Positions 1 through 59,439 of a DNA stretch of 59,439 nt are shown here, one piece after another. Source of the stretch: a virus (Duplodnaviria > Caudoviricetes). Where the stretch lies: positions 1-59,439 of the IMG/VR virus record IMGVR_UViG_3300037459_000125. One strand, 5' to 3'. Each line of letters opens with the position of its first letter. Position 1 is the stretch's first letter. The notes below the pieces were generated by a model. That model did not search any database and was not told the origin of the DNA. It saw nothing but the letters and a program-made list of their open reading frames with translations. The translations under genes were made by a program, and so were the position numbers.

Positions 1-127
1 GATGGGTGCTTCCATTACAGCCCGTACCTTCTCAGCCCAATGGTCAACGAGGAGATCGGGGACCTCCAGTAGAAAACTGTCGTGCATTTGAAGGATAATT
101 GGACAGTTTAGCAGGTCCAGCTCCCCC
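1..127. repeat. Terminal direct repeat, copy 1 (identical to 59313..59439); circular contig overlap
   Basis: Exact 127-bp identity of both ends; the PolA reading frame continues seamlessly across the join. Confidence 0.95.
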
Positions 128-1332
128 TGTCGTTGGTTCATCAGCAGCGCCCCGCCGAACTGCATCGGCAGGTTCTTCAACTCTCTATCCAACTCATGTC
201 CCCAGGGTTTGGCGATCCACCGTCGTGCCCCGAGGGGAGACTGGTAGTAGTGATTTCGCCTCACGAACTTGGCGGTCTCCTCTTGGAACTCCCGGACTCG
301 GTAGTGGATCCGATTCCACCGGACCCCCGCCTTTTTAATATCGGCCATCTTTAGTTTGAGGGTTTGGGGGACCTTGGTTTCGCAGAGAGGACATGGGCAG
401 AACAACCGCATTTTCATTGTCTCTGCGATACCACCGTAGCTCAGTCCGTAGAGGAAGCCTTTGGCGAAGTCTCGTGTCGGTTTATCCACCTCGGCCAGTC
501 CCACCCCAAAGAGATCGCTCCCATTTTGTCGATGAACGTCACCTCCGGACTCGAATACCTCGATAGACGGTCTATCGTTAGATAGATAAGCGAGGATCCT
601 AGCTTCCAACTGTGAGTAATCAGCTTGGAGGAATGTAAATCCGTCTTGTGATACGAAAACATGCCTAGCCTCCGGGGGGAACTGTTGAAGTGCAGGTTCA
701 GAGTAGCTGAACCTCATTGTCTTCGTACCGTACATCTTCACGTTGGCACGGACCCTACCGTCGGGGTCAGGTTCAAGGGTTAGGTATCTTTGGAGGATAG
801 TTTTGAGTCTACTGCGATGGAATAGAGCCTCAACCACTGGTCTGTGTCCTTCATCCTTCTTACGGAACCCTCGTAGTATTCGGTAAAGGCTCTCTTGGTC
901 AGTAGAATCTGCGCCTGTATCTGTCTTCTTCCCTGGTTTGAGTCCCAGTGTCCCGAATAAAAACTTACCCAACCTCTTCGAGCTTCCAATTCCGTTAGGG
1001 GACTTAGGAGTGGGGACCCGGAGTTCACCGGAGGTGTCGGCTTGGAGGATCGTATGGTCAGCATCATCGAGGTCGGAACGGACTTGCTTCCGATAGATCC
1101 GTAGGGCGTCGGTGTCCAAGAGAAGCCCGCGGGCCTGCATGTTAATGACGGCTGTCTGGAGGGGTTCCATAACCTGTAGAACGTAGTCGAGATTTCCTCG
1201 GGCTCGGAGTTCATCGAAGAGTGGCTTGACGAGGCGGGCTGTTTCGTATGAGTCTCTTGCATTATATACCCCCAAAATGGTTTCCGGCAGTTGCAAAAAT
1301 AGGTGGTTTGTGTTGACACTATACTTGCCCAC
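1..1332 (-). CDS. polA: Family A DNA polymerase (ExoIII motif plus polymerase domain), main part; about 472 aa in total, continuing across the origin to 59226. Missing from the ORF track
   Basis: Manual translation from GTG 1332: YNARD (ExoIII), GTKTMRFSYSEPALQQFP, motif A ADYSQLEARILA, motif B RDFAKGFLYGLSYG, motif C MHDS. Confidence 0.95.
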   Translation of the reverse strand, partial: MGKYSVNTNHLFLQLPETILGVYNARDSYETARLVKPLFDELRARGNLDYVLQVMEPLQTAVINMQARGLLLDTDALRIYRKQVRSDLDDADHTILQADTSGELRVPTPKSPNGIGSSKRLGKFLFGTLGLKPGKKTDTGADSTDQESLYRILRGFRKKDEGHRPVVEALFHRSRLKTILQRYLTLEPDPDGRVRANVKMYGTKTMRFSYSEPALQQFPPEARHVFVSQDGFTFLQADYSQLEARILAYLSNDRPSIEVFESGGDVHRQNGSDLFGVGLAEVDKPTRDFAKGFLYGLSYGGIAETMKMRLFCPCPLCETKVPQTLKLKMADIKKAGVRWNRIHYRVREFQEETAKFVRRNHYYQSPLGARRWIAKPWGHELDRELKNLPMQFGGALLMNQRQGELDLLNCPIILQMHDSFLLEVPDLLVDHWAEKVRAVMEAPI

Positions 1333-1967
1333 TATGCCTTCCCATCTCCTTCGTCTCCCTCGTCAGTCAGTCTCTTCCAGCAAGGCGCAAAGTTATAGAG
1401 TGTAGCACAGAATTGCAACCCTTTACTCATTTCTGGATAACAGGCGTGTTGGAGGTTCAGTGTGTCGATGAGTCTTCCTTTGACTTGGAACCCGAGTGCG
1501 TGGAGAATAGGGACATCATAGACAACTCCGTTATGAAAGACCTTCCCAAGTCGAGGGTTATCCAAAATACCGTAAAGCCAAGCCACAACAGTGAGCAACT
1601 CCACACGCGAACGCCAGTAAGTCCCTCCGCCACGGCGACGAAAACGAAGGCAGATAGTGCTCCCAATGTCCCCACTATCAATAGATAGCAAAGTAAACCC
1701 AATGCAAATGATGTGGGGCCCAGCATTCTCGATGTCGATTGAGACGGCATCATAGTCCTCCAACTTTAGGGTGAACTGTTCCAGATCCTTCAGACTTGGG
1801 AAGAGAATAGTATTAGGCGGAGCCCGAGAGACATCTATCTCCGGCATCGGAACCTTCCCCTTCACCAACTTCCCCAACCTCCGGAGGTAGGTCTCTTGGC
1901 AGGGTTCCTTGGACCACTGTCCGCGGACTATCGCACCCGGATGTTGAATGGGGGAGACGAGGGTCAT
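1332..1967 (-). CDS. UDG C-terminal fragment fused to PolA-type 3'-5' exonuclease ExoI/ExoII
   Basis: N-terminal VSPIQHPGAIVR (UDG HP motif); SIDIEN (ExoI), FHNGVVYD (ExoII), DTLNLQH; no ExoIII. Confidence 0.85.
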   Translation of the reverse strand: MTLVSPIQHPGAIVRGQWSKEPCQETYLRRLGKLVKGKVPMPEIDVSRAPPNTILFPSLKDLEQFTLKLEDYDAVSIDIENAGPHIICIGFTLLSIDSGDIGSTICLRFRRRGGGTYWRSRVELLTVVAWLYGILDNPRLGKVFHNGVVYDVPILHALGFQVKGRLIDTLNLQHACYPEMSKGLQFCATLYNFAPCWKRLTDEGDEGDGKA

Positions 1968-2413
1968 TAGTTAACTATCTCCTCCCACTCTCCACCGCGA
2001 GAGGTACACATCATTACAGCGTTGGTAGTATTGTTCACATAGATTTGACCCGTTGCCGTACAATCCGGTTCACTGTCACGTCTAAGCCTATCTAGGTATG
2101 GAATCTTACGTGCGTCCAAGCATGCCATGATCTTAGGGGCCCAACTAATGGGGGTGTTTCGGATCCAATCCTCAAGTTCTTCACCTTCCTTATTCCCAAG
2201 CTCGTCACACATCTCTTGATAGGTGACAGTTTGATGGCTGAAAACTCCGCGGGGAAGTTCCATTGGTTCTCCAGGCTTGGGGTCTCCACCCCGATCCACA
2301 AACGCCATCACCAGTAGACCCAACCCCAGACCGATTGGGGTTGTGATAAGAAAGAACCGTCGGACCCGGTCTCCCTTAGTGACTATTCCTTTGCTGGGAG
2401 GGACTCGGGTCAC
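1967..2413 (-). CDS. Single-pass membrane protein with Cys-paired C-terminal domain
   Basis: Basic N-terminus, hydrophobic helix, 4 Cys downstream. Confidence 0.7.
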   Translation of the reverse strand: MTRVPPSKGIVTKGDRVRRFFLITTPIGLGLGLLVMAFVDRGGDPKPGEPMELPRGVFSHQTVTYQEMCDELGNKEGEELEDWIRNTPISWAPKIMACLDARKIPYLDRLRRDSEPDCTATGQIYVNNTTNAVMMCTSRGGEWEEIVN

Positions 2414-2457
2414 CTCACACCTACTGTGCAGCCGCTACGCGACACACCGTCAGACAC

Positions 2458-2799
2458 TTAGAAAAGTCTCCCATACATACAGGCAAGGATCGAGGCCAGT
2501 TCTTTATCCTCATCGTTCCACATCCATGCCTCGAAAGCCTTAACATCTCGGGCGGGCATCTGCCGGATTGCCTCACAGGTTTCTTCGAGGGAGAGGACTG
2601 GGGGGGCGTAGAAGAGGTTGTTGGAAGTATCCACAACCCAAGTCCCCCCACTGTTCTCAATCAACTCCTCGTCGGCCTCAACCACCGCGGGCTCCGTCGG
2701 CTCAATCTCCACCACCCCCGAGATCATCCACATCGCCAACCCGACCACCACAAGGGCAATCACACCGAACCTCACCACGGACTTTGTATCTTGGTGCAT
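2458..2799 (-). CDS. Single-pass membrane protein, probable paralog of 1967..2413
   Basis: TM helix; shared C..E.W..N..I.AC pattern. Confidence 0.7.
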   Translation of the reverse strand: MHQDTKSVVRFGVIALVVVGLAMWMISGVVEIEPTEPAVVEADEELIENSGGTWVVDTSNNLFYAPPVLSLEETCEAIRQMPARDVKAFEAWMWNDEDKELASILACMYGRLF

Positions 2800-2802
2800 A
2801 AT

Positions 2803-3048
2803 CTAGGATTCCTCTTTGGTTGGTGGTGTGCAGACCCGGATCATTATACACTCCCCACTTTCGGGGGAGAAGGTTTCGTAGTCTGAAGGGGTATCTGTCC
2901 ATTTCCAGGTGGACTCGTCTATGTATGATTTCAGACCACCTTCGATAGGCTCGGGGTCCGGTGACACCAACCAAAGAACCCCGAACATCCCAGCCACTGC
3001 CGCGATGAAAATACAGAATCCTATTGCAGACTCAGGGTCTTTTGTCAC
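2803..3048 (-). CDS. Small single-pass membrane protein
   Basis: Hydrophobic N-terminal helix, C-terminal Cys pair. Confidence 0.6.
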   Translation of the reverse strand: MTKDPESAIGFCIFIAAVAGMFGVLWLVSPDPEPIEGGLKSYIDESTWKWTDTPSDYETFSPESGECIMIRVCTPPTKEES

Positions 3049-3217
3049 AATTTTATACCCCCCGTCGGGTAGGTGACACAGTTATCAGAATGGGGTCAAA
3101 GGAAAACTACAACGATGATGATCCCGATGATCGTCCCCATAATGAGGCCACCGCCTGCGCCACTCTGAGGATTCCAAAACTGCCATATAGGTGCCGTCGC
3201 TTTCGGATGCCAGCCCA

Positions 3218-3478
3218 TTACCGTCTCATCCTCCCTTCCCCCAGCAACAACCAATTCATATTGATCTTCTCCTTCCGAGCCAGGTGAATAAGGAAATCCG
3301 CATGGGGCGAGGTCCCACCGGACAAGTAGCGGCTGATGTTCTGCTGGGGGACACCCAGCTCCCGTCCCCACTGATGTTGGCTCCGGCCCCCGATGACGGT
3401 CCACATCCGATCACTAATGGCGGAGGTGTTCCGGCGGAGGGGTTTCAGGGACTTTCCGTTACCGTTCTTTTTGGGCAC
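3218..3478 (-). CDS. XRE/Cro-CI family HTH regulator
   Basis: SQHQWGRELGVPQQNISRYLSG..P and NMNWLLLGEG signature. Confidence 0.9.
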   Translation of the reverse strand: MPKKNGNGKSLKPLRRNTSAISDRMWTVIGGRSQHQWGRELGVPQQNISRYLSGGTSPHADFLIHLARKEKINMNWLLLGEGRMRR

Positions 3479-3653
3479 TGTTGACTCCTTTCAGGCACGC
3501 GGTTAGATTATGGCCGTTGGTTCGGGAAATACATAGTGTTTCAGGTGTGGAATAAGTGTTCATTCCGCATTGGCCGATCAACGTGCCGAGAATAAGAACC
3601 ACTGCGATAAAGGCCGCTGTAAAACATCTAGCCTCGTTTTGAATGTCGGACAT
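3459..3653 (-). CDS. Small membrane protein
   Basis: Hydrophobic helix, Cys pair, SD upstream. Confidence 0.55.
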   Translation of the reverse strand: MSDIQNEARCFTAAFIAVVLILGTLIGQCGMNTYSTPETLCISRTNGHNLTACLKGVNSAQKER

Positions 3654-3665
3654 GGGGGGCTACTC

Positions 3666-3995
3666 CTATTCAGGTTGGGCGGTTCCACAGATTCCGCACT
3701 TGTGGGGGTTGGACATCTTCCGCCCGCAATTCAGGCAGTTCCTCTGGTTCGGTTTAGTGGCGAGGGAGAAGGTCTTGGCCTCCACGATCTTCAGTCGGTG
3801 GTCGAGGTCATCCAGACACCGGCTGTGGTGTTCATACTGGGAGACCGTGGACTTGACGTGTTCGGTCAGGATCTCCATGTCCGCGCCGATCTTCTCTAGG
3901 CGTTCGAGAATGTCTCCGATGGGGCCTGGGAGGGTGGCCGGGACTTCTTTAGGGCCTACTACTTTAATCCTGTCTTCGTATACCTTTTCAGACAT
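3666..3995 (-). CDS. Coiled-coil protein with C-terminal zinc ribbon
   Basis: Heptad pattern; CLNC...CGIC. Confidence 0.7.
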   Translation of the reverse strand: MSEKVYEDRIKVVGPKEVPATLPGPIGDILERLEKIGADMEILTEHVKSTVSQYEHHSRCLDDLDHRLKIVEAKTFSLATKPNQRNCLNCGRKMSNPHKCGICGTAQPE

Positions 3996-4497
3996 CGTTC
4001 TCTCCCACTGGAGGTAGGTTTACCTCATTCATCGTTCCCATAAACTTCTCCGCTCCCTTATCCGGGTCAATTCCCAGAAGCCACTTAGCTGCTGGAACGC
4101 CCACTGGGACAACTACTCGGAGCGCAGCCGTCCCCTCCCCAGAGTGCAGCCACGGTCCCACATGAGCGTTCCAACAAAACTGTATCTCCGCTTGGGTCGG
4201 CTCCCGATTCCCGTTCCCGACTCCGTTCTTCTTGGTCTTTGGTAGCCAGCATTGGACGAGGTTCCCGAGGGAGATCTGAGTTCGGCTGATCCCGGACCGA
4301 TAGAGCCATTTGGTGAGCCTCTCCCCGATGGGAGCCTCGGGATAGAAGGGTTGGGAATTCCAAGCCTCCTGTTCTCCGGGGCCCTGACCTACGAGGACCA
4401 GTCCGGAACTGGCGGGTCCTGAGGGCGGCACGAAGCCGATTCCCCAAGAGTTCGCGGAACAGCCCTCGCAGGCTTTAGGGCGGGGGGAGTAGGTCAT
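3988..4497 (-). CDS. Family-4-like uracil-DNA glycosylase, N-terminal fragment lacking the HP motif
   Basis: CEGC, VGQGPGEQE..QPF, NLVQC, NREPT.AEI.FC, VPVG..A; four Fe-S-type Cys; start placed at ATG 4497. Confidence 0.88.
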   Translation of the reverse strand: MTYSPRPKACEGCSANSWGIGFVPPSGPASSGLVLVGQGPGEQEAWNSQPFYPEAPIGERLTKWLYRSGISRTQISLGNLVQCWLPKTKKNGVGNGNREPTQAEIQFCWNAHVGPWLHSGEGTAALRVVVPVGVPAAKWLLGIDPDKGAEKFMGTMNEVNLPPVGENDV

Positions 4498-4501
4498 TCC
4501 G

Positions 4502-4693
4502 CTAAACCTTTGGGTGTTCCATGTACTCAACAACTTGAGTTAAGTTTACTGTAACCATTACAATTCCACACTGATGAACATGATGATGGGAATCTTCAAG
4601 ATCTGCAACGGTCGGGAACACTTGACCCTCCACAACACCTAGACGGTCAAATTCCACCCAGCACATGAATCCCTCTTTTATCTTTTTATCCAT
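4502..4693 (-). CDS. Hypothetical protein
   Basis: Tiles the operon, SD-like sequence upstream. Confidence 0.5.
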   Translation of the reverse strand: MDKKIKEGFMCWVEFDRLGVVEGQVFPTVADLEDSHHHVHQCGIVMVTVNLTQVVEYMEHPKV

Positions 4694-4712
4694 CTCTAGC
4701 CCCCCCTAAACA

Positions 4713-4901
4713 CTACTCATTGGGAAGTTCCTCTTTCTTTTGGTTAAGCCAAAGTTCAACAAAACCTGCGGCAGCTTGGACTGACTCGTCATACGCAGCT
4801 TGGACAGCAGTGTCAACCGGGAAGTTGTCCCGGTTTCTCAAATAAATTCGATAGAAGAGTTCCCAGACTGGACCCCTATTAAGTTCACTGATGGGAATCA
4901 T
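4713..4901 (-). CDS. Hypothetical protein
   Basis: ATGA overlap with the upstream gene. Confidence 0.55.
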   Translation of the reverse strand: MIPISELNRGPVWELFYRIYLRNRDNFPVDTAVQAAYDESVQAAAGFVELWLNQKKEELPNE

Positions 4902-5380
4902 TCCTTCATCCTCTCTTCAATCCTCTTGGTCAGAGGAGTTGGGTTCGTATCTACTCCTCGGATATCCTTTGCGGACATCACAAGGACCGGGGCCCTGAAC
5001 TCTCGGTCCATCATCGAGACCCGCAGGGGCATACCGGTGTGGGAGCCGAAGATGACGTGGAGACCCAGCAATACCTCAGACCTATCAGTGGCCACCTCGC
5101 TGTCTTGGATTACCCCAATAGGTCCGGAGAGGTTGTTTTCGTATATGTGATCTCCGGCTAGGGGGCCAGCCGCAATAATATACCCAACCCCCATCTTCTC
5201 ATCGGACACAATGTAGTCGGGGATCTTGATTGGTCCGTACTCCTCCGGCGGGGGTTCCAAAAGAACGTGAACCAGATTCCCCGTCGGATGAATGGTGAGG
5301 ACATCCAAGCTGACGGCCTGCCCAGTCAACTCCAGGATATCGTGGGCCTTCATTATTTGGGCGTGCCAGAAATCGGACAT
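4898..5380 (-). CDS. groES: GroES/Cpn10-like co-chaperonin
   Basis: IHPTGNLVHV...IKIPD...GYIIAAGP...VIFGSHTG...VMSAKDIRGV; AAGGAG before ATG 5380. Confidence 0.8.
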   Translation of the reverse strand: MSDFWHAQIMKAHDILELTGQAVSLDVLTIHPTGNLVHVLLEPPPEEYGPIKIPDYIVSDEKMGVGYIIAAGPLAGDHIYENNLSGPIGVIQDSEVATDRSEVLLGLHVIFGSHTGMPLRVSMMDREFRAPVLVMSAKDIRGVDTNPTPLTKRIEERMKE

Positions 5381-5388
5381 CAGTCTCC

Positions 5389-5652
5389 TTAGGGTTCGGA
5401 AAACTCTTCCAGTTGATCTTTTGTCGGTTCCACAGCACCTAGATTTTTGAGCCATTCAACGAAGGTTATGTATTTTATGGGATTCTTGCTTTTGGGGCGA
5501 AGCCCATTTCTCGGTCTGTAATACACATCCTGATACCATTCCCGCCAATTCTGTGCCTCAACCTCAACCCCTACATTCTCGGGTAGAATCAGATGATCCA
5601 CACTGGCGTCCGCCCAGTCACCCCCACCGAGGATTGCTGTGATCTTAGGCAT
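5389..5652 (-). CDS. Hypothetical protein
   Basis: GAGGAG before ATG 5652. Confidence 0.6.
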   Translation of the reverse strand: MPKITAILGGGDWADASVDHLILPENVGVEVEAQNWREWYQDVYYRPRNGLRPKSKNPIKYITFVEWLKNLGAVEPTKDQLEEFSEP

Positions 5653-5705
5653 CTCTTCCTCCTCTGTACTCTCTATGCGAAGAAAGCCAGCACAGTGCGG
5701 GGCCA

Positions 5706-5990
5706 ATGCCCCCCGAGCCCGATAGGCCCAGGAGGGCTTTAGGTTCCGGCGCTACCGGATCCACTTCAACTAGAGTCCACCCGGGTGTCCTCTAGAAGCA
5801 TCAACCCCGGTCTCCCGGGGAACCAGTTCGGGGTGGGTCAGAGCTAGACCCCGAACAACTAGCGGGAGACCCCCGCCCCGTGGGCGATCTACACGGGTTC
5901 GCCATCTGGGGGAACTCCCGGGCCTTCCGGAAACTGCGGCTCACAGCCATCCGGACCTGCCAACTAAGGTGTTTCTCAACCCTGTTAGCT
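5706..5990 (-). ncRNA. Candidate structured RNA/ssDNA element (six or more tandem hairpins)
   Basis: Gene-free gap with stems CCCCGG-GAGA-CCGGGG, CTAGAG..CTCTAG, GTTCGGGGT..ACCCCGAAC, TCCGG..CCGGA, GCGGG..CCCGC. Confidence 0.5.
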
Positions 5991-5991
5991 T

Positions 5992-6441
5992 CTAAACCCC
6001 GAACACCTGAAGAAGCCGTCCCGTGTAGAACCGGTCCGTTGTCGGATCACCAGTGTTCTTTTTACTGGCCTGTTCATCACCGACTTCAACGCCACACATC
6101 AGACCGACTACCTGATCGGTATCATGGCGGAAGGTGTCGCCTTCTACCGCAACACCCATCCCGGTAAGCCAAGCCCCAAGTTTGGAACCAGAGTTTGCCC
6201 CAATGGGCTCGTGATGGAAGATGTCACAGGTTGGTCCACCGTTCTGTTTCACCCGAATCCGGATGAATGACCAGTCCTCTACGTTCTCTTTATCCTCTTG
6301 ATCCCAACCGGGTGTCTCATCGGCGGGGAACTGATAATCTACTACCTGACATTCGGCCTGATTGGTCTGACCCGGACCGTACATACCTCCGTGGAGGTAG
6401 GGACGCTTTTGGGCATCGGGGTGCATCTCAACAATAGGCAT
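5992..6441 (-). CDS. Putative ssDNA-binding protein (DUF669-like)
   Basis: Size, beta-rich pattern, KLGAWLTGMG..DTDQVVGLMCGVEV; sits downstream of the Sak4-like ATPase. Confidence 0.55.
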   Translation of the reverse strand: MPIVEMHPDAQKRPYLHGGMYGPGQTNQAECQVVDYQFPADETPGWDQEDKENVEDWSFIRIRVKQNGGPTCDIFHHEPIGANSGSKLGAWLTGMGVAVEGDTFRHDTDQVVGLMCGVEVGDEQASKKNTGDPTTDRFYTGRLLQVFGV

Positions 6442-6639
6442 AGCGATGGTGCTCCTTCTGGTTGTTTACGAGTACTCGTTTACTGCCTTGCTACATCAGT
6501 AGATTTTTTACGTTGGGGACCTCCCCCCTGTCAACCATCCAATTCATTATATCCAGAAACATTTTGAGTTGAGTATTATCAAGAGTTTCTAAAAATGGTG
6601 TAACCTTCACTGCCGTTTCTTCCTCTATTTTAGACACTG

Positions 6640-6888
6640 TTACTGCCTCCTTTCCCCCGGGGGCTTCCCAGGGCCAATAGCTTTCGACCAATTTCGAAGG
6701 GTCCGCTCCATGCCCTCGGTAAAGTAGGCTCCGTCCTTCAGGCGGGCCCGGAGTCCAATGAGACTGAGGTGAACGGAGGAGGTAAACGGGTGGACCTCGG
6801 TGGACTGTTTGATAATCCGGATAGTCTCGTCCGCTAGGATGACTCCCTCGGCGTTGGTTATGGAGGCGGGGGGTTTGGGTTTAGACAT
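6640..6888 (-). CDS. Hypothetical protein
   Basis: Tiles the operon. Confidence 0.55.
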   Translation of the reverse strand: MSKPKPPASITNAEGVILADETIRIIKQSTEVHPFTSSVHLSLIGLRARLKDGAYFTEGMERTLRNWSKAIGPGKPPGERRQ

Positions 6889-7049
6889 TCGAGGATTCTA
6901 TAATATTCTTGATTGCCGTAGTTGCGTCTCGAATTGCACTCATTTCATAACAGAGTGTTTTGTCTTCACTATTCTTGTCCAGCAAACTATTAACCTTGTT
7001 CAATAGTTTTTGTATTAGCATTCGAGCACTGTCTTTTCCCACCCTTATT

Positions 7050-7865
7050 TTAGCCAACCGGAGTCTCCTTCTTCTTATCCCACTCCTTCCTCAGAGTCGG
7101 GTAGTCCCCTGGGGTAATAGTGGGGAGGCCCCCTCCCTTACAGGTAATGAACGGATTGGGAGGAACCGAGTGGCAGATGAACTCCTTGGAGGGGATGAGT
7201 TTGGATCCACCACCCGGCTGGGGGACAGGTTGAGAGGAAATTTGAGCTTTGCAGTAGAGGACCGTGTCGATGTAAGCTTCGATCTCATCCTTGAACCGAC
7301 CGGAGATCATCGGGGATGTCTTGATGAGACCTCCCTTGTCGTCGGTGACATCCATCAGATGATAGTTGAAGACGATGTTGTAGGAGGGTTTACCCTCGAT
7401 GGGCGCTGCCGCAGAAGTGAGGTCGGCACAGATGGAGCGGAGTTTGTTGAGGATAACTCCCCAGTCAGGGATGGTGAGTTTGGGTTTGATCCCCTGGACA
7501 TCGTTGACAACCATCGCGGCCATACCGTCGATGGTATCTATGATGATTGTCTCGGCCTCGAACTCCCGATGGAGAACGGGGCGAACAAACTCATCCTCGA
7601 ACTCTTTGAGAGTATCGGGGAGGAATAGCTTGGCATCCAACCCACCCTTTATCAGATCCGAGATGGTCCCAAGGTTGCGGTCGAAGTAGGCCCACTTCTG
7701 CGGCCCGGGCCATGTGCTGGCATTGTGGGTCTTACCGGAGCCTGGATCACCTTTGTAGGCTATGGATTTCTTGGACTCGCCAAGGTTCTCGGCTGTTAGG
7801 ATCTTCACAGTGGGGGGCCTCCTCAGTGGTTGCATGGACGGTAACTCATTACTCAGAATTGTCAA
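7050..7865 (-). CDS. AAA_24/Sak4-like RecA-fold ATPase (ssDNA annealing)
   Basis: Walker A GDPGSGKT, Walker B IIIDT, YFDRN, PMISG..EAYIDTV. Confidence 0.85.
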   Translation of the reverse strand: MTILSNELPSMQPLRRPPTVKILTAENLGESKKSIAYKGDPGSGKTHNASTWPGPQKWAYFDRNLGTISDLIKGGLDAKLFLPDTLKEFEDEFVRPVLHREFEAETIIIDTIDGMAAMVVNDVQGIKPKLTIPDWGVILNKLRSICADLTSAAAPIEGKPSYNIVFNYHLMDVTDDKGGLIKTSPMISGRFKDEIEAYIDTVLYCKAQISSQPVPQPGGGSKLIPSKEFICHSVPPNPFITCKGGGLPTITPGDYPTLRKEWDKKKETPVG

Positions 7866-8109
7866 CCGGTCTTGGTTTCAGGATCGCATCCATAAGAGCC
7901 TCTCCGGGGTCTTTGGATTCTACGATCTCTATCGCCTCAACCAACAATGATCGCAGCCGCTCGATCTCGTCGATGAGCCGGAACCCCCAGCCCAGCGCCT
8001 CGCTCATCTCATCTGGACTCAGCGAGCGCACACCCTCTGCTGCAAAATGGGTTAGCCGCGCTCGGGCCTTGCCTACATCCACCTCACCCATCCCCGCCCC
8101 CCTCTCCAA
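7849..8109 (-). CDS. Hypothetical protein
   Basis: LIDEIERLR motif typical of small phage ORFs. Confidence 0.55.
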   Translation of the reverse strand: MERGAGMGEVDVGKARARLTHFAAEGVRSLSPDEMSEALGWGFRLIDEIERLRSLLVEAIEIVESKDPGEALMDAILKPRPVDNSE

Positions 8110-8386
8110 CCAAACCTTCCAGTTCCTTTACCTTTTCTATCATCTCACCCATCTTGACAATCCCAATGAACCCCCAGAGGACCACATCGAACAACTCCTG
8201 TTCTTGTTCTTCGAGGAGAGAACTCAAAGGCCGGTCGAAACTCTGATCCCCGTACTCCCGGTGCCCCTGTCGGAGCCGCTTCAGGAATCGCTTCTCAAAC
8301 GCGGGCCACTCCTTCTTGTAGCGGGGGTCGATACGTTGGCCCGGTCGGCGTTTGTCGTTCCATTGGGTCAAGTCAGGATCTCCCAT
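8084..8386 (-). CDS. Hypothetical protein, possibly all-alpha NTP pyrophosphatase-like
   Basis: RLRQGHREYG...EEQEQELFD acidic helix. Confidence 0.4.
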   Translation of the reverse strand: MGDPDLTQWNDKRRPGQRIDPRYKKEWPAFEKRFLKRLRQGHREYGDQSFDRPLSSLLEEQEQELFDVVLWGFIGIVKMGEMIEKVKELEGLVGEGGGDG

Positions 8387-8685
8387 CGACTCAACAGTTC
8401 CAAGACTGTAGCGGCAAGGGTCCCACCCACTCCCCACCCGGCAGCCTCCCAGAGACGATGGGGGGTGATCCAGCCGAAGAAGGTTTCATCGCGGACTGTG
8501 AAAACTGTACTCAATTTACCATCCACAAGTACCTTCGTGTCCTGAACCTTAGTGATCTTCCTCCGATGCTGTGTCTTCTCCCAGAAGAACCCCAGTAGGA
8601 AGAAAGAGGGGATGGCCAGCCAATGACACCAACTGATCCCTAGGACAATCACGGTGGCCGCAATTAGATGTAGTACTCCGCCCAT
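8368..8685 (-). CDS. Membrane protein
   Basis: Two to three hydrophobic segments. Confidence 0.6.
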   Translation of the reverse strand: MGGVLHLIAATVIVLGISWCHWLAIPSFFLLGFFWEKTQHRRKITKVQDTKVLVDGKLSTVFTVRDETFFGWITPHRLWEAAGWGVGGTLAATVLELLSRWEILT

Positions 8686-8894
8686 TAGAACGCCTCTCCT
8701 ATTGACTCACACCGATTCAAACATGCCTCCCATCCCTCGCCACATTGGTTCAACAAATCCGCTGCTTCACCCGCTATCCTATCAAACTCATTAATATCAA
8801 GCTGGTGTTGGTAGTAGTTCCCGAAGTCAAACCCGGCTCCGAAGATCCCGGCTCCGAGGATGGCTGAGAATAGGATTAGTAGGTAGGTTCTCAT
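8685..8894 (-). CDS. Small membrane-anchored protein
   Basis: N-terminal hydrophobic helix, three C-terminal Cys. Confidence 0.6.
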   Translation of the reverse strand: MRTYLLILFSAILGAGIFGAGFDFGNYYQHQLDINEFDRIAGEAADLLNQCGEGWEACLNRCESIGEAF

Positions 8895-9430
8895 GGCTTA
8901 GGCTCTAGGGTGTCGCTAGCGCGCTTCATATCGGCCAGCACCAACAACTGTTTTCCACCCCTGCCACCCAGTAGTTCTATATTCTCCGGCACATCAACTC
9001 CGTGTCGTTCCTCCCATTCAGGACGAGCCTCGTCTAGGCCGTTGTCCAAGTAAACGTCGAACACCTTTGCGAACGGCTCCAGCGCCTCGCGGAGACGGGT
9101 GATCTCGTTCTCCAACTCGCCCGATTTATGAAACCGTTTAGCGTCCACCCTACGCAATCTCGCAATCTCTTCGTTTTTATCGCCAGCTTCTTTCATCAGC
9201 CGCTCAACATCAACTTCCAGCCCTCGGTATGAAACACGACAACGATCTATGGAGCCGTCCCGCCGCTCCACCTCCTGCCGCAGATCCCGGTTCTCGTCGA
9301 GAATCTGGATGGCGTCGCAGGGCCAAGATCCACGACATGTACGGCAATCCGCTTTTTCGGGCCAGTGTTCAACCATCACTGTAGATGTGTGCCGCGCCCG
9401 GATCGCGTCGGTGTCGAGGGGGTTAGTCAT
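8891..9430 (-). CDS. Hypothetical coiled-coil protein with CxxC..WPC motif
   Basis: CRTCRGSWPC; repeated EIARLR; start probably MTNPLD. Confidence 0.6.
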   Translation of the reverse strand: MTNPLDTDAIRARHTSTVMVEHWPEKADCRTCRGSWPCDAIQILDENRDLRQEVERRDGSIDRCRVSYRGLEVDVERLMKEAGDKNEEIARLRRVDAKRFHKSGELENEITRLREALEPFAKVFDVYLDNGLDEARPEWEERHGVDVPENIELLGGRGGKQLLVLADMKRASDTLEPKP

Positions 9431-9836
9431 CGGTGGGCTCAGGGGTGGGGGCTCGGACGGCGGCGGCGATACGGACCTTGTGGTAAAGCCCGTAGGCGGG
9501 CTTGCTACCGGGTTCATTCCATTTTCTGCACGCAACCCCTGCGCCTACTAGGCAATCAGAATTAGCGCAGCCTACAAGTAGTGGGTCAGCGCCCGCACAC
9601 CGCTCGGTCTCGGCCTGGACACGATCAGCAACAGCCTTCACTCGACCATCACTGTGCATGTCCCGCTTGCCCAGGAGCGTCTCGTGCCACAACACGGCCT
9701 CGGCCTCGACGGCGGCGCGGACCCGTTTCAATATCTGCCGACGTGACGGGATGGGGATAAGTTTCGAGACAGTTTTCTGCTTGATAAGCGACAAAATCTC
9801 ATCAGCGGCTTTCTCTTCCGGTGTCGGCTCACTCAT
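9423..9836 (-). CDS. Hypothetical protein
   Basis: Overlaps its neighbours at both ends. Confidence 0.55.
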   Translation of the reverse strand: MSEPTPEEKAADEILSLIKQKTVSKLIPIPSRRQILKRVRAAVEAEAVLWHETLLGKRDMHSDGRVKAVADRVQAETERCAGADPLLVGCANSDCLVGAGVACRKWNEPGSKPAYGLYHKVRIAAAVRAPTPEPTDD

Positions 9837-10197
9837 CCGGCAACTCACAGGCCGTGCCAAACAACCGCAAGAACACTCCGAAATCCCCGAAACCAACCCG
9901 AAGGTCGCCAGTGAAATCCGCAGCCCTACAGATATCCAACGGCACGTTGGGGATGTTGGCCTGAATCACCCTCGGGTGCCCCGGTTCGGTGATCTCCAAC
10001 CGACTCTCATCCTCGAAGACAGCCCAGATCCGTACGGTATGAGACTGGTCGTCGGAGACACAGACCTCCACCACCGGCTCGGTAATCAGGTGTATGGTCT
10101 CGTAGGGCTCGTCATCCAACTCGGCCTCGTAGTGGGTCACGGGCCCCGTCGGTGGATCCCAGATATAGAGGGCACATAGTAGGGCGGTTCTCAGCAT
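9829..10197 (-). CDS. Small protein with FnIII-like segment and dockerin/EF-hand-like tail
   Basis: WDPPTGPVTHYE...HTVRIWA; CRAADFTGDLRVGFGDFGVFLRLFG; GGAGG before ATG 10197. Confidence 0.55.
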   Translation of the reverse strand: MLRTALLCALYIWDPPTGPVTHYEAELDDEPYETIHLITEPVVEVCVSDDQSHTVRIWAVFEDESRLEITEPGHPRVIQANIPNVPLDICRAADFTGDLRVGFGDFGVFLRLFGTACELPDE

Positions 10198-10427
10198 CTT
10201 CGGTTCCTCCATTCTAGCTCGGCACACCGGCAACAGGTTCGGAAGCGGGGCTTCGGGACCCGCTTCGTGGTCCAGGTTTTTGCGGCGCTGGGCTGGTAGA
10301 GTTCGTACCAGACAATATACTCGAAGCATCCCGGAACCTTACACCTCTGGTCTAGGCGACGGTGTTTCCAAACGACCGGAGGGGGGTCTGTGGTGTCTGT
10401 TCCGCCGACGAGTTTGAGGGGGGTCAT
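10191..10427 (-). CDS. Small Cys-rich hypothetical protein
   Basis: CKVPGC...CCRC. Confidence 0.5.
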   Translation of the reverse strand: MTPLKLVGGTDTTDPPPVVWKHRRLDQRCKVPGCFEYIVWYELYQPSAAKTWTTKRVPKPRFRTCCRCAELEWRNRRC

Positions 10428-10657
10428 GTACCGTTGTCCGTGTCAAACTCTCCCACCTTCACAAACCCATCCCTTCCGTTCACCAACCCAGAGTTCGGTG
10501 GGGCCTTGTACCGGTCAATATAGTCATCTCCGTTGGTGAACTGGAGAACCGGCTCTCCGTCAATCAGAACTTTCACTCCGTACGCTACTTCTAGAAGTTC
10601 AATCCGATATGTTTTGAGGCCCCTATCAGTGACGTATCGAATACCTGTGTTGCTCAT
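10424..10657 (-). CDS. Hypothetical protein
   Basis: ATGA overlaps on both sides. Confidence 0.6.
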   Translation of the reverse strand: MSNTGIRYVTDRGLKTYRIELLEVAYGVKVLIDGEPVLQFTNGDDYIDRYKAPPNSGLVNGRDGFVKVGEFDTDNGT

Positions 10658-11067
10658 CCCAAAGCTCCCTCCCTCGCCCTAGCGTATCGTTTGGTGTTGA
10701 GGATTCGCTCGATTTGGTCGGCCTTTCGTGCCGGAGATTCCTCGTCTACGCCTAGACAAATTCGATTAGTCTCCCTTGCACTGAATCCGTAGAACTCTTG
10801 GAAATTACCCGCATAAACACTTAGTTGTCCGAACAGACCTTTCGGCCAAGTTTCGTAGTTCTGGATTGCTGCCCACCCGGCTACACAACAAGATGTACCA
10901 CATTTGAGAGCCTTTGTTGTAGTGGTTGGGTCATCGTGTTCGTGGATACCCCTAAATGTTCGTTTGGGATTGTAGGTCCACATCGCCAGATTCCTCTTCG
11001 GCAATCTCCGCATCAACCTCACCAACCGCATCGCATTCTTCCATTGTTTGGGCTTCATCCTGTCCAC
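10654..11067 (-). CDS. Conserved phage hypothetical protein
   Basis: CGTSCCVAGWA motif common in phage early genes. Confidence 0.65.
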   Translation of the reverse strand: MDRMKPKQWKNAMRLVRLMRRLPKRNLAMWTYNPKRTFRGIHEHDDPTTTTKALKCGTSCCVAGWAAIQNYETWPKGLFGQLSVYAGNFQEFYGFSARETNRICLGVDEESPARKADQIERILNTKRYARAREGALG

Positions 11068-12074
11068 TCCTTCATCTGATCCGTCTGCTCCTGAGTCCGC
11101 GGACGGAAAGTCTTAAGGTTCGCCTCTACTCGGTCTTTGTTCCGACAGAGGACTTGGAATTCGCATCCTCCATAGTTCTCGCAGGCTCCCGTTTTAGTAC
11201 CGTGGTCGGGGAACCAGCGGTTAATGGCTTCTTCCTCAGGGTATCCAGCATCGAGGTCATTAGAGAAACCTTCTGTTCGATGGTCAATTTGTTGTAGTAT
11301 GTCAAGCGCTGAAAGTCGAAAGGTGTTAAAATCGTGATGATCGCGTCGAGTGCTTTCTCGAATTGCGATCTTCGTCTTCCCCTTCTTAATGACAACATTA
11401 CACAGCACCCCATCTATTTGTTCTCCCGGAAACAGGGAGGCCAGAACGAAACACTCCCCAGTAAACTGGGAGTCAGTGTGGATGGCATTCAACCTCTTCT
11501 GCGCCCAGAACCCGGGGGCCGAGGTCTTGTGCTCCATCACCTTTGGGTATCCGTGGTGGTGGATCAGGAGATCTGCCCGACAGGTGAAAACGTAACCGCT
11601 GTTTGCGAGGTCCACCTTGAACTCCCTCTCGATTAGGGGCTCACCGGCCCCATCGTGCATAACACGGATGGTTGGATAGTCGGGGGCGGCTCCGTTGAGG
11701 CTGAACTGATCGTAGTAGGCGATAATCATTGAGGTTAGGAGGATCTTGTCCTCGTCGGCTTTCTCCTCGGAGGCGTAGCGGGAGACCGAGGAGGCATGGT
11801 GGATCTCTAGCTTTGCTACGGCCCGGTCCAAGTTCCACTCTCCGGTGTCTTCACCGTCCTGACAGCCGGAGAGATACAGCTCTGCGATGGCCTCGTGGAA
11901 GGTAGAGCCCTTAATCAAGTGTTCAGAGATGAACTGGGCTCGGATACCCTTGCTCCCCTCGAAAGGGCGGTAGTAGGAGTTGAACCACCGACGGGGACAG
12001 GTGGCGAAGGAGGAGAGGTAGGAGTTACCGACGAGGGAGCCACCCTTGGGATCATTTTCGGGGATGAATTTCAT
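11055..12074 (-). CDS. PD-(D/E)XK (RecB/Cas4-like) exonuclease
   Basis: SYLSSFATCPRR, GSTFHEA, IEREF, CRADLL...VMEHKT, C-terminal C...C.F..LC. Confidence 0.9.
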   Translation of the reverse strand: MKFIPENDPKGGSLVGNSYLSSFATCPRRWFNSYYRPFEGSKGIRAQFISEHLIKGSTFHEAIAELYLSGCQDGEDTGEWNLDRAVAKLEIHHASSVSRYASEEKADEDKILLTSMIIAYYDQFSLNGAAPDYPTIRVMHDGAGEPLIEREFKVDLANSGYVFTCRADLLIHHHGYPKVMEHKTSAPGFWAQKRLNAIHTDSQFTGECFVLASLFPGEQIDGVLCNVVIKKGKTKIAIRESTRRDHHDFNTFRLSALDILQQIDHRTEGFSNDLDAGYPEEEAINRWFPDHGTKTGACENYGGCEFQVLCRNKDRVEANLKTFRPRTQEQTDQMKEWTG

Positions 12075-12403
12075 TTCAATGCCGCCTCGAACTCTTTTTT
12101 AGGCCAGAACCACTTATCCTCAACAATATGACCGATAGCATCCACCCCACCATTGGTAGCTGATACCCGAATTGTTTTACCTTTCAGATCTTCCCACTTC
12201 CCAACCCCAACCACCTCAAGCACTCGCCAGATAAACAGGCCACAGAGGTTAGGCCCCTCACCTTGAGATTTGGGAGCATAGAGATTGTACCCACCAAATC
12301 CCTGCCCGGACCCACCATAATTAAGATGAACCCAAGCAGACAACAGCCCATGATCCTCGTTATTGATTGTTGCACTTATGATTACAGCGTTCTTCTCACC
12401 CAT
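12071..12403 (-). CDS. Conserved phage hypothetical protein
   Basis: EDHG..GSGQGFGGY..WEDLKGK..IGHIVEDKWF; GGAGG before MGEKN. Confidence 0.7.
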   Translation of the reverse strand: MGEKNAVIISATINNEDHGLLSAWVHLNYGGSGQGFGGYNLYAPKSQGEGPNLCGLFIWRVLEVVGVGKWEDLKGKTIRVSATNGGVDAIGHIVEDKWFWPKKEFEAALK

Positions 12404-12404
12404 C

Positions 12405-12752
12405 TCAAACCTCCGTCGCCTCACCCTTAAAGACTTTCTCACAAACCAGATCCACCAAGACATCAAGCTCCGGCTTGTCGAGGAAGTGTTCGATCTCCTC
12501 CGCGGTGGAGAATAGCCTGACCGAAGCCCGACCGGGGAAGTAAAGAATCAAGGTATGGATCTCGATCTCCGTGATCTCTGATTTGAACTTCCCTCGGTTC
12601 CCGTCGGCATCGGCTCCCCAGTTTTCATCATCGTAGGTTTGGACTTGGGCCTCTACCAAGATGGCCGAGTCCGCTGGGGGGAACAGTTCGAGTGTGTGTT
12701 CGACCTGGACGTTGTAGGTACGGTGGGAGTTCATCGAGTAACTCCTACCCAT
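12405..12752 (-). CDS. Hypothetical protein
   Basis: ENWGADADGNRG motif. Confidence 0.6.
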   Translation of the reverse strand: MGRSYSMNSHRTYNVQVEHTLELFPPADSAILVEAQVQTYDDENWGADADGNRGKFKSEITEIEIHTLILYFPGRASVRLFSTAEEIEHFLDKPELDVLVDLVCEKVFKGEATEV

Positions 12753-12849
12753 ATACTACCTAGAATTAAAGAAAGTTGAATTATCATTATCCAACCAGTA
12801 CCGTCTAAACTCTTGAGAAGTTGAATAATCTCCGCAGCCTGTTCAGGTG

Positions 12850-13107
12850 TCATTCATCCCCCTTCTTTTCAAACGCAGTTTTGGTGTTTCCTTCTTTCAC
12901 CAAAAAGTATTCCGCTATCTTCAATCCCCCAGAAAGGGTTTCTACGCCAGTTTCTACCGTGAAGTCATCCTCATAAACAAAGCAGGTACCTGAAAGATCT
13001 GGGTTGACTTTTCTTCTCAGGTGGTGGACAAGATAAATACTCCTGGGGAATACAGATTCTTCAGCTTTCTTCTTTCTTCCCACTTTTCTTCCTCCCAGCC
13101 TTCTCAA
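12850..13107 (-). CDS. Hypothetical protein
   Basis: Tiles the operon. Confidence 0.5.
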   Translation of the reverse strand: MRRLGGRKVGRKKKAEESVFPRSIYLVHHLRRKVNPDLSGTCFVYEDDFTVETGVETLSGGLKIAEYFLVKEGNTKTAFEKKGDE

Positions 13108-13399
13108 ACATCCCCTGCCACTCAGGGTCCGTCCATCGAAGTTCAGATAGAGTACCTAATTCTGAGATATGTGTCAATAAAATTCCGAGCGAGTCCACTT
13201 TTGATATTGTGACCGGGGTCCCCACGGGGAGCCTGAGCCCGGGCCGGAACCACTCCCGTCGGAGAAGGAGCCGTTGTCCGAGCTTGAGTGTTCTCCAGGA
13301 CTGTTTGGTTCGGGCTACCTTCTTGGCCGGTTGGGGGATGGTCCGGGTGAGCCGGTCGGCGATCTGATTCAAGAGCTGTTTGCTGACGGGGACAGACAC
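13061..13399 (-). CDS. Hypothetical protein (possibly SH3-like)
   Basis: GAGGAG before GTG. Confidence 0.55.
   Translation of the reverse strand: MSVPVSKQLLNQIADRLTRTIPQPAKKVARTKQSWRTLKLGQRLLLRREWFRPGLRLPVGTPVTISKVDSLGILLTHISELGTLSELRWTDPEWQGMFEKAGRKKSGKKEES
13149..13177 (-). promoter_or_regulatory. Sigma70-type promoter TTGACA-17-TACTCT
   Basis: Consensus match; shares AGGTACWCTATC with the promoters at 18443 and 18810. Confidence 0.6.
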
Positions 13400-13418
13400 G
13401 GGGCTCTCTCCTCGGGGT

Positions 13419-13595
13419 GATTAGTTCTACCTGCTGGCCGGATTCCAACCGACTAGCTGTTTACGGGTGGCTTCCCGTTGGTTTTACAGCGGTTCTTACA
13501 CCACCTGCCAATGGTTTCGGGATCAAAGGACGTGCGAAGCGCCTCCCCCTAGCCACAAGCTGTGTCGCACCACATCGCAACAGGTAGAACTAATC
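13419..13595 (-). ncRNA. Candidate tRNA-like structured RNA
   Basis: 18-bp closing stem with one G.U; T-arm-like GTCGG-TTGGAAT-CCGGC abutting the 3' strand; internal stems. Confidence 0.6.
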
Positions 13596-13832
13596 CTCCC
13601 TCTTCCAAGGTAGATTCAATTCCCGCAGATACTCATGCTCGGCCATAGTACCTGTGTTTGGCCTACTGTCACCTATATCATCCTTATACCTACCTACCCT
13701 CCCCTTCATCCCATTATTCGTAATGATAGGAGCCGTGATCTTCCAATTCTTCTCGTCAGCCTTCAACAGCCGTCGGTACATACTCCGAGCCCTGATCCGA
13801 GCGAACTTCCTTTTACTTGCTTTGTTGGGCAT
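13590..13832 (-). CDS. Basic hypothetical protein
   Basis: SD and ATG present; tiles the operon. Confidence 0.55.
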   Translation of the reverse strand: MPNKASKRKFARIRARSMYRRLLKADEKNWKITAPIITNNGMKGRVGRYKDDIGDSRPNTGTMAEHEYLRELNLPWKRED

Positions 13833-13859
13833 TATTCTCTATCTCCATCGGGGGTAGAA

Positions 13860-14213
13860 TCAATCTCCATCCCACACACCATCCGGTCGCATCTCTGCAA
13901 GCACGATCAGTTGTAGAATTGCTCGCTTTGCGTTCCCTTCAGTTGGTTTCCAATAATCATCATCAACATCATCCCCAAGAGAATCAGCGAGAGATTGGAG
14001 TGCAGTAATACTTTCGGATGCTTTCATCCCATAGATGGTACGGATACCTTCCTCCCCAAGGGGTGTGAAGTGCCGACCGTAATTATATGTGATGTTTAGG
14101 TGGCAATTTGTTGTGCCCCCAAGTATATAGGTTCCTCCAGTCATTTGATGGGGGGAGTTCAACTGGAGCATTTCGCCACTCACTGGATCATTGAGGTAGA
14201 TATCGTAGCTCAT
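13860..14213 (-). CDS. Conserved phage hypothetical protein
   Basis: MSYDIYL..NITYNY..YWKPTEGNAKRA..RPDGVW. Confidence 0.75.
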   Translation of the reverse strand: MSYDIYLNDPVSGEMLQLNSPHQMTGGTYILGGTTNCHLNITYNYGRHFTPLGEEGIRTIYGMKASESITALQSLADSLGDDVDDDYWKPTEGNAKRAILQLIVLAEMRPDGVWDGD

Positions 14214-14602
14214 TAGTTTTCCTTCCATCAAACCCAAGGACACTCGGCCAGAGGCACCGCAATAGCCAAGAATAGCAGGAGGTAACGCGACGAAATGCTC
14301 GCCCCCGGTCGGGGGGAGGAAAAACCGCGACGGTGCCCTACTACTGCAACCCTAGGGGCTGCTGTCCAAGTCAACATCTTCCTATCAAACTCCCTGCCAG
14401 GACCACGAGGATAAACCAGAGTCCGATCTTGGCCACGTAGTCGGTCTGCCCGGGGCCTACCAATGAATCACCTCTTCGGGCTCACGGGTCTTGAGTGGGG
14501 GACGGACTACCATTCTCCGCCTCTGGACGTAGACTCCCCGATGGTATCCGATCCAGCCGTTGAGCACGAAAAGGACAAAGAGGATTAGCCAGTGACCTTC
14601 GA

Positions 14603-15073
14603 TCACTCCGGGGCTCCTTGGTTGTACTGGAAAGAATCAGCATGGGCATCGCAACGGATTTCCCCGTCACTACATATATCCAGGGGCCCACCGCAATCCT
14701 CGAAAGGTACACGGTTTCGTTCCCCATCGAGACACATATCACCTTCCTCATCGTCAGAGTGTGCATCACTTTGACCTTTGGGGGCTCCTTGAGTGGCTTT
14801 GAGGATGGCAGCCCGAGCAATCTCGTTGATACGCAAAAGCTGGACAACTACATTGGGCCATTGGTATGTCACGTCTTCCTTGATCTTCTCCAGCGCTGCT
14901 AGAAGCTCTGGCGCGGCTGCGATTAGGCGGGCGTTGGCCCGCATAGCCGGTCCTGGCTTCTCAGAGGGGTAGGGCATCCCGTTCATATAGCAAACCCCTT
15001 GGTCATCCCGACCTCCAGTAATGAATTCCCATTTGCCGCTAATTCTCCATGGCCCGGGCGTATGCTCTGTCAT
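14603..15073 (-). CDS. HTPGPW..ANARLIAAAP family phage early protein
   Basis: Signature motifs. Confidence 0.75.
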   Translation of the reverse strand: MTEHTPGPWRISGKWEFITGGRDDQGVCYMNGMPYPSEKPGPAMRANARLIAAAPELLAALEKIKEDVTYQWPNVVVQLLRINEIARAAILKATQGAPKGQSDAHSDDEEGDMCLDGERNRVPFEDCGGPLDICSDGEIRCDAHADSFQYNQGAPE

Positions 15074-15401
15074 TTCTATTTCTCCCTAAGCAAGAATTCT
15101 AACTCATTCAGCACCACAGTCGCCCCCAGTCTCATCTTCTCGTCCCCGCGGGGGATCTTGTTCCTAGCCTTCCGGCATCTATCGAGGACGGGAATGAGTA
15201 TTAGCCTCCTCCGCGTGAGGTCTTTGTTCCTGATCCTCTCCTGGGCAGCCGCTATGGCCTTGCGCTCACGTCTTTCCACGTTCCTAGGGTGGTGGGAATG
15301 GCAGAAGCCCTCAAGTGTCGCTGGGGCTCGACAGGGGCGTGGTGGGTCGTTGAAAGACCTACCGTAGACCTGTTCTTTGCAGAGAGGGGGGGCGGCCACA
15401 G

Positions 15402-15866
15402 CTACAGCGCCTCGATCATGTTGTCCAGAGCATCGGTGTCCAAGCCTGAGTCGTTCCAAGCCACCCCGTCAGGGGTTCTAGTAAGAGGTGCGCCTATCTC
15501 CAAAAGGAGGCGTGTTTCTTCGATTGCGTCTATTCTAGCAACGAAATCGGCATAGTTTCTAGCTTCTTTACCTAGTTCATAGAATCCCTCATCGTTCCCG
15601 ATCCACAGAGCCACGTTCCAAGTCTGGTAGTTTTCCCACCCGTTATAGCCTTCGCTCATCATTTCCCCCCCACTAGGCCCGTTTGTACCTGCGATATACC
15701 CGAGCCACCGCTCTCGGTCGAACCTGGGATTTTGGCTCTGGCAGAAGTCAGCCAAGGCGAAGATTTGACCCTCAATGAAGGGTGGGGAATCCACAATCTC
15801 GGCTGTTTTGTTGTAGTTGCGGATAATGTCTGCGAGCTGGATGAAATGGCGTTTACTCATTCCCAT
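15402..15866 (-). CDS. Early protein with two phage domains (SKRHF..NPRFD and YNGW.NY.TWNVALW)
   Basis: Both motifs in one frame; AGGAGG SD. Confidence 0.7.
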   Translation of the reverse strand: MGMSKRHFIQLADIIRNYNKTAEIVDSPPFIEGQIFALADFCQSQNPRFDRERWLGYIAGTNGPSGGEMMSEGYNGWENYQTWNVALWIGNDEGFYELGKEARNYADFVARIDAIEETRLLLEIGAPLTRTPDGVAWNDSGLDTDALDNMIEAL

Positions 15867-15909
15867 TGTGTTTCCTCCTTAGGTATCACTTCGGGTGTTT
15901 CGCTCGGAT

Positions 15910-15938
15910 ACTTTAGCACAAACTCCGAGTGGTGTCAA
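15910..15938 (-). promoter_or_regulatory. Sigma70-type early promoter TTGACA-17-TAAAGT with extended TG
   Basis: Consensus match upstream of 15866. Confidence 0.7.
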
Positions 15939-16344
15939 ACTCAACTACTAATCTCCTGCTAATGAAAGTCAATTTAGTAGTTCCCCGCGGGGACTGTAGG
16001 GCTCTCCACCTACCCCTAAAAGGGGCAGTAAATGACGGTTTGACACTTTTGACACTTTGCGTTGAAATCCCTACGCTCGCAATCGGCACTTTTGGCACTT
16101 TCGGCAACTTCGAGTGTAACTAGCTGATAAAACCCCCATGTGGGGGGAAATCCCCTGAGTGCAGTGATGTTAGAGATATATTGTTGTTTGTGTATTATAA
16201 GCGGAGCTATTATGCTCTAACTCAACCTCCTGCCTTTAATAAAAGAGGGGTGCACGGTTTACAACCCACAGAGTTGTGTACCCCCTACCTACCCTTGGAG
16301 TATGATTTAACCTACTCTTTCGGGTAGGGAGAAAAGCCTACAGT

Positions 16345-16420
16345 TGGTCAGGAGTATGGGAATCGAACCCATATCGGCGGGGCCACAACCCACTGTTTTA
16401 GCCGGTTAAACTAACTCCTG
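16345..16420 (-). tRNA. tRNA-His (GTG), CCA encoded, A73, no G-1
   Basis: Cloverleaf: CAGGAGT/ACTCCTG acceptor, GTGGG-TTGTGGC-CCCGC anticodon arm, ATGGG-TTCGATT-CCCAT T arm, ACCA. Confidence 0.92.
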
Positions 16421-16702
16421 GTTTGGGGTGTTGGGCCCTCAGTCTCCCAGACTGACCGCCCACGCTCCCGCCCGGATCAGTCCATAGATCACAGCCGAGG
16501 TGGTTATCCAGAGTAGGTAGATCATCGGTTCTCCTTCCCCGCGGGGATATCAGTCTTCTCCCCAAAGTCAAACAACAAACCTGGAGTCTGGTCTCTCCAA
16601 GGCGAGTCTACAAAGCTGAGCCCGATAGACTCCGCAGCCGTCACTGGTTCAGTCTGATCGGGGTGGCCGTGGAATGTTAGCGGTAGGTCGATTGGGTGCA
16701 TT

Positions 16703-17026
16703 TCACACTTCCTCTATGTCTAGGGTCGATAGAATCGCTGATCGCAGATCCTCTGCGGGCTCTTCACCACTATCAGTCAATCGACGGCACAGTACGCCCA
16801 TACTCCGGGGCTCAATCCTGAAACCTCGCTTCCCGTAACACCCTTCAAACTCCTTGAAGAATATCGCGGTAAGGTGGGCGTCGATCCCCTGATTGACCGC
16901 AGAGGATAGAGTCTCGAAATCCTCGGACCCTTGATGACACTCGATCTCGTAACCCTCCGGGCATTCTCGGGTTACTGCCGCAATAATTACTTCCTCTGGT
17001 GTAGTACCTGCTGTATAGGTTTGCAT
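16703..17026 (-). CDS. Hypothetical early protein
   Basis: GGGAG SD; AVNQGIDAHL motif. Confidence 0.65.
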   Translation of the reverse strand: MQTYTAGTTPEEVIIAAVTRECPEGYEIECHQGSEDFETLSSAVNQGIDAHLTAIFFKEFEGCYGKRGFRIEPRSMGVLCRRLTDSGEEPAEDLRSAILSTLDIEEV

Positions 17027-17081
17027 TTCCGTTCTCCCTTATTCTAACCCTAACCCTTACCCCATCCCACCCCGAGATCTC

Positions 17082-17426
17082 TCAACCCTGGGGATCCTCG
17101 GGGCTTCCCGTGGGGATATTTCCCTTAGCTTGAGCCACATACCCCTCGGCCTCGGCTAGATGCGCCTTGTAGATATCCATTCCCGGTTCAGTCCGCGCCG
17201 CTTGCAGCAACCATTCTAGGGAATGAAGTAGATCAGGAGCAGCAACTATAAGCCGCGCATTCTCTTCTTGATTGTTAGCGTAGTGTGGGCGTGGGCTCAC
17301 ACTCGCGATCATGCCTCGCTTTGCCGGACGAGTAGCACTCCCTGTTATTGCTATTGTGTTGTCTCGTGGATCACGTTCCCCAACTACCCATGGTCTTGCA
17401 GTGTGCATTTCCTTCCCCCTAATCAT
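17082..17426 (-). CDS. Second HT.PW..NARLI.AAP family protein
   Basis: Paralogous motifs to 14603..15073. Confidence 0.7.
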   Translation of the reverse strand: MIRGKEMHTARPWVVGERDPRDNTIAITGSATRPAKRGMIASVSPRPHYANNQEENARLIVAAPDLLHSLEWLLQAARTEPGMDIYKAHLAEAEGYVAQAKGNIPTGSPEDPQG

Positions 17427-17889
17427 TAACTCACTTCAGAGTTAATACACCATCGGCCCCCAAGCGCAAGACCTTGAGGATAATAATCTAATAAACTTTC
17501 TAACAGACTTAGAGCCAATGGAAAGGTCTATTCTTTACTCAAGTTAGATAGACTTGGGGAGGGGGGCCAGTGTCCCCGGGGGGACTGTGTATGCAAGTGC
17601 TGTGCCAACCCCCCGTCCTCCCTACCCTGGGCTTGGATGGTGCGCCTCATGTGCTTGGGCTAGCCCGCATGCGGTGGGCTAATGTAAGATACCAACCGAC
17701 GAGGTGTAAGTTATTAACTTACACTCTGTCCCCCGGGGGACCAGTAAGGTCTAAGGAGTGCCTGTCTATCGAAGCCTTTGGAGTAGAAAGTAAAGTCCCC
17801 CACAGAGACTCTGGTACTGAACACCCTTCGGTCTCGTGGGAGAGAGTCTAGAGGAGGAGTACACAGTTCGGTGTCCCCCCAGATTCTTA

Positions 17890-17946
17890 TACTCCGACTT
17901 AACTTTAGGTGGTCGGAAGTTATAGGATTTGCTAACCTTTCGGCTC
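17890..17946 (+). repeat. 57-bp direct repeat copy 1 (copy 2 at 18653..18709), contains TGCTAACCT extended -10-like element
   Basis: One mismatch between copies. Confidence 0.85.
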
Positions 17947-17967
17947 CTTAGTCAGAGAGGTGTTCTA

Positions 17968-18083
17968 CTGTCCTGCCTCTCGGCCTAGACGTATGCGGCC
18001 ACGTATGGTTCTCCCGGACCTAAACCGACGGGGGCGACAAGCCGGATGCGTGACGAGGCGATTGTAAGCTTGGGGCAGGGCAG
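17968..18083 (+). ncRNA. Candidate small structured RNA
   Basis: 12-bp closing stem CTGTCCTGCCTC/GGGGCAGGGCAG with G.U pairs; nested CACGTAT/ATGCGTG and CTCCCG/CGGGGG. Confidence 0.45.
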
Positions 18084-18163
18084 CCGATAGTTTCTGTGTT
18101 ACAATAATTGGCGAGAGCCTTTCTACGGGAACCTCGCCGCGCCTTAACCTAGAGGACCATACG

Positions 18164-18340
18164 ATGAATGCGAATCCCACCGATACGACTTTAGACCTGC
18201 TAAACACAAGTACCGAGGAGGTCCAAAGGCTTAGAAAAGAGCTACTGGACTGGAAGACGGCGGTGGGTTACATCAAACTAATACTAAAGAGCACGACTGA
18301 TAACCTAGGCAATATCGAACAACCAGAAGGGCCAACCTAG
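18164..18340 (+). CDS. 58-aa hypothetical protein (below ORF-track cutoff)
   Basis: AGAGGA SD; MNANPTD..EVQRLRKEL. Confidence 0.5.
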   Translation: MNANPTDTTLDLLNTSTEEVQRLRKELLDWKTAVGYIKLILKSTTDNLGNIEQPEGPT

Positions 18341-18359
18341 CGGGGGCAGGGTAGTTGGC

Positions 18360-18435
18360 TCCCCGGTAGCTCAGTTGGTAGAGCTGCGCCCTGTTAAGGC
18401 GACGGTCGCAGGTTCGAGTCCTGCCCGGGGAGCCA
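18360..18435 (+). tRNA. tRNA-Asn (GTT), CCA encoded
   Basis: TCCCCGG/CCGGGGA acceptor, GCTC/GAGC D stem, CTGTTAA loop, GCAGG-TTCGAGT-CCTGC, GCCA. Confidence 0.95.
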
Positions 18436-18439
18436 ACCG

Positions 18440-18530
18440 TCCTTGACCCACCTTGAATATCAGGTACACTATCCGATACTCAGGCTCTAACTGTCTGAAT
18501 CTTCTAGCTTTCCCGGCCCCTGGGGGACCC
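18440..18530 (+). promoter_or_regulatory. Duplicated promoter cassette copy 1 (TTGACC-16-TACACT); copy 2 at 18807..18904
   Basis: 42-bp and 24-bp exact blocks shared between the copies. Confidence 0.7.
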
Positions 18531-18652
18531 CATCCCACCAAGTTTCCATCTGTCAGAAAATACCCCTACTTTGTTTTCAGTTTTGTCAATGGGGACGGGG
18601 AGTTAGAGTGGTGGGATGAGGGAAGGGACGCCCCGCGGGGACCAAACTCTTC

Positions 18653-18709
18653 TACTCTGACTTAACTTTAGGTGGTCGGAAGTTATAGGATTTGCTAACC
18701 TTTCGGCTC
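18653..18709 (+). repeat. 57-bp direct repeat copy 2
   Basis: Matches 17890..17946. Confidence 0.85.
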
Positions 18710-18806
18710 GATAGGCACCAAATACTCCCGCTTCGCAAACGCCAGCAGACGGCGGGGATGATGAGTGTCAAGGGATCGGGGTGTCGCTGCCCTGTCCCAC
18801 GCTCCC

Positions 18807-18904
18807 TCCTTGACCCACCTTGAATATCAGGTACACTATCCGATACTCCGAGGCCAACTCCTCGGATCTTCTAGCTTTCCCGGCCCCTGTCCCCTGGGGG
18901 ACCC
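18807..18904 (+). promoter_or_regulatory. Duplicated promoter cassette copy 2
   Basis: Matches 18440..18530; precedes AGGAGGT SD. Confidence 0.7.
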
Positions 18905-18926
18905 TAGCTCCGCAGGAGGTGACCCT

Positions 18927-19127
18927 GTGACGAAGAACCTTTCCTACTCCGACCATCTACTCCAACGCCTAGACGAAGCAAGCGAAGATCTGACCACCAG
19001 CGCGGCTGAAGAGATCCGAAGACTTCGTAGATCTGTTCTAGCTTTTGAGGGTCTAGCCGAGAAACGTCGTAAAGCCCTAGCCCGAATACAACGGATTCTG
19101 CGAGACGAAGAGCAGAAACTAGGGTGA
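18927..19127 (+). CDS. Small coiled-coil protein (AA.EIRRLR)
   Basis: AGGAGGT before GTG 18927. Confidence 0.6.
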   Translation: MTKNLSYSDHLLQRLDEASEDLTTSAAEEIRRLRRSVLAFEGLAEKRRKALARIQRILRDEEQKLG

Positions 19128-19369
19128 CTAAACCCTCGGAGGACCCTGTGACGAAGACCCCGACCCCCATCATCCACGACATTCTTGACTGGCTTGAAGC
19201 TACATCAGAGGATCCTGCCTATTGTGAGGGATCCCACGAACAGGCCGCCAAGGAGATCCGGAGGCTCAGGGCGGAACTGAAAGACGCAGAAGCTAGGATA
19301 AGTCTCACTGCTAATACGATATACTTGGCGTTGGATATGCTGCAAGGTCGGGACACTGACCATGACTGA
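19124..19369 (+). CDS. Paralogous AA.EIRRLR protein
   Basis: Same motif; GTGA overlap. Confidence 0.6.
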   Translation: MTKPSEDPVTKTPTPIIHDILDWLEATSEDPAYCEGSHEQAAKEIRRLRAELKDAEARISLTANTIYLALDMLQGRDTDHD

Positions 19370-19601
19370 CCGCCCCCTCCCAAAGCTCTCCTCCAAAGCC
19401 AACATCTGTGTGCTCTGTGGGTACCCGCTACCTACCAAGACCCCCACGGGGGCCACAGCAGTAATGCAGTACCTAAAGACAGAGGAGTGTGAAGCTGTCA
19501 GTCCTGAAGCCTCAGCCCTGATCTGTACGCGAGAGCCGGGGCACCGAGGCAAGCACGCCGCCTGTGGTTTCATCGCCCATCCGTCGGACTCTTGGAAGTG
19601 A
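19362..19601 (+). CDS. Small Cys/His-rich protein
   Basis: CVLC; CTREPGHRGKH. Confidence 0.6.
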   Translation: MTDRPLPKLSSKANICVLCGYPLPTKTPTGATAVMQYLKTEECEAVSPEASALICTREPGHRGKHAACGFIAHPSDSWK

Positions 19602-20353
19602 AGAACACCAGACCGGAGCCCAAACTAAGCTCGAAGGATATCCTCATCTGGGACATCGAGACCAGCCCAAACCTCGTCTTCTCCTGGGGAATCGGCCACA
19701 AGGTCTCCATCTCCTTCGAGAACATCTACCGCGAACGGGCAATCACGTGCATAGCCTGGAAGATCCTGGGCAAGTCGAGGGTCTACTCCCTGAACTGGGA
19801 CCAGAACCACTGCGACAAGGAGATGATCGACACCTTTATAGGTCACTTGAACAACTGCCGCTACTCGGTGGCCCACAACGGGGACCGGTTCGATCTCCGA
19901 TGGCTCCGGGGCAGGGCCATGTTCCACCGGCTAGGGATGTGGCCGGAATACACCAGCGTAGATACCTTGAAGATCTTCCGGAAGCTGGCCTACCTGAACT
20001 CCTATCGGCTCGACTACCTCCTCCAATACTTTGGATTCGGCCGGAAGATCAAGGTGGACTATGATCTCTGGAAACGGGTATTCGCGGGTGAGGCCAAAGC
20101 CCTCCAGGAGATGATCCGCTATAACCGTAAGGATGTCGTGGCCTTAGAGGAACTCTACACCTTCGTCCGTCAGTATATGAGTCCTGTAGACTCTCTGACC
20201 AAGAGCTGCCGAACCTGCCCCCACTGCGCCAGTGAGAAGTTCCAGCGTAAACACCACCGGTTCACCAAGGCTGGAGGTGAGAAGATCCAACTCCAGTGTG
20301 ATGCCGGTCACTATTGGACTGTGACCGCTAGCCGGTTTTTTAGGGAGAGGTGA
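19598..20353 (+). CDS. RNase H-like DEDD (DnaQ/PolB-type) exonuclease with C-terminal zinc ribbon
   Basis: WDIETSP, AHNGDRFD, VDTLK, YNRKDV, CPHC. Confidence 0.9.
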   Translation: MKNTRPEPKLSSKDILIWDIETSPNLVFSWGIGHKVSISFENIYRERAITCIAWKILGKSRVYSLNWDQNHCDKEMIDTFIGHLNNCRYSVAHNGDRFDLRWLRGRAMFHRLGMWPEYTSVDTLKIFRKLAYLNSYRLDYLLQYFGFGRKIKVDYDLWKRVFAGEAKALQEMIRYNRKDVVALEELYTFVRQYMSPVDSLTKSCRTCPHCASEKFQRKHHRFTKAGGEKIQLQCDAGHYWTVTASRFFRER

Positions 20354-20637
20354 TGATTAAACGACACCCGAACTCAAGCCCATACGATGCAAGCGGCCTA
20401 CCACGGTCGGACCAGACACTTAACCCGGTCCAATACCGCTCTGGGAGGAAACCGATAGCTGAAGACACCCGAATTCAAAATGTAGTAAACAGATGGCGAG
20501 ATTCCTACAAGAACGCCGATGATGCAATAATGTCTGAGCTGAAACAGATACTTGGCGGAAGGTTGAGTGAAAAAGTGCAGTTCTACGAGACGGGCTACAT
20601 TCGTATCAACGGTGTTATGTATGAGCCCCCTGAGTAA
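20350..20637 (+). CDS. Hypothetical protein
   Basis: Overlap with the upstream gene. Confidence 0.5.
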   Translation: MMIKRHPNSSPYDASGLPRSDQTLNPVQYRSGRKPIAEDTRIQNVVNRWRDSYKNADDAIMSELKQILGGRLSEKVQFYETGYIRINGVMYEPPE

Positions 20638-20705
20638 CGCTAGAAAGCTATAAATGCCTCCTCGCCCCAACCGTGACCGCTAACAGATTCTTCAGGGAGA
20701 GATAG

Positions 20706-20933
20706 ATGGCAATCTCCATCCAGGCTAGATGTAGGCGGTGTCAAGAAATCCATGAGTTTGAATCTCCGTTTGACGATAGAACTGAGTTCTTTTTATGGAT
20801 TATGGGAGGTTCAAGCCGGGATTTGAGACACAATGGACCTCCAAGCGTCATTATACGAGATTGCCCAAACTGTGGGTACGATGCGATATTCGATTTCCTA
20901 GGTAGCGTTCTAAGCACCTACCCGGAGGGTTGA
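20706..20933 (+). CDS. Zinc-ribbon protein
   Basis: CRRC...CPNC; GGGAG SD. Confidence 0.6.
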   Translation: MAISIQARCRRCQEIHEFESPFDDRTEFFLWIMGGSSRDLRHNGPPSVIIRDCPNCGYDAIFDFLGSVLSTYPEG

Positions 20934-21322
20934 TGGCCGCCCGCTCCAACCGTGACCGTGTCCTCCAAATAGCACGGTGGCTGGCCGCGGAGTTCCCGGC
21001 TCCCTACCCGGTCACCGTCCGCTGCCCGAAGAAGATCGCGGCCCTCCCGGGCTCCAAGGGCCTCGATGTCCAGATCGGGGATTCCGGAGTTACCCGACAG
21101 CGGGGCCGTAGAATTACCATCAACATTGCAGTTCGACCCGGATTCTCCCGGGCGACGGTGATCGACTCCATCCTCCACGAATGGGCCCATGCAGCCACAG
21201 TCCGCCATGCGGATATAGAGATGAACCGGGGTGATCATGATGATGAGTGGGCGCTGATGTACGGTAGGATCTACCGAAGGTTCTTCGATGAGGATGGGTG
21301 TAAGGATAGTGAGGATTTTTAG
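20933..21322 (+). CDS. HExxH zincin-like (SprT/IrrE-like) protein
   Basis: ILHEWAHA...HDDEW. Confidence 0.75.
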   Translation: MAARSNRDRVLQIARWLAAEFPAPYPVTVRCPKKIAALPGSKGLDVQIGDSGVTRQRGRRITINIAVRPGFSRATVIDSILHEWAHAATVRHADIEMNRGDHDDEWALMYGRIYRRFFDEDGCKDSEDF

Positions 21323-21541
21323 ATGAGACGACATATCTGGGTAGTTGAGCAGCGAGACCCGAAGCGTTCTCACCTGTGGAACAATGGTACCCGAGAAAGC
21401 TGTTTCATACGGGAAAAAGATGCTGTGATCGACGCTAGACGGTCTAGAGGCCAAAGCAACGAGTTTGGTTGGGGGCTTGAGTATCGTGTAGCCAAATACA
21501 CCCCCCACGATCCACTTGAACACTACCGGGGTGGATACTGA
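21323..21541 (+). CDS. Hypothetical protein
   Basis: Tiles the operon. Confidence 0.5.
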   Translation: MRRHIWVVEQRDPKRSHLWNNGTRESCFIREKDAVIDARRSRGQSNEFGWGLEYRVAKYTPHDPLEHYRGGY

Positions 21542-21591
21542 TCCCCTCAGCGAGCGTAGCGAGCTAAGCACTCCAGACTTCCCCCCGGGGG

Positions 21592-21620
21592 TTGCGCTCC
21601 GGTTCCCCCCGGGGTATCCT
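21592..21620 (+). promoter_or_regulatory. Promoter TTGCGC-17-TATCCT with C/G palindrome in the spacer
   Basis: ATG 21628 lies 7 nt after the -10 element with no SD (leaderless geometry). Confidence 0.5.
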
Positions 21621-21627
21621 CCCTGAA

Positions 21628-22281
21628 ATGTCCCAGACCCCCGTAGTACCAGACCCTCGTCCCGAGCCTCCTGTCTCACGCGAGCGGGCCAAGGACTATC
21701 AACTTGAAACCATCGCGCAGTTGTCAACCTTAGGGACTCCTGTGGCGACTATGGCTCAAGTGACCGGACTCTCCGAGCGATACGTTGACCGACTCTTGTC
21801 GGACGGTCGTAACGAGAAGTTCAACAAGCTCCGCGAGCGGTACAAGGAAACGAACCTCAAAAACGTAATAGGTTCCCACTTTCAGCTCGTGGATATGATC
21901 CCCCAAGCTCTACAGGCTTTCTCCGATGCCCTAGGGGGACAAGATGTACGGCTGCGAAAGGAGACCGCCCAGTGGATCTGGGACCAAGTGGTCCCGAACC
22001 TGAACGGTAAAAACGGCTCCGATAAACAGGATGCCCTCTCCATCACCATCAACCAGCCGCATGTACAGACTCAAATTGGTGAGACTATGGCCAACGTCGC
22101 CTATATGCTGTCGGGACTACGAGACGCCATCTCAAGCCAAGACCCCAACGCACATATACTGATCGGCACGGATGCCCTACCGGTACCTGAAGCCCAGCTT
22201 GAGGTATCGGGGGGGCCGGCTCCCTTGGGGGAATCATCCGGTAAGGGTGACCTACTGACCGAAGTGGTCGAGGAGAGATAA
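21628..22281 (+). CDS. Putative terminase small subunit
   Basis: N-terminal HTH-like segment (VATMAQVTGLSERYVDRLL); upstream of TerL. Confidence 0.55.
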   Translation: MSQTPVVPDPRPEPPVSRERAKDYQLETIAQLSTLGTPVATMAQVTGLSERYVDRLLSDGRNEKFNKLRERYKETNLKNVIGSHFQLVDMIPQALQAFSDALGGQDVRLRKETAQWIWDQVVPNLNGKNGSDKQDALSITINQPHVQTQIGETMANVAYMLSGLRDAISSQDPNAHILIGTDALPVPEAQLEVSGGPAPLGESSGKGDLLTEVVEER

Positions 22282-22282
22282 C

Positions 22283-22561
22283 GTGGCACAGAACGCTGGC
22301 GCGGGAACTAGAGGACAAGCAAGGCGAAGGGGGACAGGCGCAACAGGAATGTCTCTCCCTACAGGGGGTGCTAGTCGATTAGCCACACCCGCCCCTCTCG
22401 CTGGTCCCTCACCCCTCGCCGCACCGCCCGCTGTACCCACAACCGACTTTTCTGCCTTAGGCCCAGCCCAGAGCGCATCAATACAAGGACTGATGGAACT
22501 GTTCGGACGGATACGATCCAACCGGGGGGGGTTTGGCGGTAACGGAGGCTCCAAGGGGTGA
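22283..22561 (+). CDS. Low-complexity small protein
   Basis: GAGGAG SD; GTGA overlap with TerL. Confidence 0.5.
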   Translation: MAQNAGAGTRGQARRRGTGATGMSLPTGGASRLATPAPLAGPSPLAAPPAVPTTDFSALGPAQSASIQGLMELFGRIRSNRGGFGGNGGSKG

Positions 22562-24324
22562 GCTTCAATCTCGGCCTCGGCGTCCTCGAAGACATGAAGA
22601 CATCCGGAGGATCCCCGCGTGATCTCTCCCATCCCCAACTCAATCTCCTCAAGGAAGCCTTCGAGGACCAAGACATCGGTCTGTACTTATTCTCCACCCA
22701 GATCTTTGGTTACAAAGACCTAACACTCAGTATCCACCTTCCCATCAGCCGCTTCTTGGGGAAATGGGGCATGTCTGAAACTACTCGGTCGGGGACCATC
22801 TGGACCCCACCTACCGAGACCGACGGCCTCGTCACCGACTCCTGGCGGCGGCTGATGGTCTGTATCCCCCGCGAACACTTCAAGACCTCGATGTGTACTC
22901 GCGCCCTAGCACTCTGGACTCTTGCCCGCAACCCAGACGCGACCATAGGTATCTTCAATGAAAAAGAAGAGAATGCACAGAGCTGGACCGCGGCGATAGC
23001 GGAAGTAGTCGAGTCGTCCTTGTTGTTCCAACTGATCTGGCGTGATATGATCCCGCAAGGAATCGGATTCTGGGACAAGGAGAACGGAGTAACTCGACCT
23101 AGAGGATTGAAGTGGGGGGGTACTGGTCTCAAATTTGTACGGCCCACAATTGGTGTACCCGAACTTTCGATTGAGCCTCGCGGCATCGGGGGCGCGGTTA
23201 CCGGCAAGCACTACACTCATAAGATCCTAGACGACATCATCGGGGAGAAGACCAGTGACTCAGTCGCACTTATGCAAGACGCTATTAACTGGATCGACCA
23301 CTCTAGGCCGTTGGAACGTCCTGCCGAGAATGGTCAAGAGTTGGTTGTCCATACCCCGTGGGCCTATGCTGACGTATACGCTCACATGCTCAAAAAGTGG
23401 AAAGGTGAGTATAAAGTCCACAAGCGACACCTCCTAGAAGACAAGAACGGCAACCCCAGTCTTCAGGGGAAGTCCATCTTCCCCCAGAAGATCTCCACCA
23501 CCAAAGCCCGCCAGATGTGCAAGACAGACCCCTTCGTCTTCTGGGCTCAGTATATGTGCATCCCCAAAGCCGGTAGAACGCTGGACTTCGACGACGCATG
23601 GTTCCGCTTCGGTCGCCTAACATACTCCGGGAAGGAACCGGTGTTCGCCATTGACAAAAAGTACTACGACCCTGAGATATACGATCTGGAAGCGACTGTT
23701 TCTGTGGAGGGCCCGCCTCGGCTCATACCGCTCTCTTGGATGGAGAAGGCCGTCATCTTCGATCCGATCCCCGGGAAGGAATCGGAAAGGAAGAAAGAAA
23801 CCTACTGCCGACACGGACTTGTAGTAGTCGGTAAGGACCCCTGGGGACGTCGCTACGTCCTAGAGTCCGAACGGAGTGACCTCAATGAAACGGATGTCTG
23901 CCATCGGCTACTTACTCTCGCTAAGAAATGGAACGTCGATAAGATCGGTATCGAAGCCGTCAACGCCTTCCATCTCTACGGTCCGCTCCTCACTCTACTC
24001 TCTGAACGAGATTGGGATGACTACCTGCCCGACATCATATACGTTGAGCCGGAGGGCCGACAGAAGGACCAAAGGATTAGGGCGGACCTCGGACCCATGC
24101 ACCAAAACGGATTCTGGTACTACAACCGAGAAGGGACCTCCGAAGCCATCGAAGAGCTAACTGAGTTCCCCCACTCCACCTACAAAGATGTCTCTGATGC
24201 CCAGTCCTACACAGACAAGGTCTGCATCCGGCCCAACACCCCAGACGAAGCCCGAAGCTCTTGGTACAACGAAAAGATCGCTGAACGGGAGCGGGGACAG
24301 ACTGGTTATGGAGATTTCTTCTAG
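22558..24324 (+). CDS. terL: Terminase large subunit
   Basis: PREHFKTS (Walker A variant), VTGKHY..ILDD (Walker B), TPW, AQYMCIP; nuclease IFDP, GIEAV, FPHSTYKDVSDA. Confidence 0.92.
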   Translation: MSFNLGLGVLEDMKTSGGSPRDLSHPQLNLLKEAFEDQDIGLYLFSTQIFGYKDLTLSIHLPISRFLGKWGMSETTRSGTIWTPPTETDGLVTDSWRRLMVCIPREHFKTSMCTRALALWTLARNPDATIGIFNEKEENAQSWTAAIAEVVESSLLFQLIWRDMIPQGIGFWDKENGVTRPRGLKWGGTGLKFVRPTIGVPELSIEPRGIGGAVTGKHYTHKILDDIIGEKTSDSVALMQDAINWIDHSRPLERPAENGQELVVHTPWAYADVYAHMLKKWKGEYKVHKRHLLEDKNGNPSLQGKSIFPQKISTTKARQMCKTDPFVFWAQYMCIPKAGRTLDFDDAWFRFGRLTYSGKEPVFAIDKKYYDPEIYDLEATVSVEGPPRLIPLSWMEKAVIFDPIPGKESERKKETYCRHGLVVVGKDPWGRRYVLESERSDLNETDVCHRLLTLAKKWNVDKIGIEAVNAFHLYGPLLTLLSERDWDDYLPDIIYVEPEGRQKDQRIRADLGPMHQNGFWYYNREGTSEAIEELTEFPHSTYKDVSDAQSYTDKVCIRPNTPDEARSSWYNEKIAERERGQTGYGDFF

Positions 24325-24533
24325 TGGGACTCATGCACACCTACATCATTTGGCCCCTGACCTCCGCAACCAAGTTCAAATTCCTAGAGCTAATCCACGA
24401 ATACGAACAAGTAGAGGAAGACTCAGATGCCGCAAAAGCAATCTGTGAGGGGATACGTTCCCTTCCAGGCTACCCAAAGCTAGCCCCCGACATGAGTGAC
24501 ATCCTACTAGAAGTCACTGACGTAATGAACTGA
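24324..24533 (+). CDS. Hypothetical protein
   Basis: Abuts the TerL stop. Confidence 0.55.
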   Translation: MGLMHTYIIWPLTSATKFKFLELIHEYEQVEEDSDAAKAICEGIRSLPGYPKLAPDMSDILLEVTDVMN

Positions 24534-24544
24534 AAGGAACCCTA

Positions 24545-25123
24545 ATGGAACTCTCAATGCCCAAGACAGTCCCCGAAACCGAGCCCGGAAGTGTCTACGT
24601 TCCGCGGCCCTTCACTTTCACCCACATCCCGGACCTAAGGGAGTTGCTTCCTAAATTCCGGGGGCGTCCCGGCTTCGAGTATCTCCAGTGCTGTGTAGCC
24701 AACCTCCGCCGCGCCCAAGACGAGGGCTGGACCGAAGTGGAGAACACCGTCATCTACACCATCGAGGGCCCCAAGGGCGAAGCTAGCATGAAGCTCCTCG
24801 CCCGTGGTAAGCCCATCCCAGGAGCCACCCACAACGCCGGAGCCCGCCTCTGTGTCTGTGACAAGTCCGTAGAGGGCTTGACCGGAGTCTGGATCAACCC
24901 TCACCGCCACGAAGAATCTCCGGAGGTTCCAGATTTGACGACCAGTGGAGATGAGACTACGTGTGTAGATTTGACGACTCAGGGGGGCCCCGCGACACCG
25001 AAGAGAGTCGAAGAACCTAAGTACGAGGTTGGTACCTCAGATTCTAATGTCAACACGGCAGTAAACAACCCACCGGATGAGACTCCGGTATTCCGCTCCG
25101 GAGGAGGTCCAAGTGCCGCATAG
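24545..25123 (+). CDS. Head-module protein, resembles 28432..29022
   Basis: PGFEY...EGWTEV...KLLAR; AAGGA SD. Confidence 0.6.
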   Translation: MELSMPKTVPETEPGSVYVPRPFTFTHIPDLRELLPKFRGRPGFEYLQCCVANLRRAQDEGWTEVENTVIYTIEGPKGEASMKLLARGKPIPGATHNAGARLCVCDKSVEGLTGVWINPHRHEESPEVPDLTTSGDETTCVDLTTQGGPATPKRVEEPKYEVGTSDSNVNTAVNNPPDETPVFRSGGGPSAA

Positions 25124-25372
25124 TCGAAGTCTAGCCGACCTTAGAGGACACCAGAGGTCCGACGCTCCCGTAGTAGGGGCGACCAACTTCGCCGGAGGTG
25201 CGGGGACTCCTGCTCCGTCTCCTACCCCGGTCGGTGCTCCCAAACAGCAGACCACCACAGCCGACGGGCCCATCGGAGAGCGAATCGGCAAACGAGTCCA
25301 AGGAGCCAAGGACAGTGTCCAAGGTGTCAAGGATCTAGTCAAGAAACTTGGTGGTTCCTCGGGATCCTTTCC

Positions 25373-27349
25373 TTGATCCTCCCGGGCCAAGCGCTCCCGA
25401 TCTCCGACAAGGTCTCCGAAGGCTTGGGCCGAGAACTGTCCCAAGCCATAGACGACATGGAGTCGAACTTCTCGACCTTCTTTGACGACATCGAGACGCA
25501 CTGGAAGTGGTACGAGGCCACTCCCCTGACCCAAGGCCCGCGCAACTTCCCCTTCAAGGGAGCCAGCAACATCGTAGTCCCCCTGATCCAGATCATGGCC
25601 GACACCTTCGTCAACCGAGCCTATGCTTCGATCTTCGGTCAGAGGGAAAGGGTCTGGTCACTCTCCACAGAGAGGGAGGACCTGGACCGTCAGGTCAAGG
25701 ACGTAGCCCGTTGGCTAAACTGGGCTGCTAACGACAACGACTTCTCCATCCGGCTCCCTGCCTACGACCAGATGCTAGAGATGGCAGTTATCGGCTCCTC
25801 CGTCATAGGTCTTAACTGGAGGACTGATGTCCGCTGGGCCTACGTGGGCACCGGTAAGAAGCTTCGAGCCCAACAGGTCCGCTACGCCCGTGGAGCCCAC
25901 CCCGAGCACATCCCCCGCGAACAGATCCTCTGGGACACGAACTTCCTGATCCAAGACGCCCCGATGGTGGTCCGGGAGTTCCGACTCCAGTGGACCCAGC
26001 TCCGTAACCTCGCGGCTCTCAACGAAGCCTACGACAAAGAGGCCGTAGAGTTGATCCAAGGCCACGGTGGCCCCCGCGGACCCTCCCAAAGAATTAGGGA
26101 GGCCAAAGAACGGGAGGACGGACGCCAGCCCTCCGTCATGGGCGCGGACACCGAGCACGATATCCGGGAGATCCACCTCGACTGGCCGATGCTGGACCAA
26201 CTGGGCTTCGAGTCTGATGTGGCCCCCAAGCCCGGTAAGGAACGGATGAAGACCCCATCTCCCCCAATCGTCGTAACCCTAGACCGCAACAGTCAGAGGG
26301 TCCTAAAGGTAATCGCCGAGCCCTACTTCTTCCCCTTCAAACCCTTCTTCGACATCTTCTACCGGAAGCGATCCGGTCGGGGCCACAGCGCAGGCATGGC
26401 CAAGAAGCTCGAACACCTACAGCGCTCAATGACCACCAGTCTCAACCAGGCCCACGATGCTCGAACCCGTGCCAACGCTGTCTGGGCCAAGACCAAGCGC
26501 CGCGACATGCTCAACCGTCCCATCGACCCCTCGACCATGATCTACGATCCGGACATGAAATCGGTGGAAGCCTTCAGCCTAGGCCCCCAGTCCACTTTCG
26601 ACGACATGAGGATCCTCACCGCCGTAAACACAATGGCGGAACGCCTGACTGGTATGTCCGACCCCGCAATGGGCCGCGAGACTCGCCAAGGTGGTCACCC
26701 CTCTCCGGCCACCTCCACCCTCGCTCTCCTAGACCAGTCGGAGATAATGCAGGGCACCACCCGGGAACTAATCCGTAGCCAATACAGCCGACTCGGGGAG
26801 GCCATTGCCTCCCTCTACCAACAGTTCGAGACCAACGATGACGGGAAGCTCCAACGACTCCTGGGCGAAGGGGACGCCAAGAACGTAGAAGAGTTCCTCT
26901 TCCCCACCGACCCAGTCTCCGGCTCCCTAATGTTCGACGTTACCGCCATGTCCTCACACAACACCCCGAAGGCGGAGATGGAGAAATCCATCCTCATCAG
27001 CCAGATGAACAGCAACTATTGGCTGATGCTAATCAAGGGTGTCCAATTCCTAGAGAACCCCCAAGTGGGACCAATGGTCAAGGAAGCCATCATTGGAGCT
27101 ATCCGGGCCTCAACCAAATCCCACCTCAGATTCCTAGAATCAGGAGACATAGATGACCTCGAACGATACGTCTTTAGCCTCGCCGAGAACGAACGGAGCG
27201 GAGCCGATGACCTACGAGAAGCTGCGGGACGCGCCACAGAGATTGCGGAAGCTCGCTTGGGTGCTCAAGGGGGCGGAGTGGGAGGCCCTGGCGGAGTTCC
27301 TACAAATGGAGCGGCAGGACCGCCTCAGCCTACTGGAGGATTCCAATGA
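25373..27349 (+). CDS. Portal protein (podovirus/P22-like)
   Basis: 658 aa after TerL; FPFKGASNIVVPLI, GMAKKLEHLQ, ERLTG, ATST. Confidence 0.88.
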   Translation: MILPGQALPISDKVSEGLGRELSQAIDDMESNFSTFFDDIETHWKWYEATPLTQGPRNFPFKGASNIVVPLIQIMADTFVNRAYASIFGQRERVWSLSTEREDLDRQVKDVARWLNWAANDNDFSIRLPAYDQMLEMAVIGSSVIGLNWRTDVRWAYVGTGKKLRAQQVRYARGAHPEHIPREQILWDTNFLIQDAPMVVREFRLQWTQLRNLAALNEAYDKEAVELIQGHGGPRGPSQRIREAKEREDGRQPSVMGADTEHDIREIHLDWPMLDQLGFESDVAPKPGKERMKTPSPPIVVTLDRNSQRVLKVIAEPYFFPFKPFFDIFYRKRSGRGHSAGMAKKLEHLQRSMTTSLNQAHDARTRANAVWAKTKRRDMLNRPIDPSTMIYDPDMKSVEAFSLGPQSTFDDMRILTAVNTMAERLTGMSDPAMGRETRQGGHPSPATSTLALLDQSEIMQGTTRELIRSQYSRLGEAIASLYQQFETNDDGKLQRLLGEGDAKNVEEFLFPTDPVSGSLMFDVTAMSSHNTPKAEMEKSILISQMNSNYWLMLIKGVQFLENPQVGPMVKEAIIGAIRASTKSHLRFLESGDIDDLERYVFSLAENERSGADDLREAAGRATEIAEARLGAQGGGVGGPGGVPTNGAAGPPQPTGGFQ

Positions 27350-27527
27350 TCCAGCCGAACGTGAAGCCTGTCGAATTATTGCTAAGTGGATCAAGAACTT
27401 CCTTGGGGTGGCTCGGGATTATATCTTGGATCAAGACACTGCGGACCGCGAGCCCGTGGCCGAAACCGAGCCCGATTATATGGCCCGAGACAGCAGCAGC
27501 ACAGTCCCCCCAGGGGACCCTACTTGA
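27207..27527 (+). CDS. Small post-portal head protein
   Basis: GGAG before ATG 27207; EWEALAEFL helix. Confidence 0.6.
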   Translation: MTYEKLRDAPQRLRKLAWVLKGAEWEALAEFLQMERQDRLSLLEDSNDPAEREACRIIAKWIKNFLGVARDYILDQDTADREPVAETEPDYMARDSSSTVPPGDPT

Positions 27528-27552
27528 CAGAACTGTCCCCGCGGGGCATTAT
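27524..27552 (+). promoter_or_regulatory. Promoter TTGACA-17-CATTAT with CCCCGCGGGG in the spacer
   Basis: Directly upstream of the scaffold SD. Confidence 0.55.
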
Positions 27553-27568
27553 CTAGAAAGGAACCCCT

Positions 27569-28435
27569 ATGCCTGACGACAATCTATTCCCAGACGCGAC
27601 CCCGAAGACTGAGACCCCCCCGGGGGATCCGCCTAAGGGCAATGGTGCTGACCCCGCGGGGGAAGCTCCCTTATCCGGAGCCGCCATCGCCCAGTTGATT
27701 TCCGACAGCAACGCTCCCTTGGCTGCCCAGATTGAAAAGCTGGCAGAGGCTACAGCAGCCGCAGCAGCCGCGGCTCAGACTCCAGCCCCACCGCCTCCGC
27801 AAGACACGGGGGCCCCTCCGGAGGACTTCCTGACCCGGTTCGCCAATGACCCCGAAGCAGCAATCCGAGAGGTAGCTGGGGGCCAGATGCAAGTCGCTGT
27901 CCCCCTAATGTCGGGCCTAATCAACTCCACAGTGGCGAACTTCATAGGCCGAGAGACCGCGGACATCGACCGTGACTTCGGTAAGGGAGCTTGGGATAAG
28001 TTCTTCGACAAGCCCCTCGGGGTCCTGATGGACGGCTACCGAAAGTCGAACGTAGCTGCCTTGGCCGACGACTCCACTATCCGCCGAGAAGTGGACGGAC
28101 TCAAGGGCCGGATGTTCAACGAGCTAGTCGAGTTCCGGGAGGCCAGCCGAAAAACTGAGACTGAAGGAACCGAGGCCGACACCAAGAAGTTGGTAGACGG
28201 AGTGACCGAGACTGTGATAGCACAAACGAACCTGTCCGGGGGCATCCGTCGGATCTCCGGCGGAGAGGAAGAGATCACCGAAGGAGTAAAGGGATACCTA
28301 GCCGAAAGGATCGCTGCCATCGGAGGCGACGAGACCGGTAAAGACTTCCTCGCCCGCACCGACTACGGGGACTCAATCGAAGACTACATGGCCCATCAGA
28401 AGAAACTCGAAGCGGCCTCGGGAGGTGCATCGTGA
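27569..28435 (+). CDS. Putative scaffolding protein
   Basis: Pro/acidic N-terminus, helical, positioned before the capsid genes. Confidence 0.65.
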   Translation: MPDDNLFPDATPKTETPPGDPPKGNGADPAGEAPLSGAAIAQLISDSNAPLAAQIEKLAEATAAAAAAAQTPAPPPPQDTGAPPEDFLTRFANDPEAAIREVAGGQMQVAVPLMSGLINSTVANFIGRETADIDRDFGKGAWDKFFDKPLGVLMDGYRKSNVAALADDSTIRREVDGLKGRMFNELVEFREASRKTETEGTEADTKKLVDGVTETVIAQTNLSGGIRRISGGEEEITEGVKGYLAERIAAIGGDETGKDFLARTDYGDSIEDYMAHQKKLEAASGGAS

Positions 28436-29022
28436 GCATCGGACTAGGTGGAGGCTCAGACCGGGAATGGTTAGAGACTCTCGACATCGAAGGCAACCGT
28501 AACTCAGAGTTGGGGGTGGAAGAGAAGACCATCGGCTCCCATGTCGGCCCCTACTCGGGCCTGAACGTAATGAACCCCCAGCCGGGTTACGAATACGAAT
28601 GGCTCCTCAACCCCTCCCGCTCCGGCGGCAGGCTCTCCGACAGTCACATGATTCACCAGATCGGCGGCGAGGTAGTTCAGGAGGGCGATCTTGAATTCGC
28701 TGCCTACAGAGATATGGAAGGGATGCAGGCCAGCGGAGTAGACACCGCCTCTGTCTTCAACGAACTGGTCCTAGTCCGAATCCCCGTAGAGAAACAACGC
28801 GCCCGGATGCAAGCACAACTGGACGCTAACAACCGAATGTTGCGAAAGGGTCCTGACGAGTCTTTCGTGAACAGCGCCTCCTACCTAGAAGGTGAGAGGT
28901 ACAGTGATCGGGGGCCCACCCGCTTCGCCTTGCGTAGCCATAAGACAGTCTTCAAACACGGCAACGAAGAGGCTGAAGTCTCACTCCCTGATTCTGGAAT
29001 AGTTAGAACTGAAAACAGATAA
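28432..29022 (+). CDS. Conserved head-module protein
   Basis: PGYEYEW...ELVLVRIP. Confidence 0.65.
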   Translation: MSIGLGGGSDREWLETLDIEGNRNSELGVEEKTIGSHVGPYSGLNVMNPQPGYEYEWLLNPSRSGGRLSDSHMIHQIGGEVVQEGDLEFAAYRDMEGMQASGVDTASVFNELVLVRIPVEKQRARMQAQLDANNRMLRKGPDESFVNSASYLEGERYSDRGPTRFALRSHKTVFKHGNEEAEVSLPDSGIVRTENR

Positions 29023-29041
29023 CTGAGAAGGAGACTATTGA

Positions 29042-29641
29042 ATGGCATTTGATGACATTCAGATCCATAGCTCTCAAGGTGGGGTGAATCCTCGTATCTT
29101 CTACTTTGGAATGGACGCCAGTGAGGCGTTCTCCAGAGGAGATGTGGTTACTCTCGCCGATACAGGGCAAGTGCAAGAAGCACTAACTACAGGTGTGCTT
29201 CCGGCAGGTCTAACGGGCGTTGCTATGGCAGGCTCGGTAGGTCCCGTCGGGACCACGTACAACAACCCAAGAACGGGAACTACCTATACCGAGAACGACG
29301 CAATTCCTGTTGCGATGTTCGATCTAGGTACCGTTTGGAGAACTCACCAATTCACCGAAGCAGCTTCGACATTTAACGAAGCGGCTCCTACCCGGGCCAG
29401 CATCGGTGACACCTGTTCGATTATGTCCATCGGTGGAGTTTGGGGAGTAGACCAGGGTGAGGATGCCGATGAAGCGACTTGTCGCATCATGGATGTCCTG
29501 AACGCCCGGGGCGAATCCATCCAAGACACGGGTGAAACTCTAACCGCAACCGCAACCGACTACTGGGTAATCTTCCAGGTGGTCGCACACATGCAGACAC
29601 CGGACTCGGCTGAAGCCGCTGATCCGATTTCTGAGACATAG
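29042..29641 (+). CDS. Capsid decoration/cement protein
   Basis: ASEAFSRGDVV..GVA; immediately before the MCP. Confidence 0.7.
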   Translation: MAFDDIQIHSSQGGVNPRIFYFGMDASEAFSRGDVVTLADTGQVQEALTTGVLPAGLTGVAMAGSVGPVGTTYNNPRTGTTYTENDAIPVAMFDLGTVWRTHQFTEAASTFNEAAPTRASIGDTCSIMSIGGVWGVDQGEDADEATCRIMDVLNARGESIQDTGETLTATATDYWVIFQVVAHMQTPDSAEAADPISET

Positions 29642-29650
29642 GAGTAACGT

Positions 29651-30571
29651 ATGGGTACTTTCACATTCAACCATCCGGAACTCCTGGAAAGAGATACCAA
29701 AGATATCTTTTTCAAGAATTTCGGCATGATCCCGCTACTCTACACATCCCTCTTCAACACTAAAACTTCAACGAAGGCTTATGAGGATGGGATGCGAGTC
29801 GCGGGAATGGGCACCTTCCACACCAAAGCGGAAGGCACTCCCATCGGATTCGACGATCCGGTATCCGCCAGCGTGGTCCGAACGGTCCACACTGTCTACG
29901 GACTGGGTTTTCGGGTGACGATGGAAATGAGCGACGATGACCAGCACGGCATCATCAGTCAGATGCCCGCTGATCTCGGCGACAGCGCCCGCGACCACCA
30001 GGAGCGACTAGCCTGGAGTCTGGTCAACGACGCATTCGCCGGAAACACCTACACTGGTCTCGTTGACGGTGCGGCGGCTGTATCGCTCTGCAATGCCACA
30101 CACACAAACCTGAAGACGGGGACCACACAGTCCAACGTCCTCACACCTCCGGTAGCCCTCTCGGTCACCGGTCTGGAGTCCCTGATGACCACGGCCTCCA
30201 CGACCCAGTCCGAAGAGGACCGGTACATCAGCCTCACCCAATCAAAGCTGGTCTACCATCCGGATCTCCAACACACAGCCCACGTCCTTCTGAACACGGA
30301 GTTCAGGTCCGGATCATCGGACAACGACCGAAGTACAGTCGTCTCGTCCCGGTCCGGCATCACACCGCTGGAGCGGACGGGTATCCCCTACCTGACCTCG
30401 ACAACGGCGTGGTTCCTCTCGGGGAAGAATGACCTGACCTGGAACAACAGGAAGAGTCTGACCTTCAGCCGAGACAAGGACTCCGATTCGATGGATCAGA
30501 AATTCATGGCGATCTACCGTGCGTCAGTGATGCACCGTGAGTGGAGAGGTTTCTGGGGCTCGAATGCTTAG
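29651..30571 (+). CDS. Major capsid protein (HK97 fold)
   Basis: KAYED..KAEG..FD..HTVYGLGFRVTMEMSDDD..SL..ATH..YLTSTTAWF..WRGFWGS. Confidence 0.9.
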   Translation: MGTFTFNHPELLERDTKDIFFKNFGMIPLLYTSLFNTKTSTKAYEDGMRVAGMGTFHTKAEGTPIGFDDPVSASVVRTVHTVYGLGFRVTMEMSDDDQHGIISQMPADLGDSARDHQERLAWSLVNDAFAGNTYTGLVDGAAAVSLCNATHTNLKTGTTQSNVLTPPVALSVTGLESLMTTASTTQSEEDRYISLTQSKLVYHPDLQHTAHVLLNTEFRSGSSDNDRSTVVSSRSGITPLERTGIPYLTSTTAWFLSGKNDLTWNNRKSLTFSRDKDSDSMDQKFMAIYRASVMHREWRGFWGSNA

Positions 30572-30698
30572 TGCATAGCACTAATCAAGTCTGAGCGTGG
30601 CCACGGGGGGCCATCTCACAGGTCGCTGGCACGCCGACCTTAATTAGCGTGCCCTTTTGGTCCCCCTCGGGACTGGCCTTCGGGCTGAAGGAGAGGTA
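30572..30698 (+). promoter_or_regulatory. Structured intercistronic RNA with H-type pseudoknot and twin-hairpin leader
   Basis: S1 AGGTCG/CGACCT, S2 GGCACGC/GCGTGCC; then GTCCC/GGGAC and GGCC-TTCG-GGCT. Confidence 0.65.
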
Positions 30699-31193
30699 AT
30701 GGCATCTAGAGATTTCATGCCGTTTAGAACCCTAGACGGCTCGCAAGAACAGAGAGTTTCTCGTGGTGTCACCAGCAGCGAGACATTTCTGGTTGGTGAA
30801 CCCATAGCCCAGCAATCTGGGGGGCGGGCAGCGATAGCTACCACTGATCCTTCTACCGTAGTGGGTATTGCTGCTCACCGAAGTACCGACGTAAATGGGA
30901 CTTCCCTCGCAGGGGACACCCAGATTACCCTGTACGGTGTCGGCAGAAACCAACTCTACAAAACTAGGAATTTCTCCACCAGTGGAACGGGAACCTCAGC
31001 GACTCCGGCAGTGACTAGAATCGGAGACTTCGCGGGTCTGATCCTCAACGGCTCTGACTGGTACGTGGACACTGGGGCGAACAACAAGATCTGTGAGATC
31101 GTAGGTTTACGGGACAGGAATGGGCGTGATATTAGCGACCCCAGTCATGTGGTCGAAACCATTGTCTTTACCATCTTCCGGTTCATCCTCTAG
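30699..31193 (+). CDS. Second decoration-like protein (paralog of 29042..29641)
   Basis: SETFLVGEPI, IGD, WYVDTG, CEIV..NGRDISD align with the first copy. Confidence 0.7.
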   Translation: MASRDFMPFRTLDGSQEQRVSRGVTSSETFLVGEPIAQQSGGRAAIATTDPSTVVGIAAHRSTDVNGTSLAGDTQITLYGVGRNQLYKTRNFSTSGTGTSATPAVTRIGDFAGLILNGSDWYVDTGANNKICEIVGLRDRNGRDISDPSHVVETIVFTIFRFIL

Positions 31194-31202
31194 GAGATTT
31201 AG

Positions 31203-32528
31203 ATGAAACGATTCGGATTTCTAGCAACTCTTCTTCTCCTACTCCCGACAGTTGCCGGGGCTCAGGGAAACACCAACACCCTTCCTCCGGCTTGCACAGC
31301 CGCCACCTTGTTGACCACCTGTGTTCCTCAGGTCCAAGGGACCATAGCTCGGGTAACGGATGCGGCCTCCGCAACGGTCTGTACAGGCGGCAGCACTGTA
31401 ACAGTAACTTGTCAGTTTGACGGGACTACTTGGGGCCCAATGGCTAACACCTCTGCTACGGGTGGTGTTTGGACCGGTGCCAACGGCGAGACAATCGACA
31501 ATGCTACCGATGATACTATTGCTTTAACCAATAGTGATACCACTAGCACAATCGCAATTACCTTCCATGACTTTGGAGATACCGACGACGATGATATGGC
31601 CCACGGCAGTATTACTGTCAACTGTACTGACGTTGGTACCGGAGCCGAGAATTGTGACGTGGTATTTCGTGGTGTTGACGGTGGTGTAGAGACAACATTT
31701 TTGACCTTTGACGGCAGTGCCGCGAACGCCAATACCAGATTCGTGGGGCTTAGTGGTGGGATCGGGGCCGACGAAATTGCAAATGACATTGTAGACGGCA
31801 CCGAACTGGCAGACACCATCGTTCTGGATGCCACCTTGGGGATCACCTCCGGGGCTGCCGAAGGCATCGCTATGACCCATGCGATGACCAACGACACCGC
31901 CGAGGTTGCCTTCAACCTAGCCATTACCGCGTCGGACACCAGTCCGTCTACCACAGGTCAGTATGGTTTGTATATCGACAACGTAGCCAGCACTGAGGGA
32001 TTGGACGCCGCCATCGTCATCGACAACAGTGATGCCGACGACGCGGTGATTGCCGGTATCCTCTTCGTAGATGCGGGGGGTGGGTTTACCAACGCGATTG
32101 ACACGGCAGGCGGCAATATCACCACGGGTGCGGCACACATCACTGCTCAGATGCCCGTTGTCTCGCTCGCCAGTGGCGCGCTAACACTCAATACGATCCA
32201 TCTGGCTACGGCTGGTGGGGCCGACTACGACATCCCAGATAGTGCTTGCGATGCCGCCGCAGACCTCGGCAACTGGGTCACGGTGGTCTTGGAGGACGCT
32301 TCGGTAGTCGTCTCGATCACCTCGGACGATGCCAGCAACATCTTCACCGTTCCCGGCCTCGGTGCCCTCACCGCTGGTAACGAACTCGACTCTGTGTCCC
32401 ACACGGTGACAGAAGGACAGAGCATCACGCTGACGTGCTTGACGGCCGAGAACTGGTATTTCACTGGCGGCGTCTCGATGCACACCGATGCGACGATAGC
32501 ATGGGCGGACGGCGGTACAGCAGATTGA
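31203..32528 (+). CDS. Signal-peptide-bearing fibre/appendage protein
   Basis: MKRFGFLATLLLLLPTVAGA|Q; 8 Cys; fibre-like beta repeats. Confidence 0.8.
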   Translation: MKRFGFLATLLLLLPTVAGAQGNTNTLPPACTAATLLTTCVPQVQGTIARVTDAASATVCTGGSTVTVTCQFDGTTWGPMANTSATGGVWTGANGETIDNATDDTIALTNSDTTSTIAITFHDFGDTDDDDMAHGSITVNCTDVGTGAENCDVVFRGVDGGVETTFLTFDGSAANANTRFVGLSGGIGADEIANDIVDGTELADTIVLDATLGITSGAAEGIAMTHAMTNDTAEVAFNLAITASDTSPSTTGQYGLYIDNVASTEGLDAAIVIDNSDADDAVIAGILFVDAGGGFTNAIDTAGGNITTGAAHITAQMPVVSLASGALTLNTIHLATAGGADYDIPDSACDAAADLGNWVTVVLEDASVVVSITSDDASNIFTVPGLGALTAGNELDSVSHTVTEGQSITLTCLTAENWYFTGGVSMHTDATIAWADGGTAD

Positions 32529-32550
32529 TCTAACTAGGACCACTCCGGTC

Positions 32551-32604
32551 CACTTTTGGTTCCCCCAGTGGGAACTGGCCCTTCGGGGCTGAAAGGAAAA
32601 CAGA
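32551..32604 (+). promoter_or_regulatory. Second copy of the twin-hairpin leader
   Basis: CTTTTGGTTCCC..GGGAACTGGCCCTTCGGGGCTGAAAGGA. Confidence 0.6.
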
Positions 32605-33519
32605 ATGAGTTATCAAAGTAGAAACGGTAAGACTGGGGCCCGAGGCTCCCATTGGCAAAACCCACTACTCGTTAGTGGCGGGCCGTTGGACGACTGTGCC
32701 CGTGGTATAATTGATGGAGTCGATGGTGTCTACAAGATCTGGTATGAGGACTTCGATGAAGTTCTTCTCGACAATCAGTTTGAAACTGTGGGCTGGACGG
32801 TTACAGACAAGAACACAGCCACAAACCCCAGTAATGTAGTCCTTGGCGCAGACCGGGCATTCTTCCTGAACCCCGGCACTAAGGCTGACTCGGGGACTGA
32901 GCTTCAATTCAACATCCCAGGCACCGCAGCCAGCACCAGCAATATGCACAAGGTCTGCCCAGAGATCGTGGACACCGCCACCCTATTTGATGGTCAGGAG
33001 ATCTTCTTCCAGACCCGGATCGGTAGTGTCTCAGACTCAGCAACCGACAACGACTCCAAGTACATCCTTGGATTCTTTGTGAACAACACAGATCTGATAG
33101 ACGATGCTACAGGTGTCCCTGGTGTACCTGCTGGCGGAGGTTTCGGCTTTTTCAAATCTGAGTTGGGCGTGGTGACCGCAGTTTCAACTGAGGCAGCCAT
33201 TACCGCAGTAGGAACTGCGCTAGTCCCGGCTGTGAGTGAGTTGGCTATGACGGTAACTGTCCCCAACTGGCACACCTATGCAGCCAGATGTCGGATCATC
33301 GACGCCAGTGCTGGAACCGGTTTTACCGACTTTTGGTACGATGGTATCCACAGGCTGCGTCTAGCTACAGTCCCTCACGATGCTACCGATACCTGCTCCT
33401 TCACCATCGGTCTACTCAACGGGCCCTCTCAGATTGCCGATATGCACATCGACTACATCCTGACCGGGATCACCAGACCAGGACTCACTTGGCCCTACAC
33501 TGACGGCACCATCTACTAA
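32605..33519 (+). CDS. Virion protein, jelly-roll/lectin-like, no signal peptide
   Basis: YEDF..GW..IFFQTRI..WHTY..FWYDG..MHIDYI. Confidence 0.7.
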   Translation: MSYQSRNGKTGARGSHWQNPLLVSGGPLDDCARGIIDGVDGVYKIWYEDFDEVLLDNQFETVGWTVTDKNTATNPSNVVLGADRAFFLNPGTKADSGTELQFNIPGTAASTSNMHKVCPEIVDTATLFDGQEIFFQTRIGSVSDSATDNDSKYILGFFVNNTDLIDDATGVPGVPAGGGFGFFKSELGVVTAVSTEAAITAVGTALVPAVSELAMTVTVPNWHTYAARCRIIDASAGTGFTDFWYDGIHRLRLATVPHDATDTCSFTIGLLNGPSQIADMHIDYILTGITRPGLTWPYTDGTIY

Positions 33520-33529
33520 GGGGCCGGCG

Positions 33530-34405
33530 ATGAAACGGCTCCTAACTTTGGGGGCTCTCTTCGGGGGGCTCCTCTTCCCCACGGTCTCTGGGTCTGAGGA
33601 CGTGTTCTCGGTGGCTGCCCATTCCTATGGGGCAGCTAAGTTCACAGCGGACATCTACGGGCACAACGGTCTTGTAGAAAATGCCGAAGAGTCTATTTGG
33701 GACGGCGAAGATGCGATAAGCGCGGGCACTGGACCAGTCCGGTGCTTCTCCAACATGAACACTGGGACTGTACCGACGGCTGCGGCTATCTTCATATCCA
33801 GCGATGATGAGGCCGATGCTGGAGAGGAAATCACGGTGGATGCTCTGGATGTCAACTGGAATCCAGTAACTATCGTCCAGGCTTTGGGTGTCGCGGCAGC
33901 CAGTGGCACCGTTAATGCCCAAATCGGCACAGCGGACCTAATGCGAATCAACCGGGCCTATGTTGCCGGTAGGACGGCTGTCGTCGGAAATATCTATCTT
34001 CACTTGGATGATACGATTGGGACCGATGGCCTTCCAGATACTATTCTGACAGATTTGGTGGCCCACATCACTATCGGCAACAACGAAACCCAGATGGCCT
34101 GCTACTCAGTCCCCAACGACTACACCGCGTTCGTGACTCATATATGTACGGACAATGACACTATTACTGGGTCTGGTACTGTAGACTTCAGACTCCGGGC
34201 CAGTGTCGATGGTCAAATATCCCGAGTTCGATGGGGGCCCCATGTTGTAGCGGACGCCGCTGGAGACTGCCGAAACTTCACCCAGCCCCTGAGTTTCGGT
34301 GAAATGACAGACATTGATATTACTGGGCTGAGTACAGGGGACAGCGCCTCGGCCAATATAGGTTTGGTTCTCGTCAAAAACGGTAGGTCCCTAACTGGCC
34401 CTTGA
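33530..34405 (+). CDS. Signal-peptide-bearing virion protein
   Basis: MKRLLTLGALFGGLLFPTVSG(S)|; YGHN..ESIW..ISS..RINRAYV..GNI..TQMACYSVP phage structural pattern; 4 Cys. Confidence 0.8.
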   Translation: MKRLLTLGALFGGLLFPTVSGSEDVFSVAAHSYGAAKFTADIYGHNGLVENAEESIWDGEDAISAGTGPVRCFSNMNTGTVPTAAAIFISSDDEADAGEEITVDALDVNWNPVTIVQALGVAAASGTVNAQIGTADLMRINRAYVAGRTAVVGNIYLHLDDTIGTDGLPDTILTDLVAHITIGNNETQMACYSVPNDYTAFVTHICTDNDTITGSGTVDFRLRASVDGQISRVRWGPHVVADAAGDCRNFTQPLSFGEMTDIDITGLSTGDSASANIGLVLVKNGRSLTGP

Positions 34406-34414
34406 GGTAGTAGC

Positions 34415-34978
34415 ATGAAACGGCTTTGTTTTATCGTGGGGCTGATCGGGGCCCTCCTATTCCCTACCCTATCCTTGGCCAAAGAAGTGAAGACCGACCA
34501 TACTCCGTGTGAAGAGATGGACACCGACGCTGCGGTTCCTCTGTGGACCAAGGGTCAGTGGATCGCAACAGCCTGTATCCTCTTGTGTGATGGGTATGCG
34601 GCTGCCGACACCGGAGCGGGCTGCGTAGAGTGGGACTTCAACGACTTCCCCGGTATGCCCGACATGATTATCCTAGAGTACGAACAGGAGTCTGATGATG
34701 ATTGTGGGGCCAACGTACCTCAGTTCACTATCGCCACCGGTCCGATGTCCAACGGGACTCTGACCAGCCAGACCAACGCCAGCTACGTTGGGGACCCCAC
34801 CTATGAAATTGGTTCCTCGGCGGTGGTCATAGACGAAACCAACCCACGGGTAACTATCCTAACCGAGACTGCCCCACTAGACCGGTATATATTCGTCACC
34901 CAAACCGGCACGGACACCAACTGCACCGATATCGACATACGGATGTTCTTCTACAGCCGTAAGACGAACATCTACTAG
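34415..34978 (+). CDS. Signal-peptide-bearing virion protein
   Basis: MKRLCFIVGLIGALLFPTLSLA|K; 6 mature Cys. Confidence 0.78.
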   Translation: MKRLCFIVGLIGALLFPTLSLAKEVKTDHTPCEEMDTDAAVPLWTKGQWIATACILLCDGYAAADTGAGCVEWDFNDFPGMPDMIILEYEQESDDDCGANVPQFTIATGPMSNGTLTSQTNASYVGDPTYEIGSSAVVIDETNPRVTILTETAPLDRYIFVTQTGTDTNCTDIDIRMFFYSRKTNIY

Positions 34979-34993
34979 GACTGAGGTGATTAG

Positions 34994-37684
34994 ATGAAGC
35001 TCCGGGCTTTACTGGCCTCCGTCCTCCTACTCTTCCCTAGTGTAGCTCTGGGTACTCAGATCGTCGGTGGAGCTGTACCTGCTGGTGGTGGCATAGTTTC
35101 CTTCCTCCAAGGCAGCCTCCCCTCCCTAGGCAGCGCTGACACCGGCTACCTCGCCTTCGTTACCGATGGGGCTGATGACTCAGACTGTGGGCCAAGCGGG
35201 ACTGGTTCAATCCTAGTCTTCTGTATGTGGAACGGCACAGCTTGGGAGGCCACAGGTGACTCAGGCTCGGGCAGCGGGGACAACTTAACAGTAGACGGCA
35301 GTGGGTTAGCTGATGGGAACTTGGCAGACAGCACTCAGCTTAACGTCACCGCCGACGGCAGTTCTCCCTCCCAGATCACCTTCAATATCATCGCCAACAC
35401 CATCGACGAGGATGAGATAGACACGGACTCTATCTTCAAGGACGAGTTGGCGACCGTAGGCGACTTCAACATTGGTGAAACGGTCCACGTAGACGACTCG
35501 GACGCTACTAAGTTCTTCGCCCGGTCCGCAACGCAGCACCTCGCTTTGGTGGGAGCCGCCGAAAAGGGGGCCAACACCTTTACCGGAACCCAAGACGCCG
35601 CTAGTTGGTCTATTACCACAGCGGGAGTCGCCACTTTCATCTCCCTAGACGACAACGACGGCAGCCCTCTGTGGGGGATCAATACCTCAGGCCACATCAC
35701 AGGGGTCCGGTTCGCGGGGCTCGAAGATGAGAACCTAGTCGGTAAGACCTCTGCCGAGGACATCAGTGGTATTTGGAACTTCGGTACCGCCGACGGCCTT
35801 GAGATCCCCAACGGACCAGTGTCCGAACTCACTGGCTCCCCCACCGTCGGTAGTCTTTTCCAAGTTGACGACGGAGCCAACGCCACTGACTGTGCCACAG
35901 GCAGCTCAACCACTGATGTTCTCTGTCTCTACAATGGCTCCGGATGGGCAGCCGTAGCCGCGGGTGGCACCACAGCCTGGGACTCCGTCGGCGACCCCTC
36001 CGGGGACGGGTCCGTCGCTATGGCAGAGCTGGATCAGGACCTCGCTTGGGACACCGGGAACAGCACGGCTGCGGTCTTCGACGGCCTCACCCTTAGTCTT
36101 GACTATGATCCTACTTCCACAGACTCCGGAGCCCAGCATGTTCTAAGGGTTGTTCAAATAAACAGCGGTGCGGATGTTACAGGTCAGCCTGAAGCTCTTA
36201 TTCTTCTCGAAAATCTAGATACTGATTCAGACGATGCTGTAGCCGCCGCTCTATTGATCCGAGGGACTACTGCTGTTCCCATTGCTATTGATCTTTCGGA
36301 CGCCGAGATTGTTACCGCCATCGACATCGGAGCCAACGATATTGTCTTCTCCAGTGGTACCCTTAGTTCCACAGACCTAGAGATCCTGGACGACGGCTCC
36401 ATCGCCTCCAGTGAGATCACCGACAATACTATCACTGCCGCAGATATCGCGGCCACCGTTACGATGGCGGACGAGGACTTTCTGGACTTCAGCGCGGCCC
36501 TGATCGACGCGGCCTCGGAGGGGATCTACCTACCCCGGCAGAACGCCGATAGTTGTGCTGCCTCGGTTGGGGAAGGTCAGATCTGTTGGGATGACAGCAA
36601 CGACAACCTTTGGATAGGTGACGGAACCGCGGCCCAGCAGATGAACCTCTCCGGTATCGGGGCCTTCAGTGACAGCTCGGACCCCGCTATCCTCAACACC
36701 ACCACCAAGGATGTAGTTGTAGGCGCAGCGCAGATCAACACAGCCAAACTAACGGTGGACGGGGATGCCGATCAGGTCCAGTTCACAGTCCAAGGTCACT
36801 CCACTCAGTCATTAGTTACTGAATTCATCGTCCACGAGACCAGTGGTGGGACTGAGTTGTACTCTCTGGATACCAGTGGAGACCTTGAGGTCCAGTCCAT
36901 TCAAGACATCGACGGGCCGGGGACTCTCTGGCAGATTGACATTAACGGCGCAGCGACATTTGTATCAGTCACCACTGGGACCAGCCTAACTCCCTCCATA
37001 GTCTTCAACGACTCCAGCTCGGGCTCGGAAGCCACCGACGCCAGTATCTTCGTAGATGCCACTGATGCTGTAGGAGGTCAAGAGGACGTAGACATGACCT
37101 TCCGGGTTCAGGTCAACTCCACCCTCACCGACCGGATCTTCATCAACGCCGACGGCCACACAGAGATCCAGAACTCCAATCTCCGACTTGCCGATAGTCT
37201 CTACATTCTCGAACAGGCCGATGCGGACGGGGACGTATCCACCTACGGACAGCTTTGGGTGGACAACACTACTCCCCAACTCCTGAAGTTCACAACTGAG
37301 GCGGGAGTAGACACCACCCTCGGAGTCGCGGCCACCGTCGCGGGCACCACCTTCGAGGAGTGCTTCGTGGTGTACGCCCCAACGGCAGAGATCCAAGCCA
37401 CCGACGACATCCAAAGTGTCTGGCGCGCTGCCGCAGCCCTCACCATAACGGAGGTATTCTGCGAGACCGATACCGGAACCGTAACGATGGACATTCAGGT
37501 AGACAGCGGGAGTACCTTAGATGTTATGGGTACCGATCTCGTCTGCGACGTAAGTCCCGGAGAAAACGACAGTACCAGTCTCACAGGTAGTATGGCCGAT
37601 GGTGACCGTCTTGACTTCCTCATCTTCGCGGTAGCCTCCAACCCCAAACGTCTAACCTTGTGTATTGAATATGACTTTGACTGA
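34994..37684 (+). CDS. Signal-peptide-bearing long fibre protein
   Basis: MKLRALLASVLLLFPSVALG|T; repeated VTD..C..C.NG.W modules; 10 Cys; very acidic. Confidence 0.82.
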   Translation: MKLRALLASVLLLFPSVALGTQIVGGAVPAGGGIVSFLQGSLPSLGSADTGYLAFVTDGADDSDCGPSGTGSILVFCMWNGTAWEATGDSGSGSGDNLTVDGSGLADGNLADSTQLNVTADGSSPSQITFNIIANTIDEDEIDTDSIFKDELATVGDFNIGETVHVDDSDATKFFARSATQHLALVGAAEKGANTFTGTQDAASWSITTAGVATFISLDDNDGSPLWGINTSGHITGVRFAGLEDENLVGKTSAEDISGIWNFGTADGLEIPNGPVSELTGSPTVGSLFQVDDGANATDCATGSSTTDVLCLYNGSGWAAVAAGGTTAWDSVGDPSGDGSVAMAELDQDLAWDTGNSTAAVFDGLTLSLDYDPTSTDSGAQHVLRVVQINSGADVTGQPEALILLENLDTDSDDAVAAALLIRGTTAVPIAIDLSDAEIVTAIDIGANDIVFSSGTLSSTDLEILDDGSIASSEITDNTITAADIAATVTMADEDFLDFSAALIDAASEGIYLPRQNADSCAASVGEGQICWDDSNDNLWIGDGTAAQQMNLSGIGAFSDSSDPAILNTTTKDVVVGAAQINTAKLTVDGDADQVQFTVQGHSTQSLVTEFIVHETSGGTELYSLDTSGDLEVQSIQDIDGPGTLWQIDINGAATFVSVTTGTSLTPSIVFNDSSSGSEATDASIFVDATDAVGGQEDVDMTFRVQVNSTLTDRIFINADGHTEIQNSNLRLADSLYILEQADADGDVSTYGQLWVDNTTPQLLKFTTEAGVDTTLGVAATVAGTTFEECFVVYAPTAEIQATDDIQSVWRAAAALTITEVFCETDTGTVTMDIQVDSGSTLDVMGTDLVCDVSPGENDSTSLTGSMADGDRLDFLIFAVASNPKRLTLCIEYDFD

Positions 37685-38447
37685 TCGGGGAAAACTACTC
37701 GGACTCCTTGGTCTACTCTGTCTCCTTTCCTCCCCCACCGGGGCTGGGATCATCTACAAGGAGAGTGCCGGTGGCGGAGGTGGTGGCGGAACGATCTTTA
37801 GCGAGAACTGTTCGAGCCTGTCTGAGTGGACGGCTGCTAGTAGCGGGTCGGCCAGTGTGGACGTGGTCGCAAACCAGTGCCTTGGCAACCTCGCAGCCAA
37901 CTTCGAGGATGCGGCCATACTCCAAGGCCCGCTCGACAGTACCAGTGAGTTCTGCTCAATGAAGGTCATCACGATTAACACGGCCGATTCCAACAAGGTC
38001 GGTTGTATATTCAGAGCACCTGCCACTCCAGGCGTTCATTACTCAGCATTCTTCAACAACGGCAACGGTTCGTATTTGATAGAAAACCAGACCGCCGGAC
38101 ACGACTTTGTGGACGGGGTACTCGGGGGCACGAACTGTGGCTGCTCTGCATATGTGGACATCGGCAACAACGACTACATAGGCATTACGTTGTCCGGCAC
38201 GGGTTCATCAACGACGGTGAACTGGTGGGACTTTGGTAGCTCTGCCCCGTCTGACCTCGAAGACCCCGGCACTTGGGGTGATGCCCACACGGTCACTTGT
38301 ACCTGTTCCACGAGCGAGATCGCAACCGTGGTCACAGCAGAAAACTTCACCCTGATTGACGTAGCCGGGGACTGTGGACCTGAGATGACGGGCCTTGCAG
38401 CTAGTGAAATCACCATCGACGACTTCGCCTGTGGGGACACACCTTGA
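37671..38447 (+). CDS. Signal-peptide-bearing lectin-like appendage protein
   Basis: MTLTDRGKLLGLLGLLCLLSSPTGA|G; 10 mature Cys. Confidence 0.75.
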   Translation: MTLTDRGKLLGLLGLLCLLSSPTGAGIIYKESAGGGGGGGTIFSENCSSLSEWTAASSGSASVDVVANQCLGNLAANFEDAAILQGPLDSTSEFCSMKVITINTADSNKVGCIFRAPATPGVHYSAFFNNGNGSYLIENQTAGHDFVDGVLGGTNCGCSAYVDIGNNDYIGITLSGTGSSTTVNWWDFGSSAPSDLEDPGTWGDAHTVTCTCSTSEIATVVTAENFTLIDVAGDCGPEMTGLAASEITIDDFACGDTP

Positions 38448-39562
38448 AGTGGATACTGCTCTTCCTACTTCTGTTTGCTTCGCCCGCCTGGGCCACCGGT
38501 AACGACACCGAGGAACTATGTGATAGCCCCGGAAGTGGAGTTACCTGTCACTGTAGTGAGCCACTGACCGTAAATGATGGATTTCAGGATAACGTATACA
38601 ATCCGTCTGGTTCTACCACAAAGCCGTGTATACCCGGTGGTAATCCACTTCAGCCCTCATCAGGTTCAACGCTTACTTTTGTTCTAGGGTCCGCTGTTAC
38701 ACCTAGTAGCGGCCTGGAGGAACTAACGGTTGGCGGGGATGGCTATGTAGCAAAAATCGCAAGTGGCAGTGCGTGGACGCTTCGACAAACCAAGGTGACG
38801 TTCACCAACAATACATGGTGCTATAGATACTATGCGCTCTACGATCCCCTATTTGAATGCAACGGAAACTGTAACTTCAAGTGGCCAAGACAGTCTGACA
38901 CCAACTTTTTAGCCACAAACGCCGGGATGCAATCATCGGTCGGAACGTCGGTTGACGCCGGTACTCATGTGAAGTTCAATTTGGGCCAAGATCATGTTCT
39001 GACGAATGAGCAGTGCCAGAACTCCCCTGATTCGGGTTGTAGCTCCCAAGCCAAACTTATTAGACGTGGTGATAGTGTTTCGTTTGAGGATATGCAGACT
39101 GGCTGGTCGAGAATGGAAATTTGCTACGACCACAATCTAACCGCGGCGCAGGTCACGGGATCAAGTGGCCTAAACGCTCTCTATGGATCATCCCTAACAC
39201 GGCCCGGCGACAACTACCTGTATATGCGTGTGAGAATCACGATGGTAACGGGGCCCAACATAGGCGACGTACAGAGTTACGGTCCCGGTCGCTTAAATCT
39301 TGTTCAAACCGTCATTGATACAGGCCGCGCCGATAGAGCCACGATCTTCTCCAGTGGTGTGGGAAGTCCGGGGTTTACCCACACTCGTTCTGTGGTTTGG
39401 CTTGGCTACATGATGACTACCGAAAAGTCCCCCGCTGACCCAGCCTACTGGATCGGGGGGGCCGCAGAGATCGAAGGCGGCACTCCGGTAGTCCCCTCCC
39501 CCACCGAATCCGAGGGTGTGAACTTCGGCTCCGGAGTCAACTTGACAATGGTCATGCCTTGA
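38444..39562 (+). CDS. Signal-peptide-bearing beta-sandwich protein (possible receptor-binding)
   Basis: MKWILLFLLLFASPAWA|T; 10 Cys. Confidence 0.78.
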   Translation: MKWILLFLLLFASPAWATGNDTEELCDSPGSGVTCHCSEPLTVNDGFQDNVYNPSGSTTKPCIPGGNPLQPSSGSTLTFVLGSAVTPSSGLEELTVGGDGYVAKIASGSAWTLRQTKVTFTNNTWCYRYYALYDPLFECNGNCNFKWPRQSDTNFLATNAGMQSSVGTSVDAGTHVKFNLGQDHVLTNEQCQNSPDSGCSSQAKLIRRGDSVSFEDMQTGWSRMEICYDHNLTAAQVTGSSGLNALYGSSLTRPGDNYLYMRVRITMVTGPNIGDVQSYGPGRLNLVQTVIDTGRADRATIFSSGVGSPGFTHTRSVVWLGYMMTTEKSPADPAYWIGGAAEIEGGTPVVPSPTESEGVNFGSGVNLTMVMP

Positions 39563-41343
39563 GGTGGTTGGTATTGGTACTGATCCTGTTTGCCTCTCCT
39601 GCTTGGGCGGGGGTGCGGTCTCATGCCAGTAATTGCCTGAGCAGTGTCTCCTGTACTGCTGGGATGGATACTGAGATGTGCTTCCAAGTAGACACCCAAG
39701 CCTTCTTTATTTGTGATGGGGCCACTACTACCTTTATTCAGATAGGCTCCGCCGGGGCCGGCGGAACCCATCCCATCGCAGCGGGTGACTACGCGGCTGA
39801 CTCGGTGGATGTGGATGCGATTTTGAAGGTGGGAAACGCCGCATCGAATCCCGACCTGGCCGGAGACGAGATGTGGTTCGGCCCCGGTGGCCTGATCTTC
39901 GAGGGTACCGTGGATGACTTTGAGGGCACCTTGGGGGTTGGAACCCTGTCATCCGACAAAATATGGATCCTCCCGGACCTTACCGGAACCCTTGCCCTGA
40001 TCGGTTCACCAATCTTCACAGGAGATCCCACCGGGCCAACGGCTTCCGGTGGAGACAGTGACTTCTCGCTTGCCACTACGGCGTTTCACCAAAGCGAGTT
40101 GCTCACCGAGGATGAGGTAGAGGCTTTCATATTCGACACGGATACCGAGAACGTCTCGGGTGTTTGGACATGGAACGACGATGTCCAAGCTAAATTTGGA
40201 ACTGATGCCGATGCAGGTATTTACTACCTTTCTGCTACGGATAAGATGATAATTTTCGGTCCGAATATGTTAATTGATGCGGAGCAACAAGGGAAGGTAA
40301 CAGTAGTGGGCGGGTTGTTAGCTTCCGCCAGCGACAACGAGTTCAGCCGCTTCGGAGACAGCCCGACACACATCACTGATCTTGACTTGCGGGATCGACT
40401 TGTAGCTACCTTGCCGCGAAACAGCCTAACCCTGTCGTCTAGGACTGGTCTATTCGTACACGAGGACACCGATGCCCTCAGCGGAACCATCGACAAGGCG
40501 GGGCAGGCACTCAATACTTTCGCGTTCACAACTGACCTTTCGACGGTGGACAACAGCGTGACGACCAATGCTGGCGGAGCGGTGGGAAACAAGTCCGCGT
40601 TTACTCACCGTGGAGAGGGCACATACCAACTAGGCGGCGGCGTCTCTGCCCAGGTTAAACTTGGGGGAGCTAATGAGGACGGCACCATCGTAGACGGTTA
40701 CGCCCTCCATGCCGTAGGCCCCGATGGTGGAACCAGTGGAACCGCTGGAGACGGTATCACCCGGGCTATGGGTCTATGGGTCCGGGATGGTGAGTCAGGG
40801 ACCAACATAGAGAACTACTACGGGATACGCATCGACGACATCACCGCCCTCTCCGATTCCGGGGTTGAGGTAGGGATCAGGCTCGACGGAGCGGACGACT
40901 ACGCACTGTGGTTCAACAACGATTCCGGGACTGCTAACGACGGGATCACCTTCGGAGCTGATGCGACGGTGAACCTCTACCGGAGCGCGGCGAACATCCT
41001 AAAAACCGACGACACCTTCATAACCGCTACAGACCTCCATTCTCTCGGTGGGTTCGTGGGGGACGTGGAGACCGTCACTGGAACTTCAGCAACCCTCGGG
41101 GCCGACGATCATATCATGCTTATCGATGACGACACCGCTGGTGGGGCTGTTACTATCACCCTTCCCGCATGCGCAAGCCACAACGGTCGGCAGTACCATG
41201 TCAAGAAACTAGGGACCACCGGGAACGTCACCATAGACGGCAACGCCAGCGAAACTATCGACGGGGGACTAACCGCTGTCCTAACAGCACAGTACGAGTC
41301 CGTTGGCCTCGTCTGCGACTCTAGCAACTGGAGTATCTTCTAA
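39559..41343 (+). CDS. Signal-peptide-bearing fibre protein
   Basis: MRWLVLVLILFASPAWA|G; SPIFTGDPTGPT..ATTAF fibre repeat; C-terminal TITLP..GRQYHVKK..ETIDG..YESV..W; 6 Cys. Confidence 0.82.
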   Translation: MRWLVLVLILFASPAWAGVRSHASNCLSSVSCTAGMDTEMCFQVDTQAFFICDGATTTFIQIGSAGAGGTHPIAAGDYAADSVDVDAILKVGNAASNPDLAGDEMWFGPGGLIFEGTVDDFEGTLGVGTLSSDKIWILPDLTGTLALIGSPIFTGDPTGPTASGGDSDFSLATTAFHQSELLTEDEVEAFIFDTDTENVSGVWTWNDDVQAKFGTDADAGIYYLSATDKMIIFGPNMLIDAEQQGKVTVVGGLLASASDNEFSRFGDSPTHITDLDLRDRLVATLPRNSLTLSSRTGLFVHEDTDALSGTIDKAGQALNTFAFTTDLSTVDNSVTTNAGGAVGNKSAFTHRGEGTYQLGGGVSAQVKLGGANEDGTIVDGYALHAVGPDGGTSGTAGDGITRAMGLWVRDGESGTNIENYYGIRIDDITALSDSGVEVGIRLDGADDYALWFNNDSGTANDGITFGADATVNLYRSAANILKTDDTFITATDLHSLGGFVGDVETVTGTSATLGADDHIMLIDDDTAGGAVTITLPACASHNGRQYHVKKLGTTGNVTIDGNASETIDGGLTAVLTAQYESVGLVCDSSNWSIF

Positions 41344-42803
41344 TGGCATATCAACCATTTACAGAATCAGATAAAACAGCCTTTGGAGAACTAAGTGTTG
41401 CTGAACTGACACCAGTAGTTCAGCTACATTTTCCATATAACGTCAATGATTTTCTTGTAGATGCGAGATTGAATAATGGAGCAGCCACAGTAGACAGTAA
41501 CCGTCTTAAGCTTTCTACGGGGGCTGCTGCAAATCAGTCGGCTCAATTACTCTCAAAAAGAGCAGTTACATATCAACCGGGTCAAGGGGGTTTGTGGAGA
41601 GGTACGGCGGTGTTTACAGCAGGTGCCGCTAACAGTACTCAATATATAGGGATTGGAAGTAGCAGTGATGGATACTTCTTCGGGTTTAACGGAACGGCCT
41701 TTGGTATTATGCGCCGACAGGGGGGTAGTCCAGAGGTAAGATTACTCACCGTAACAACAGGATCATCCACGGCTGAAGATATTACAATTACATTAGATGG
41801 GGATGCTGTTGCAACGGTTACGGTTACGAACACTGCAGACACCACACTCACAGCCAATGAAATAGCGGCACATGATTATTCAAACCTAGGACAAGGTTGG
41901 GCAGCTCATAGTATGGGAGCAACTGTAAGGTTTGAATCTTACAACGCAGCTTCTCAAACCGGTACTTATTCTTTGAGCAGCGCGACAACCGCTGTCGGAA
42001 CATTTGGACAAGACGTAGCGGGGGCAGCTCCCACTGAAACTGTCGTTGCTCAAACTTCGTGGAATGTAGACAAAGCTGCTGGGGCTGAAGACCTTCCGAG
42101 TTTAACCTTTACTAATGGAAATGTGTTTCAAATTCAGTATCAGTGGTTAGGGTATGGAGCAATCAATTTTTATATAGAACATCCTGGAGACGGTGGTTTT
42201 CATCTGGTTCACAGAATACAATACGCAAACTCCGCTACAGTCCCTTCGGTAGATAATCCGACACTTCCTCTATGCGCAGCCGTTAAAAACACCAGCAACA
42301 CTACAGATATTGTTATGTTTGTTGGTTCAATGGGTGGATTTATAGAGGGAAAGGAATCAGAGTTAGGTATAAGGCGTGGAGCATCTTCGGGTGAAGTCAC
42401 AGTAGGGACAACAGAACTTCCTCTACTTACTATTCATAATAGAATTATACACAACAGTGTTGTGAATCGTAAAAGGATTAGACTCGCCTTTGCGGTATTG
42501 TCTAACGACGGCACCAAGTCGGGGACGATAAAGTTCAAGACGAACGCCACTTTAACGGGAGCGGTGTTCTCTGATATAGATGCTTCTAACTCTGTCGTAA
42601 GAACAGATACTACTGCAACAGCCATAACTGCCTCAACAGGTGTTGAACAATTCGATGTCGCTCTGCCGAAGTCAGGACAGGTTGTTATTGATTTACATGA
42701 CCTGAAGATTGAGCTTGAGCCGGAAGATTTCCTTACAATATCTGGGCTTGGCTCAGCGGCTTCCGCAGCTTTTACAGTATCGGTAAATTGGGTGGAAATA
42801 TAG
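41343..42803 (+). CDS. Virion structural protein, no signal peptide, visibly AT-richer gene
   Basis: TAFGEL..F.Y, YQPGQG, DGYFFG, FQIQYQWLGYG; 1 Cys. Confidence 0.75.
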   Translation: MAYQPFTESDKTAFGELSVAELTPVVQLHFPYNVNDFLVDARLNNGAATVDSNRLKLSTGAAANQSAQLLSKRAVTYQPGQGGLWRGTAVFTAGAANSTQYIGIGSSSDGYFFGFNGTAFGIMRRQGGSPEVRLLTVTTGSSTAEDITITLDGDAVATVTVTNTADTTLTANEIAAHDYSNLGQGWAAHSMGATVRFESYNAASQTGTYSLSSATTAVGTFGQDVAGAAPTETVVAQTSWNVDKAAGAEDLPSLTFTNGNVFQIQYQWLGYGAINFYIEHPGDGGFHLVHRIQYANSATVPSVDNPTLPLCAAVKNTSNTTDIVMFVGSMGGFIEGKESELGIRRGASSGEVTVGTTELPLLTIHNRIIHNSVVNRKRIRLAFAVLSNDGTKSGTIKFKTNATLTGAVFSDIDASNSVVRTDTTATAITASTGVEQFDVALPKSGQVVIDLHDLKIELEPEDFLTISGLGSAASAAFTVSVNWVEI

Positions 42804-42838
42804 AGGGTTTGTGCTAACCTCCCCGCGGGGACCGTGAT

Positions 42839-43117
42839 ATGACCAAGTGGCAGAGAGGCGTAGGAGCTACCATAACGGCGGCGGCCCTGATCTTTGGGGG
42901 TAAGGCATGGGTGGGGCATCTGGCCCAAGCGGGAGAGGACCACAGGAGTCTAACTGAGGCCCAAAAGACCCAGAAGATGCTGGTGGGCCTGACCTCAGCC
43001 ATCAGCTCCAGGATTCAGTTGGAGGATGCGGCATCGGCTCGGGACGTGAAGCTCTGTGAGGAGGGATTGATTACCAACAAGACTGTTTGCAGGCAAGCTC
43101 GCCTGAGAATGCAATAG
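42839..43117 (+). CDS. Membrane-anchored lysis-cassette protein
   Basis: N-terminal TM, coiled coil, Cys pair. Confidence 0.55.
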   Translation: MTKWQRGVGATITAAALIFGGKAWVGHLAQAGEDHRSLTEAQKTQKMLVGLTSAISSRIQLEDAASARDVKLCEEGLITNKTVCRQARLRMQ

Positions 43118-43127
43118 GAGTACCAAG

Positions 43128-43292
43128 ATGGACAATCTAGACAAGTATGTGGAGATCGCCTTGTTGGTGATTGGTGTGTTTGCGGCTATCGCAACCATCA
43201 CCCCCAACGAGAGCGACAACAAGATCGCGCAGTTCCTCCTCAACATCATCAATAAGTTGGGCCTGAACATTGGCAACGCCAAGAACCAGTAG
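43128..43292 (+). CDS. Putative holin (54 aa, below ORF-track cutoff)
   Basis: AGGAG SD; MDNLDKYVEIALLVIGVFAAIATITPNESDNKIAQFLLNIINKLGLNIGNAKNQ. Confidence 0.65.
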   Translation: MDNLDKYVEIALLVIGVFAAIATITPNESDNKIAQFLLNIINKLGLNIGNAKNQ

Positions 43293-43294
43293 TC

Positions 43295-43552
43295 GTGGGT
43301 TGGGAGATCTACGCAGGCATCGGAGCCGCGGCAGCCGTAGTGGTCGGTGTGATCTACATCGCCATGCGAATGATCCGCAAAGAAGCCCGAGCCGTTGGAG
43401 GTGAACGTGAGGCCCGAGAGAAACTGGAAGAGTTCATCGAGCTGGATAAGAAGCGCCACGCGCTGGACGGCCTTCCTGTTCCTCTTGGTAAGCGTGAACA
43501 ATCTCGCCGGTTGCGCGTTCTTCTCGAAGCCCGTGAACGTGATCGGGATTGA
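43295..43552 (+). CDS. i-spanin (Rz-like)
   Basis: N-terminal TM then charged helix; overlapped by a lipoprotein gene. Confidence 0.7.
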   Translation: MGWEIYAGIGAAAAVVVGVIYIAMRMIRKEARAVGGEREAREKLEEFIELDKKRHALDGLPVPLGKREQSRRLRVLLEARERDRD

Positions 43553-43685
43553 GCGGTGCCCGGTGATGTCCAATGAGGCCATCCTGAACTGGGTAGAGAT
43601 CTACCCTCGGACCAACGTACACCTTCAGGCTTGGATGGGACAAACCATCCTACACTGTGAAAAGGTGGAGGCGATGCTTAAGTAA
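43407..43685 (+). CDS. o-spanin (Rz1-like lipoprotein)
   Basis: GGAGGT before GTG; lipobox LAG|C; +1 overlap with the i-spanin. Confidence 0.75.
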   Translation: MRPERNWKSSSSWIRSATRWTAFLFLLVSVNNLAGCAFFSKPVNVIGIERCPVMSNEAILNWVEIYPRTNVHLQAWMGQTILHCEKVEAMLK

Positions 43686-44560
43686 TGCCCGTCGTCCTGC
43701 CCACCTACGACTCGTCTAAGGTCTCCAATTTGAGCCTGAGCACCCTTCAAATAGGAGTTGATTTGGGTGGGACTTGGTTCGAGACTGGCGGGTCAAACAC
43801 AAACAATCTTAGAACCGCCGGGTTCTCGTTCGATTTCGATATTTCCAACAACACCGGTGGATTGGTTTTAGCCCCGCGGCTCCCATTCACCACCGCCACT
43901 ACTGATCCCGCTGGAACTGGTGAAACTGCGGGAACTTGGACCTTTACCATCATTACCTCTGGAGGAATAACAGACCCCTCATCCGTACAAACCATCAGTT
44001 TGTATGGTGTGGTTACCCCAACTCCCACCACATGGTCCGATAGTTTCCTCCCCAGTACCCAACTGACCACACTCGGGTCCACCTATCTGATCGAAACCAT
44101 CACAGGTTCTAGTTCCTCCTGGGTTTTCAATGGTGCGACATACGATTTGGTATTTAATTTCGACTTCCTCACCAATTACACTGAGACTGTGGGAGGGGCT
44201 ACTCTCACCAGCCCAATGGCAGTAACAGCCAACTCATCTAATTGGACAGGGGTCGTTCAGTTCATCATTACGGGGACTGAAAGTGCGTTGGTCCAGTTCT
44301 TAAGTGCTTCCTACGTCGGCAACATTCACAGTTGGCACACAGGACTAGCCAACCAGCCCCACGACCGACGGGCCCGAGTGGTTCACGACTACATCACTGG
44401 TCTGTCCTACCTCTCCGATGAGGCGGTCCCCGACGGATTCCGGCACGGCATCATGGTCCACCCAGACCAGTGGGACCCGGTGGACCCCTTGGAAGACAAT
44501 CCTTTCACACCTCCCCCGGGTGAGGGAGTGGTGGACGATGAGATTATAGATGTGGAGTAA
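43685..44560 (+). CDS. Virion protein, Thr-rich N-terminal domain plus small C-terminal domain
   Basis: No Cys, no signal peptide; precedes the adaptor. Confidence 0.65.
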   Translation: MPVVLPTYDSSKVSNLSLSTLQIGVDLGGTWFETGGSNTNNLRTAGFSFDFDISNNTGGLVLAPRLPFTTATTDPAGTGETAGTWTFTIITSGGITDPSSVQTISLYGVVTPTPTTWSDSFLPSTQLTTLGSTYLIETITGSSSSWVFNGATYDLVFNFDFLTNYTETVGGATLTSPMAVTANSSNWTGVVQFIITGTESALVQFLSASYVGNIHSWHTGLANQPHDRRARVVHDYITGLSYLSDEAVPDGFRHGIMVHPDQWDPVDPLEDNPFTPPPGEGVVDDEIIDVE

Positions 44561-44563
44561 CTG

Positions 44564-45256
44564 ATGGGAACAATGACACGCGGCGACTTCAAAACTGAGC
44601 TGGGGTTCCTCCTTCGTAACCGTACCGACTCGGACGCCACGAACGAAACTCGGATTGAGCAGTGGATCAACCAAGCGTACCACTATATGTGCCACCCTTC
44701 GGTTCACGATTTCTACCAGATGAATTCGTTCGATACCAGTACAACCTTGGTTACTGGGGACAATACATATAGTGTAGAAACATTAAACTCCAGAACTATG
44801 ATAGCAATAAATTCAATCTCCCACATTAAAGCCACTACATTCACAAACACAACTAACAGGACAGCCCTCAAACCCAGAAGTATCCACTGGTTTGAGCGCA
44901 GGACCCTGCAATCTGGACCTCCACTTTTCTTTGCTAGAAGCGGTGGCCAGATATTTATCTCAGGGGTTCCTCGTTCCCAGGAGAGCGGACAGCTTCTCAG
45001 GATACATTACACCCACTCTCCCGATAATTTGAACCCAGACACCGCCCAAACCGTTCTCCCCCGCTACTACGACCGAGTCCTCCTGAAGTTCGCACAGTCA
45101 TTCGCCGAGGGTGATCTAGGTGACCGGGCGAGGGCTCTCCTAACACTCAAAGAAGCATCAGGGCTGTTGAACAACACCCCTAACGATCCGGAACTCGACG
45201 CTGAACAAGTTGGCAGCCGAGTAGACCTTGTCCTCGAAAACCCGATGGGGCCATAA
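44564..45256 (+). CDS. Head-tail adaptor/tail tubular A-like protein
   Basis: MTRGDFKTEL..IEQWINQAY..LVTGDNTYS..GPP..LPRYYDRVL. Confidence 0.78.
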   Translation: MGTMTRGDFKTELGFLLRNRTDSDATNETRIEQWINQAYHYMCHPSVHDFYQMNSFDTSTTLVTGDNTYSVETLNSRTMIAINSISHIKATTFTNTTNRTALKPRSIHWFERRTLQSGPPLFFARSGGQIFISGVPRSQESGQLLRIHYTHSPDNLNPDTAQTVLPRYYDRVLLKFAQSFAEGDLGDRARALLTLKEASGLLNNTPNDPELDAEQVGSRVDLVLENPMGP

Positions 45257-45257
45257 A

Positions 45258-46883
45258 ATGAACCTTAAGAAGTATCTATTGACTCTGATCGGTGTCGGTT
45301 TACTCCTACCCTCTGGGGCGGGGGCGGAGGTCTGGGCAGCTTCAGGGTTCGAGGACAGCCCTGCTAACTCCGATGCGGCCTCCGGTGGTGCCGGGAAGAT
45401 CCGCGACACCCGTGGGGAGGTCCGTCAGCGGTTGGAGGTCGAGCATTTCTTCGGGGACACCGCGGCCTCCGAGGATGATGATAATGGGCTTCACCGGATT
45501 GGGGCGGCCAGATGCTACGTTCAAGACGCAGCACCCACAGGACTCTTCGATTCTCATTCCGGTATCGGTCTTATCACTGATCTGGCAGACCACAACACCT
45601 CAGGGTCCGGGGAAGGAACCCTCGCTAACACAGCCACCGGAGCTGCGGGGGCTGCTGTAGAGGACGATGTCGGGCATGCTAGGTGCTGGATTGATGAAGA
45701 TGGGGCGGATGGTAACACCAATGATGAGTGTACGGGGAGCGCAACCTCGGCAGGATCCGGTTCACCCACAGACTCCACCCCCGCTTGTTGTACTGCGGCA
45801 GACACCGGTACCTGTGATCTGGATGACAACAAGATGTATGTCTACCTCGGAGTGGCAGGGGATGGGGGCACCCCTCCGACGGGACTGGTGGCTGGTTGGC
45901 AAGAAGTCAAAACCCGACCGGATGGTACCGGTTCGGGAGTTCGGGTGAAAGCTGGGGCCCCCAACATTCTCAGCAACTCAGACTTCGACTTTAATGGTTG
46001 TACTGGGACCACCCGACCAACTGCTTGGTCTGAAACTGGGAGCCCAACCTTCACCTATGCGGGTGGGGGTACTACCCAGGGGGTAGGTTGTAATGTACTG
46101 GTCACAGATGTGGGCGGTGGGGACGACATCCGACAGACACTCACCAATGTAAAGGGAGGCACCACCACCTATCGAGTAACCGCTCAAGTCAGGGAAACAG
46201 CATCGGATGATATTTGTACCCTCTCCACCTCTGGGGCTGGGACAGAAGTGACCGGGATGGTGTCCTCTGGCACCGCTTGGGTGCAGCTTGATGGGTTCTT
46301 CATTACCAGTGCTGCGACAGATACGGTTACTATAATCCTGACCAACACAGCAGCCGGAGATATTTGCCACTGGGATCACATTGGAGTCTATCGACAGGAG
46401 ACGATAGAGGTTCCGCAGGCAGGGATTATTGCGGTCTATGATACCTACTTGACTTCCGACGGAGCTGATATTGAGGAGGCTGGCGTAGGCTACGCTGATG
46501 TCCCCAGCCTATCCATCACCATCGTTCCTCCAACGGAAGGATACGTCGTTAGTGTCCGTGCCAATATCTCAGTGGGCTGTGATGGCTCTTGTAATATCGG
46601 TAGTGGAGGCGGTAACAACGAGGGTGTCATCTGTCGGTTGGAGGTGGGGGGCAATGAAGTGGCAGGTACAGTCCGCTCCTTTGTGGCGATGGACTCTACT
46701 CTAGACCCGGGTGGTCAGATCATTATTGACTATATTAATGTTATTCCTATAGCGGGTACCTCACTCGTCTACACTGTCGGATGTAAAGAGGTGGGGGCGA
46801 ACGCGATGATCTTCAATCTAGAAACCGCTGATGGAGACGATACCGAGTCCTCTCTGTCTCTGATCGCCTTCCCCCCACACTAG
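45258..46883 (+). CDS. Signal-peptide-bearing tail fibre with CBM-like domain
   Basis: MNLKKYLLTLIGVGLLLPSGAGA|E; P..GA.KIR..R..VRQRL..EH anchor-like segment; NILSNSDF..W..IRQT; 14 Cys. Confidence 0.8.
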   Translation: MNLKKYLLTLIGVGLLLPSGAGAEVWAASGFEDSPANSDAASGGAGKIRDTRGEVRQRLEVEHFFGDTAASEDDDNGLHRIGAARCYVQDAAPTGLFDSHSGIGLITDLADHNTSGSGEGTLANTATGAAGAAVEDDVGHARCWIDEDGADGNTNDECTGSATSAGSGSPTDSTPACCTAADTGTCDLDDNKMYVYLGVAGDGGTPPTGLVAGWQEVKTRPDGTGSGVRVKAGAPNILSNSDFDFNGCTGTTRPTAWSETGSPTFTYAGGGTTQGVGCNVLVTDVGGGDDIRQTLTNVKGGTTTYRVTAQVRETASDDICTLSTSGAGTEVTGMVSSGTAWVQLDGFFITSAATDTVTIILTNTAAGDICHWDHIGVYRQETIEVPQAGIIAVYDTYLTSDGADIEEAGVGYADVPSLSITIVPPTEGYVVSVRANISVGCDGSCNIGSGGGNNEGVICRLEVGGNEVAGTVRSFVAMDSTLDPGGQIIIDYINVIPIAGTSLVYTVGCKEVGANAMIFNLETADGDDTESSLSLIAFPPH

Positions 46884-46892
46884 AGGAACCCT

Positions 46893-48770
46893 TTGCCCGC
46901 TTTCCTAGTCCCGCAGAACTCCGAGATCTACGACCAATGGGTCCGAGATGCGGCACTGGTGGATAGGATTGTCCGAGTCCGGGCCGGGAGTCCTTGGCAG
47001 GGACTCACTCCGGACCTGGACCCCAGTCAAGTTGGACCGTCGGCGATGGGGATCACCTCCTTCGGGTTGGTGGCGCGGCCCGGACCTAACAGTGTGGGTG
47101 AGGTCTTGATGCCCGACGCGGGGTTTACGGAGGTCCCGGGGACGGGGACAGGACTCCCGTTGACCAGTAGCTCCGGTACAGCCTCCACCCGCACAAACAT
47201 TACCATGCTAGGGATGTTCAACCGGACTGATTCTGTAGGGGCTGTGGTTACTGAGTGGGACAAAACTACCCTAGCTACCGTTGGTGGAGATGGAACCACC
47301 GTCGGCTCCCGAGAGTTTTGGAAGAGGCTCCCCTCTACCGGGGCGTGGACACTGGTCCCGTGGGTAGGTAGCGCTGGATCAGGCCCGCCCGATGCCCACG
47401 AACCCGAGGCCACACGGGAGTTCATGTCTGACTGGGCAGAATTCCCGGCGGGGGCCCCGGGCCGGACAGCCTACAACGGAGCCATCATCGAGCCAGTCTT
47501 TGTCTGGTGTAACCTTCACGACAGAGCGATGGTGTGGCCCATCCTAGAGGGGGCAGGTTCCCGAGAGACCTCCGACTTCGAGACCCTTACCGACCGATTC
47601 TCCGCAGACTTCCGAGCCCGCACCGTTGAACACTTCGGGGGCCGGTTGTATTTTGGCAACACTATCGAGGCTGGGACCCAGCACCGACAAAGGATCCGTC
47701 GAACAGCCCTCTTCACCGCGGACCCCTTGGAGACCACAGCCGGAGCTGGAGCCTTTGACATCCGAGACTTCTCCCGTGACTTAGTCCGGTTGGAGAAACT
47801 GGGCGATCTCTTGGTGGCTTACTTTGAGGACGGGACCGCGTTCATTCGACTCTCCGGTATCGCTACCTCCCCCGATGCAGTACAGCTCCTCCGGGAGAAG
47901 AGGGGACTCCTTGCTACCTTCGCTGTAACCTCCGTCGGCAACCAAGAACACTTCGGGATCTTCGACGATGGGTGGTTCTTCCTCGATCCCTCCGGTCGGT
48001 GGACTGAGGTGGGTATGCTCAACATCGATGGTATCCAAGTCGGTAAGTGGAAGGAGACTTTCTACAATCTCCTCGACTACAACCAACGCCATCGGATGGT
48101 AGTTGGCTACGACGGAAAGTTCATCCGGATCGCATTCCCGACGGTGGATGACGTTGACAATGGCTTGGACAATCAGGAGGTCTGGATCTTCGACCCCCGA
48201 GGGAACAGGGTCTACCGAGACCGCTATCCCGTCTCGGTCTGGGCCAACATCGACGACGACGTGCAGGCTGCGACTCTATGGTCAGCATTGGTGGGCTCAT
48301 GGGCCGACCAGACCGGTAGTTGGGACAGCCTCGCCGCCAAGTTCGGGATCAAGAACCTCACCCACGGTACCGTCGAGGGCCACGTCTTTGTCCACAACTA
48401 TGGGATCATCACCAAGTTTGACATCCCTACCCAGACGGACCTCAACCCAAACTGGGCTATCCACGGCATCCTCGGATCCGGTGGGGACCCGACTACCTTC
48501 AAGACCGGGATCAAGTTATGGATGGAGTACATCAACACCGGCACCGGCTCGGTTGTTATGACATTCCACGGTGACAGTACCGATGGTTCTGAGGGTGGGT
48601 CCGTCCAAGTAGGTTCTAACAGCAGCATCGGCGATATCGACACAGCCTTCCGGACCTTCAACTTCACTGCGGTCAACATCCGGTACTCAATCACCGGCAG
48701 CATACCTATCCAGATACGCTCCATCTTGGCCGACCTCCAAACTGGTGTGACCGAAGAGGTCTTCGCCTAA
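46893..48770 (+). CDS. Tail nozzle/tubular B (P22 gp10-like) protein
   Basis: GRLYFGNT..RIR..DP, beta-propeller-like repeats, position after the adaptor. Confidence 0.75.
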   Translation: MPAFLVPQNSEIYDQWVRDAALVDRIVRVRAGSPWQGLTPDLDPSQVGPSAMGITSFGLVARPGPNSVGEVLMPDAGFTEVPGTGTGLPLTSSSGTASTRTNITMLGMFNRTDSVGAVVTEWDKTTLATVGGDGTTVGSREFWKRLPSTGAWTLVPWVGSAGSGPPDAHEPEATREFMSDWAEFPAGAPGRTAYNGAIIEPVFVWCNLHDRAMVWPILEGAGSRETSDFETLTDRFSADFRARTVEHFGGRLYFGNTIEAGTQHRQRIRRTALFTADPLETTAGAGAFDIRDFSRDLVRLEKLGDLLVAYFEDGTAFIRLSGIATSPDAVQLLREKRGLLATFAVTSVGNQEHFGIFDDGWFFLDPSGRWTEVGMLNIDGIQVGKWKETFYNLLDYNQRHRMVVGYDGKFIRIAFPTVDDVDNGLDNQEVWIFDPRGNRVYRDRYPVSVWANIDDDVQAATLWSALVGSWADQTGSWDSLAAKFGIKNLTHGTVEGHVFVHNYGIITKFDIPTQTDLNPNWAIHGILGSGGDPTTFKTGIKLWMEYINTGTGSVVMTFHGDSTDGSEGGSVQVGSNSSIGDIDTAFRTFNFTAVNIRYSITGSIPIQIRSILADLQTGVTEEVFA

Positions 48771-49327
48771 TGGGCCGGGTAGCGCGGACAAGCCAAGCTG
48801 GTGGACTGGAACCCAATCCCGTTGCTATCGGTCAACAGGTAGATGCGTTGCTCCGAGAGGTGGACGGGAACATGGAGTTTGGGGAGCCCTCGAATCCCAA
48901 CGACCCCACCTCCACCACCCTAGCTGGGGCCACTGGAGTGGACGCCTCCCACAACGGAACTCCCGGCAACATCGCAGGGAGCTGGGTAGAGGTGGAGTTG
49001 GAGAGTATGGGGATGAGCATCATCACCTGTACTCACAACCTCTACCTTCACGATCCGGACTATGTGGTCCCCGTCTCTGGTCAGCCCAACTGTCGGTGGT
49101 TGCCCTTCGGGGTGATTCATGCTGGGACTGGGAAGGATACCACTGTAGCCAGCTCCCGAGTGGTGGTAGATGTCTGTTTCCTCGGGGACACTGTGGCCGC
49201 CAATAGTATCCAACTCCGTTTCAACGTCACCATGATGGGGGACGATATCACCATAGCCTCCGGCAGCAACGCCGTCCTAGTCACCCTCTTCTTCACCAAG
49301 GCCACACGAGGAGCCGCGGAAGCATGA
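48770..49327 (+). CDS. Small tail protein
   Basis: GNMEFG..GNIAGSWV..THNL. Confidence 0.65.
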   Translation: MGRVARTSQAGGLEPNPVAIGQQVDALLREVDGNMEFGEPSNPNDPTSTTLAGATGVDASHNGTPGNIAGSWVEVELESMGMSIITCTHNLYLHDPDYVVPVSGQPNCRWLPFGVIHAGTGKDTTVASSRVVVDVCFLGDTVAANSIQLRFNVTMMGDDITIASGSNAVLVTLFFTKATRGAAEA

Positions 49328-49830
49328 TCCGAACAGCCACCATCGAAGACCGACCTCACTTCCTCAGGCTCCAAGCTAGATTGTTGGAAGACCTCCGGAA
49401 AGGGGGGAGCCACATCCTCCCCACCCTCCCGAACCTCTACCGCTGCCTCGATGCCTTCGAGTGCTATGTCCAAGGGGACCGCTACGGGGCCTGCCTCTTC
49501 TGGCACCCTACGGACCTCCGGGATCCGGTAGGAATGATAATGGCTGGGGCCGACAATGTAGATGACCCCTGGGAGACAGATCTAGGAGAGTTGTGTACTC
49601 TATGGGGAGTCTACGTGGACCCTGAGCACCAAGGCAAGGGTATAGGTAATAGCTTAAATGAGGCAATCTTTCAGCTCGCCCTGACCTGGCCCGCGGACAG
49701 TTTCGAGACGTACATCTTGGCCACCAACAGTACCGTTCACCACATGATGGATGGGTTTGACGGCAAGCCCTTCATCAGCCGGTATACTGTATCCCTCCGT
49801 GAAGCCAAGGAATTTAGGGGGACCAAGTAA
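49324..49830 (+). CDS. GNAT-family acetyltransferase
   Basis: MIRTATIED; VYVDPEHQGKGIG; N..V. Confidence 0.85.
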   Translation: MIRTATIEDRPHFLRLQARLLEDLRKGGSHILPTLPNLYRCLDAFECYVQGDRYGACLFWHPTDLRDPVGMIMAGADNVDDPWETDLGELCTLWGVYVDPEHQGKGIGNSLNEAIFQLALTWPADSFETYILATNSTVHHMMDGFDGKPFISRYTVSLREAKEFRGTK

Positions 49831-50759
49831 TGTCAGCACAGGGCAGTAGTAGTCAAAGTTCGGGTAGAGCTAAGACCGAAGGAACCAGTAGTCTATCCTT
49901 TATCCCGGCCCTACTAGGCAGTGCCTTCTTCGGCTCCGGAGTGGGGATCGACAACGGTGGGTTCAGTATTACTGGCCAGGGGGATTTCAGCGGAGGCGGA
50001 AATATCAGGGGCAAGAACAAGTCCTCCCTGATCGACCCCTTCGGATTCGGTGGGGGCCTCACTGACCAACAGCTTCAAGATCCTTTCAGCTCTTTCGGAG
50101 CGGGTGGTGGTCTTCCTGGTGGTCCCAGCCAGGGACCCCTCAACCCCTTCGATCTAGTCTCAAACCTCACTGACCTCGTTAACCCGAACTCCAACCCAGG
50201 AGTAGGGAGCGCTTTGCAATCCCTTCTCCAAGGACAGTTCGGTGGACAGGTGGGACAGGGCCTACTGCTGGGTGGGATCGCGCCCACCTTCGCGGAAGGA
50301 TTGAACACCGGCTTCAAGCCCGACCTCCAGCCGGTCATTGACGAAGCCAGTCGGGCGTTCTTCTCAGACATCGTTCCCCAGCTCGGCCAAAACAACGTGG
50401 CCCTCCAAGAAGGGGTCGGACCCTTTTCCTCCGACCTCTCGGCTGGCCTTTTGAGTGCCGGTGGAGCCCTCGCTAGTCAACTCGGATCCCTAGAGGTCCA
50501 GAACCAGAACCTCGCTGGGGACCGGAGGAATGACCTCCTCGGAATCTCCGGTCTCATCACTGACCAACTGTTTAACTCCGCCACCAATGCGGGCCGGAAC
50601 TCCCTAGATCTAGGCGAACAGTTGGTACAACAGGGAACCCTCGGTGGACGACAAGCAAGCCTGTTGTCGTTCCTGAACCAACTCATGTCCGGCAGCCCGA
50701 TTCAAGCCAGCTCCAGTAGTAACAGCAGTAGCTCGAAGGGCGGCGGCGGGAGTCTTTAG
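49830..50759 (+). CDS. Putative ejection/pilot protein
   Basis: G/S/Q-rich; follows the GNAT gene as in podovirus ejection modules. Confidence 0.6.
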   Translation: MSAQGSSSQSSGRAKTEGTSSLSFIPALLGSAFFGSGVGIDNGGFSITGQGDFSGGGNIRGKNKSSLIDPFGFGGGLTDQQLQDPFSSFGAGGGLPGGPSQGPLNPFDLVSNLTDLVNPNSNPGVGSALQSLLQGQFGGQVGQGLLLGGIAPTFAEGLNTGFKPDLQPVIDEASRAFFSDIVPQLGQNNVALQEGVGPFSSDLSAGLLSAGGALASQLGSLEVQNQNLAGDRRNDLLGISGLITDQLFNSATNAGRNSLDLGEQLVQQGTLGGRQASLLSFLNQLMSGSPIQASSSSNSSSSKGGGGSL

Positions 50760-50768
50760 GAGATAGGT

Positions 50769-52694
50769 ATGGCGATTGGCGCAACCGTAGCGGGGCTCAT
50801 CAAGAAGCAACAGCAGGAGAGGGCTGCCGCGGACGATGCTCTGCGGACAGCCTTTCGGGATCGGCAGGCACTTCAGTCCGGGCATCAGTTGGACCAGAAG
50901 GGCCTCGCCTTCGATGAGAAGATGAAGGCCGAACAGGCAGCGTCCGCGGCTCGGGCTTCTGAACAGGGCCAGAGCGCCGGGACTCCAACCAACAGCGGTC
51001 TCGGCAAGCTAGGTCCCGAAGCGGTTCCGGGGAGGCTCAGTGAACTCTTCAGTGAGTTTGAGGACGCAGGAGTCGCATCGGAGAACACAGTCCAAGACGC
51101 CGACCCGAGAACTGAAACGACTACCACCACCACAGATACCGAACGCTTAGGTTTTGGACGGGGGGGCGAGTTCCTCCGTGGGTTTGAAAAGTTCAAGGAC
51201 TTCGGGGTCACCAAGGGAACCCGGACTTCAACCCGTACTGGTCCTAGCCAAGCCTTCGCCGCGAAGAAAGCCGACGCCCGGACTGCCACCGGAGAGGCAA
51301 TCTTCCGTGTCAACCAACGGGACATGAAGCCCAATGACTTTATGTCATTCCTCCAGCCCACCCTCAACCAATTCAACCAAGCTGAGCAGAAAGAGATTAT
51401 GCTTGGGGCACAGCAGGATGCCCAGATCCTTGGTGCTCGGCAGACCTCACTGGACCGGAAACTTGGTAATGAACTAGGACTGAGTACCCTACAAGCCAAC
51501 CCTAGTCTGGGCGCGGCGGGGATGGAAGCCTCCCATGCGGTTGCGACGGCACGGACCTCCGATGAGAAGCGGGAAGCATCGGACAGGTATGCCGGTTTGA
51601 TCCTCGGTAGTGGTGAAGCTGTCGCAGCTCGGGACCGAGTAGCCTCCGCAGAGGCCCGTGCACAGGCAGGAGAGGGGCGAGCTGTCCGGGCTGAGACCCG
51701 AGCTATAACCCGAGAGCAGAAAGACGACCATCTCCGAGGTATCAACTCGAAGCTCGCGGACATCCGGCTGGAGCAGGCGGAGTTTGACGCCACCCAACAG
51801 GGCCCGATCCGGGCTCGCGCAGCCGCAGCAGTGAAGACCGTGGGGTTCTTCGCAGAGAACGGACTAACGTCCAGTCGTACTGAAGAGCAGGTACTCGGTG
51901 ACATCAAGGCTCTTCGGAACGATGCGGGCGGGATCAACTTCACCGAAGAGGCTCGGGGGGTAATTGAACAGACCCAACTCAACGCCCTCCAGTTGGGTGT
52001 GTTGATCCCCCTCGCCTCCGAGGGTGGGTTCATCGAGGACCCGGCCTTGAGGAACATGGACTTCAGGCTGGCTCAAAAGTTCTCCGCGGCGTTCGACGGT
52101 CAGATGTTTGACAGCAACGGGCGGATCACCACGGACAAGAAGAAGTTTAGCCTTGAGACAACTCGTCGGGTCCGTAAGGAAGGACGAGCCTACATGAATG
52201 GGATTGGTTACAACCTAAGCGGCCAAGCCCATTCCAATACAGCCGGAGACTTCGATCTCCTTGAACAGATCCGAATGGAACCCGACCCCAACAATCCCAA
52301 CAAGCCTATCTTGGCTCGGGCGATGGAGTTGTTGATCTCCAAGGATATCTATCGGGCTGAGACCGGTAATGTCGTCGATGATATCTACGACTTCCAATCC
52401 GAGAGATCTGCGGGAGACCTCACCACTCCATTCGCCGGTCAGATCTTCGTACCGGGTGGACTTCCCAGACCCGCCACTCCAGGTGCCCCGTCAGACCCGG
52501 CATCACAAGCTGGTCTCCGAGCTGGTAAGAGCTTTGTTGAGTTTTCTAGGAGCGCACTTACAGCCGAGTTCCGTAAAAACCAAGAGTTAGGCAAGGCAGC
52601 GGCTAGAGGTCTGATCCCGGCCGGTAAAGCAGCCCTCGGATTTGGCATCGGTGCGGGCAACGAACTCTTCGGTGGCCCAGAAGAGGAACGCTAA
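50769..52694 (+). CDS. Putative ejection protein
   Basis: A/Q/R-rich helical, no Cys seen. Confidence 0.6.
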   Translation: MAIGATVAGLIKKQQQERAAADDALRTAFRDRQALQSGHQLDQKGLAFDEKMKAEQAASAARASEQGQSAGTPTNSGLGKLGPEAVPGRLSELFSEFEDAGVASENTVQDADPRTETTTTTTDTERLGFGRGGEFLRGFEKFKDFGVTKGTRTSTRTGPSQAFAAKKADARTATGEAIFRVNQRDMKPNDFMSFLQPTLNQFNQAEQKEIMLGAQQDAQILGARQTSLDRKLGNELGLSTLQANPSLGAAGMEASHAVATARTSDEKREASDRYAGLILGSGEAVAARDRVASAEARAQAGEGRAVRAETRAITREQKDDHLRGINSKLADIRLEQAEFDATQQGPIRARAAAAVKTVGFFAENGLTSSRTEEQVLGDIKALRNDAGGINFTEEARGVIEQTQLNALQLGVLIPLASEGGFIEDPALRNMDFRLAQKFSAAFDGQMFDSNGRITTDKKKFSLETTRRVRKEGRAYMNGIGYNLSGQAHSNTAGDFDLLEQIRMEPDPNNPNKPILARAMELLISKDIYRAETGNVVDDIYDFQSERSAGDLTTPFAGQIFVPGGLPRPATPGAPSDPASQAGLRAGKSFVEFSRSALTAEFRKNQELGKAAARGLIPAGKAALGFGIGAGNELFGGPEEER

Positions 52695-55600
52695 GTGGTC
52701 ACACGCCTAACAGAGAAGGACCGCAACGATGCGGGCTCCGGAGATAGTCTCTTCGACTCCACTGTCTCGTCCCTTGCGAGTTTCGGGAAGGGTCTAGGGC
52801 AGGGAGTCAAGCAAGATCCCTTCGTGGCCCTGGCTTTGAAGGAACTCTCGGAGATCCCGGGAGTGGACCCCGATGGCTTTCGGCAGGTAGTAGAATATGC
52901 TGACAATTCTACCTCCGCACAGGTCGGACGGTTCATCGGCGAGTTCGGGCCCACTCTCCTCTTCGGCATCCCCCTAGCTGGAGTCGGTGCCGTCGGTGGT
53001 AGGCTCGCTATCCGAGGGATCGCCAAGCAACTCGCCACCAAAGCGGCCCTCCAAGATATCAAGACCGCGGCAGGGAGGGGAGCCCTCACCCGTAGCGCGG
53101 CCTCCGGAGCGGCAGGCAAGACAGCCACCGCCGAGAGCACCTTCCTCAAGGGCAAGCTCGGGCAGGTACAGAGAAAGGCTGGGGACACTAACGAAGCCTT
53201 ACTCGCAGGCCGGAAGCCCAGTATTCAGGGGAACCCAGTCCTACAGAGGTCCTCTGAGTCCGCCGGAGCCAACCTCGCCTTCAGTAGCTTAACAGTGGCC
53301 CAAGAGAAGGCCCGAGGGAAGTCAGACGTAGAGGCTCTGAAGACCGGAGGCTTGGTCCTCGCCTTCGGGGCCGGGATCGATGTAGCCCTCGTCGGAGGTG
53401 CCCGACTCCTCTTCCCTGGTGCCCGAACGGTGGATCTTGACTCAATACGGAGTCGATATATCAGGTCCAACGCCCCGGAGAAGTTGAACGCCATCAGCCG
53501 GGTCCGGAAGGGACGGATTCAGGAGATCAACGAGGCGGTGACGGCGGAGTTGAATACCGAGGCGCAGGTCCTTGACCTGACTGTGTCCCGAGCCTCCGCA
53601 GGGAAGGCAATAGACATCCCCGTCGTCGGCCAGACCCTCGGGGAGAACGCCACCAACGCCCAGCGCCTCCGTCAGATCCTCAAGGGAGAGGGACCGGGCG
53701 GTGCCCTCGCAGCCAAGAGAGTGAAGGAACTCCTAGCCGAGAAGCGCGGGCTGAAGACAATCATCAAGAGCACCGACGAAGCCATCGCTGCGGAAGGAAC
53801 CCAACCCTACATCGGACGGGGCGTTGGCTACTTCACTCCGGTTCAGGACTTCTGGGACAAGGTAGATCCCTCGGGGAGCTTCCGGGTGAAGTGGACCTCC
53901 GCCGCGGAGTCCTTGTTCGGCAAGGCTGGCTCCGTCGGGAACCGAATAGGTACCCAACTGGTCCGGGCCGTCACTCACATGGAACAGCTAGGAAAAACAG
54001 CCGAGGTCAACTACTCCCTCTGGAGTGATGCGACTCGGAAGGCGATGGGCGCCAGCCAACGGGAGTGGAAGAACGGTATCGGCAAGAACCTCAACTCCGC
54101 TCACGCTTGGGAGACCGGTGGCGAAGCGGGGCTCCGTCGGTACATGAAGGAGGAGATCGGTCGCAGCTCCGACGATATTGAGACAGCCGTTGCCGCGTTC
54201 AAGGCCCGGAAAGAGTTCGAGTGGGATCTTTATCAGGTACAGGGCCGGAAGATTGGTGGCAAGGATGCCATCGACATGGAGTCCGTGGGCCTAAAAGAGT
54301 ACCTGACTCACAGTTCTTTGGACCTTCCTGAAGATGACCTCGTGAAACTGTTGGTAAAGAACAAGGGGATGACCAAGGCCGAGGCGATGGAAGTGATCCG
54401 GGCTAACAAGAGTCATCTGGATCCGGTCCCTGCCGAGGGTGTGGCCAGTGGCAGCCCCGCCCGCACCGGACCGCTGGACTTCGACAGGTTCGGCAAGGGC
54501 TCCACCCGGGACAAGATCCTCAACGACACAATCCCGATGAACCCCAACGTCTGGGACTCTGGGCTCCGGACAGCACAGGCAGCCCAGCGGAGGATAGCCC
54601 TTCACCCGATCCTCGGAGACTTCACAGCGGGGGAGAGAGGTAGGGTCTTCGGTGGGACCATCGATGAGCTGGTCAAGGCTGTCGAGGCAGAGAGCGGCAT
54701 GGTCACCGCCAACAAGTTCCGGACCCTACTGGAGAGCATCGCGGGCCGGACTTACTACAACGAATCCATGCGGAAGATCGCCGTGGCTACCACCAGTATT
54801 CAAGTGGCAACGAAACTCCCGATGGCTGTCCTCGCCAACGCCAGTCAGGCTATCCTCACCACTACCTGGACCGGCATCCGAGCCTCCCTCAAGGGGGCCA
54901 TCGCCATCACCAACAAGGCCAACCGGGAGCACTACGCTCAGGCTTTGGCAGTCCATGAACACATCATCCGAGGGATCGGTAGGAGTGTGGACTCCGAGGG
55001 CTTGGCCCTGACCTCCTTCGAGAAGGCAGCAGACTGGGTGCTCCGGTTCTCTGGGTTCTCTAGGGTGGAGAGGTTCAACCGTATCCACGCAGCGGCGGCC
55101 TCCCAGGTAGCTATCCGGGACAAGTTGGTCCGGGCGGCGGCAGGTAGGCTCCGTGGTAACACCCTTGACTCTTCCCGGAAGATGCTAGGTGAGCTGGGGC
55201 TGGACCTCGGCTCGCTGGCCCGGGACCTGAACCGGATGGGAGACGAGGCGTTCTTCTCTAGTGCCCGGTACCTTCGATTGGAGACCGACGCTGTCATCCG
55301 TGGGGCCCAGAAGACACAGTTCTTCCCGGGCCGTCTCCGGACACCCTCGGCATGGTCCTCTCCGGTGGGCAGGGTACTGTTCCAATTCAAGACCTTCTCC
55401 ACCGGGCAGAGTCGATTCTTCCGGGACGCAGTACTGAATGAGTGGTCGGCCGGGAACGTAGTCCCGATGGCGACCTTACTATCCTTCTCCCCCATCGCGG
55501 GCGAGTTGGTGGCCGACGGACGTGCCATCATCAAAGACAAGAACCGTGGTGAGAACGGCATCGCCCGGTACATCGACAACGCCACGGCTATCGGAGGGCT

Positions 55601-55907
55601 CGGGTTGTGGACTGATGCGATGGGTCAGATCCGCTACGGTAACCTTGCGGGATTCATCCTGGGACCTACCTTCTCTGACTTAAACCAAGTGGGGGAGGCG
55701 CTTCTGTCCCCGCAGGGAGGCTCCATTTGGGACATCATCAAGCGCCAACCCCTCTACCAGACCACGAACTTCCTAATGGGAGCCGCAGCGGAGACTGGGA
55801 GCACAGCCGATGAGTATCTGGACGCGCTTGGTGCAGGCGATGACGGCGCTGTCACTCGGGTTGACGTGGGCGAGCGCCTCACCGAACGAATCCGCAGCAA
55901 GCGATAG
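52695..55907 (+). CDS. Large internal virion/ejection protein
   Basis: 1070 aa helical; KTQF..P..GRVLFQFKTF..GP..S motif. Confidence 0.7.
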   Translation: MVTRLTEKDRNDAGSGDSLFDSTVSSLASFGKGLGQGVKQDPFVALALKELSEIPGVDPDGFRQVVEYADNSTSAQVGRFIGEFGPTLLFGIPLAGVGAVGGRLAIRGIAKQLATKAALQDIKTAAGRGALTRSAASGAAGKTATAESTFLKGKLGQVQRKAGDTNEALLAGRKPSIQGNPVLQRSSESAGANLAFSSLTVAQEKARGKSDVEALKTGGLVLAFGAGIDVALVGGARLLFPGARTVDLDSIRSRYIRSNAPEKLNAISRVRKGRIQEINEAVTAELNTEAQVLDLTVSRASAGKAIDIPVVGQTLGENATNAQRLRQILKGEGPGGALAAKRVKELLAEKRGLKTIIKSTDEAIAAEGTQPYIGRGVGYFTPVQDFWDKVDPSGSFRVKWTSAAESLFGKAGSVGNRIGTQLVRAVTHMEQLGKTAEVNYSLWSDATRKAMGASQREWKNGIGKNLNSAHAWETGGEAGLRRYMKEEIGRSSDDIETAVAAFKARKEFEWDLYQVQGRKIGGKDAIDMESVGLKEYLTHSSLDLPEDDLVKLLVKNKGMTKAEAMEVIRANKSHLDPVPAEGVASGSPARTGPLDFDRFGKGSTRDKILNDTIPMNPNVWDSGLRTAQAAQRRIALHPILGDFTAGERGRVFGGTIDELVKAVEAESGMVTANKFRTLLESIAGRTYYNESMRKIAVATTSIQVATKLPMAVLANASQAILTTTWTGIRASLKGAIAITNKANREHYAQALAVHEHIIRGIGRSVDSEGLALTSFEKAADWVLRFSGFSRVERFNRIHAAAASQVAIRDKLVRAAAGRLRGNTLDSSRKMLGELGLDLGSLARDLNRMGDEAFFSSARYLRLETDAVIRGAQKTQFFPGRLRTPSAWSSPVGRVLFQFKTFSTGQSRFFRDAVLNEWSAGNVVPMATLLSFSPIAGELVADGRAIIKDKNRGENGIARYIDNATAIGGLGLWTDAMGQIRYGNLAGFILGPTFSDLNQVGEALLSPQGGSIWDIIKRQPLYQTTNFLMGAAAETGSTADEYLDALGAGDDGAVTRVDVGERLTERIRSKR

Positions 55908-56250
55908 CCTCCCGATCCTCGGGCAGAAGCAAGAACTCTTCTCCCGACTTCTCCCCCGGCTCATAGACAAGGCTCACTCCCTGGGCTTCGAGGTTCGGCT
56001 GAAGGAACTCCAACGCCCCGAGGAGATGGCGGAGATCTATAGCGAACGGGGAATGGGTGTCTCCAACTCCCTACACCTCTCTGGCCTTGCGATTGATTTA
56101 GTGCTATTCAAGAGGGGTCAGCCGTTAGTTGACACCGCTGATTACCTAGAGCTTGGTGAGTTCTGGGAAAGTCTGGACATCCTATGTGCCTGGGGTGGCA
56201 GATTCGGAGACGGTGGTCACTTCTCTGTCAAACATAGAGGGTACAAATAG
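55810..56250 (+). CDS. Endolysin, M15 (L-Ala-D-Glu-type) peptidase with predicted signal peptide
   Basis: R..SLH..GLAID..WGGRF.DGGHFS; N-terminus MSIWTRLVQAMTALSLGLTWASA|S. Confidence 0.88.
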   Translation: MSIWTRLVQAMTALSLGLTWASASPNESAASDSLPILGQKQELFSRLLPRLIDKAHSLGFEVRLKELQRPEEMAEIYSERGMGVSNSLHLSGLAIDLVLFKRGQPLVDTADYLELGEFWESLDILCAWGGRFGDGGHFSVKHRGYK

Positions 56251-56263
56251 GAGAATTTCACCG

Positions 56264-57316
56264 ATGAAATTCCTAGTCATCTCGCACACCCACTCCCTCC
56301 TTCCCTTCGCATACAGACTCCAACTCGCTGGACATGATGTCCAGACCGTCGTCGTCGTTCAGGCTTTCGAGGCCGCTTGGAAGGGGAAGATGGAACCCTC
56401 GCCCCGGGACTCGAAGGGGAAGTTAAGTCCAGATTTCTTGAAGGAGCTTACCCGAATAGCCAACACCGAAGAGAGTATAATTCTCACTGATGACTGGAAA
56501 CTTCAACAGATGCTTGGGGAGGGTGTCTTCGGCGTCCACACCCAACAGCACATAGTCACCGGAGGACTGGTTACTCCTGTCCGTCTTGGGGGTTGGTTTG
56601 ACGGGGAAAGAATGGTAGCTCCCCATCTTCTAGTGGTAGACAGGGGTGCTTGGACTGGTGGAATGGGTCCAGCGGTTGACTCGGGACTGACAATGGTTCG
56701 GATCGACGTTCCAGAGACTCAGATGATGGTTGAGGGATTGGTGCAGACTCAAGTGGATGAGTTGAAGTCAAGTGGTTTCCGAGGTCTTGTGCAGCTTTCG
56801 CTAAACTTTCAGACAGAGGATGGGCAGCCGGAGGTGGACGGGATGTCTGCGGGCTGGCCGTTTCTTCACACTCACGCCTTCGTGTCGGAGTTGGAGGACT
56901 TTGCGGGGCTCCTAGCGGAGGGTACATCCGAGGATGAACAGTCTCCCAGCCATCATCTTCTACCGTCGAAGTTCGTCTCAGTTCTCCCCGTTTCTCGTCC
57001 CCCGTGGCCCACTCGAAAGGCTCGCTTTCGGTTCGATCTTGCTCAGGTGAAGGGGCTGACTCCCCCCCAACTTGGTAGGATTTTCTGGCACGACGTACAA
57101 GTCGATTCAGAAGCGGGAACAATATCGACGGCTGGTCTGGATGGTCTGCTCGGAGTTGTGCGAGGTGCCGCTGACACTTCTGAGCTAGCTCTGGCCCGTG
57201 CCCTTGAAGTAGCCGTACGACTTCGGCTTCCCGAGAAGCAATTTCGGCCAGATGTTGGAAGACAAGTGCAGACAGTCCTAGCGGAGTTGGAGGGGAGGTA
57301 TGGTGTCCTGCTTTAG
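56264..57316 (+). CDS. Divergent PurD-like ATP-grasp protein
   Basis: MKFLVIS..AYRLQLAGHDV, GWFDG, GGMGP, GFRGLVQLSL, SRPPWP, QFRPDVG. Confidence 0.65.
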   Translation: MKFLVISHTHSLLPFAYRLQLAGHDVQTVVVVQAFEAAWKGKMEPSPRDSKGKLSPDFLKELTRIANTEESIILTDDWKLQQMLGEGVFGVHTQQHIVTGGLVTPVRLGGWFDGERMVAPHLLVVDRGAWTGGMGPAVDSGLTMVRIDVPETQMMVEGLVQTQVDELKSSGFRGLVQLSLNFQTEDGQPEVDGMSAGWPFLHTHAFVSELEDFAGLLAEGTSEDEQSPSHHLLPSKFVSVLPVSRPPWPTRKARFRFDLAQVKGLTPPQLGRIFWHDVQVDSEAGTISTAGLDGLLGVVRGAADTSELALARALEVAVRLRLPEKQFRPDVGRQVQTVLAELEGRYGVLL

Positions 57317-57618
57317 CCGCATAGTATTCCGCATCGTGCGGCCAGCCCATATCTGGTTCTCGATGTCTGCACACATTTGACCATTCCTTACATAGAGTAC
57401 ACCAGGGGGAGGTATGGGGTTCTTCTTTAGCAATTTGTTCTAGGTGTCTCTCAGTATTTTTAATCATTGTTCTGGCGAGTCTATCCCACCCCTCTTCCCC
57501 CCGTTTAACCATGTCCCAAAATCTACCACTAGACTCTTCCGGTGACTCTGGGGAGGTATGGGGTTCTGCTCTGAATACCGCCTCCACATCTTTAATAGCC
57601 TTTACCCAGTATTCTTTA

Positions 57619-59244
57619 TTAGACCAGTGCCCGCTCGGGGACTTCAAGTCCTGCGATCCCATACCAAGTACCTCCCTTCCCATTAGGGTAAACTTGCAAA
57701 CTCCCAGTATCCAAGAGATCCTTTATGATCTCATGTCTCTTCTTCAACTCCCACTTCCGGAACCTCTGAGCATAGGTCCGCTTCGTGCTCCACCCTCCCT
57801 GAGAATTTAGCCAACCCAGCACCTCCCGACACTTTAAGGCGTCGTCAGTCTCATTGGCCTGAGCCATGAACAACGGTATGAACTCAAGCTCAGCCTCGAC
57901 GATGCCGATAGCCTGTTTCATAGTGGCGGTCTGGATGTAGGGGAGGTCTTCACCCTCGGAGATGGCGAGGATCGAGGCGAGGCGGAGGATGTGAATGCAG
58001 CGGCGGTCTAGGGTATGTTTCTCGGCCTCTGTCAGATCCCGGGGAATCTTACCGGCCTCCCGCATCCACCATCCGTGGAAGAACTCGTCGCACTCCTCAG
58101 TGATCCGCATCACCTTCGGGCGGTCCAAGCTGTAGCATAGAAAGATCAGTTCCTCCGCCAACCTCTCGGCCTGGAGGGGATCTAGGATGGGGATCCGAAG
58201 GAAGGAATACTTACGGTTGGACGGGGGTCGGTAGATGAAATTCACCCGCTCGATGAACCCACCTTCCTTGGCGTCGGAGCTGATGGTGTTCCGCATCCAT
58301 CCCGGCTGGGTGCAAGCTAGGATACTGAAGGCCATCCTCCAAATATCCTCCTGCCCACCGGTCTTGGTGGACTTGTGGTACTCGGCACCGAAGCCTAGCT
58401 GGGTAAGGAGGGGGATCATCAGGCCCGCTCCGAACTTGGCCGAGCCTGCGGTGTTGGACAGCTCATCCGAGAACATGATCGCTACGGCCTCTCCGTCCTT
58501 GGGTTGCTCGACCATGTTCCCCGGGGGGAGGACGGACCGGGGCTTCGCGGAGAGGACGGAGAGTTGTTTAGTCAAGTCCTGGGGGGTGATGTCACTGGCG
58601 ATGAAGGGGATCTTGAAGGCATCGGTGTTGGGCTTGGACAGGACTCCCGTGGTTTCCATGTCATCAAACCTCCGGTTCATCCGAGTAAGGACATCTTGGG
58701 CAACTTCCATTGCGACTGTCTTACCGTTTCCCTTCGGGCCCGCGAGGACTATGAATTGGCTTAGCCAGATTCGGGCGACGTTGTTATCTACGTAGTAGTT
58801 TCGTCGGATCGCGGCTCCCAGGATAGAAGCCCCGGCCCAGAAGTGGAGAGCCAACGGTACTTTGTTCCATCGTGCATACTCAAGGTAACGTCCCAACCAA
58901 CCGCTAGACGGATAGATGTCTTCTCCAGGATCACAGACGTATCCCGCATAGTCGCTTGTTCTGACTCGGAGCGCCCTTTGAACATCTTCTCCGCTCGGTA
59001 GGTTAAGTATTCTTCTAAGGCACTGTTGTGGGTTCTGGTTCTCTCTCGTCCTCGGGAAAAGAAGCGCATACCTTTGAAGAAGGAGCCCTTGGTCCTCTTT
59101 TGATAACTCTTTCCATCCGTGTCGGAGTTCATTGGCCAGTTCCTCCTGTGCGTAGTCGTCCCGGTCGAAACTCTCTTGATCCCTACTGATCTGAATTGCA
59201 CGCTGTTCGAGTTCAGCGTTGGAGCTTAGTCCAGTGGACTCCAC
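57619..59244 (-). CDS. DUF3987-like P-loop helicase
   Basis: GWLGRY..P..HFW, LAGPKGNGKT, FSDEL, ILACTQP, GGFIER; start overlaps the polA stop. Confidence 0.82.
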   Translation of the reverse strand: MESTGLSSNAELEQRAIQISRDQESFDRDDYAQEELANELRHGWKELSKEDQGLLLQRYALLFPRTRENQNPQQCLRRILNLPSGEDVQRALRVRTSDYAGYVCDPGEDIYPSSGWLGRYLEYARWNKVPLALHFWAGASILGAAIRRNYYVDNNVARIWLSQFIVLAGPKGNGKTVAMEVAQDVLTRMNRRFDDMETTGVLSKPNTDAFKIPFIASDITPQDLTKQLSVLSAKPRSVLPPGNMVEQPKDGEAVAIMFSDELSNTAGSAKFGAGLMIPLLTQLGFGAEYHKSTKTGGQEDIWRMAFSILACTQPGWMRNTISSDAKEGGFIERVNFIYRPPSNRKYSFLRIPILDPLQAERLAEELIFLCYSLDRPKVMRITEECDEFFHGWWMREAGKIPRDLTEAEKHTLDRRCIHILRLASILAISEGEDLPYIQTATMKQAIGIVEAELEFIPLFMAQANETDDALKCREVLGWLNSQGGWSTKRTYAQRFRKWELKKRHEIIKDLLDTGSLQVYPNGKGGTWYGIAGLEVPERALV

Positions 59245-59439
59245 TTCTTGAGGCTCCCCCAGTTCTTGCCGGTCTCGATGTCGGCAGGAATTGACACCCC
59301 ATTCAGGCCATCGATGGGTGCTTCCATTACAGCCCGTACCTTCTCAGCCCAATGGTCAACGAGGAGATCGGGGACCTCCAGTAGAAAACTGTCGTGCATT
59401 TGAAGGATAATTGGACAGTTTAGCAGGTCCAGCTCCCCC
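59226..59439 (-). CDS. polA: C-terminal end of the family A DNA polymerase
   Basis: ...QMHDSFLLEVP...IPADIETGKNWGSLKKWSPLD*; in frame with 1..1332 after collapsing the repeat (1419 nt in total). Confidence 0.93.
   Translation of the reverse strand, partial: GELDLLNCPIILQMHDSFLLEVPDLLVDHWAEKVRAVMEAPIDGLNGVSIPADIETGKNWGSLKKWSPLD
59313..59439. repeat. Terminal direct repeat, copy 2
   Basis: Identical to 1..127. Confidence 0.95.

Follow-up and report, generated by a model that had tools for sequence, protein, structure and literature searches.

UDG-PolA fusions are found in phages such as SPO1. Replication enzymes divided into separate chains are found elsewhere as well, namely the split gp43 of T4-like phages and NrdA of Aeh1, which is split by a homing endonuclease. 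N4-like, SPO1-like, and SP15-like UDG-PolA fusions (YerA41/phiLo cryo-EM) are described as single polypeptides (PMC10201439, PMC13697223). For the T7-like PolA of S-SBP1-like phages, a fission into exo and pol genes was reported in 2023 as the first such case; the pieces are presumed to reassemble, with an AlphaFold2 complex in support, and translational frameshifting is not involved (Czernecki et al. 2023, PMC10201439). For PhiKZ, a family B polymerase composed of DNAP-N and DNAP-C is described (PMC13648687), and a study on fractured genes reports environmental phage-like replication genes in two halves with a gene between them (Dassa et al. 2009, PMC2677866).

In the window analyzed here, i.e., the whole stretch of 59,439 nucleotides, three co-directional genes on the minus strand encode the UDG piece (UDG-N), the middle protein (EXO), and the polymerase piece (POL) of a phage UDG-exonuclease-PolA replicase. 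Most probably, this arrangement represents an ancient, selected fission of the replicase gene into three genes, and the enzyme presumably works only once the three proteins reassemble.

Arrangement of the three genes

The window represents a circularly closed record whose termini share a 127-nt repeat, positions 59313-59439 being a copy of positions 1-127. Marine sediment is the source environment of the phage. UDG-N (3988..4497, minus strand; 169 aa) is a family-4 UDG without the last strand; its ORF spans 3988..4533, with ATG 4497 as the likely start chosen by gene callers and homologs. EXO (1332..1967, minus strand; 211 aa), a candidate bridging protein, is situated 2 kb from UDG-N, and every ORF has its own stop and start. 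Residues 1-444 of the 472 residues of POL, i.e., the helix that bears ExoIII (YNARD) and, after it, the family A polymerase domain (Pfam DNA_pol_A, 151 bits), are encoded at 1..1332 on the minus strand. The polymerase ORF is not cut off at the window edge but continues at 59312..59226 across the terminal repeat, where circular closure adds the C-terminal 28 codons and the stop (59226..59312, minus strand) to give 472 aa. A primase/helicase-like gene is located directly after POL in every related locus of sufficient length, including the window (57619..59244, minus strand; 541 aa; PHROG DNA primase/helicase matches).

Whereas a UDG-PolA is one polypeptide, the domains are spread over three ORFs in the window. 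Each piece matches intact UDG-PolA homologs encoded by one gene in a single frame, and thus the three-piece pattern is not due to chance. Intact distant relatives with a single ORF are MW202489 (779 aa), L007 (824 aa), and L008 (857 aa). The motifs of a family A polymerase with a DEDDy exonuclease are all present, ExoI and ExoII in EXO and ExoIII in POL. All features of the three-way split given in the original prediction, with both breaks inside catalytic domains, were found in the sequence, except that UDG-N and EXO are separated by about six plausible ORFs instead of about seven genes.

Breaks within the UDG and exonuclease folds

The Pfam UDG match of UDG-N (50.2 bits, cut-off 24.3) covers profile positions 1-102 of 141 only, whereas it reaches positions 125-132 in contiguous relatives; the UDG ORF indeed ends before the HP-bearing strand. 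Assignment to the family-4 UDG domain is based on this match above cut-off and on a PDB profile match to 1ui0 (E 6e-18, residues 8-132 of 205), with the scores for NCBIfam UDG_fam4 (44.7 bits, cut-off 125) and Arch_udg both under their cut-offs. The C-terminus is a hairpin immediately before the HP strand, and a common end point after the same hairpin strand was observed in all 18 aligned sequences (alignment A2) of the 43 UDG-N homologs, which comprise 136-233 aa. Invariant across the 18 sequences are C10, C13, C83, and C108, which in this family are the ligands of the Fe-S cluster. Motif A reads GQGPG in the window and in 32 of the 43 homologs. Due to its deviation from GEGPG in the solved family-4 enzyme 1ui0 (family motif GE(A/G)PG), the glycosylase activity of the UDG is uncertain.

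EXO opens with MTLVSPIQHPGAIVRGQW. Residues 1 to about 30 comprise the last UDG strand, the HP motif (UDG motif B, residues 9-10, i.e., on a polypeptide separate from UDG-N), and a helix, and the remainder is the exonuclease fold with ExoI (DIE) and ExoII (HNGVVYD). The stop precedes ExoIII, so that the original description of this ORF is borne out. The protein ends 13 residues beyond a conserved WK with a conserved acidic tail (...WK.L.DE.DE.GK[AG]), and its Pfam exo1 match of 17.2 bits is below the cut-off of 23.6. The 63 EXO homologs are mostly 200-250 aa long with full coverage and identities down to about 40%. Nineteen of them (alignment A1; 206-247 aa, 98-100% query coverage) share the N-terminus P.I.HP..I.RGQW as well as the C-terminal tail. 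POL starts with GTG 1332-1330, which overlaps the EXO stop TAG 1334-1332 by 1 nt and is preceded by a GGAG-like sequence, in line with the predicted overlap and upstream SD; the YNARD that opens this ORF occupies residues 23-27, of which Y23, N24, and D27 are invariant in alignment A3. The best 120 POL homologs, among which P0259 is the 472-aa product of the window itself, range from 273 to 518 aa, and the full-length members (446-518 aa) share the start point.

In the confident AF2 model of intact L007 (pLDDT 84, pTM 0.84), break 1 falls into the loop 143-158 between strands 139-142 and 159-162, followed by the HP motif at 167-168, and break 2 into the loop 339-350, with helix 330-338 before it and the ExoIII helix 351-378 after it. 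Both break sites are spanned by the Pfam UDG and exonuclease models in contiguous relatives. According to the model, the breaks are located in loops within the UDG and DEDDy exonuclease folds, before the HP strand and between ExoII and ExoIII, respectively, and hence inside both catalytic domains as originally proposed.

UDG-N, EXO, and POL would reassemble non-covalently as a heterotrimer by fragment complementation. EXO would act as the bridge, its first ~30 residues completing the UDG fold begun by UDG-N, and the first ~60 residues of POL with the ExoIII helix would complete the exonuclease fold begun by EXO. Uracil handling and proofreading would each rely on a composite site of two chains.

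Alternatively, only EXO and POL might reassemble, with UDG-N being independent and perhaps non-catalytic and the HP segment a remnant that serves the exonuclease or the polymerase interface. Of 165 scorable homologs, 145 have the HP-motif His and 20 lack it (11 Ser, 4 Asp, and others), and in L026, which lacks the His, no UDG-N is present within 1.1 kb upstream. Furthermore, the pieces are kilobases apart in both the window and L006, and an inactive, perhaps purely structural UDG domain is described for N4-like UDG-PolAs (PMC10201439). However, the first 30 residues are among the best conserved of EXO (P6, P10, I13, Q24, and R30 invariant; G16, W18, and Y27 nearly so), and UDG-N retains motif A and the presumed Fe-S cysteines at a dN/dS of about 0.1. 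In addition, UDG-N is located upstream of a His-bearing EXO in all 12 contigs with enough upstream sequence (window, L005, L006, L013, L016, L019, L021, L027, L029, L030, and L032, with L005 and L031 counted once), and judging from the L007 model a UDG fold minus a core strand would probably be unstable on its own. We regard a complex of EXO and POL only as improbable and favor the heterotrimer.

Selection, recurrence of the breaks, and variable gaps

For EXO and its relative in L010, a Nei-Gojobori dN/dS of 0.18 was obtained at a dS of 0.57, and 11 other pairs gave values of 0.07-0.15, with dS saturated in most of the pairs and 4 of 16 without a value. All three pieces are under purifying selection. 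Together with the conserved HP His, UDG-N cysteines and motif A, and ExoIII residues, this range well below 1 (0.07-0.18) matches the claim that the motifs are retained by selection instead of decaying.

Among 150 representatives of the 50%-identity clusters homologous to EXO, the C-terminus differs from that in the window by no more than a few residues in 146, three run on, and one is cut. The N-terminus coincides with the HP break in 90 of the representatives and is extended in 46, a UDG-N match being detectable in 28 of the latter; another 14 are N-terminal fragments. The exonuclease break is far more common than the UDG break, which the original prediction could not reveal. Besides the window, the full trio occurs as separate genes in L005/L031, L006, L013, L016, and L032. 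Since the state of the UDG break changes at least 16 times on a quick tree, a single clean origin of this break is unsupported, and part of the "split" labels in the tree may reflect start-codon calls. Breakpoints identical to those of the window, whose occurrence in related genomes was to be established, are common to dozens to hundreds of diverged relatives.

That this DNA originates from a single metagenome and occurs in one sequencing run only, possibly the source itself, would speak for an artefact (an indel from assembly or sequencing) or for the decay of a polymerase gene in a phage that is defective. Yet an independent (Logan) assembly of this run (X1, probably the source sample) is identical in sequence over 1-4600 at a depth of about 15, more than 100 diverged proteins drawn from several sources show the same breakpoints, dN/dS is low, and the record, with its terminal repeats, is that of a closed genome. 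Artefact or decay is thereby effectively refuted and of negligible probability.

The DNA between the pieces varies among relatives, with 0 to 6 kb and unrelated small genes in the two gaps. Gap 2 (EXO-POL) ranges from an overlap via a few dozen to 650 nt with unrelated ORFs to 2 kb. In the window, gap 1 contains a gene for a 109-aa protein with a C-terminal CxxC...CxxC (3666..3995, minus strand), which overlaps the UDG-N stop and is without Pfam or PHROGs match; its homologs occupy the same position in 7 of 7 metagenome loci with both UDG-N and EXO. It is accompanied by a gene for a CI-like helix-turn-helix regulator of 86 aa (3218..3478, minus strand; Pfam Phage_CI_repr, 8e-8, HTH_3; PHROG transcriptional repressor), which is kept in gap 1 of L013, L016, L019, L021, L027, L029, and L030 and is located upstream of EXO in L015. 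In closer relatives, gap 1 invariably carries the regulator and the small Cys-rich gene. Three further small ORFs (2803-3048, 2458-2799, and 1967-2413, minus strand), each with a hydrophobic N-terminal stretch, have neither a family match in Pfam and PHROGs nor a homolog in the gaps of relatives and are window-specific cargo. Both gaps are variable cargo sites, an aspect beyond the reach of the original prediction. Mobile or accessory genes probably gave rise to these gaps by their insertion or made use of them afterwards.

The pieces might instead be joined into one polypeptide through split inteins, through an intron that splices itself out, or through programmed frameshifting at the TAG/GTG site, as could be suggested by EXO and POL overlapping by 1 nt in the window and by the Endonuclease_7 HNH gene immediately upstream of EXO in L026. 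In addition, phage polymerase genes interrupted by an intron or homing endonuclease and intein-fractured genes are known (PMC10580990 and PMC2677866, respectively). Against this, no intein/Hint domain was matched by Pfam in the three pieces, whose extra tails comprise only about 10-20 residues, and Rfam returned nothing for positions 1-4700 up to an E value of 1, group I and II introns included, so that the originally noted lack of intein and intron hallmarks holds. The gaps are occupied by co-directional ORFs instead of intron RNA, and each of the three genes begins with a start codon of its own, the position of which is conserved. With gap 2 spanning anything between an overlap and 2 kb, a frameshift site could not have been preserved in all relatives. 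Joining is accordingly very unlikely, and separate chains remain the preferred reading.

Given the proposed two-chain composite sites and the two gaps as conserved slots, with the CI-like regulator and the Cys-rich protein in gap 1 of closer relatives, the phage could conceivably tune or switch the make-up of its replicase. It is tempting to speculate, albeit as a rather doubtful idea, that the fission is a device and not a tolerated scar, the supply of subunits (polymerase alone, with exonuclease, or with UDG in addition) coupling replication fidelity and uracil handling to the regulatory state.

Comparison with known systems

Similar to the S-SBP1-like PolA, the window contains a phage family A polymerase split into adjacent co-directional genes. 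Exo and pol genes without a frameshift product, which characterize the S-SBP1 type, were found in the window as well, with a gap content that varies among relatives. The S-SBP1-like enzyme belongs to the T7-like cluster, lacks a UDG, and consists of two pieces that are described as separating the exo and pol domains, whereas the window has three pieces. Here, the break is situated between ExoII and ExoIII, ExoIII travels with the polymerase, the UDG fold is also cut, and the gaps carry cargo.

The nearest relatives of the window set are UDG-PolAs and not T7-like polymerases, and both share the domain order of family-4 UDG, 3'-5' exonuclease, and PolA. The distance to known UDG-PolAs is large (PDB chain 9qhs_A, "putative DNA-directed DNA polymerase I", E 8e-5), and a link to T-modified DNA was not found among the few window genes scanned. 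The ExoII|ExoIII break also occurs in a cultured phage, Caulobacter phage Kuura (OQ067476, genes 029 and 026), whose identity to EXO is about 25%. Its tail ends at WK+14 compared to WK+13 in the window, and its polymerase gene likewise opens with ExoIII. In contrast to the window, the UDG of Kuura is unsplit, UDG and ExoI/II forming one 369-aa protein annotated as hypothetical, and two small ORFs are located in the gap.

In case of PhiKZ, the T4-like phages, and Aeh1, as in the complex proposed here, an essential replication enzyme occurs as separate chains in a stable complex, with insertion of mobile genes as a known cause. These cases concern other enzyme families and two pieces, with neither a UDG fold nor a subunit that bridges two composite sites. 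The two halves of the fractured genes of Dassa et al. carry split-intein halves and are ligated by trans-splicing, whereas no intein sequence is present in the three pieces of the window. In the published literature searched, no case was found of an enzyme divided into three pieces within its domains, with the UDG fold among those cut.

With respect to annotation, EXO and the UDG piece are now labeled "hypothetical" or "UDG family 4", and polymerase-only calls are liable to be misread as lacking proofreading. The break positions offer practical split sites for engineered split polymerases. If reassembly holds true, this would be a natural fragment complementation in which one small protein feeds two composite sites. 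Two catalytic folds, a family-4 UDG and a DEDDy exonuclease, are cut internally and kept so across a large uncultured phage clade, and the published exo/pol fission is extended by a three-piece architecture with breaks within domains.

Layout of the three genes and position of the breaks

The arrangement of UDG, exonuclease and PolA parts in three minus-strand ORFs, as put forward in the original prediction, is correct in sequence. UDG-N (3988-4497, minus strand), a family-4 UDG piece without the last strand, starts at the ATG at 4497, as in its homologs, ends in ...FMGTMNEVNLPPVGENDV, and matches the Pfam UDG model at profile positions 1-102 of 141 only. EXO, the middle protein of 211 aa (1332-1967, minus strand), begins with MTLVSPIQHPGAIVRGQW, contains the ExoI and ExoII motifs, and terminates 13 residues past a conserved WK. 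The GTG start of POL (1332-1330, minus strand) overlaps the EXO stop codon by one base, and ExoIII (YNARD, residues 23-27) is followed by the PolA domain. POL had seemed truncated at the window edge; the gene wraps across the terminal repeat and continues to a full product of 472 aa. Due to this 127-nt exact direct terminal repeat (1-127 = 59313-59439), the record represents a genome of 59,312 nt that is closed or circularly permuted, with the polymerase gene spanning the repeat junction. The DNA between the UDG-N and EXO genes (gap 1) was assumed to hold about seven genes, of which the ORF map retains six small ORFs (1967-3995, minus strand). All three genes are conserved and form one co-directional block.

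Distant relatives possess a single UDG-exo-pol ORF of 779 aa (MW202489), 824 aa (L007), and 857 aa (L008). UDG-N, EXO, and POL match these intact UDG-PolA homologs in order, in one frame and end to end, and the alignments indicate that the three window pieces derive from one ancestral protein. The Pfam UDG model extends over the HP segment in contiguous relatives, reaching profile positions 125-132, and the exonuclease model covers ExoIII in L008 up to position 172 of 173; the window matches to both models end at the breaks.

An AlphaFold2 model of intact L007 was obtained from an alignment of 31 rows, split pieces included (mean pLDDT 84, pTM 0.84), and its exonuclease and polymerase part resembles the Klenow and Bst large fragments (TM-score ~0.78, target-normalised). 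By alignment, the UDG break (break 1) maps to loop 143-158, which is partly of low confidence and flanked by strand 139-142 and core strand 159-162, the latter leading into the HP motif (167-168). The exonuclease break between ExoII and ExoIII (break 2) falls into loop 339-350, which connects helix 330-338 to the long ExoIII helix (351-378). These positions place both breaks, as modelled, in loops within domains, in line with the earlier claim that they lie inside catalytic domains.

Conservation and history of the breaks

A word-indexed search with EXO matched 63 proteins, most of them 200-250 aa long and fully covered, down to ~40% identity, and conservation at both termini was observed in a 19-sequence alignment. 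Exhaustive HMMER searching yielded 1138 matches at E <=1e-3, of which the best 150 50%-cluster representatives were classified, and the same breakpoints recur among them. The C-termini of 146 representatives lie within a few residues of the window EXO end, three run on, one of which, P0175, continues into a polymerase, and one is cut. The N-terminus falls at the HP break in 90 representatives (mostly -3 to +11 residues from it, ten with 17-41 extra residues) and is extended in 46, with a detectable UDG-N match in 28 cases; 14 are N-terminal fragments. For UDG-N, 43 homologs of 136-233 aa were found; the 18 aligned end at one common point, share the GQGPG motif and have four Cys without variation. 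Among POL homologs, the best 120 are 273-518 aa long at 42-80% identity, the full-length ones (446-518 aa) have a common start position, and none of the 120 exceeds 518 aa, with lengths searched up to 777 aa. An assembly error as the cause of the split is excluded by the homologs with the same breaks; furthermore, a second assembly (Logan contigs) of sequencing run X1, which may be the source of the window DNA, is identical over 1-4600.

Nei-Gojobori dN/dS against the metagenome loci is 0.18 at dS 0.57 for EXO and L010, the sole unsaturated pair, and 0.07-0.15 in 11 further, saturated pairs; 4 of 16 pairs are without a value (pS >0.75). The selection rather than decay presumed in the original prediction agrees with this range of 0.07-0.18, as opposed to values near 1. 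Among 165 scorable homologs, 145 retain the His of the HP motif (109/128 split and 36/37 fused forms); a further 6, of 171 examined in total, lack the motif. In some lineages UDG-N may have ceased to pair with EXO, a live alternative favored by the loss of this His in 20 of the 165 homologs and by L026, which belongs with L025 and L028 to a His-less subclade and in which the motif reads SP and UDG-N is absent from the 1.1 kb upstream of EXO. In L026, an Endonuclease_7 (HNH) gene (285-818) is situated 280 nt upstream of EXO. Across these comparisons, the exonuclease and UDG breaks are conserved and the pieces are under purifying selection.

A quick maximum likelihood tree of the EXO segment was calculated from 118 rows, omitting representatives that do not cover query residues 12-195 and adding intact L007 and L008; its root was set on the intact forms for drawing only, and the direction of change is not given by the tree. 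The exonuclease-break state requires 3 changes, and the UDG-break state 16, compared to 33-37 in the five listed of 200 label shuffles. We read the exonuclease break as ancient and close to fixation within this clade, and the UDG break as clustered but labile, or else tree and start-codon calls are too noisy. L001 (MW202554) is split elsewhere, namely after ExoIII, into 1727-2986 and 3138-4364 with a 150-nt gap; this polymerase lineage has thus undergone fission on more than one occasion.

Gap content and genomic context

Separate UDG-N, EXO, and POL genes also occur in L005/L031, L006, L013, L016, and L032. The length of gap 1 ranges from 0.2 kb in L005 to 6.1 kb in L006, where an Lcl_C-domain protein is included (5591-6574); L032 and seven closer loci have gaps of 0.6-1.15 kb, and the window has one of 2.0 kb. 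Homologs of the 109-aa gene (3666-3995) and of the CI-like HTH gene (3218-3478) are located in gap 1 of all seven metagenome loci with UDG-N and EXO, and no counterparts of three other gap-1 ORFs of the window were found there. As for excision by flanking repeats, the sole repeat near the borders of gap 1 (15 nt, 87% match, 1878-1892 and 4005-4019) was rejected as chance since it lies inside the two bordering ORFs, which differ in frame. A break-1 linker of 75-105 residues, visibly low in complexity in P0070, is present in the three fused representatives P0070, P0077, and P0091, which look as if an old gap had been bridged by readthrough; break 1 is uninterrupted in further fused forms, P0097 and P0105 among them.

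The EXO and POL genes overlap in the window and L016 and are separated (gap 2) by 6 nt in L005, ~80-650 nt in seven other loci, and 2 kb in L006, with a PD-(D/E)XK nuclease inside (11522-12598). Six inspected loci with gaps of ~80-650 nt contain unrelated small ORFs in gap 2, among the gap-2 ORFs being one similar to sigma-70 region 4 (L018, 662-895). A programmed frameshift joining EXO and POL is contradicted by this variability in length and content, due to which a conserved frameshift site is not possible.

No close relatives were obtained from viral contigs with the single EXO protein as query, and five with the EXO alignment. In prokaryote genome contigs the EXO alignment gave no match, and the POL alignment two MAG-binned contigs, L031 (the L005 contig) and L032 (33 kb and 54 kb), labelled Halobacteriovorax sp. 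and Desulfobacteraceae bacterium; the labels may be a weak host hint or a binning artefact. The window DNA was found in one metagenome run, from marine sediment; no RNA run is recorded as containing it.

Genes of 1-17 kb are on the minus strand, including an AAA_24 ATPase (7050-7865) and a PD-(D/E)XK nuclease (11055-12074). Two interleaved repeat families (86 nt, 87% identical, copy spacing 367 nt; 76 nt, 91% identical, copy spacing 763 nt) occupy 17879-18889, at the switch of gene orientation and AT skew, and make this region a candidate origin or divergent promoter. On the plus strand, a stand-alone 253-aa protein (19592-20353) with RNase_H_2 and PolB-exonuclease-like matches shows that, in addition to the split gene, the phage has another that is 3'-5' exonuclease-like, and a Peptidase_M15_4 protein (55810-56250) is a likely endolysin. 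For several large ORFs of this strand (588-896 aa) no Pfam match was obtained, and nothing in a promoter and terminator scan of 1-6000 exceeded shuffled controls.

Proposed assembly of the pieces and known systems

Joining of the pieces via an intein or intron splicing finds no support, as no intein domain was detected, the tails are too short to contain one, and the Rfam search of 1-4700 for introns gave no match, confirming the earlier impression that such hallmarks are lacking. Instead, UDG-N, EXO, and POL would form a heterotrimer by fragment complementation, with EXO as a putative bridge linking two composite sites, that of the UDG and that of the exonuclease. In a complex prediction of POL, EXO, and UDG-N, with UDG-N as partner, the score of a control with an unrelated protein for POL differed from that of the real complex by less than 0.20, which under the scoring rule counts neither for nor against binding. 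Motif A of the window has Gln (GQGPG), and with this residue the UDG may or may not be active.

Full-text searches of the literature outside subscription journals and supplements did not bring up any account of a UDG fold divided between genes, of a break at ExoII|ExoIII or of a three-gene UDG-PolA. T-hypermodification genes, which would link the phage to SP15-like UDG-PolA phages, were not found among 10 large ORFs scanned. In published systems, an active fused UDG is able to remove dU in front of the fork (PMC13697223), split polymerase genes are recorded from the genomes of marine cyanophages and OM43 phages (10.1101/325100, PMC10580990), and the family B polymerase of PhiKZ is a complex of two chains (PMC13648687).

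What the first reader, a model, noticed from the sequence alone, without database searches (positions are those of the whole stretch)
31203..46883. Virion fibre/appendage proteins built for export: eight signal-peptide, even-cysteine proteins inside the morphogenesis operon
Seen: the ORFs at 31203, 33530, 34415, 34994, 37671, 38444, 39559 and 45258 start with a basic-hydrophobic-P-x-small Sec-type leader, e.g. MKWILLFLLLFASPAWA and MKRFGFLATLLLLLPTVAGA. By my count their mature chains hold 8, 4, 6, 10, 10, 10, 6 and 14 Cys, all even (1 in 256 if parity were random). MCP, adaptor and nozzle have 1 Cys each, the large ejection proteins none, and none has a leader. The mature sequences still carry ordinary phage fibre motifs, and one gene sits between the adaptor and nozzle genes. 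Known: tailed phages normally assemble in the cytoplasm, and disulfides form in the periplasm via Dsb. Inference: this phage exports its appendages, oxidises them in the periplasm and attaches them at or after inner-membrane lysis. An alternative is that the genes were repurposed as host-surface proteins. I know of no described tailed phage with this arrangement, but could not search.
Basis: partly seen in the sequence, partly recalled or inferred. Interest (0 to 1): 0.93.

Follow-up and report, generated by a model that had tools for sequence, protein, structure and literature searches.

The report
Phage fibre-like proteins with export leaders
A complete uncultivated short-tailed phage genome encodes eight fibre- or lectin-like late proteins that each begin with a bacterial export signal and carry paired cysteines, which suggests that this phage group makes its appendages outside the cytoplasm, something not described for tailed phages.

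Summary
The window is a complete 59.4-kb phage genome (127-bp terminal repeat). Eight late-operon ORFs have a basic, hydrophobic, small-x-small N-terminus and mature Cys counts of 8, 4, 6, 10, 10, 10, 6 and 14.

Three families were searched for homologs. The leader is kept in 4 of 4, 13 of 13 and 16 of 16 N-complete proteins, and in 18 of 18 informative metagenome loci. Of 49 distinct leader proteins, 48 have an even mature Cys count. All 9 with a Cys inside the leader are odd in total and even once the leader is removed. Cys columns appear and vanish in pairs: 17 of 21, against 0 to 4 for most control residues.

The gene at 45258 lies between an SU10-type adaptor and the presumed nozzle in 13 related loci. 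SU10 has its tail-fibre genes in that position. Its C-terminal half folds as tandem carbohydrate-binding modules. A spanin-type lysis cassette sits in the same operon.

Sec export with periplasmic oxidation is very likely. Attachment to the virion at lysis is the best reading but is not shown. No printed precedent was found.

The parts
31203..32528 (+). Leader protein 1, 441 aa; predicted leader about aa 1-20, 8 mature Cys in local pairs (31/40, 60/70, 141/151)
   Evidence: ortholog in L026 (521 aa, leader, 14 Cys)
32605..33519 (+). Leaderless 304-aa protein inside the block; 72% identical ortholog in L026; function unknown
33530..34405 (+). Leader protein 2, 291 aa, 4 mature Cys; phrog_8198; leaderless relatives in T4-like cyanophages
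34415..34978 (+). Leader protein 3, 187 aa; 7 Cys in total, 6 when mature (one Cys in the leader)
34994..37684 (+). Leader protein 4, 896 aa, 10 mature Cys; three copies of a C-x(9-11)-C hairpin motif
   Evidence: no PDB, Pfam or PHROG match
37671..38447 (+). Leader protein 5, 258 aa; 11 Cys in total, 10 when mature
38444..39562 (+). Leader protein 6, 372 aa, TTG start in a TTGA overlap, 10 mature Cys; orphan family whose 4 homologs all keep the leader
39559..41343 (+). Leader protein 7, 594 aa, TTG start, 6 mature Cys; modular tail-fibre-type protein with a spike-like C-terminal beta-sandwich (aa 500-594)
41343..42803 (+). Leaderless 486-aa protein, phrog_1645 'virion structural protein'; a module shared with otherwise unrelated phages and Synechococcus myophages
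42839..43117 (+). 92-aa N-terminal TM plus coiled-coil ORF, conserved in L026; part of the lysis cassette, exact role unassigned
43128..43292 (+). 54-aa hydrophobic ORF, holin-like; counterpart of 60 aa in L026
   Evidence: reading of the sequence; no family match sought
43295..43552 (+). 85-aa i-spanin-like ORF (N-terminal TM, charged helical periplasmic part)
43395..43685 (+). o-spanin-like lipoprotein ORF with a lipobox (L-A-G-C), overlapping the previous ORF in another frame; conserved in L026
43685..44560 (+). Leaderless, Cys-free 291-aa conserved protein upstream of the adaptor; function unknown
44564..45256 (+). Head-to-tail adaptor, SU10 type (PF24175, E 6e-12)
45258..46883 (+). Leader protein 8, 541 aa, 14 mature Cys; conserved core gene between adaptor and presumed nozzle; conserved mature N-terminus followed by tandem CBM-type beta-sandwiches
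46893..48770 (+). Presumed nozzle, 625 aa, 1 Cys; 51-57% identical orthologs in L025, L026 and L031; named by position only

Best explanation
This is a complete genome of an uncultivated short-tailed phage of a diderm host. It makes its fibre- or receptor-binding-type proteins as Sec pre-proteins.

Step 1 (inferred from sequence, strongly supported). The eight proteins are threaded unfolded through SecYEG. Signal peptidase I removes a leader of about 17 to 28 residues. All remaining cysteines are paired by the host's periplasmic oxidation system.

Step 2 (inferred). The folded lectin- and fibre-like proteins stay in the periplasm during late infection, because nothing marks them for outer-membrane passage.

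Step 3 (inferred, not shown). The holin/spanin cassette in the same operon opens the inner membrane, so fibreless particles meet the oxidised appendages. The 45258 family docks through its conserved mature N-terminus on the adaptor and nozzle. The variable block at 31203-41343 supplies exchangeable head or tail fibres.

My confidence in steps 1 and 2 is about 0.9. My confidence in the whole chain, including virion attachment, is the figure given in the confidence field (0.45).
For: Leaders are translated. SD-like motifs or coupled TTGA starts precede them and no usable downstream start exists.

Leader shape is kept while its sequence drifts. This holds in 4 of 4 homologs of 38444, 13 of 13 of 33530, 16 of 16 N-complete homologs of 45258 and 18 of 18 metagenome loci that include the 5' end. 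In alignment A2 the leader is the least conserved part (0.44) and conservation begins right after the predicted cut (0.64-0.71).

Disulfides. 48 of 49 distinct leader proteins have an even mature Cys count, spanning 2 to 34. In 9 of 9 proteins with a Cys in the leader, the count is even only after the leader is removed. 17 of 21 variable Cys columns have an identical-pattern partner, against 0 to 4 of 10 to 36 for W, H, M, Y, F, K, R and Q, and 12 of 67 for N. Many pairs are local, C-x(5-13)-C.

Co-occurrence of leader and Cys within one family. The cyanophage homolog Syn1_111 has no leader, and its residues at all four Cys positions are non-Cys.

Appendage nature.
- The 45258 model has two confident beta-sandwiches (aa 240-541), with TMt 0.70-0.76 to CBM4, CBM16 and a porphyran-binding CBM.
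- Its neighbours among viral models are CBM-bearing tail fibre, minor tail and J proteins.
- The conserved N-terminus with more variable distal domains is the usual fibre pattern.
- 39559 has tail-fibre PHROG hits. Its confident C-terminal domain is nearest to a tailspike depolymerase, CBA120 TSP4 and a capsid spike.
- Its relative P0030 keeps the leader and N-terminal module but carries a pectate-lyase-like domain.

Position. The order adaptor, 45258 family, presumed nozzle is kept in 13 loci, down to 28% adaptor identity. In SU10 the genes between adaptor gp11 and nozzle gp17 include the fibre genes gp12, gp13 and gp16 (passages).

Second lineage. In G001/L020 a run of leader proteins follows the internal virion protein gene, with three families shared with the window.

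Lysis. The spanin-type cassette implies an outer membrane and a lytic merging of compartments.
Against: - No tool here predicts signal peptides. My scorer is home-made and has false positives (50769).
- No virion proteome, no host and no cultured relative are available. The 45258 protein and the presumed nozzle have no match in 50,697 GenBank phage records.
- Leaderless conserved proteins of unknown function (32605, 43685, 48770) and the leaderless phrog_1645 protein (41343) could be the true appendages. The phage therefore does not demonstrably depend on the leader proteins.
- The block at 31203-41343 differs in content between the window and its close relative L026. That fits exchangeable fibres, but it equally fits accessory cargo.
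- Both monomer models are poor over their N-terminal halves. No docking domain has been seen.
- One of the 49 proteins has an odd mature Cys count (L020_7517). It and a few relatives have Lys-rich sequence after the hydrophobic stretch and may be uncleaved anchors.
- Attachment would have to happen in the short interval of lysis or in the lysate. That is known for in vitro complementation of other phages (recalled), not as a natural route.
- The homologs are related to one another, so the parity counts are not independent trials.
Confidence: 0.45

Rival explanations
1. The proteins are exported and oxidised but are not virion parts. They are periplasmic lectins and enzymes, released at lysis, that act on the host envelope. 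Possible roles are binding or cutting surface-glycan precursors, blocking superinfection, or coating receptors on debris so that progeny are not trapped.
For: All the evidence for export and disulfides applies equally. The domains seen are glycan-binding or glycan-cutting types (CBM folds; the pectate-lyase-like domain in relative P0030). The content of the 31203-41343 block differs between close relatives, as accessory cargo does. Leaderless candidates for the true appendages exist (41343 is phrog_1645; 43685 and 32605). Phage-type trimeric fibres with signal peptides do serve a cell rather than a virion in Bdellovibrio (passages).
Against: The eight genes take up about 10.7 kb of a 59.4-kb genome and sit inside the morphogenesis operon. 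The 45258 family is a fixed core gene between adaptor and presumed nozzle in 13 loci, where SU10 has fibre genes. Its mature N-terminus is the best conserved part, which is unexpected for a free lectin. No signal for crossing the outer membrane is evident, so the proteins could not reach the surface before lysis (inference).
Confidence: 0.3
2. The hydrophobic N-termini are uncleaved signal anchors. The proteins stay tethered to the outer face of the inner membrane, either as a staging platform for appendages or as membrane proteins of the infected cell.
For: Some relatives have Lys-rich sequence directly after the hydrophobic stretch (two L020 ORFs of 626 and 368 aa; P0036 and P0065). One of these has an odd Cys count after the assumed cut.
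Against: In the window's eight and in the 45258, 38444 and 33530 families, small residues at -3/-1 with a proline a few residues upstream are kept while the hydrophobic core drifts. In 9 of 9 proteins with a Cys in the leader, the count is even only after the leader is removed. Conservation begins at the predicted +1 position.
Confidence: 0.1
3. The proteins are not exported. The hydrophobic N-terminus is a structural or membrane-inserting element of a cytoplasmically assembled virion, and the disulfides form by oxidation after release, as in virions with disulfide networks.
For: Tailed-phage virions with extensive disulfide networks exist, for example phage Milano. In the passages I read, terms for a signal peptide, periplasm or cytoplasm did not occur in its main text.
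Against: The N-termini have the full three-part signal-peptide layout, and its shape is kept across 28-100% identical homologs. The leaderless late proteins of the same phage avoid Cys (0.41%). That split is hard to explain if every protein folded in one compartment. A Cys inside the leader breaks parity unless the leader is removed.
Confidence: 0.07
4. The leaders are a gene-calling or chance artefact. They would be translated from wrong starts or be chance hydrophobic stretches.
For: A gene caller elsewhere began 39559 at an internal ATG (P0026). Two of the starts are TTG.
Against: No other start exists within 90 codons for 38444. Homologs from independent contigs begin with M plus a leader. 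P0030 conserves the leader region of 39559. The heuristic flags 9 of 42 window ORFs against 3 of 104 control ORFs.
Confidence: 0.01

Closest known systems
Tail fibres of SU10/T7-type podophages, which dock on the adaptor (SU10 gp12/gp13/gp16; PMC9509320, passages read)
   Same: The adaptor family is the same (PF24175). The fibre-like gene lies between adaptor and nozzle. The proximal end is conserved, the distal domains vary more and are glycan-binding.
   Different: No sequence similarity to SU10 fibres was found or tested. The proteins here have a Sec-type leader and paired Cys. The term 'disulfide' did not occur in the SU10 paper's main text. That SU10 and T7 fibres assemble in the cytoplasm is recalled knowledge.
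Coat proteins of filamentous phages (Inoviridae pIII and pVIII), which are inserted or exported through the inner membrane before assembly (recalled; phage-display papers seen only in the listings)
   Same: A virion protein is made with a signal peptide, oxidised in the periplasm (pIII) and joined to the particle outside the cytoplasm.
   Different: Inoviruses are not tailed. They extrude through the envelope without lysis and have no capsid, portal or adaptor. Here the head and tail core are leaderless and a lysis cassette is present.
Bdellovibrio MAT (mosaic adhesive trimer) fibres (PMC10769870, passages read)
   Same: The layout is the same: a signal peptide, then a conserved N-terminal domain, then phage-type fibre modules with swappable tips. 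This shows that such fibres can fold after export.
   Different: MAT fibres are chromosomal genes of a bacterium and are displayed on its own surface. No sequence comparison with MAT proteins was made here. The window's genes sit in a phage morphogenesis operon.
Exported accessory proteins in phage tail regions (lambda Lom and Bor, T5 Llp, phi80 Cor; recalled) and exported lysis proteins (spanins, SAR endolysins; PMC3556154, passages read)
   Same: These are phage-encoded proteins with Sec or lipoprotein signals, encoded among late genes. The window has its own example in the o-spanin-like ORF.
   Different: Those are single, small proteins, either lipoproteins or outer-membrane proteins. Here there are eight proteins of 187 to 896 aa with no lipobox and with fibre or CBM domains, and one of them is a fixed core tail-module gene.
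Disulfide-locked virions such as Agrobacterium phage Milano (PMC10811340, passages read)
   Same: Disulfide bonds stabilise the parts of a tailed phage that face the outside world.
   Different: In Milano the bonds link sheath and baseplate subunits. The terms 'signal peptide' and 'periplasm' did not occur in its main text. Here the Cys-bearing proteins are exactly the ones with leaders, and the core virion proteins avoid Cys.

Membership tests
Sec-type (SPase I) signal peptide | Positively charged n-region, uninterrupted hydrophobic h-region of about 10-15 residues, and a polar c-region with small residues at -3 and -1 | tested here: met
   All eight pass my heuristic, with mean hydropathy of 2.07-3.63 over the best 9-residue window, K/R near the start and A/G/S at -1. 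This is a home-made scorer, not SignalP.
Sec-type (SPase I) signal peptide | The shape is conserved but the sequence is not, and conservation of the mature protein begins at the cut | tested here: met
   Homolog sets: 4 of 4, 13 of 13, 16 of 16 and 18 of 18. Majority fraction is 0.44 in the leader and 0.64-0.71 just after it.
Sec-type (SPase I) signal peptide | Actual translocation and cleavage | not testable with these tools
   Only indirect evidence exists: in 9 of 9 proteins with a Cys in the leader, the Cys count is even only after the leader is removed.
Lipoprotein (SPase II) signal | A lipobox ending in Cys at +1 | tested here: not met
   None of the eight has Cys at the predicted +1. 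The o-spanin-like ORF at 43395 does have L-A-G-C.
Tat signal | A twin-arginine motif before the h-region | tested here: not met
   The n-regions read K-R, K-x-R, K-K or a single K/R, with no R-R.
Disulfide-bonded secreted protein | Cysteines are used in pairs: even counts, and correlated gain and loss | tested here: met
   48 of 49 distinct proteins have an even count. 17 of 21 variable Cys columns are partnered, against 0-4 for eight control residue types and 12 of 67 for N. Pairs are listed.
Disulfide-bonded secreted protein | The paired Cys lie close together in the three-dimensional structure | not testable with these tools
   The structure tool returns no coordinates, and none were laid in /data.
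Phage tail fibre / receptor-binding protein (virion component) | Domains of the kinds found in known fibres and spikes | tested here: met
   45258: tandem CBM folds, with CBM-bearing tail proteins as viral neighbours. 39559: tail-fibre PHROGs and a spike-like C-terminal domain. The support is at domain level only. Global TM-scores are low and the N-terminal halves are poorly modelled.
Phage tail fibre / receptor-binding protein (virion component) | A conserved place in the tail gene module | tested here: met
   The order adaptor, 45258 family, presumed nozzle holds in 13 loci. The SU10 fibre genes lie between adaptor and nozzle. In G001 the leader run follows the internal virion protein gene.
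Phage tail fibre / receptor-binding protein (virion component) | Physical presence in the virion and docking on adaptor, nozzle or capsid | not testable with these tools
   No proteome or cultured relative is available. The one complex job gave no verdict and counts neither way.
CBM_4_9-type carbohydrate-binding module | A beta-jelly-roll fold matching solved CBMs | tested here: met
   TMt is 0.76 to 8xmz, 0.70 to 2zew and 0.69 to 2y6j. PF02018 is precomputed on 3 of 20 homologs. The window protein itself has no Pfam hit at E up to 0.1.
Accessory exported phage proteins of the Lom/Bor/Llp kind | A single small outer-membrane protein or lipoprotein, not conserved as a core module gene | tested here: not met
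   There are eight proteins of 187-896 aa with no lipobox. The 45258 family is fixed in 13 loci. The family's defining features are recalled, not taken from a call.
Bdellovibrio MAT fibre family | The conserved ~130-aa N-terminal beta-rich domain after the signal peptide, and for some members an S74 chaperone-protease | not tested
   No MAT sequence was compared. No Peptidase_S74 hit appeared in the Pfam scans of the eight proteins.

The most novel reading that the evidence does not exclude
A whole clade of tailed phages builds its virion in two compartments. Heads and tail cores assemble in the cytoplasm. The receptor-binding appendages are exported by Sec, trimmed by signal peptidase and disulfide-locked in the periplasm. 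They join the particle only when the phage's own lysis cassette merges the compartments. Lysis would then be the last step of morphogenesis, and host Sec, Lep and Dsb functions would be host factors for infectivity.
Probability: 0.45. Interest if true: 0.95.

Novelty: new variant of a known kind. Interest (0 to 1): 0.82.

Why it matters
Textbook morphogenesis of tailed phages takes place entirely in the cytoplasm. Their appendages are thought to cope with the outside world without compartment-specific chemistry. Here the cytoplasmic virion proteins avoid cysteine, while fibre- and lectin-like proteins carry a leader and strictly paired cysteines. The pattern holds across many independent contigs and in a second phage lineage.

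If the exported proteins are virion parts, three things follow.
- Lysis becomes an assembly step.
- Host secretion and disulfide machinery become determinants of phage infectivity.
- Annotation pipelines that discard signal-peptide proteins as non-structural would miss the receptor-binding proteins of such phages.

If they are not virion parts, a lytic phage spends about 18% of its genome on a periplasmic or released glycan-binding arsenal. That would also be undescribed.

Either way the question can be tested with ordinary tools: leader fusions, virion proteomics and cryo-EM, once a host is found. Disulfide-stabilised receptor-binding modules may also be useful as robust binders.

Tried and rejected
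Relatives through the 486-aa phrog_1645 protein. The 14 loci share only that gene and have no leader run. It is a travelling module, so these loci served as controls.

Relatives through the portal. The three loci are too short to reach the block.

The 896-aa protein in viral contigs: no relative. A2 in viral contigs: none. A1 and A2 in genome contigs: none. No prophage relative and no host name were obtained.

Host. It stays unknown. The only leads are the spanin-type cassette, which implies a diderm, and two structural proteins whose nearest named relatives are in Synechococcus myophages. I did not use the look-up of sequencing runs or read laying.

PDB sequence searches for 39559, 34994 and 46893 gave nothing usable. 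Pfam and PHROG were blank for most of the eight. The Atlas gave leads below 0.9 for 45258 (C1q/CBM phage clusters) and nothing for 43685.

A phage-encoded Dsb, thioredoxin or signal peptidase was not found among the ORFs scanned. Not every small ORF was scanned.

Leader-coding DNA as recombination linkers is rejected. Pairwise identity is 14 to 41 of 66 nt.

The Mtd_N-like motif matched weakly in only 1 of 5 segments and below the Pfam cut-off. I treat it as a lead.

Complex prediction. Two adaptor copies plus three copies of residues 24-120 of the 45258 family scored 0.00 in both runs. The tool's verdict was 'no answer', and it counts neither for nor against binding.

Cys-Cys distances in the models could not be measured because no coordinates are returned.

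Literature. Six searches aimed at a precedent listed no tailed phage with Sec-leader fibres. I read listings and abstract starts only, except for passages of PMC3556154, PMC9509320, PMC10811340 and PMC10769870. Subscription journals and supplements were not visible. The supplementary tables of the SU10 paper, which list its genes, were not seen.

The eukaryotic-virus idea (signal peptides as in enveloped viruses) is rejected because of SD motifs, coupled overlapping starts, tRNAs and spanins.

Full report
WHAT THE WINDOW IS. The window is the whole record: one contig of 59,439 bases. Its first and last 127 bases are identical, so the genome is complete. Genes on the minus strand (about 0.8-17.4 kb) include a UDG-family protein, a PD-(D/E)XK nuclease and exonuclease-like proteins. 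The plus-strand late operon holds the following.
- Large terminase (22558-24324), a portal-size protein (25373-27349) and the major capsid protein (29651-30571).
- An SU10-type adaptor (44564-45256; PF24175, E 6e-12).
- An acetyltransferase (49324-49830).
- Large Cys-free proteins at 49830-55907, taken as ejection proteins by size and place.

Two tRNA genes lie at the strand switch. No GenBank phage is close. The capsid protein finds 14 records, all below 32% identity.

THE OBSERVATION. Their starts are as good as sequence can show. Four ATG starts follow GGAG/GAGG-like motifs. The two TTG starts overlap the preceding stop codon (TTGA). For 38444 there is no other start in the first 90 codons.

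A home-made signal-peptide heuristic picks out exactly these eight among the larger late proteins, plus one evident false positive at 50769. It flags 9 of 42 window ORFs of at least 150 aa, against 3 of 104 in 14 unrelated phage loci. None of the eight has a lipobox or a twin-arginine motif.

One correction is needed. The leader proteins have an ordinary Cys density (1.99%, against 2.08% in early ORFs). The leaderless late proteins are depleted (0.41%).

COMPARATIVE EVIDENCE FOR EXPORT AND CLEAVAGE. I searched three of the eight families.
- 38444 family. Four homologs at 29-55% identity all keep a leader ending in small-x-small, and six Cys are invariant.
- 33530 family. All 13 proteins (46-100% identity, the window's own included) have a leader and exactly four mature Cys.
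- 45258 family. Twenty proteins were found. Sixteen have their N-terminus and all sixteen carry a leader. The other four are N-terminally truncated entries. Among 21 metagenome loci, 18 include the 5' end and all 18 have a leader. The other three are cut by the contig end.

In alignment A2 the leader is the least conserved segment (majority fraction 0.44). Conservation jumps right after the predicted cut (0.64-0.71 over residues 24-100, peaking at 0.81). The distal half scores 0.52-0.58.

EVIDENCE FOR DISULFIDES. I collected 49 distinct leader proteins: the window's eight, homologs, the close relative L026, the second lineage L020, and L031 read from its internal start. Of these, 48 have an even mature Cys count, ranging from 2 to 34. 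P0017 was dropped by the script because its record starts upstream; from its internal Met it has a leader and 10 Cys.

Nine of the 49 have one Cys inside the leader. All nine are odd in total and even after the leader is removed. That is indirect evidence for cleavage.

In A2, 17 of 21 variable Cys columns share their exact presence/absence pattern with another Cys column. The controls are W 2 of 12, H 2 of 13, M 0 of 14, Y 4 of 24, F 0 of 32, K 0 of 10, R 4 of 21, Q 4 of 36 and N 12 of 67.

Many pairs are local hairpins, C-x(5-13)-C. The homologs are related, so these are not independent trials. The informative point is that the counts change often and always by two.

LEADER AND CYS GO TOGETHER WITHIN ONE FAMILY. 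The 33530 protein belongs to phrog_8198 (E 3.6e-20). Its named relatives are in T4-like cyanophages (20 records), and one is annotated as a virion structural protein (annotation only). The Syn1 homolog has no leader, and its residues at all four Cys positions of the window protein are non-Cys.

WHAT THE PROTEINS ARE.

45258 protein. With the 20-row alignment, AlphaFold2 gives mean pLDDT 68.5. Residues 1-235 are poor. Residues 240-541 form two confident beta-sandwiches. Foldseek places these with carbohydrate-binding modules (TMt 0.69-0.76 to single CBMs) and with a Klebsiella phage tailspike that carries one. Among viral models the neighbours are CBM-bearing tail fibre, minor tail and host-specificity proteins. 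PF02018 is precomputed on 3 of its 20 homologs.

39559 protein. It is built from very common modules: 12,319 representatives at E up to 0.001. It has tail-fibre PHROG hits at aa 129-183. Its model is poor (pLDDT 59.5) except for residues 500-594. The nearest solved structures to that domain are a tailspike depolymerase (E 8.8e-6), CBA120 TSP4, a baseplate protein and a capsid spike. In GenBank this domain ends a protein annotated as a T7 tail fibre.

P0030, a relative of 39559. It keeps the leader and the double-disulfide N-terminal module (48% identity over 84 residues) but inserts a pectate-lyase-like domain. That kind of module swapping is usual in receptor-binding proteins.

Of the top 150 representatives, 20 are flagged as leader-bearing by my heuristic. 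Leader-bearing fibre-like proteins are therefore not confined to this genome.

GENE CONTEXT. L026 is a true relative, with a capsid protein 82% identical. It reads: capsid, a 161-aa protein, a leader protein, the 304-aa leaderless protein, four more leader proteins, the lysis cassette, the 43685 homolog, the adaptor, the 45258 homolog and the presumed nozzle. Orthologs of 31203, 34415, 33530 and 45258 are present. The 896-, 258-, 372-, 594- and 486-aa genes are absent, and two other leader genes stand in their place.

The adaptor lies directly upstream of the 45258-family gene in 13 loci, down to 28% adaptor identity. In SU10, whose adaptor family this is, adaptor gp11 is followed by long-fibre genes gp12 and gp13 and short-fibre gene gp16 before nozzle gp17. 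The adaptor has a fibre dock domain (passages).

A second, otherwise different lineage (G001; loci L019-L022) shares three of the leader families. It places a run of leader, Cys-rich ORFs right after its internal virion protein gene.

LYSIS CASSETTE. Between the 486-aa gene and 43685 lie four small plus-strand ORFs that are conserved in L026.
- A TM plus coiled-coil ORF.
- A small hydrophobic holin-like ORF.
- An i-spanin-like ORF.
- Overlapping it in another frame, a lipoprotein ORF with a lipobox.

This implies a host with an outer membrane and a lytic end of infection. No endolysin was identified.

MECHANISM. Shown by sequence and comparison: the leaders are translated, they have signal-peptide shape, and they are under selection for that shape. 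The cysteines are used in pairs. The proteins carry fibre, spike and lectin domains. One of them is a fixed tail-module gene.

Inferred from established knowledge of Sec, signal peptidase I and Dsb (recalled): the proteins are exported unfolded, cut, and oxidised in the periplasm, and they stay there until lysis.

Inferred and unproven: they dock on fibreless particles when the inner membrane opens. I put export and oxidation at about 0.9, and the full two-compartment assembly model at 0.45.

The main rival is a set of exported glycan-binding and glycan-cutting proteins that are not virion parts (0.3). It is favoured by the variable content of the block and by the existence of leaderless proteins of unknown function. 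It is disfavoured by the fixed position and conserved N-terminus of the 45258 family. Uncleaved anchors (0.1), cytoplasmic assembly with later oxidation (0.07) and artefact (0.01) are less likely, for the reasons given under rival explanations.

COMPARISON WITH WHAT IS KNOWN. The parts are familiar: podophage adaptor-docked fibres, CBM tips, spanins and signal peptides. The combination is not. The nearest analogues are these.
- Filamentous-phage coat proteins, which are exported before assembly (recalled).
- Bdellovibrio MAT fibres, which have a signal peptide, a conserved N-domain and phage-type fibres but serve a cell.
- Small exported accessory proteins of tail regions (recalled).
- Disulfide-locked virions such as Milano. 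The passages I read from that paper did not mention export.

Six literature searches listed no tailed phage with Sec-leader appendages. They cover only the held open-access library, and I read listings only. I therefore rate the finding as a new variant of a known kind. It would be categorically new if two-compartment assembly is proven.

LIMITS.
- No signal-peptide predictor, model coordinates, host or proteome were available.
The 54-58-kb contigs that hold homologs could therefore not be read.
- The complex prediction gave no verdict.
- Supplements were closed.

Noticed in passing
window 1-127 and 59313-59439: There is an exact 127-base direct terminal repeat, so the contig is a complete (circularly closed or terminally redundant) genome of about 59.3 kb.
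   Followed up: yes
window 42839-43685: A lysis cassette sits in the middle of the morphogenesis operon. It holds a TM plus coiled-coil ORF, a holin-like 54-aa ORF, an i-spanin-like ORF and an overlapping lipobox ORF, all conserved in L026 7421-8305. No endolysin was identified anywhere in the genome.
   Followed up: partly
window 41343-42803: The leaderless 486-aa phrog_1645 protein is a travelling module. It is 47-59% identical in eight viral contigs that share nothing else with this genome. It also occurs in Synechococcus myophages (26-30%) and in a 485-kb uncultured phage record (44%).
   Followed up: partly
window 38444 and 39559: Two consecutive genes start at TTG inside a TTGA overlap with the upstream stop, which suggests translational coupling. 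A gene caller elsewhere began the second one at an internal ATG (39676), which cuts off the leader. Such mis-starts would hide leaders in databases.
   Followed up: partly
window 16345-16420 (-) and 18360-18435 (+): tRNA-His and tRNA-Asn genes lie in the region where transcription switches from the minus to the plus strand.
   Followed up: no
window 49324-49830: An acetyltransferase-family gene (phrog_1249, E 4.3e-10) lies between the presumed tail genes and the ejection-protein genes. It is conserved in L031 (44% identity).
   Followed up: no
window 32605-33519: A leaderless 304-aa protein with 4 Cys sits inside the run of leader genes. It is the best conserved gene of that block (72% identical in L026, which has 2 Cys). 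No family match was found.
   Followed up: partly
window 31203-46883 (the eight proteins): The leader proteins are very acidic and poor in Lys and Arg: D+E is 8.6-15.5% and K+R is 1.1-5.6%. The 441-aa protein has only 1.1% K+R. They are also rich in Gly, Thr and Ser.
   Followed up: no
window 42814-43002 (-): A 62-aa antisense ORF happens to contain the same five-residue leader end as genes 38444 and 39559. It overlaps a conserved plus-strand ORF, so it is probably a chance ORF.
   Followed up: no
L020 7517-9397 and 12248-13354; P0036, P0065: Some relatives have a hydrophobic N-terminus followed at once by a Gly/Ala and Lys-rich stretch. One of them has an odd Cys count. These may be uncleaved signal anchors rather than cleaved leaders.
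   Followed up: partly
L031 1152-4670: A protein of about 1110 aa is related to the 38444 family. Read from an internal Met it has a leader and 34 mature Cys, the largest member of the leader families seen here.
   Followed up: partly
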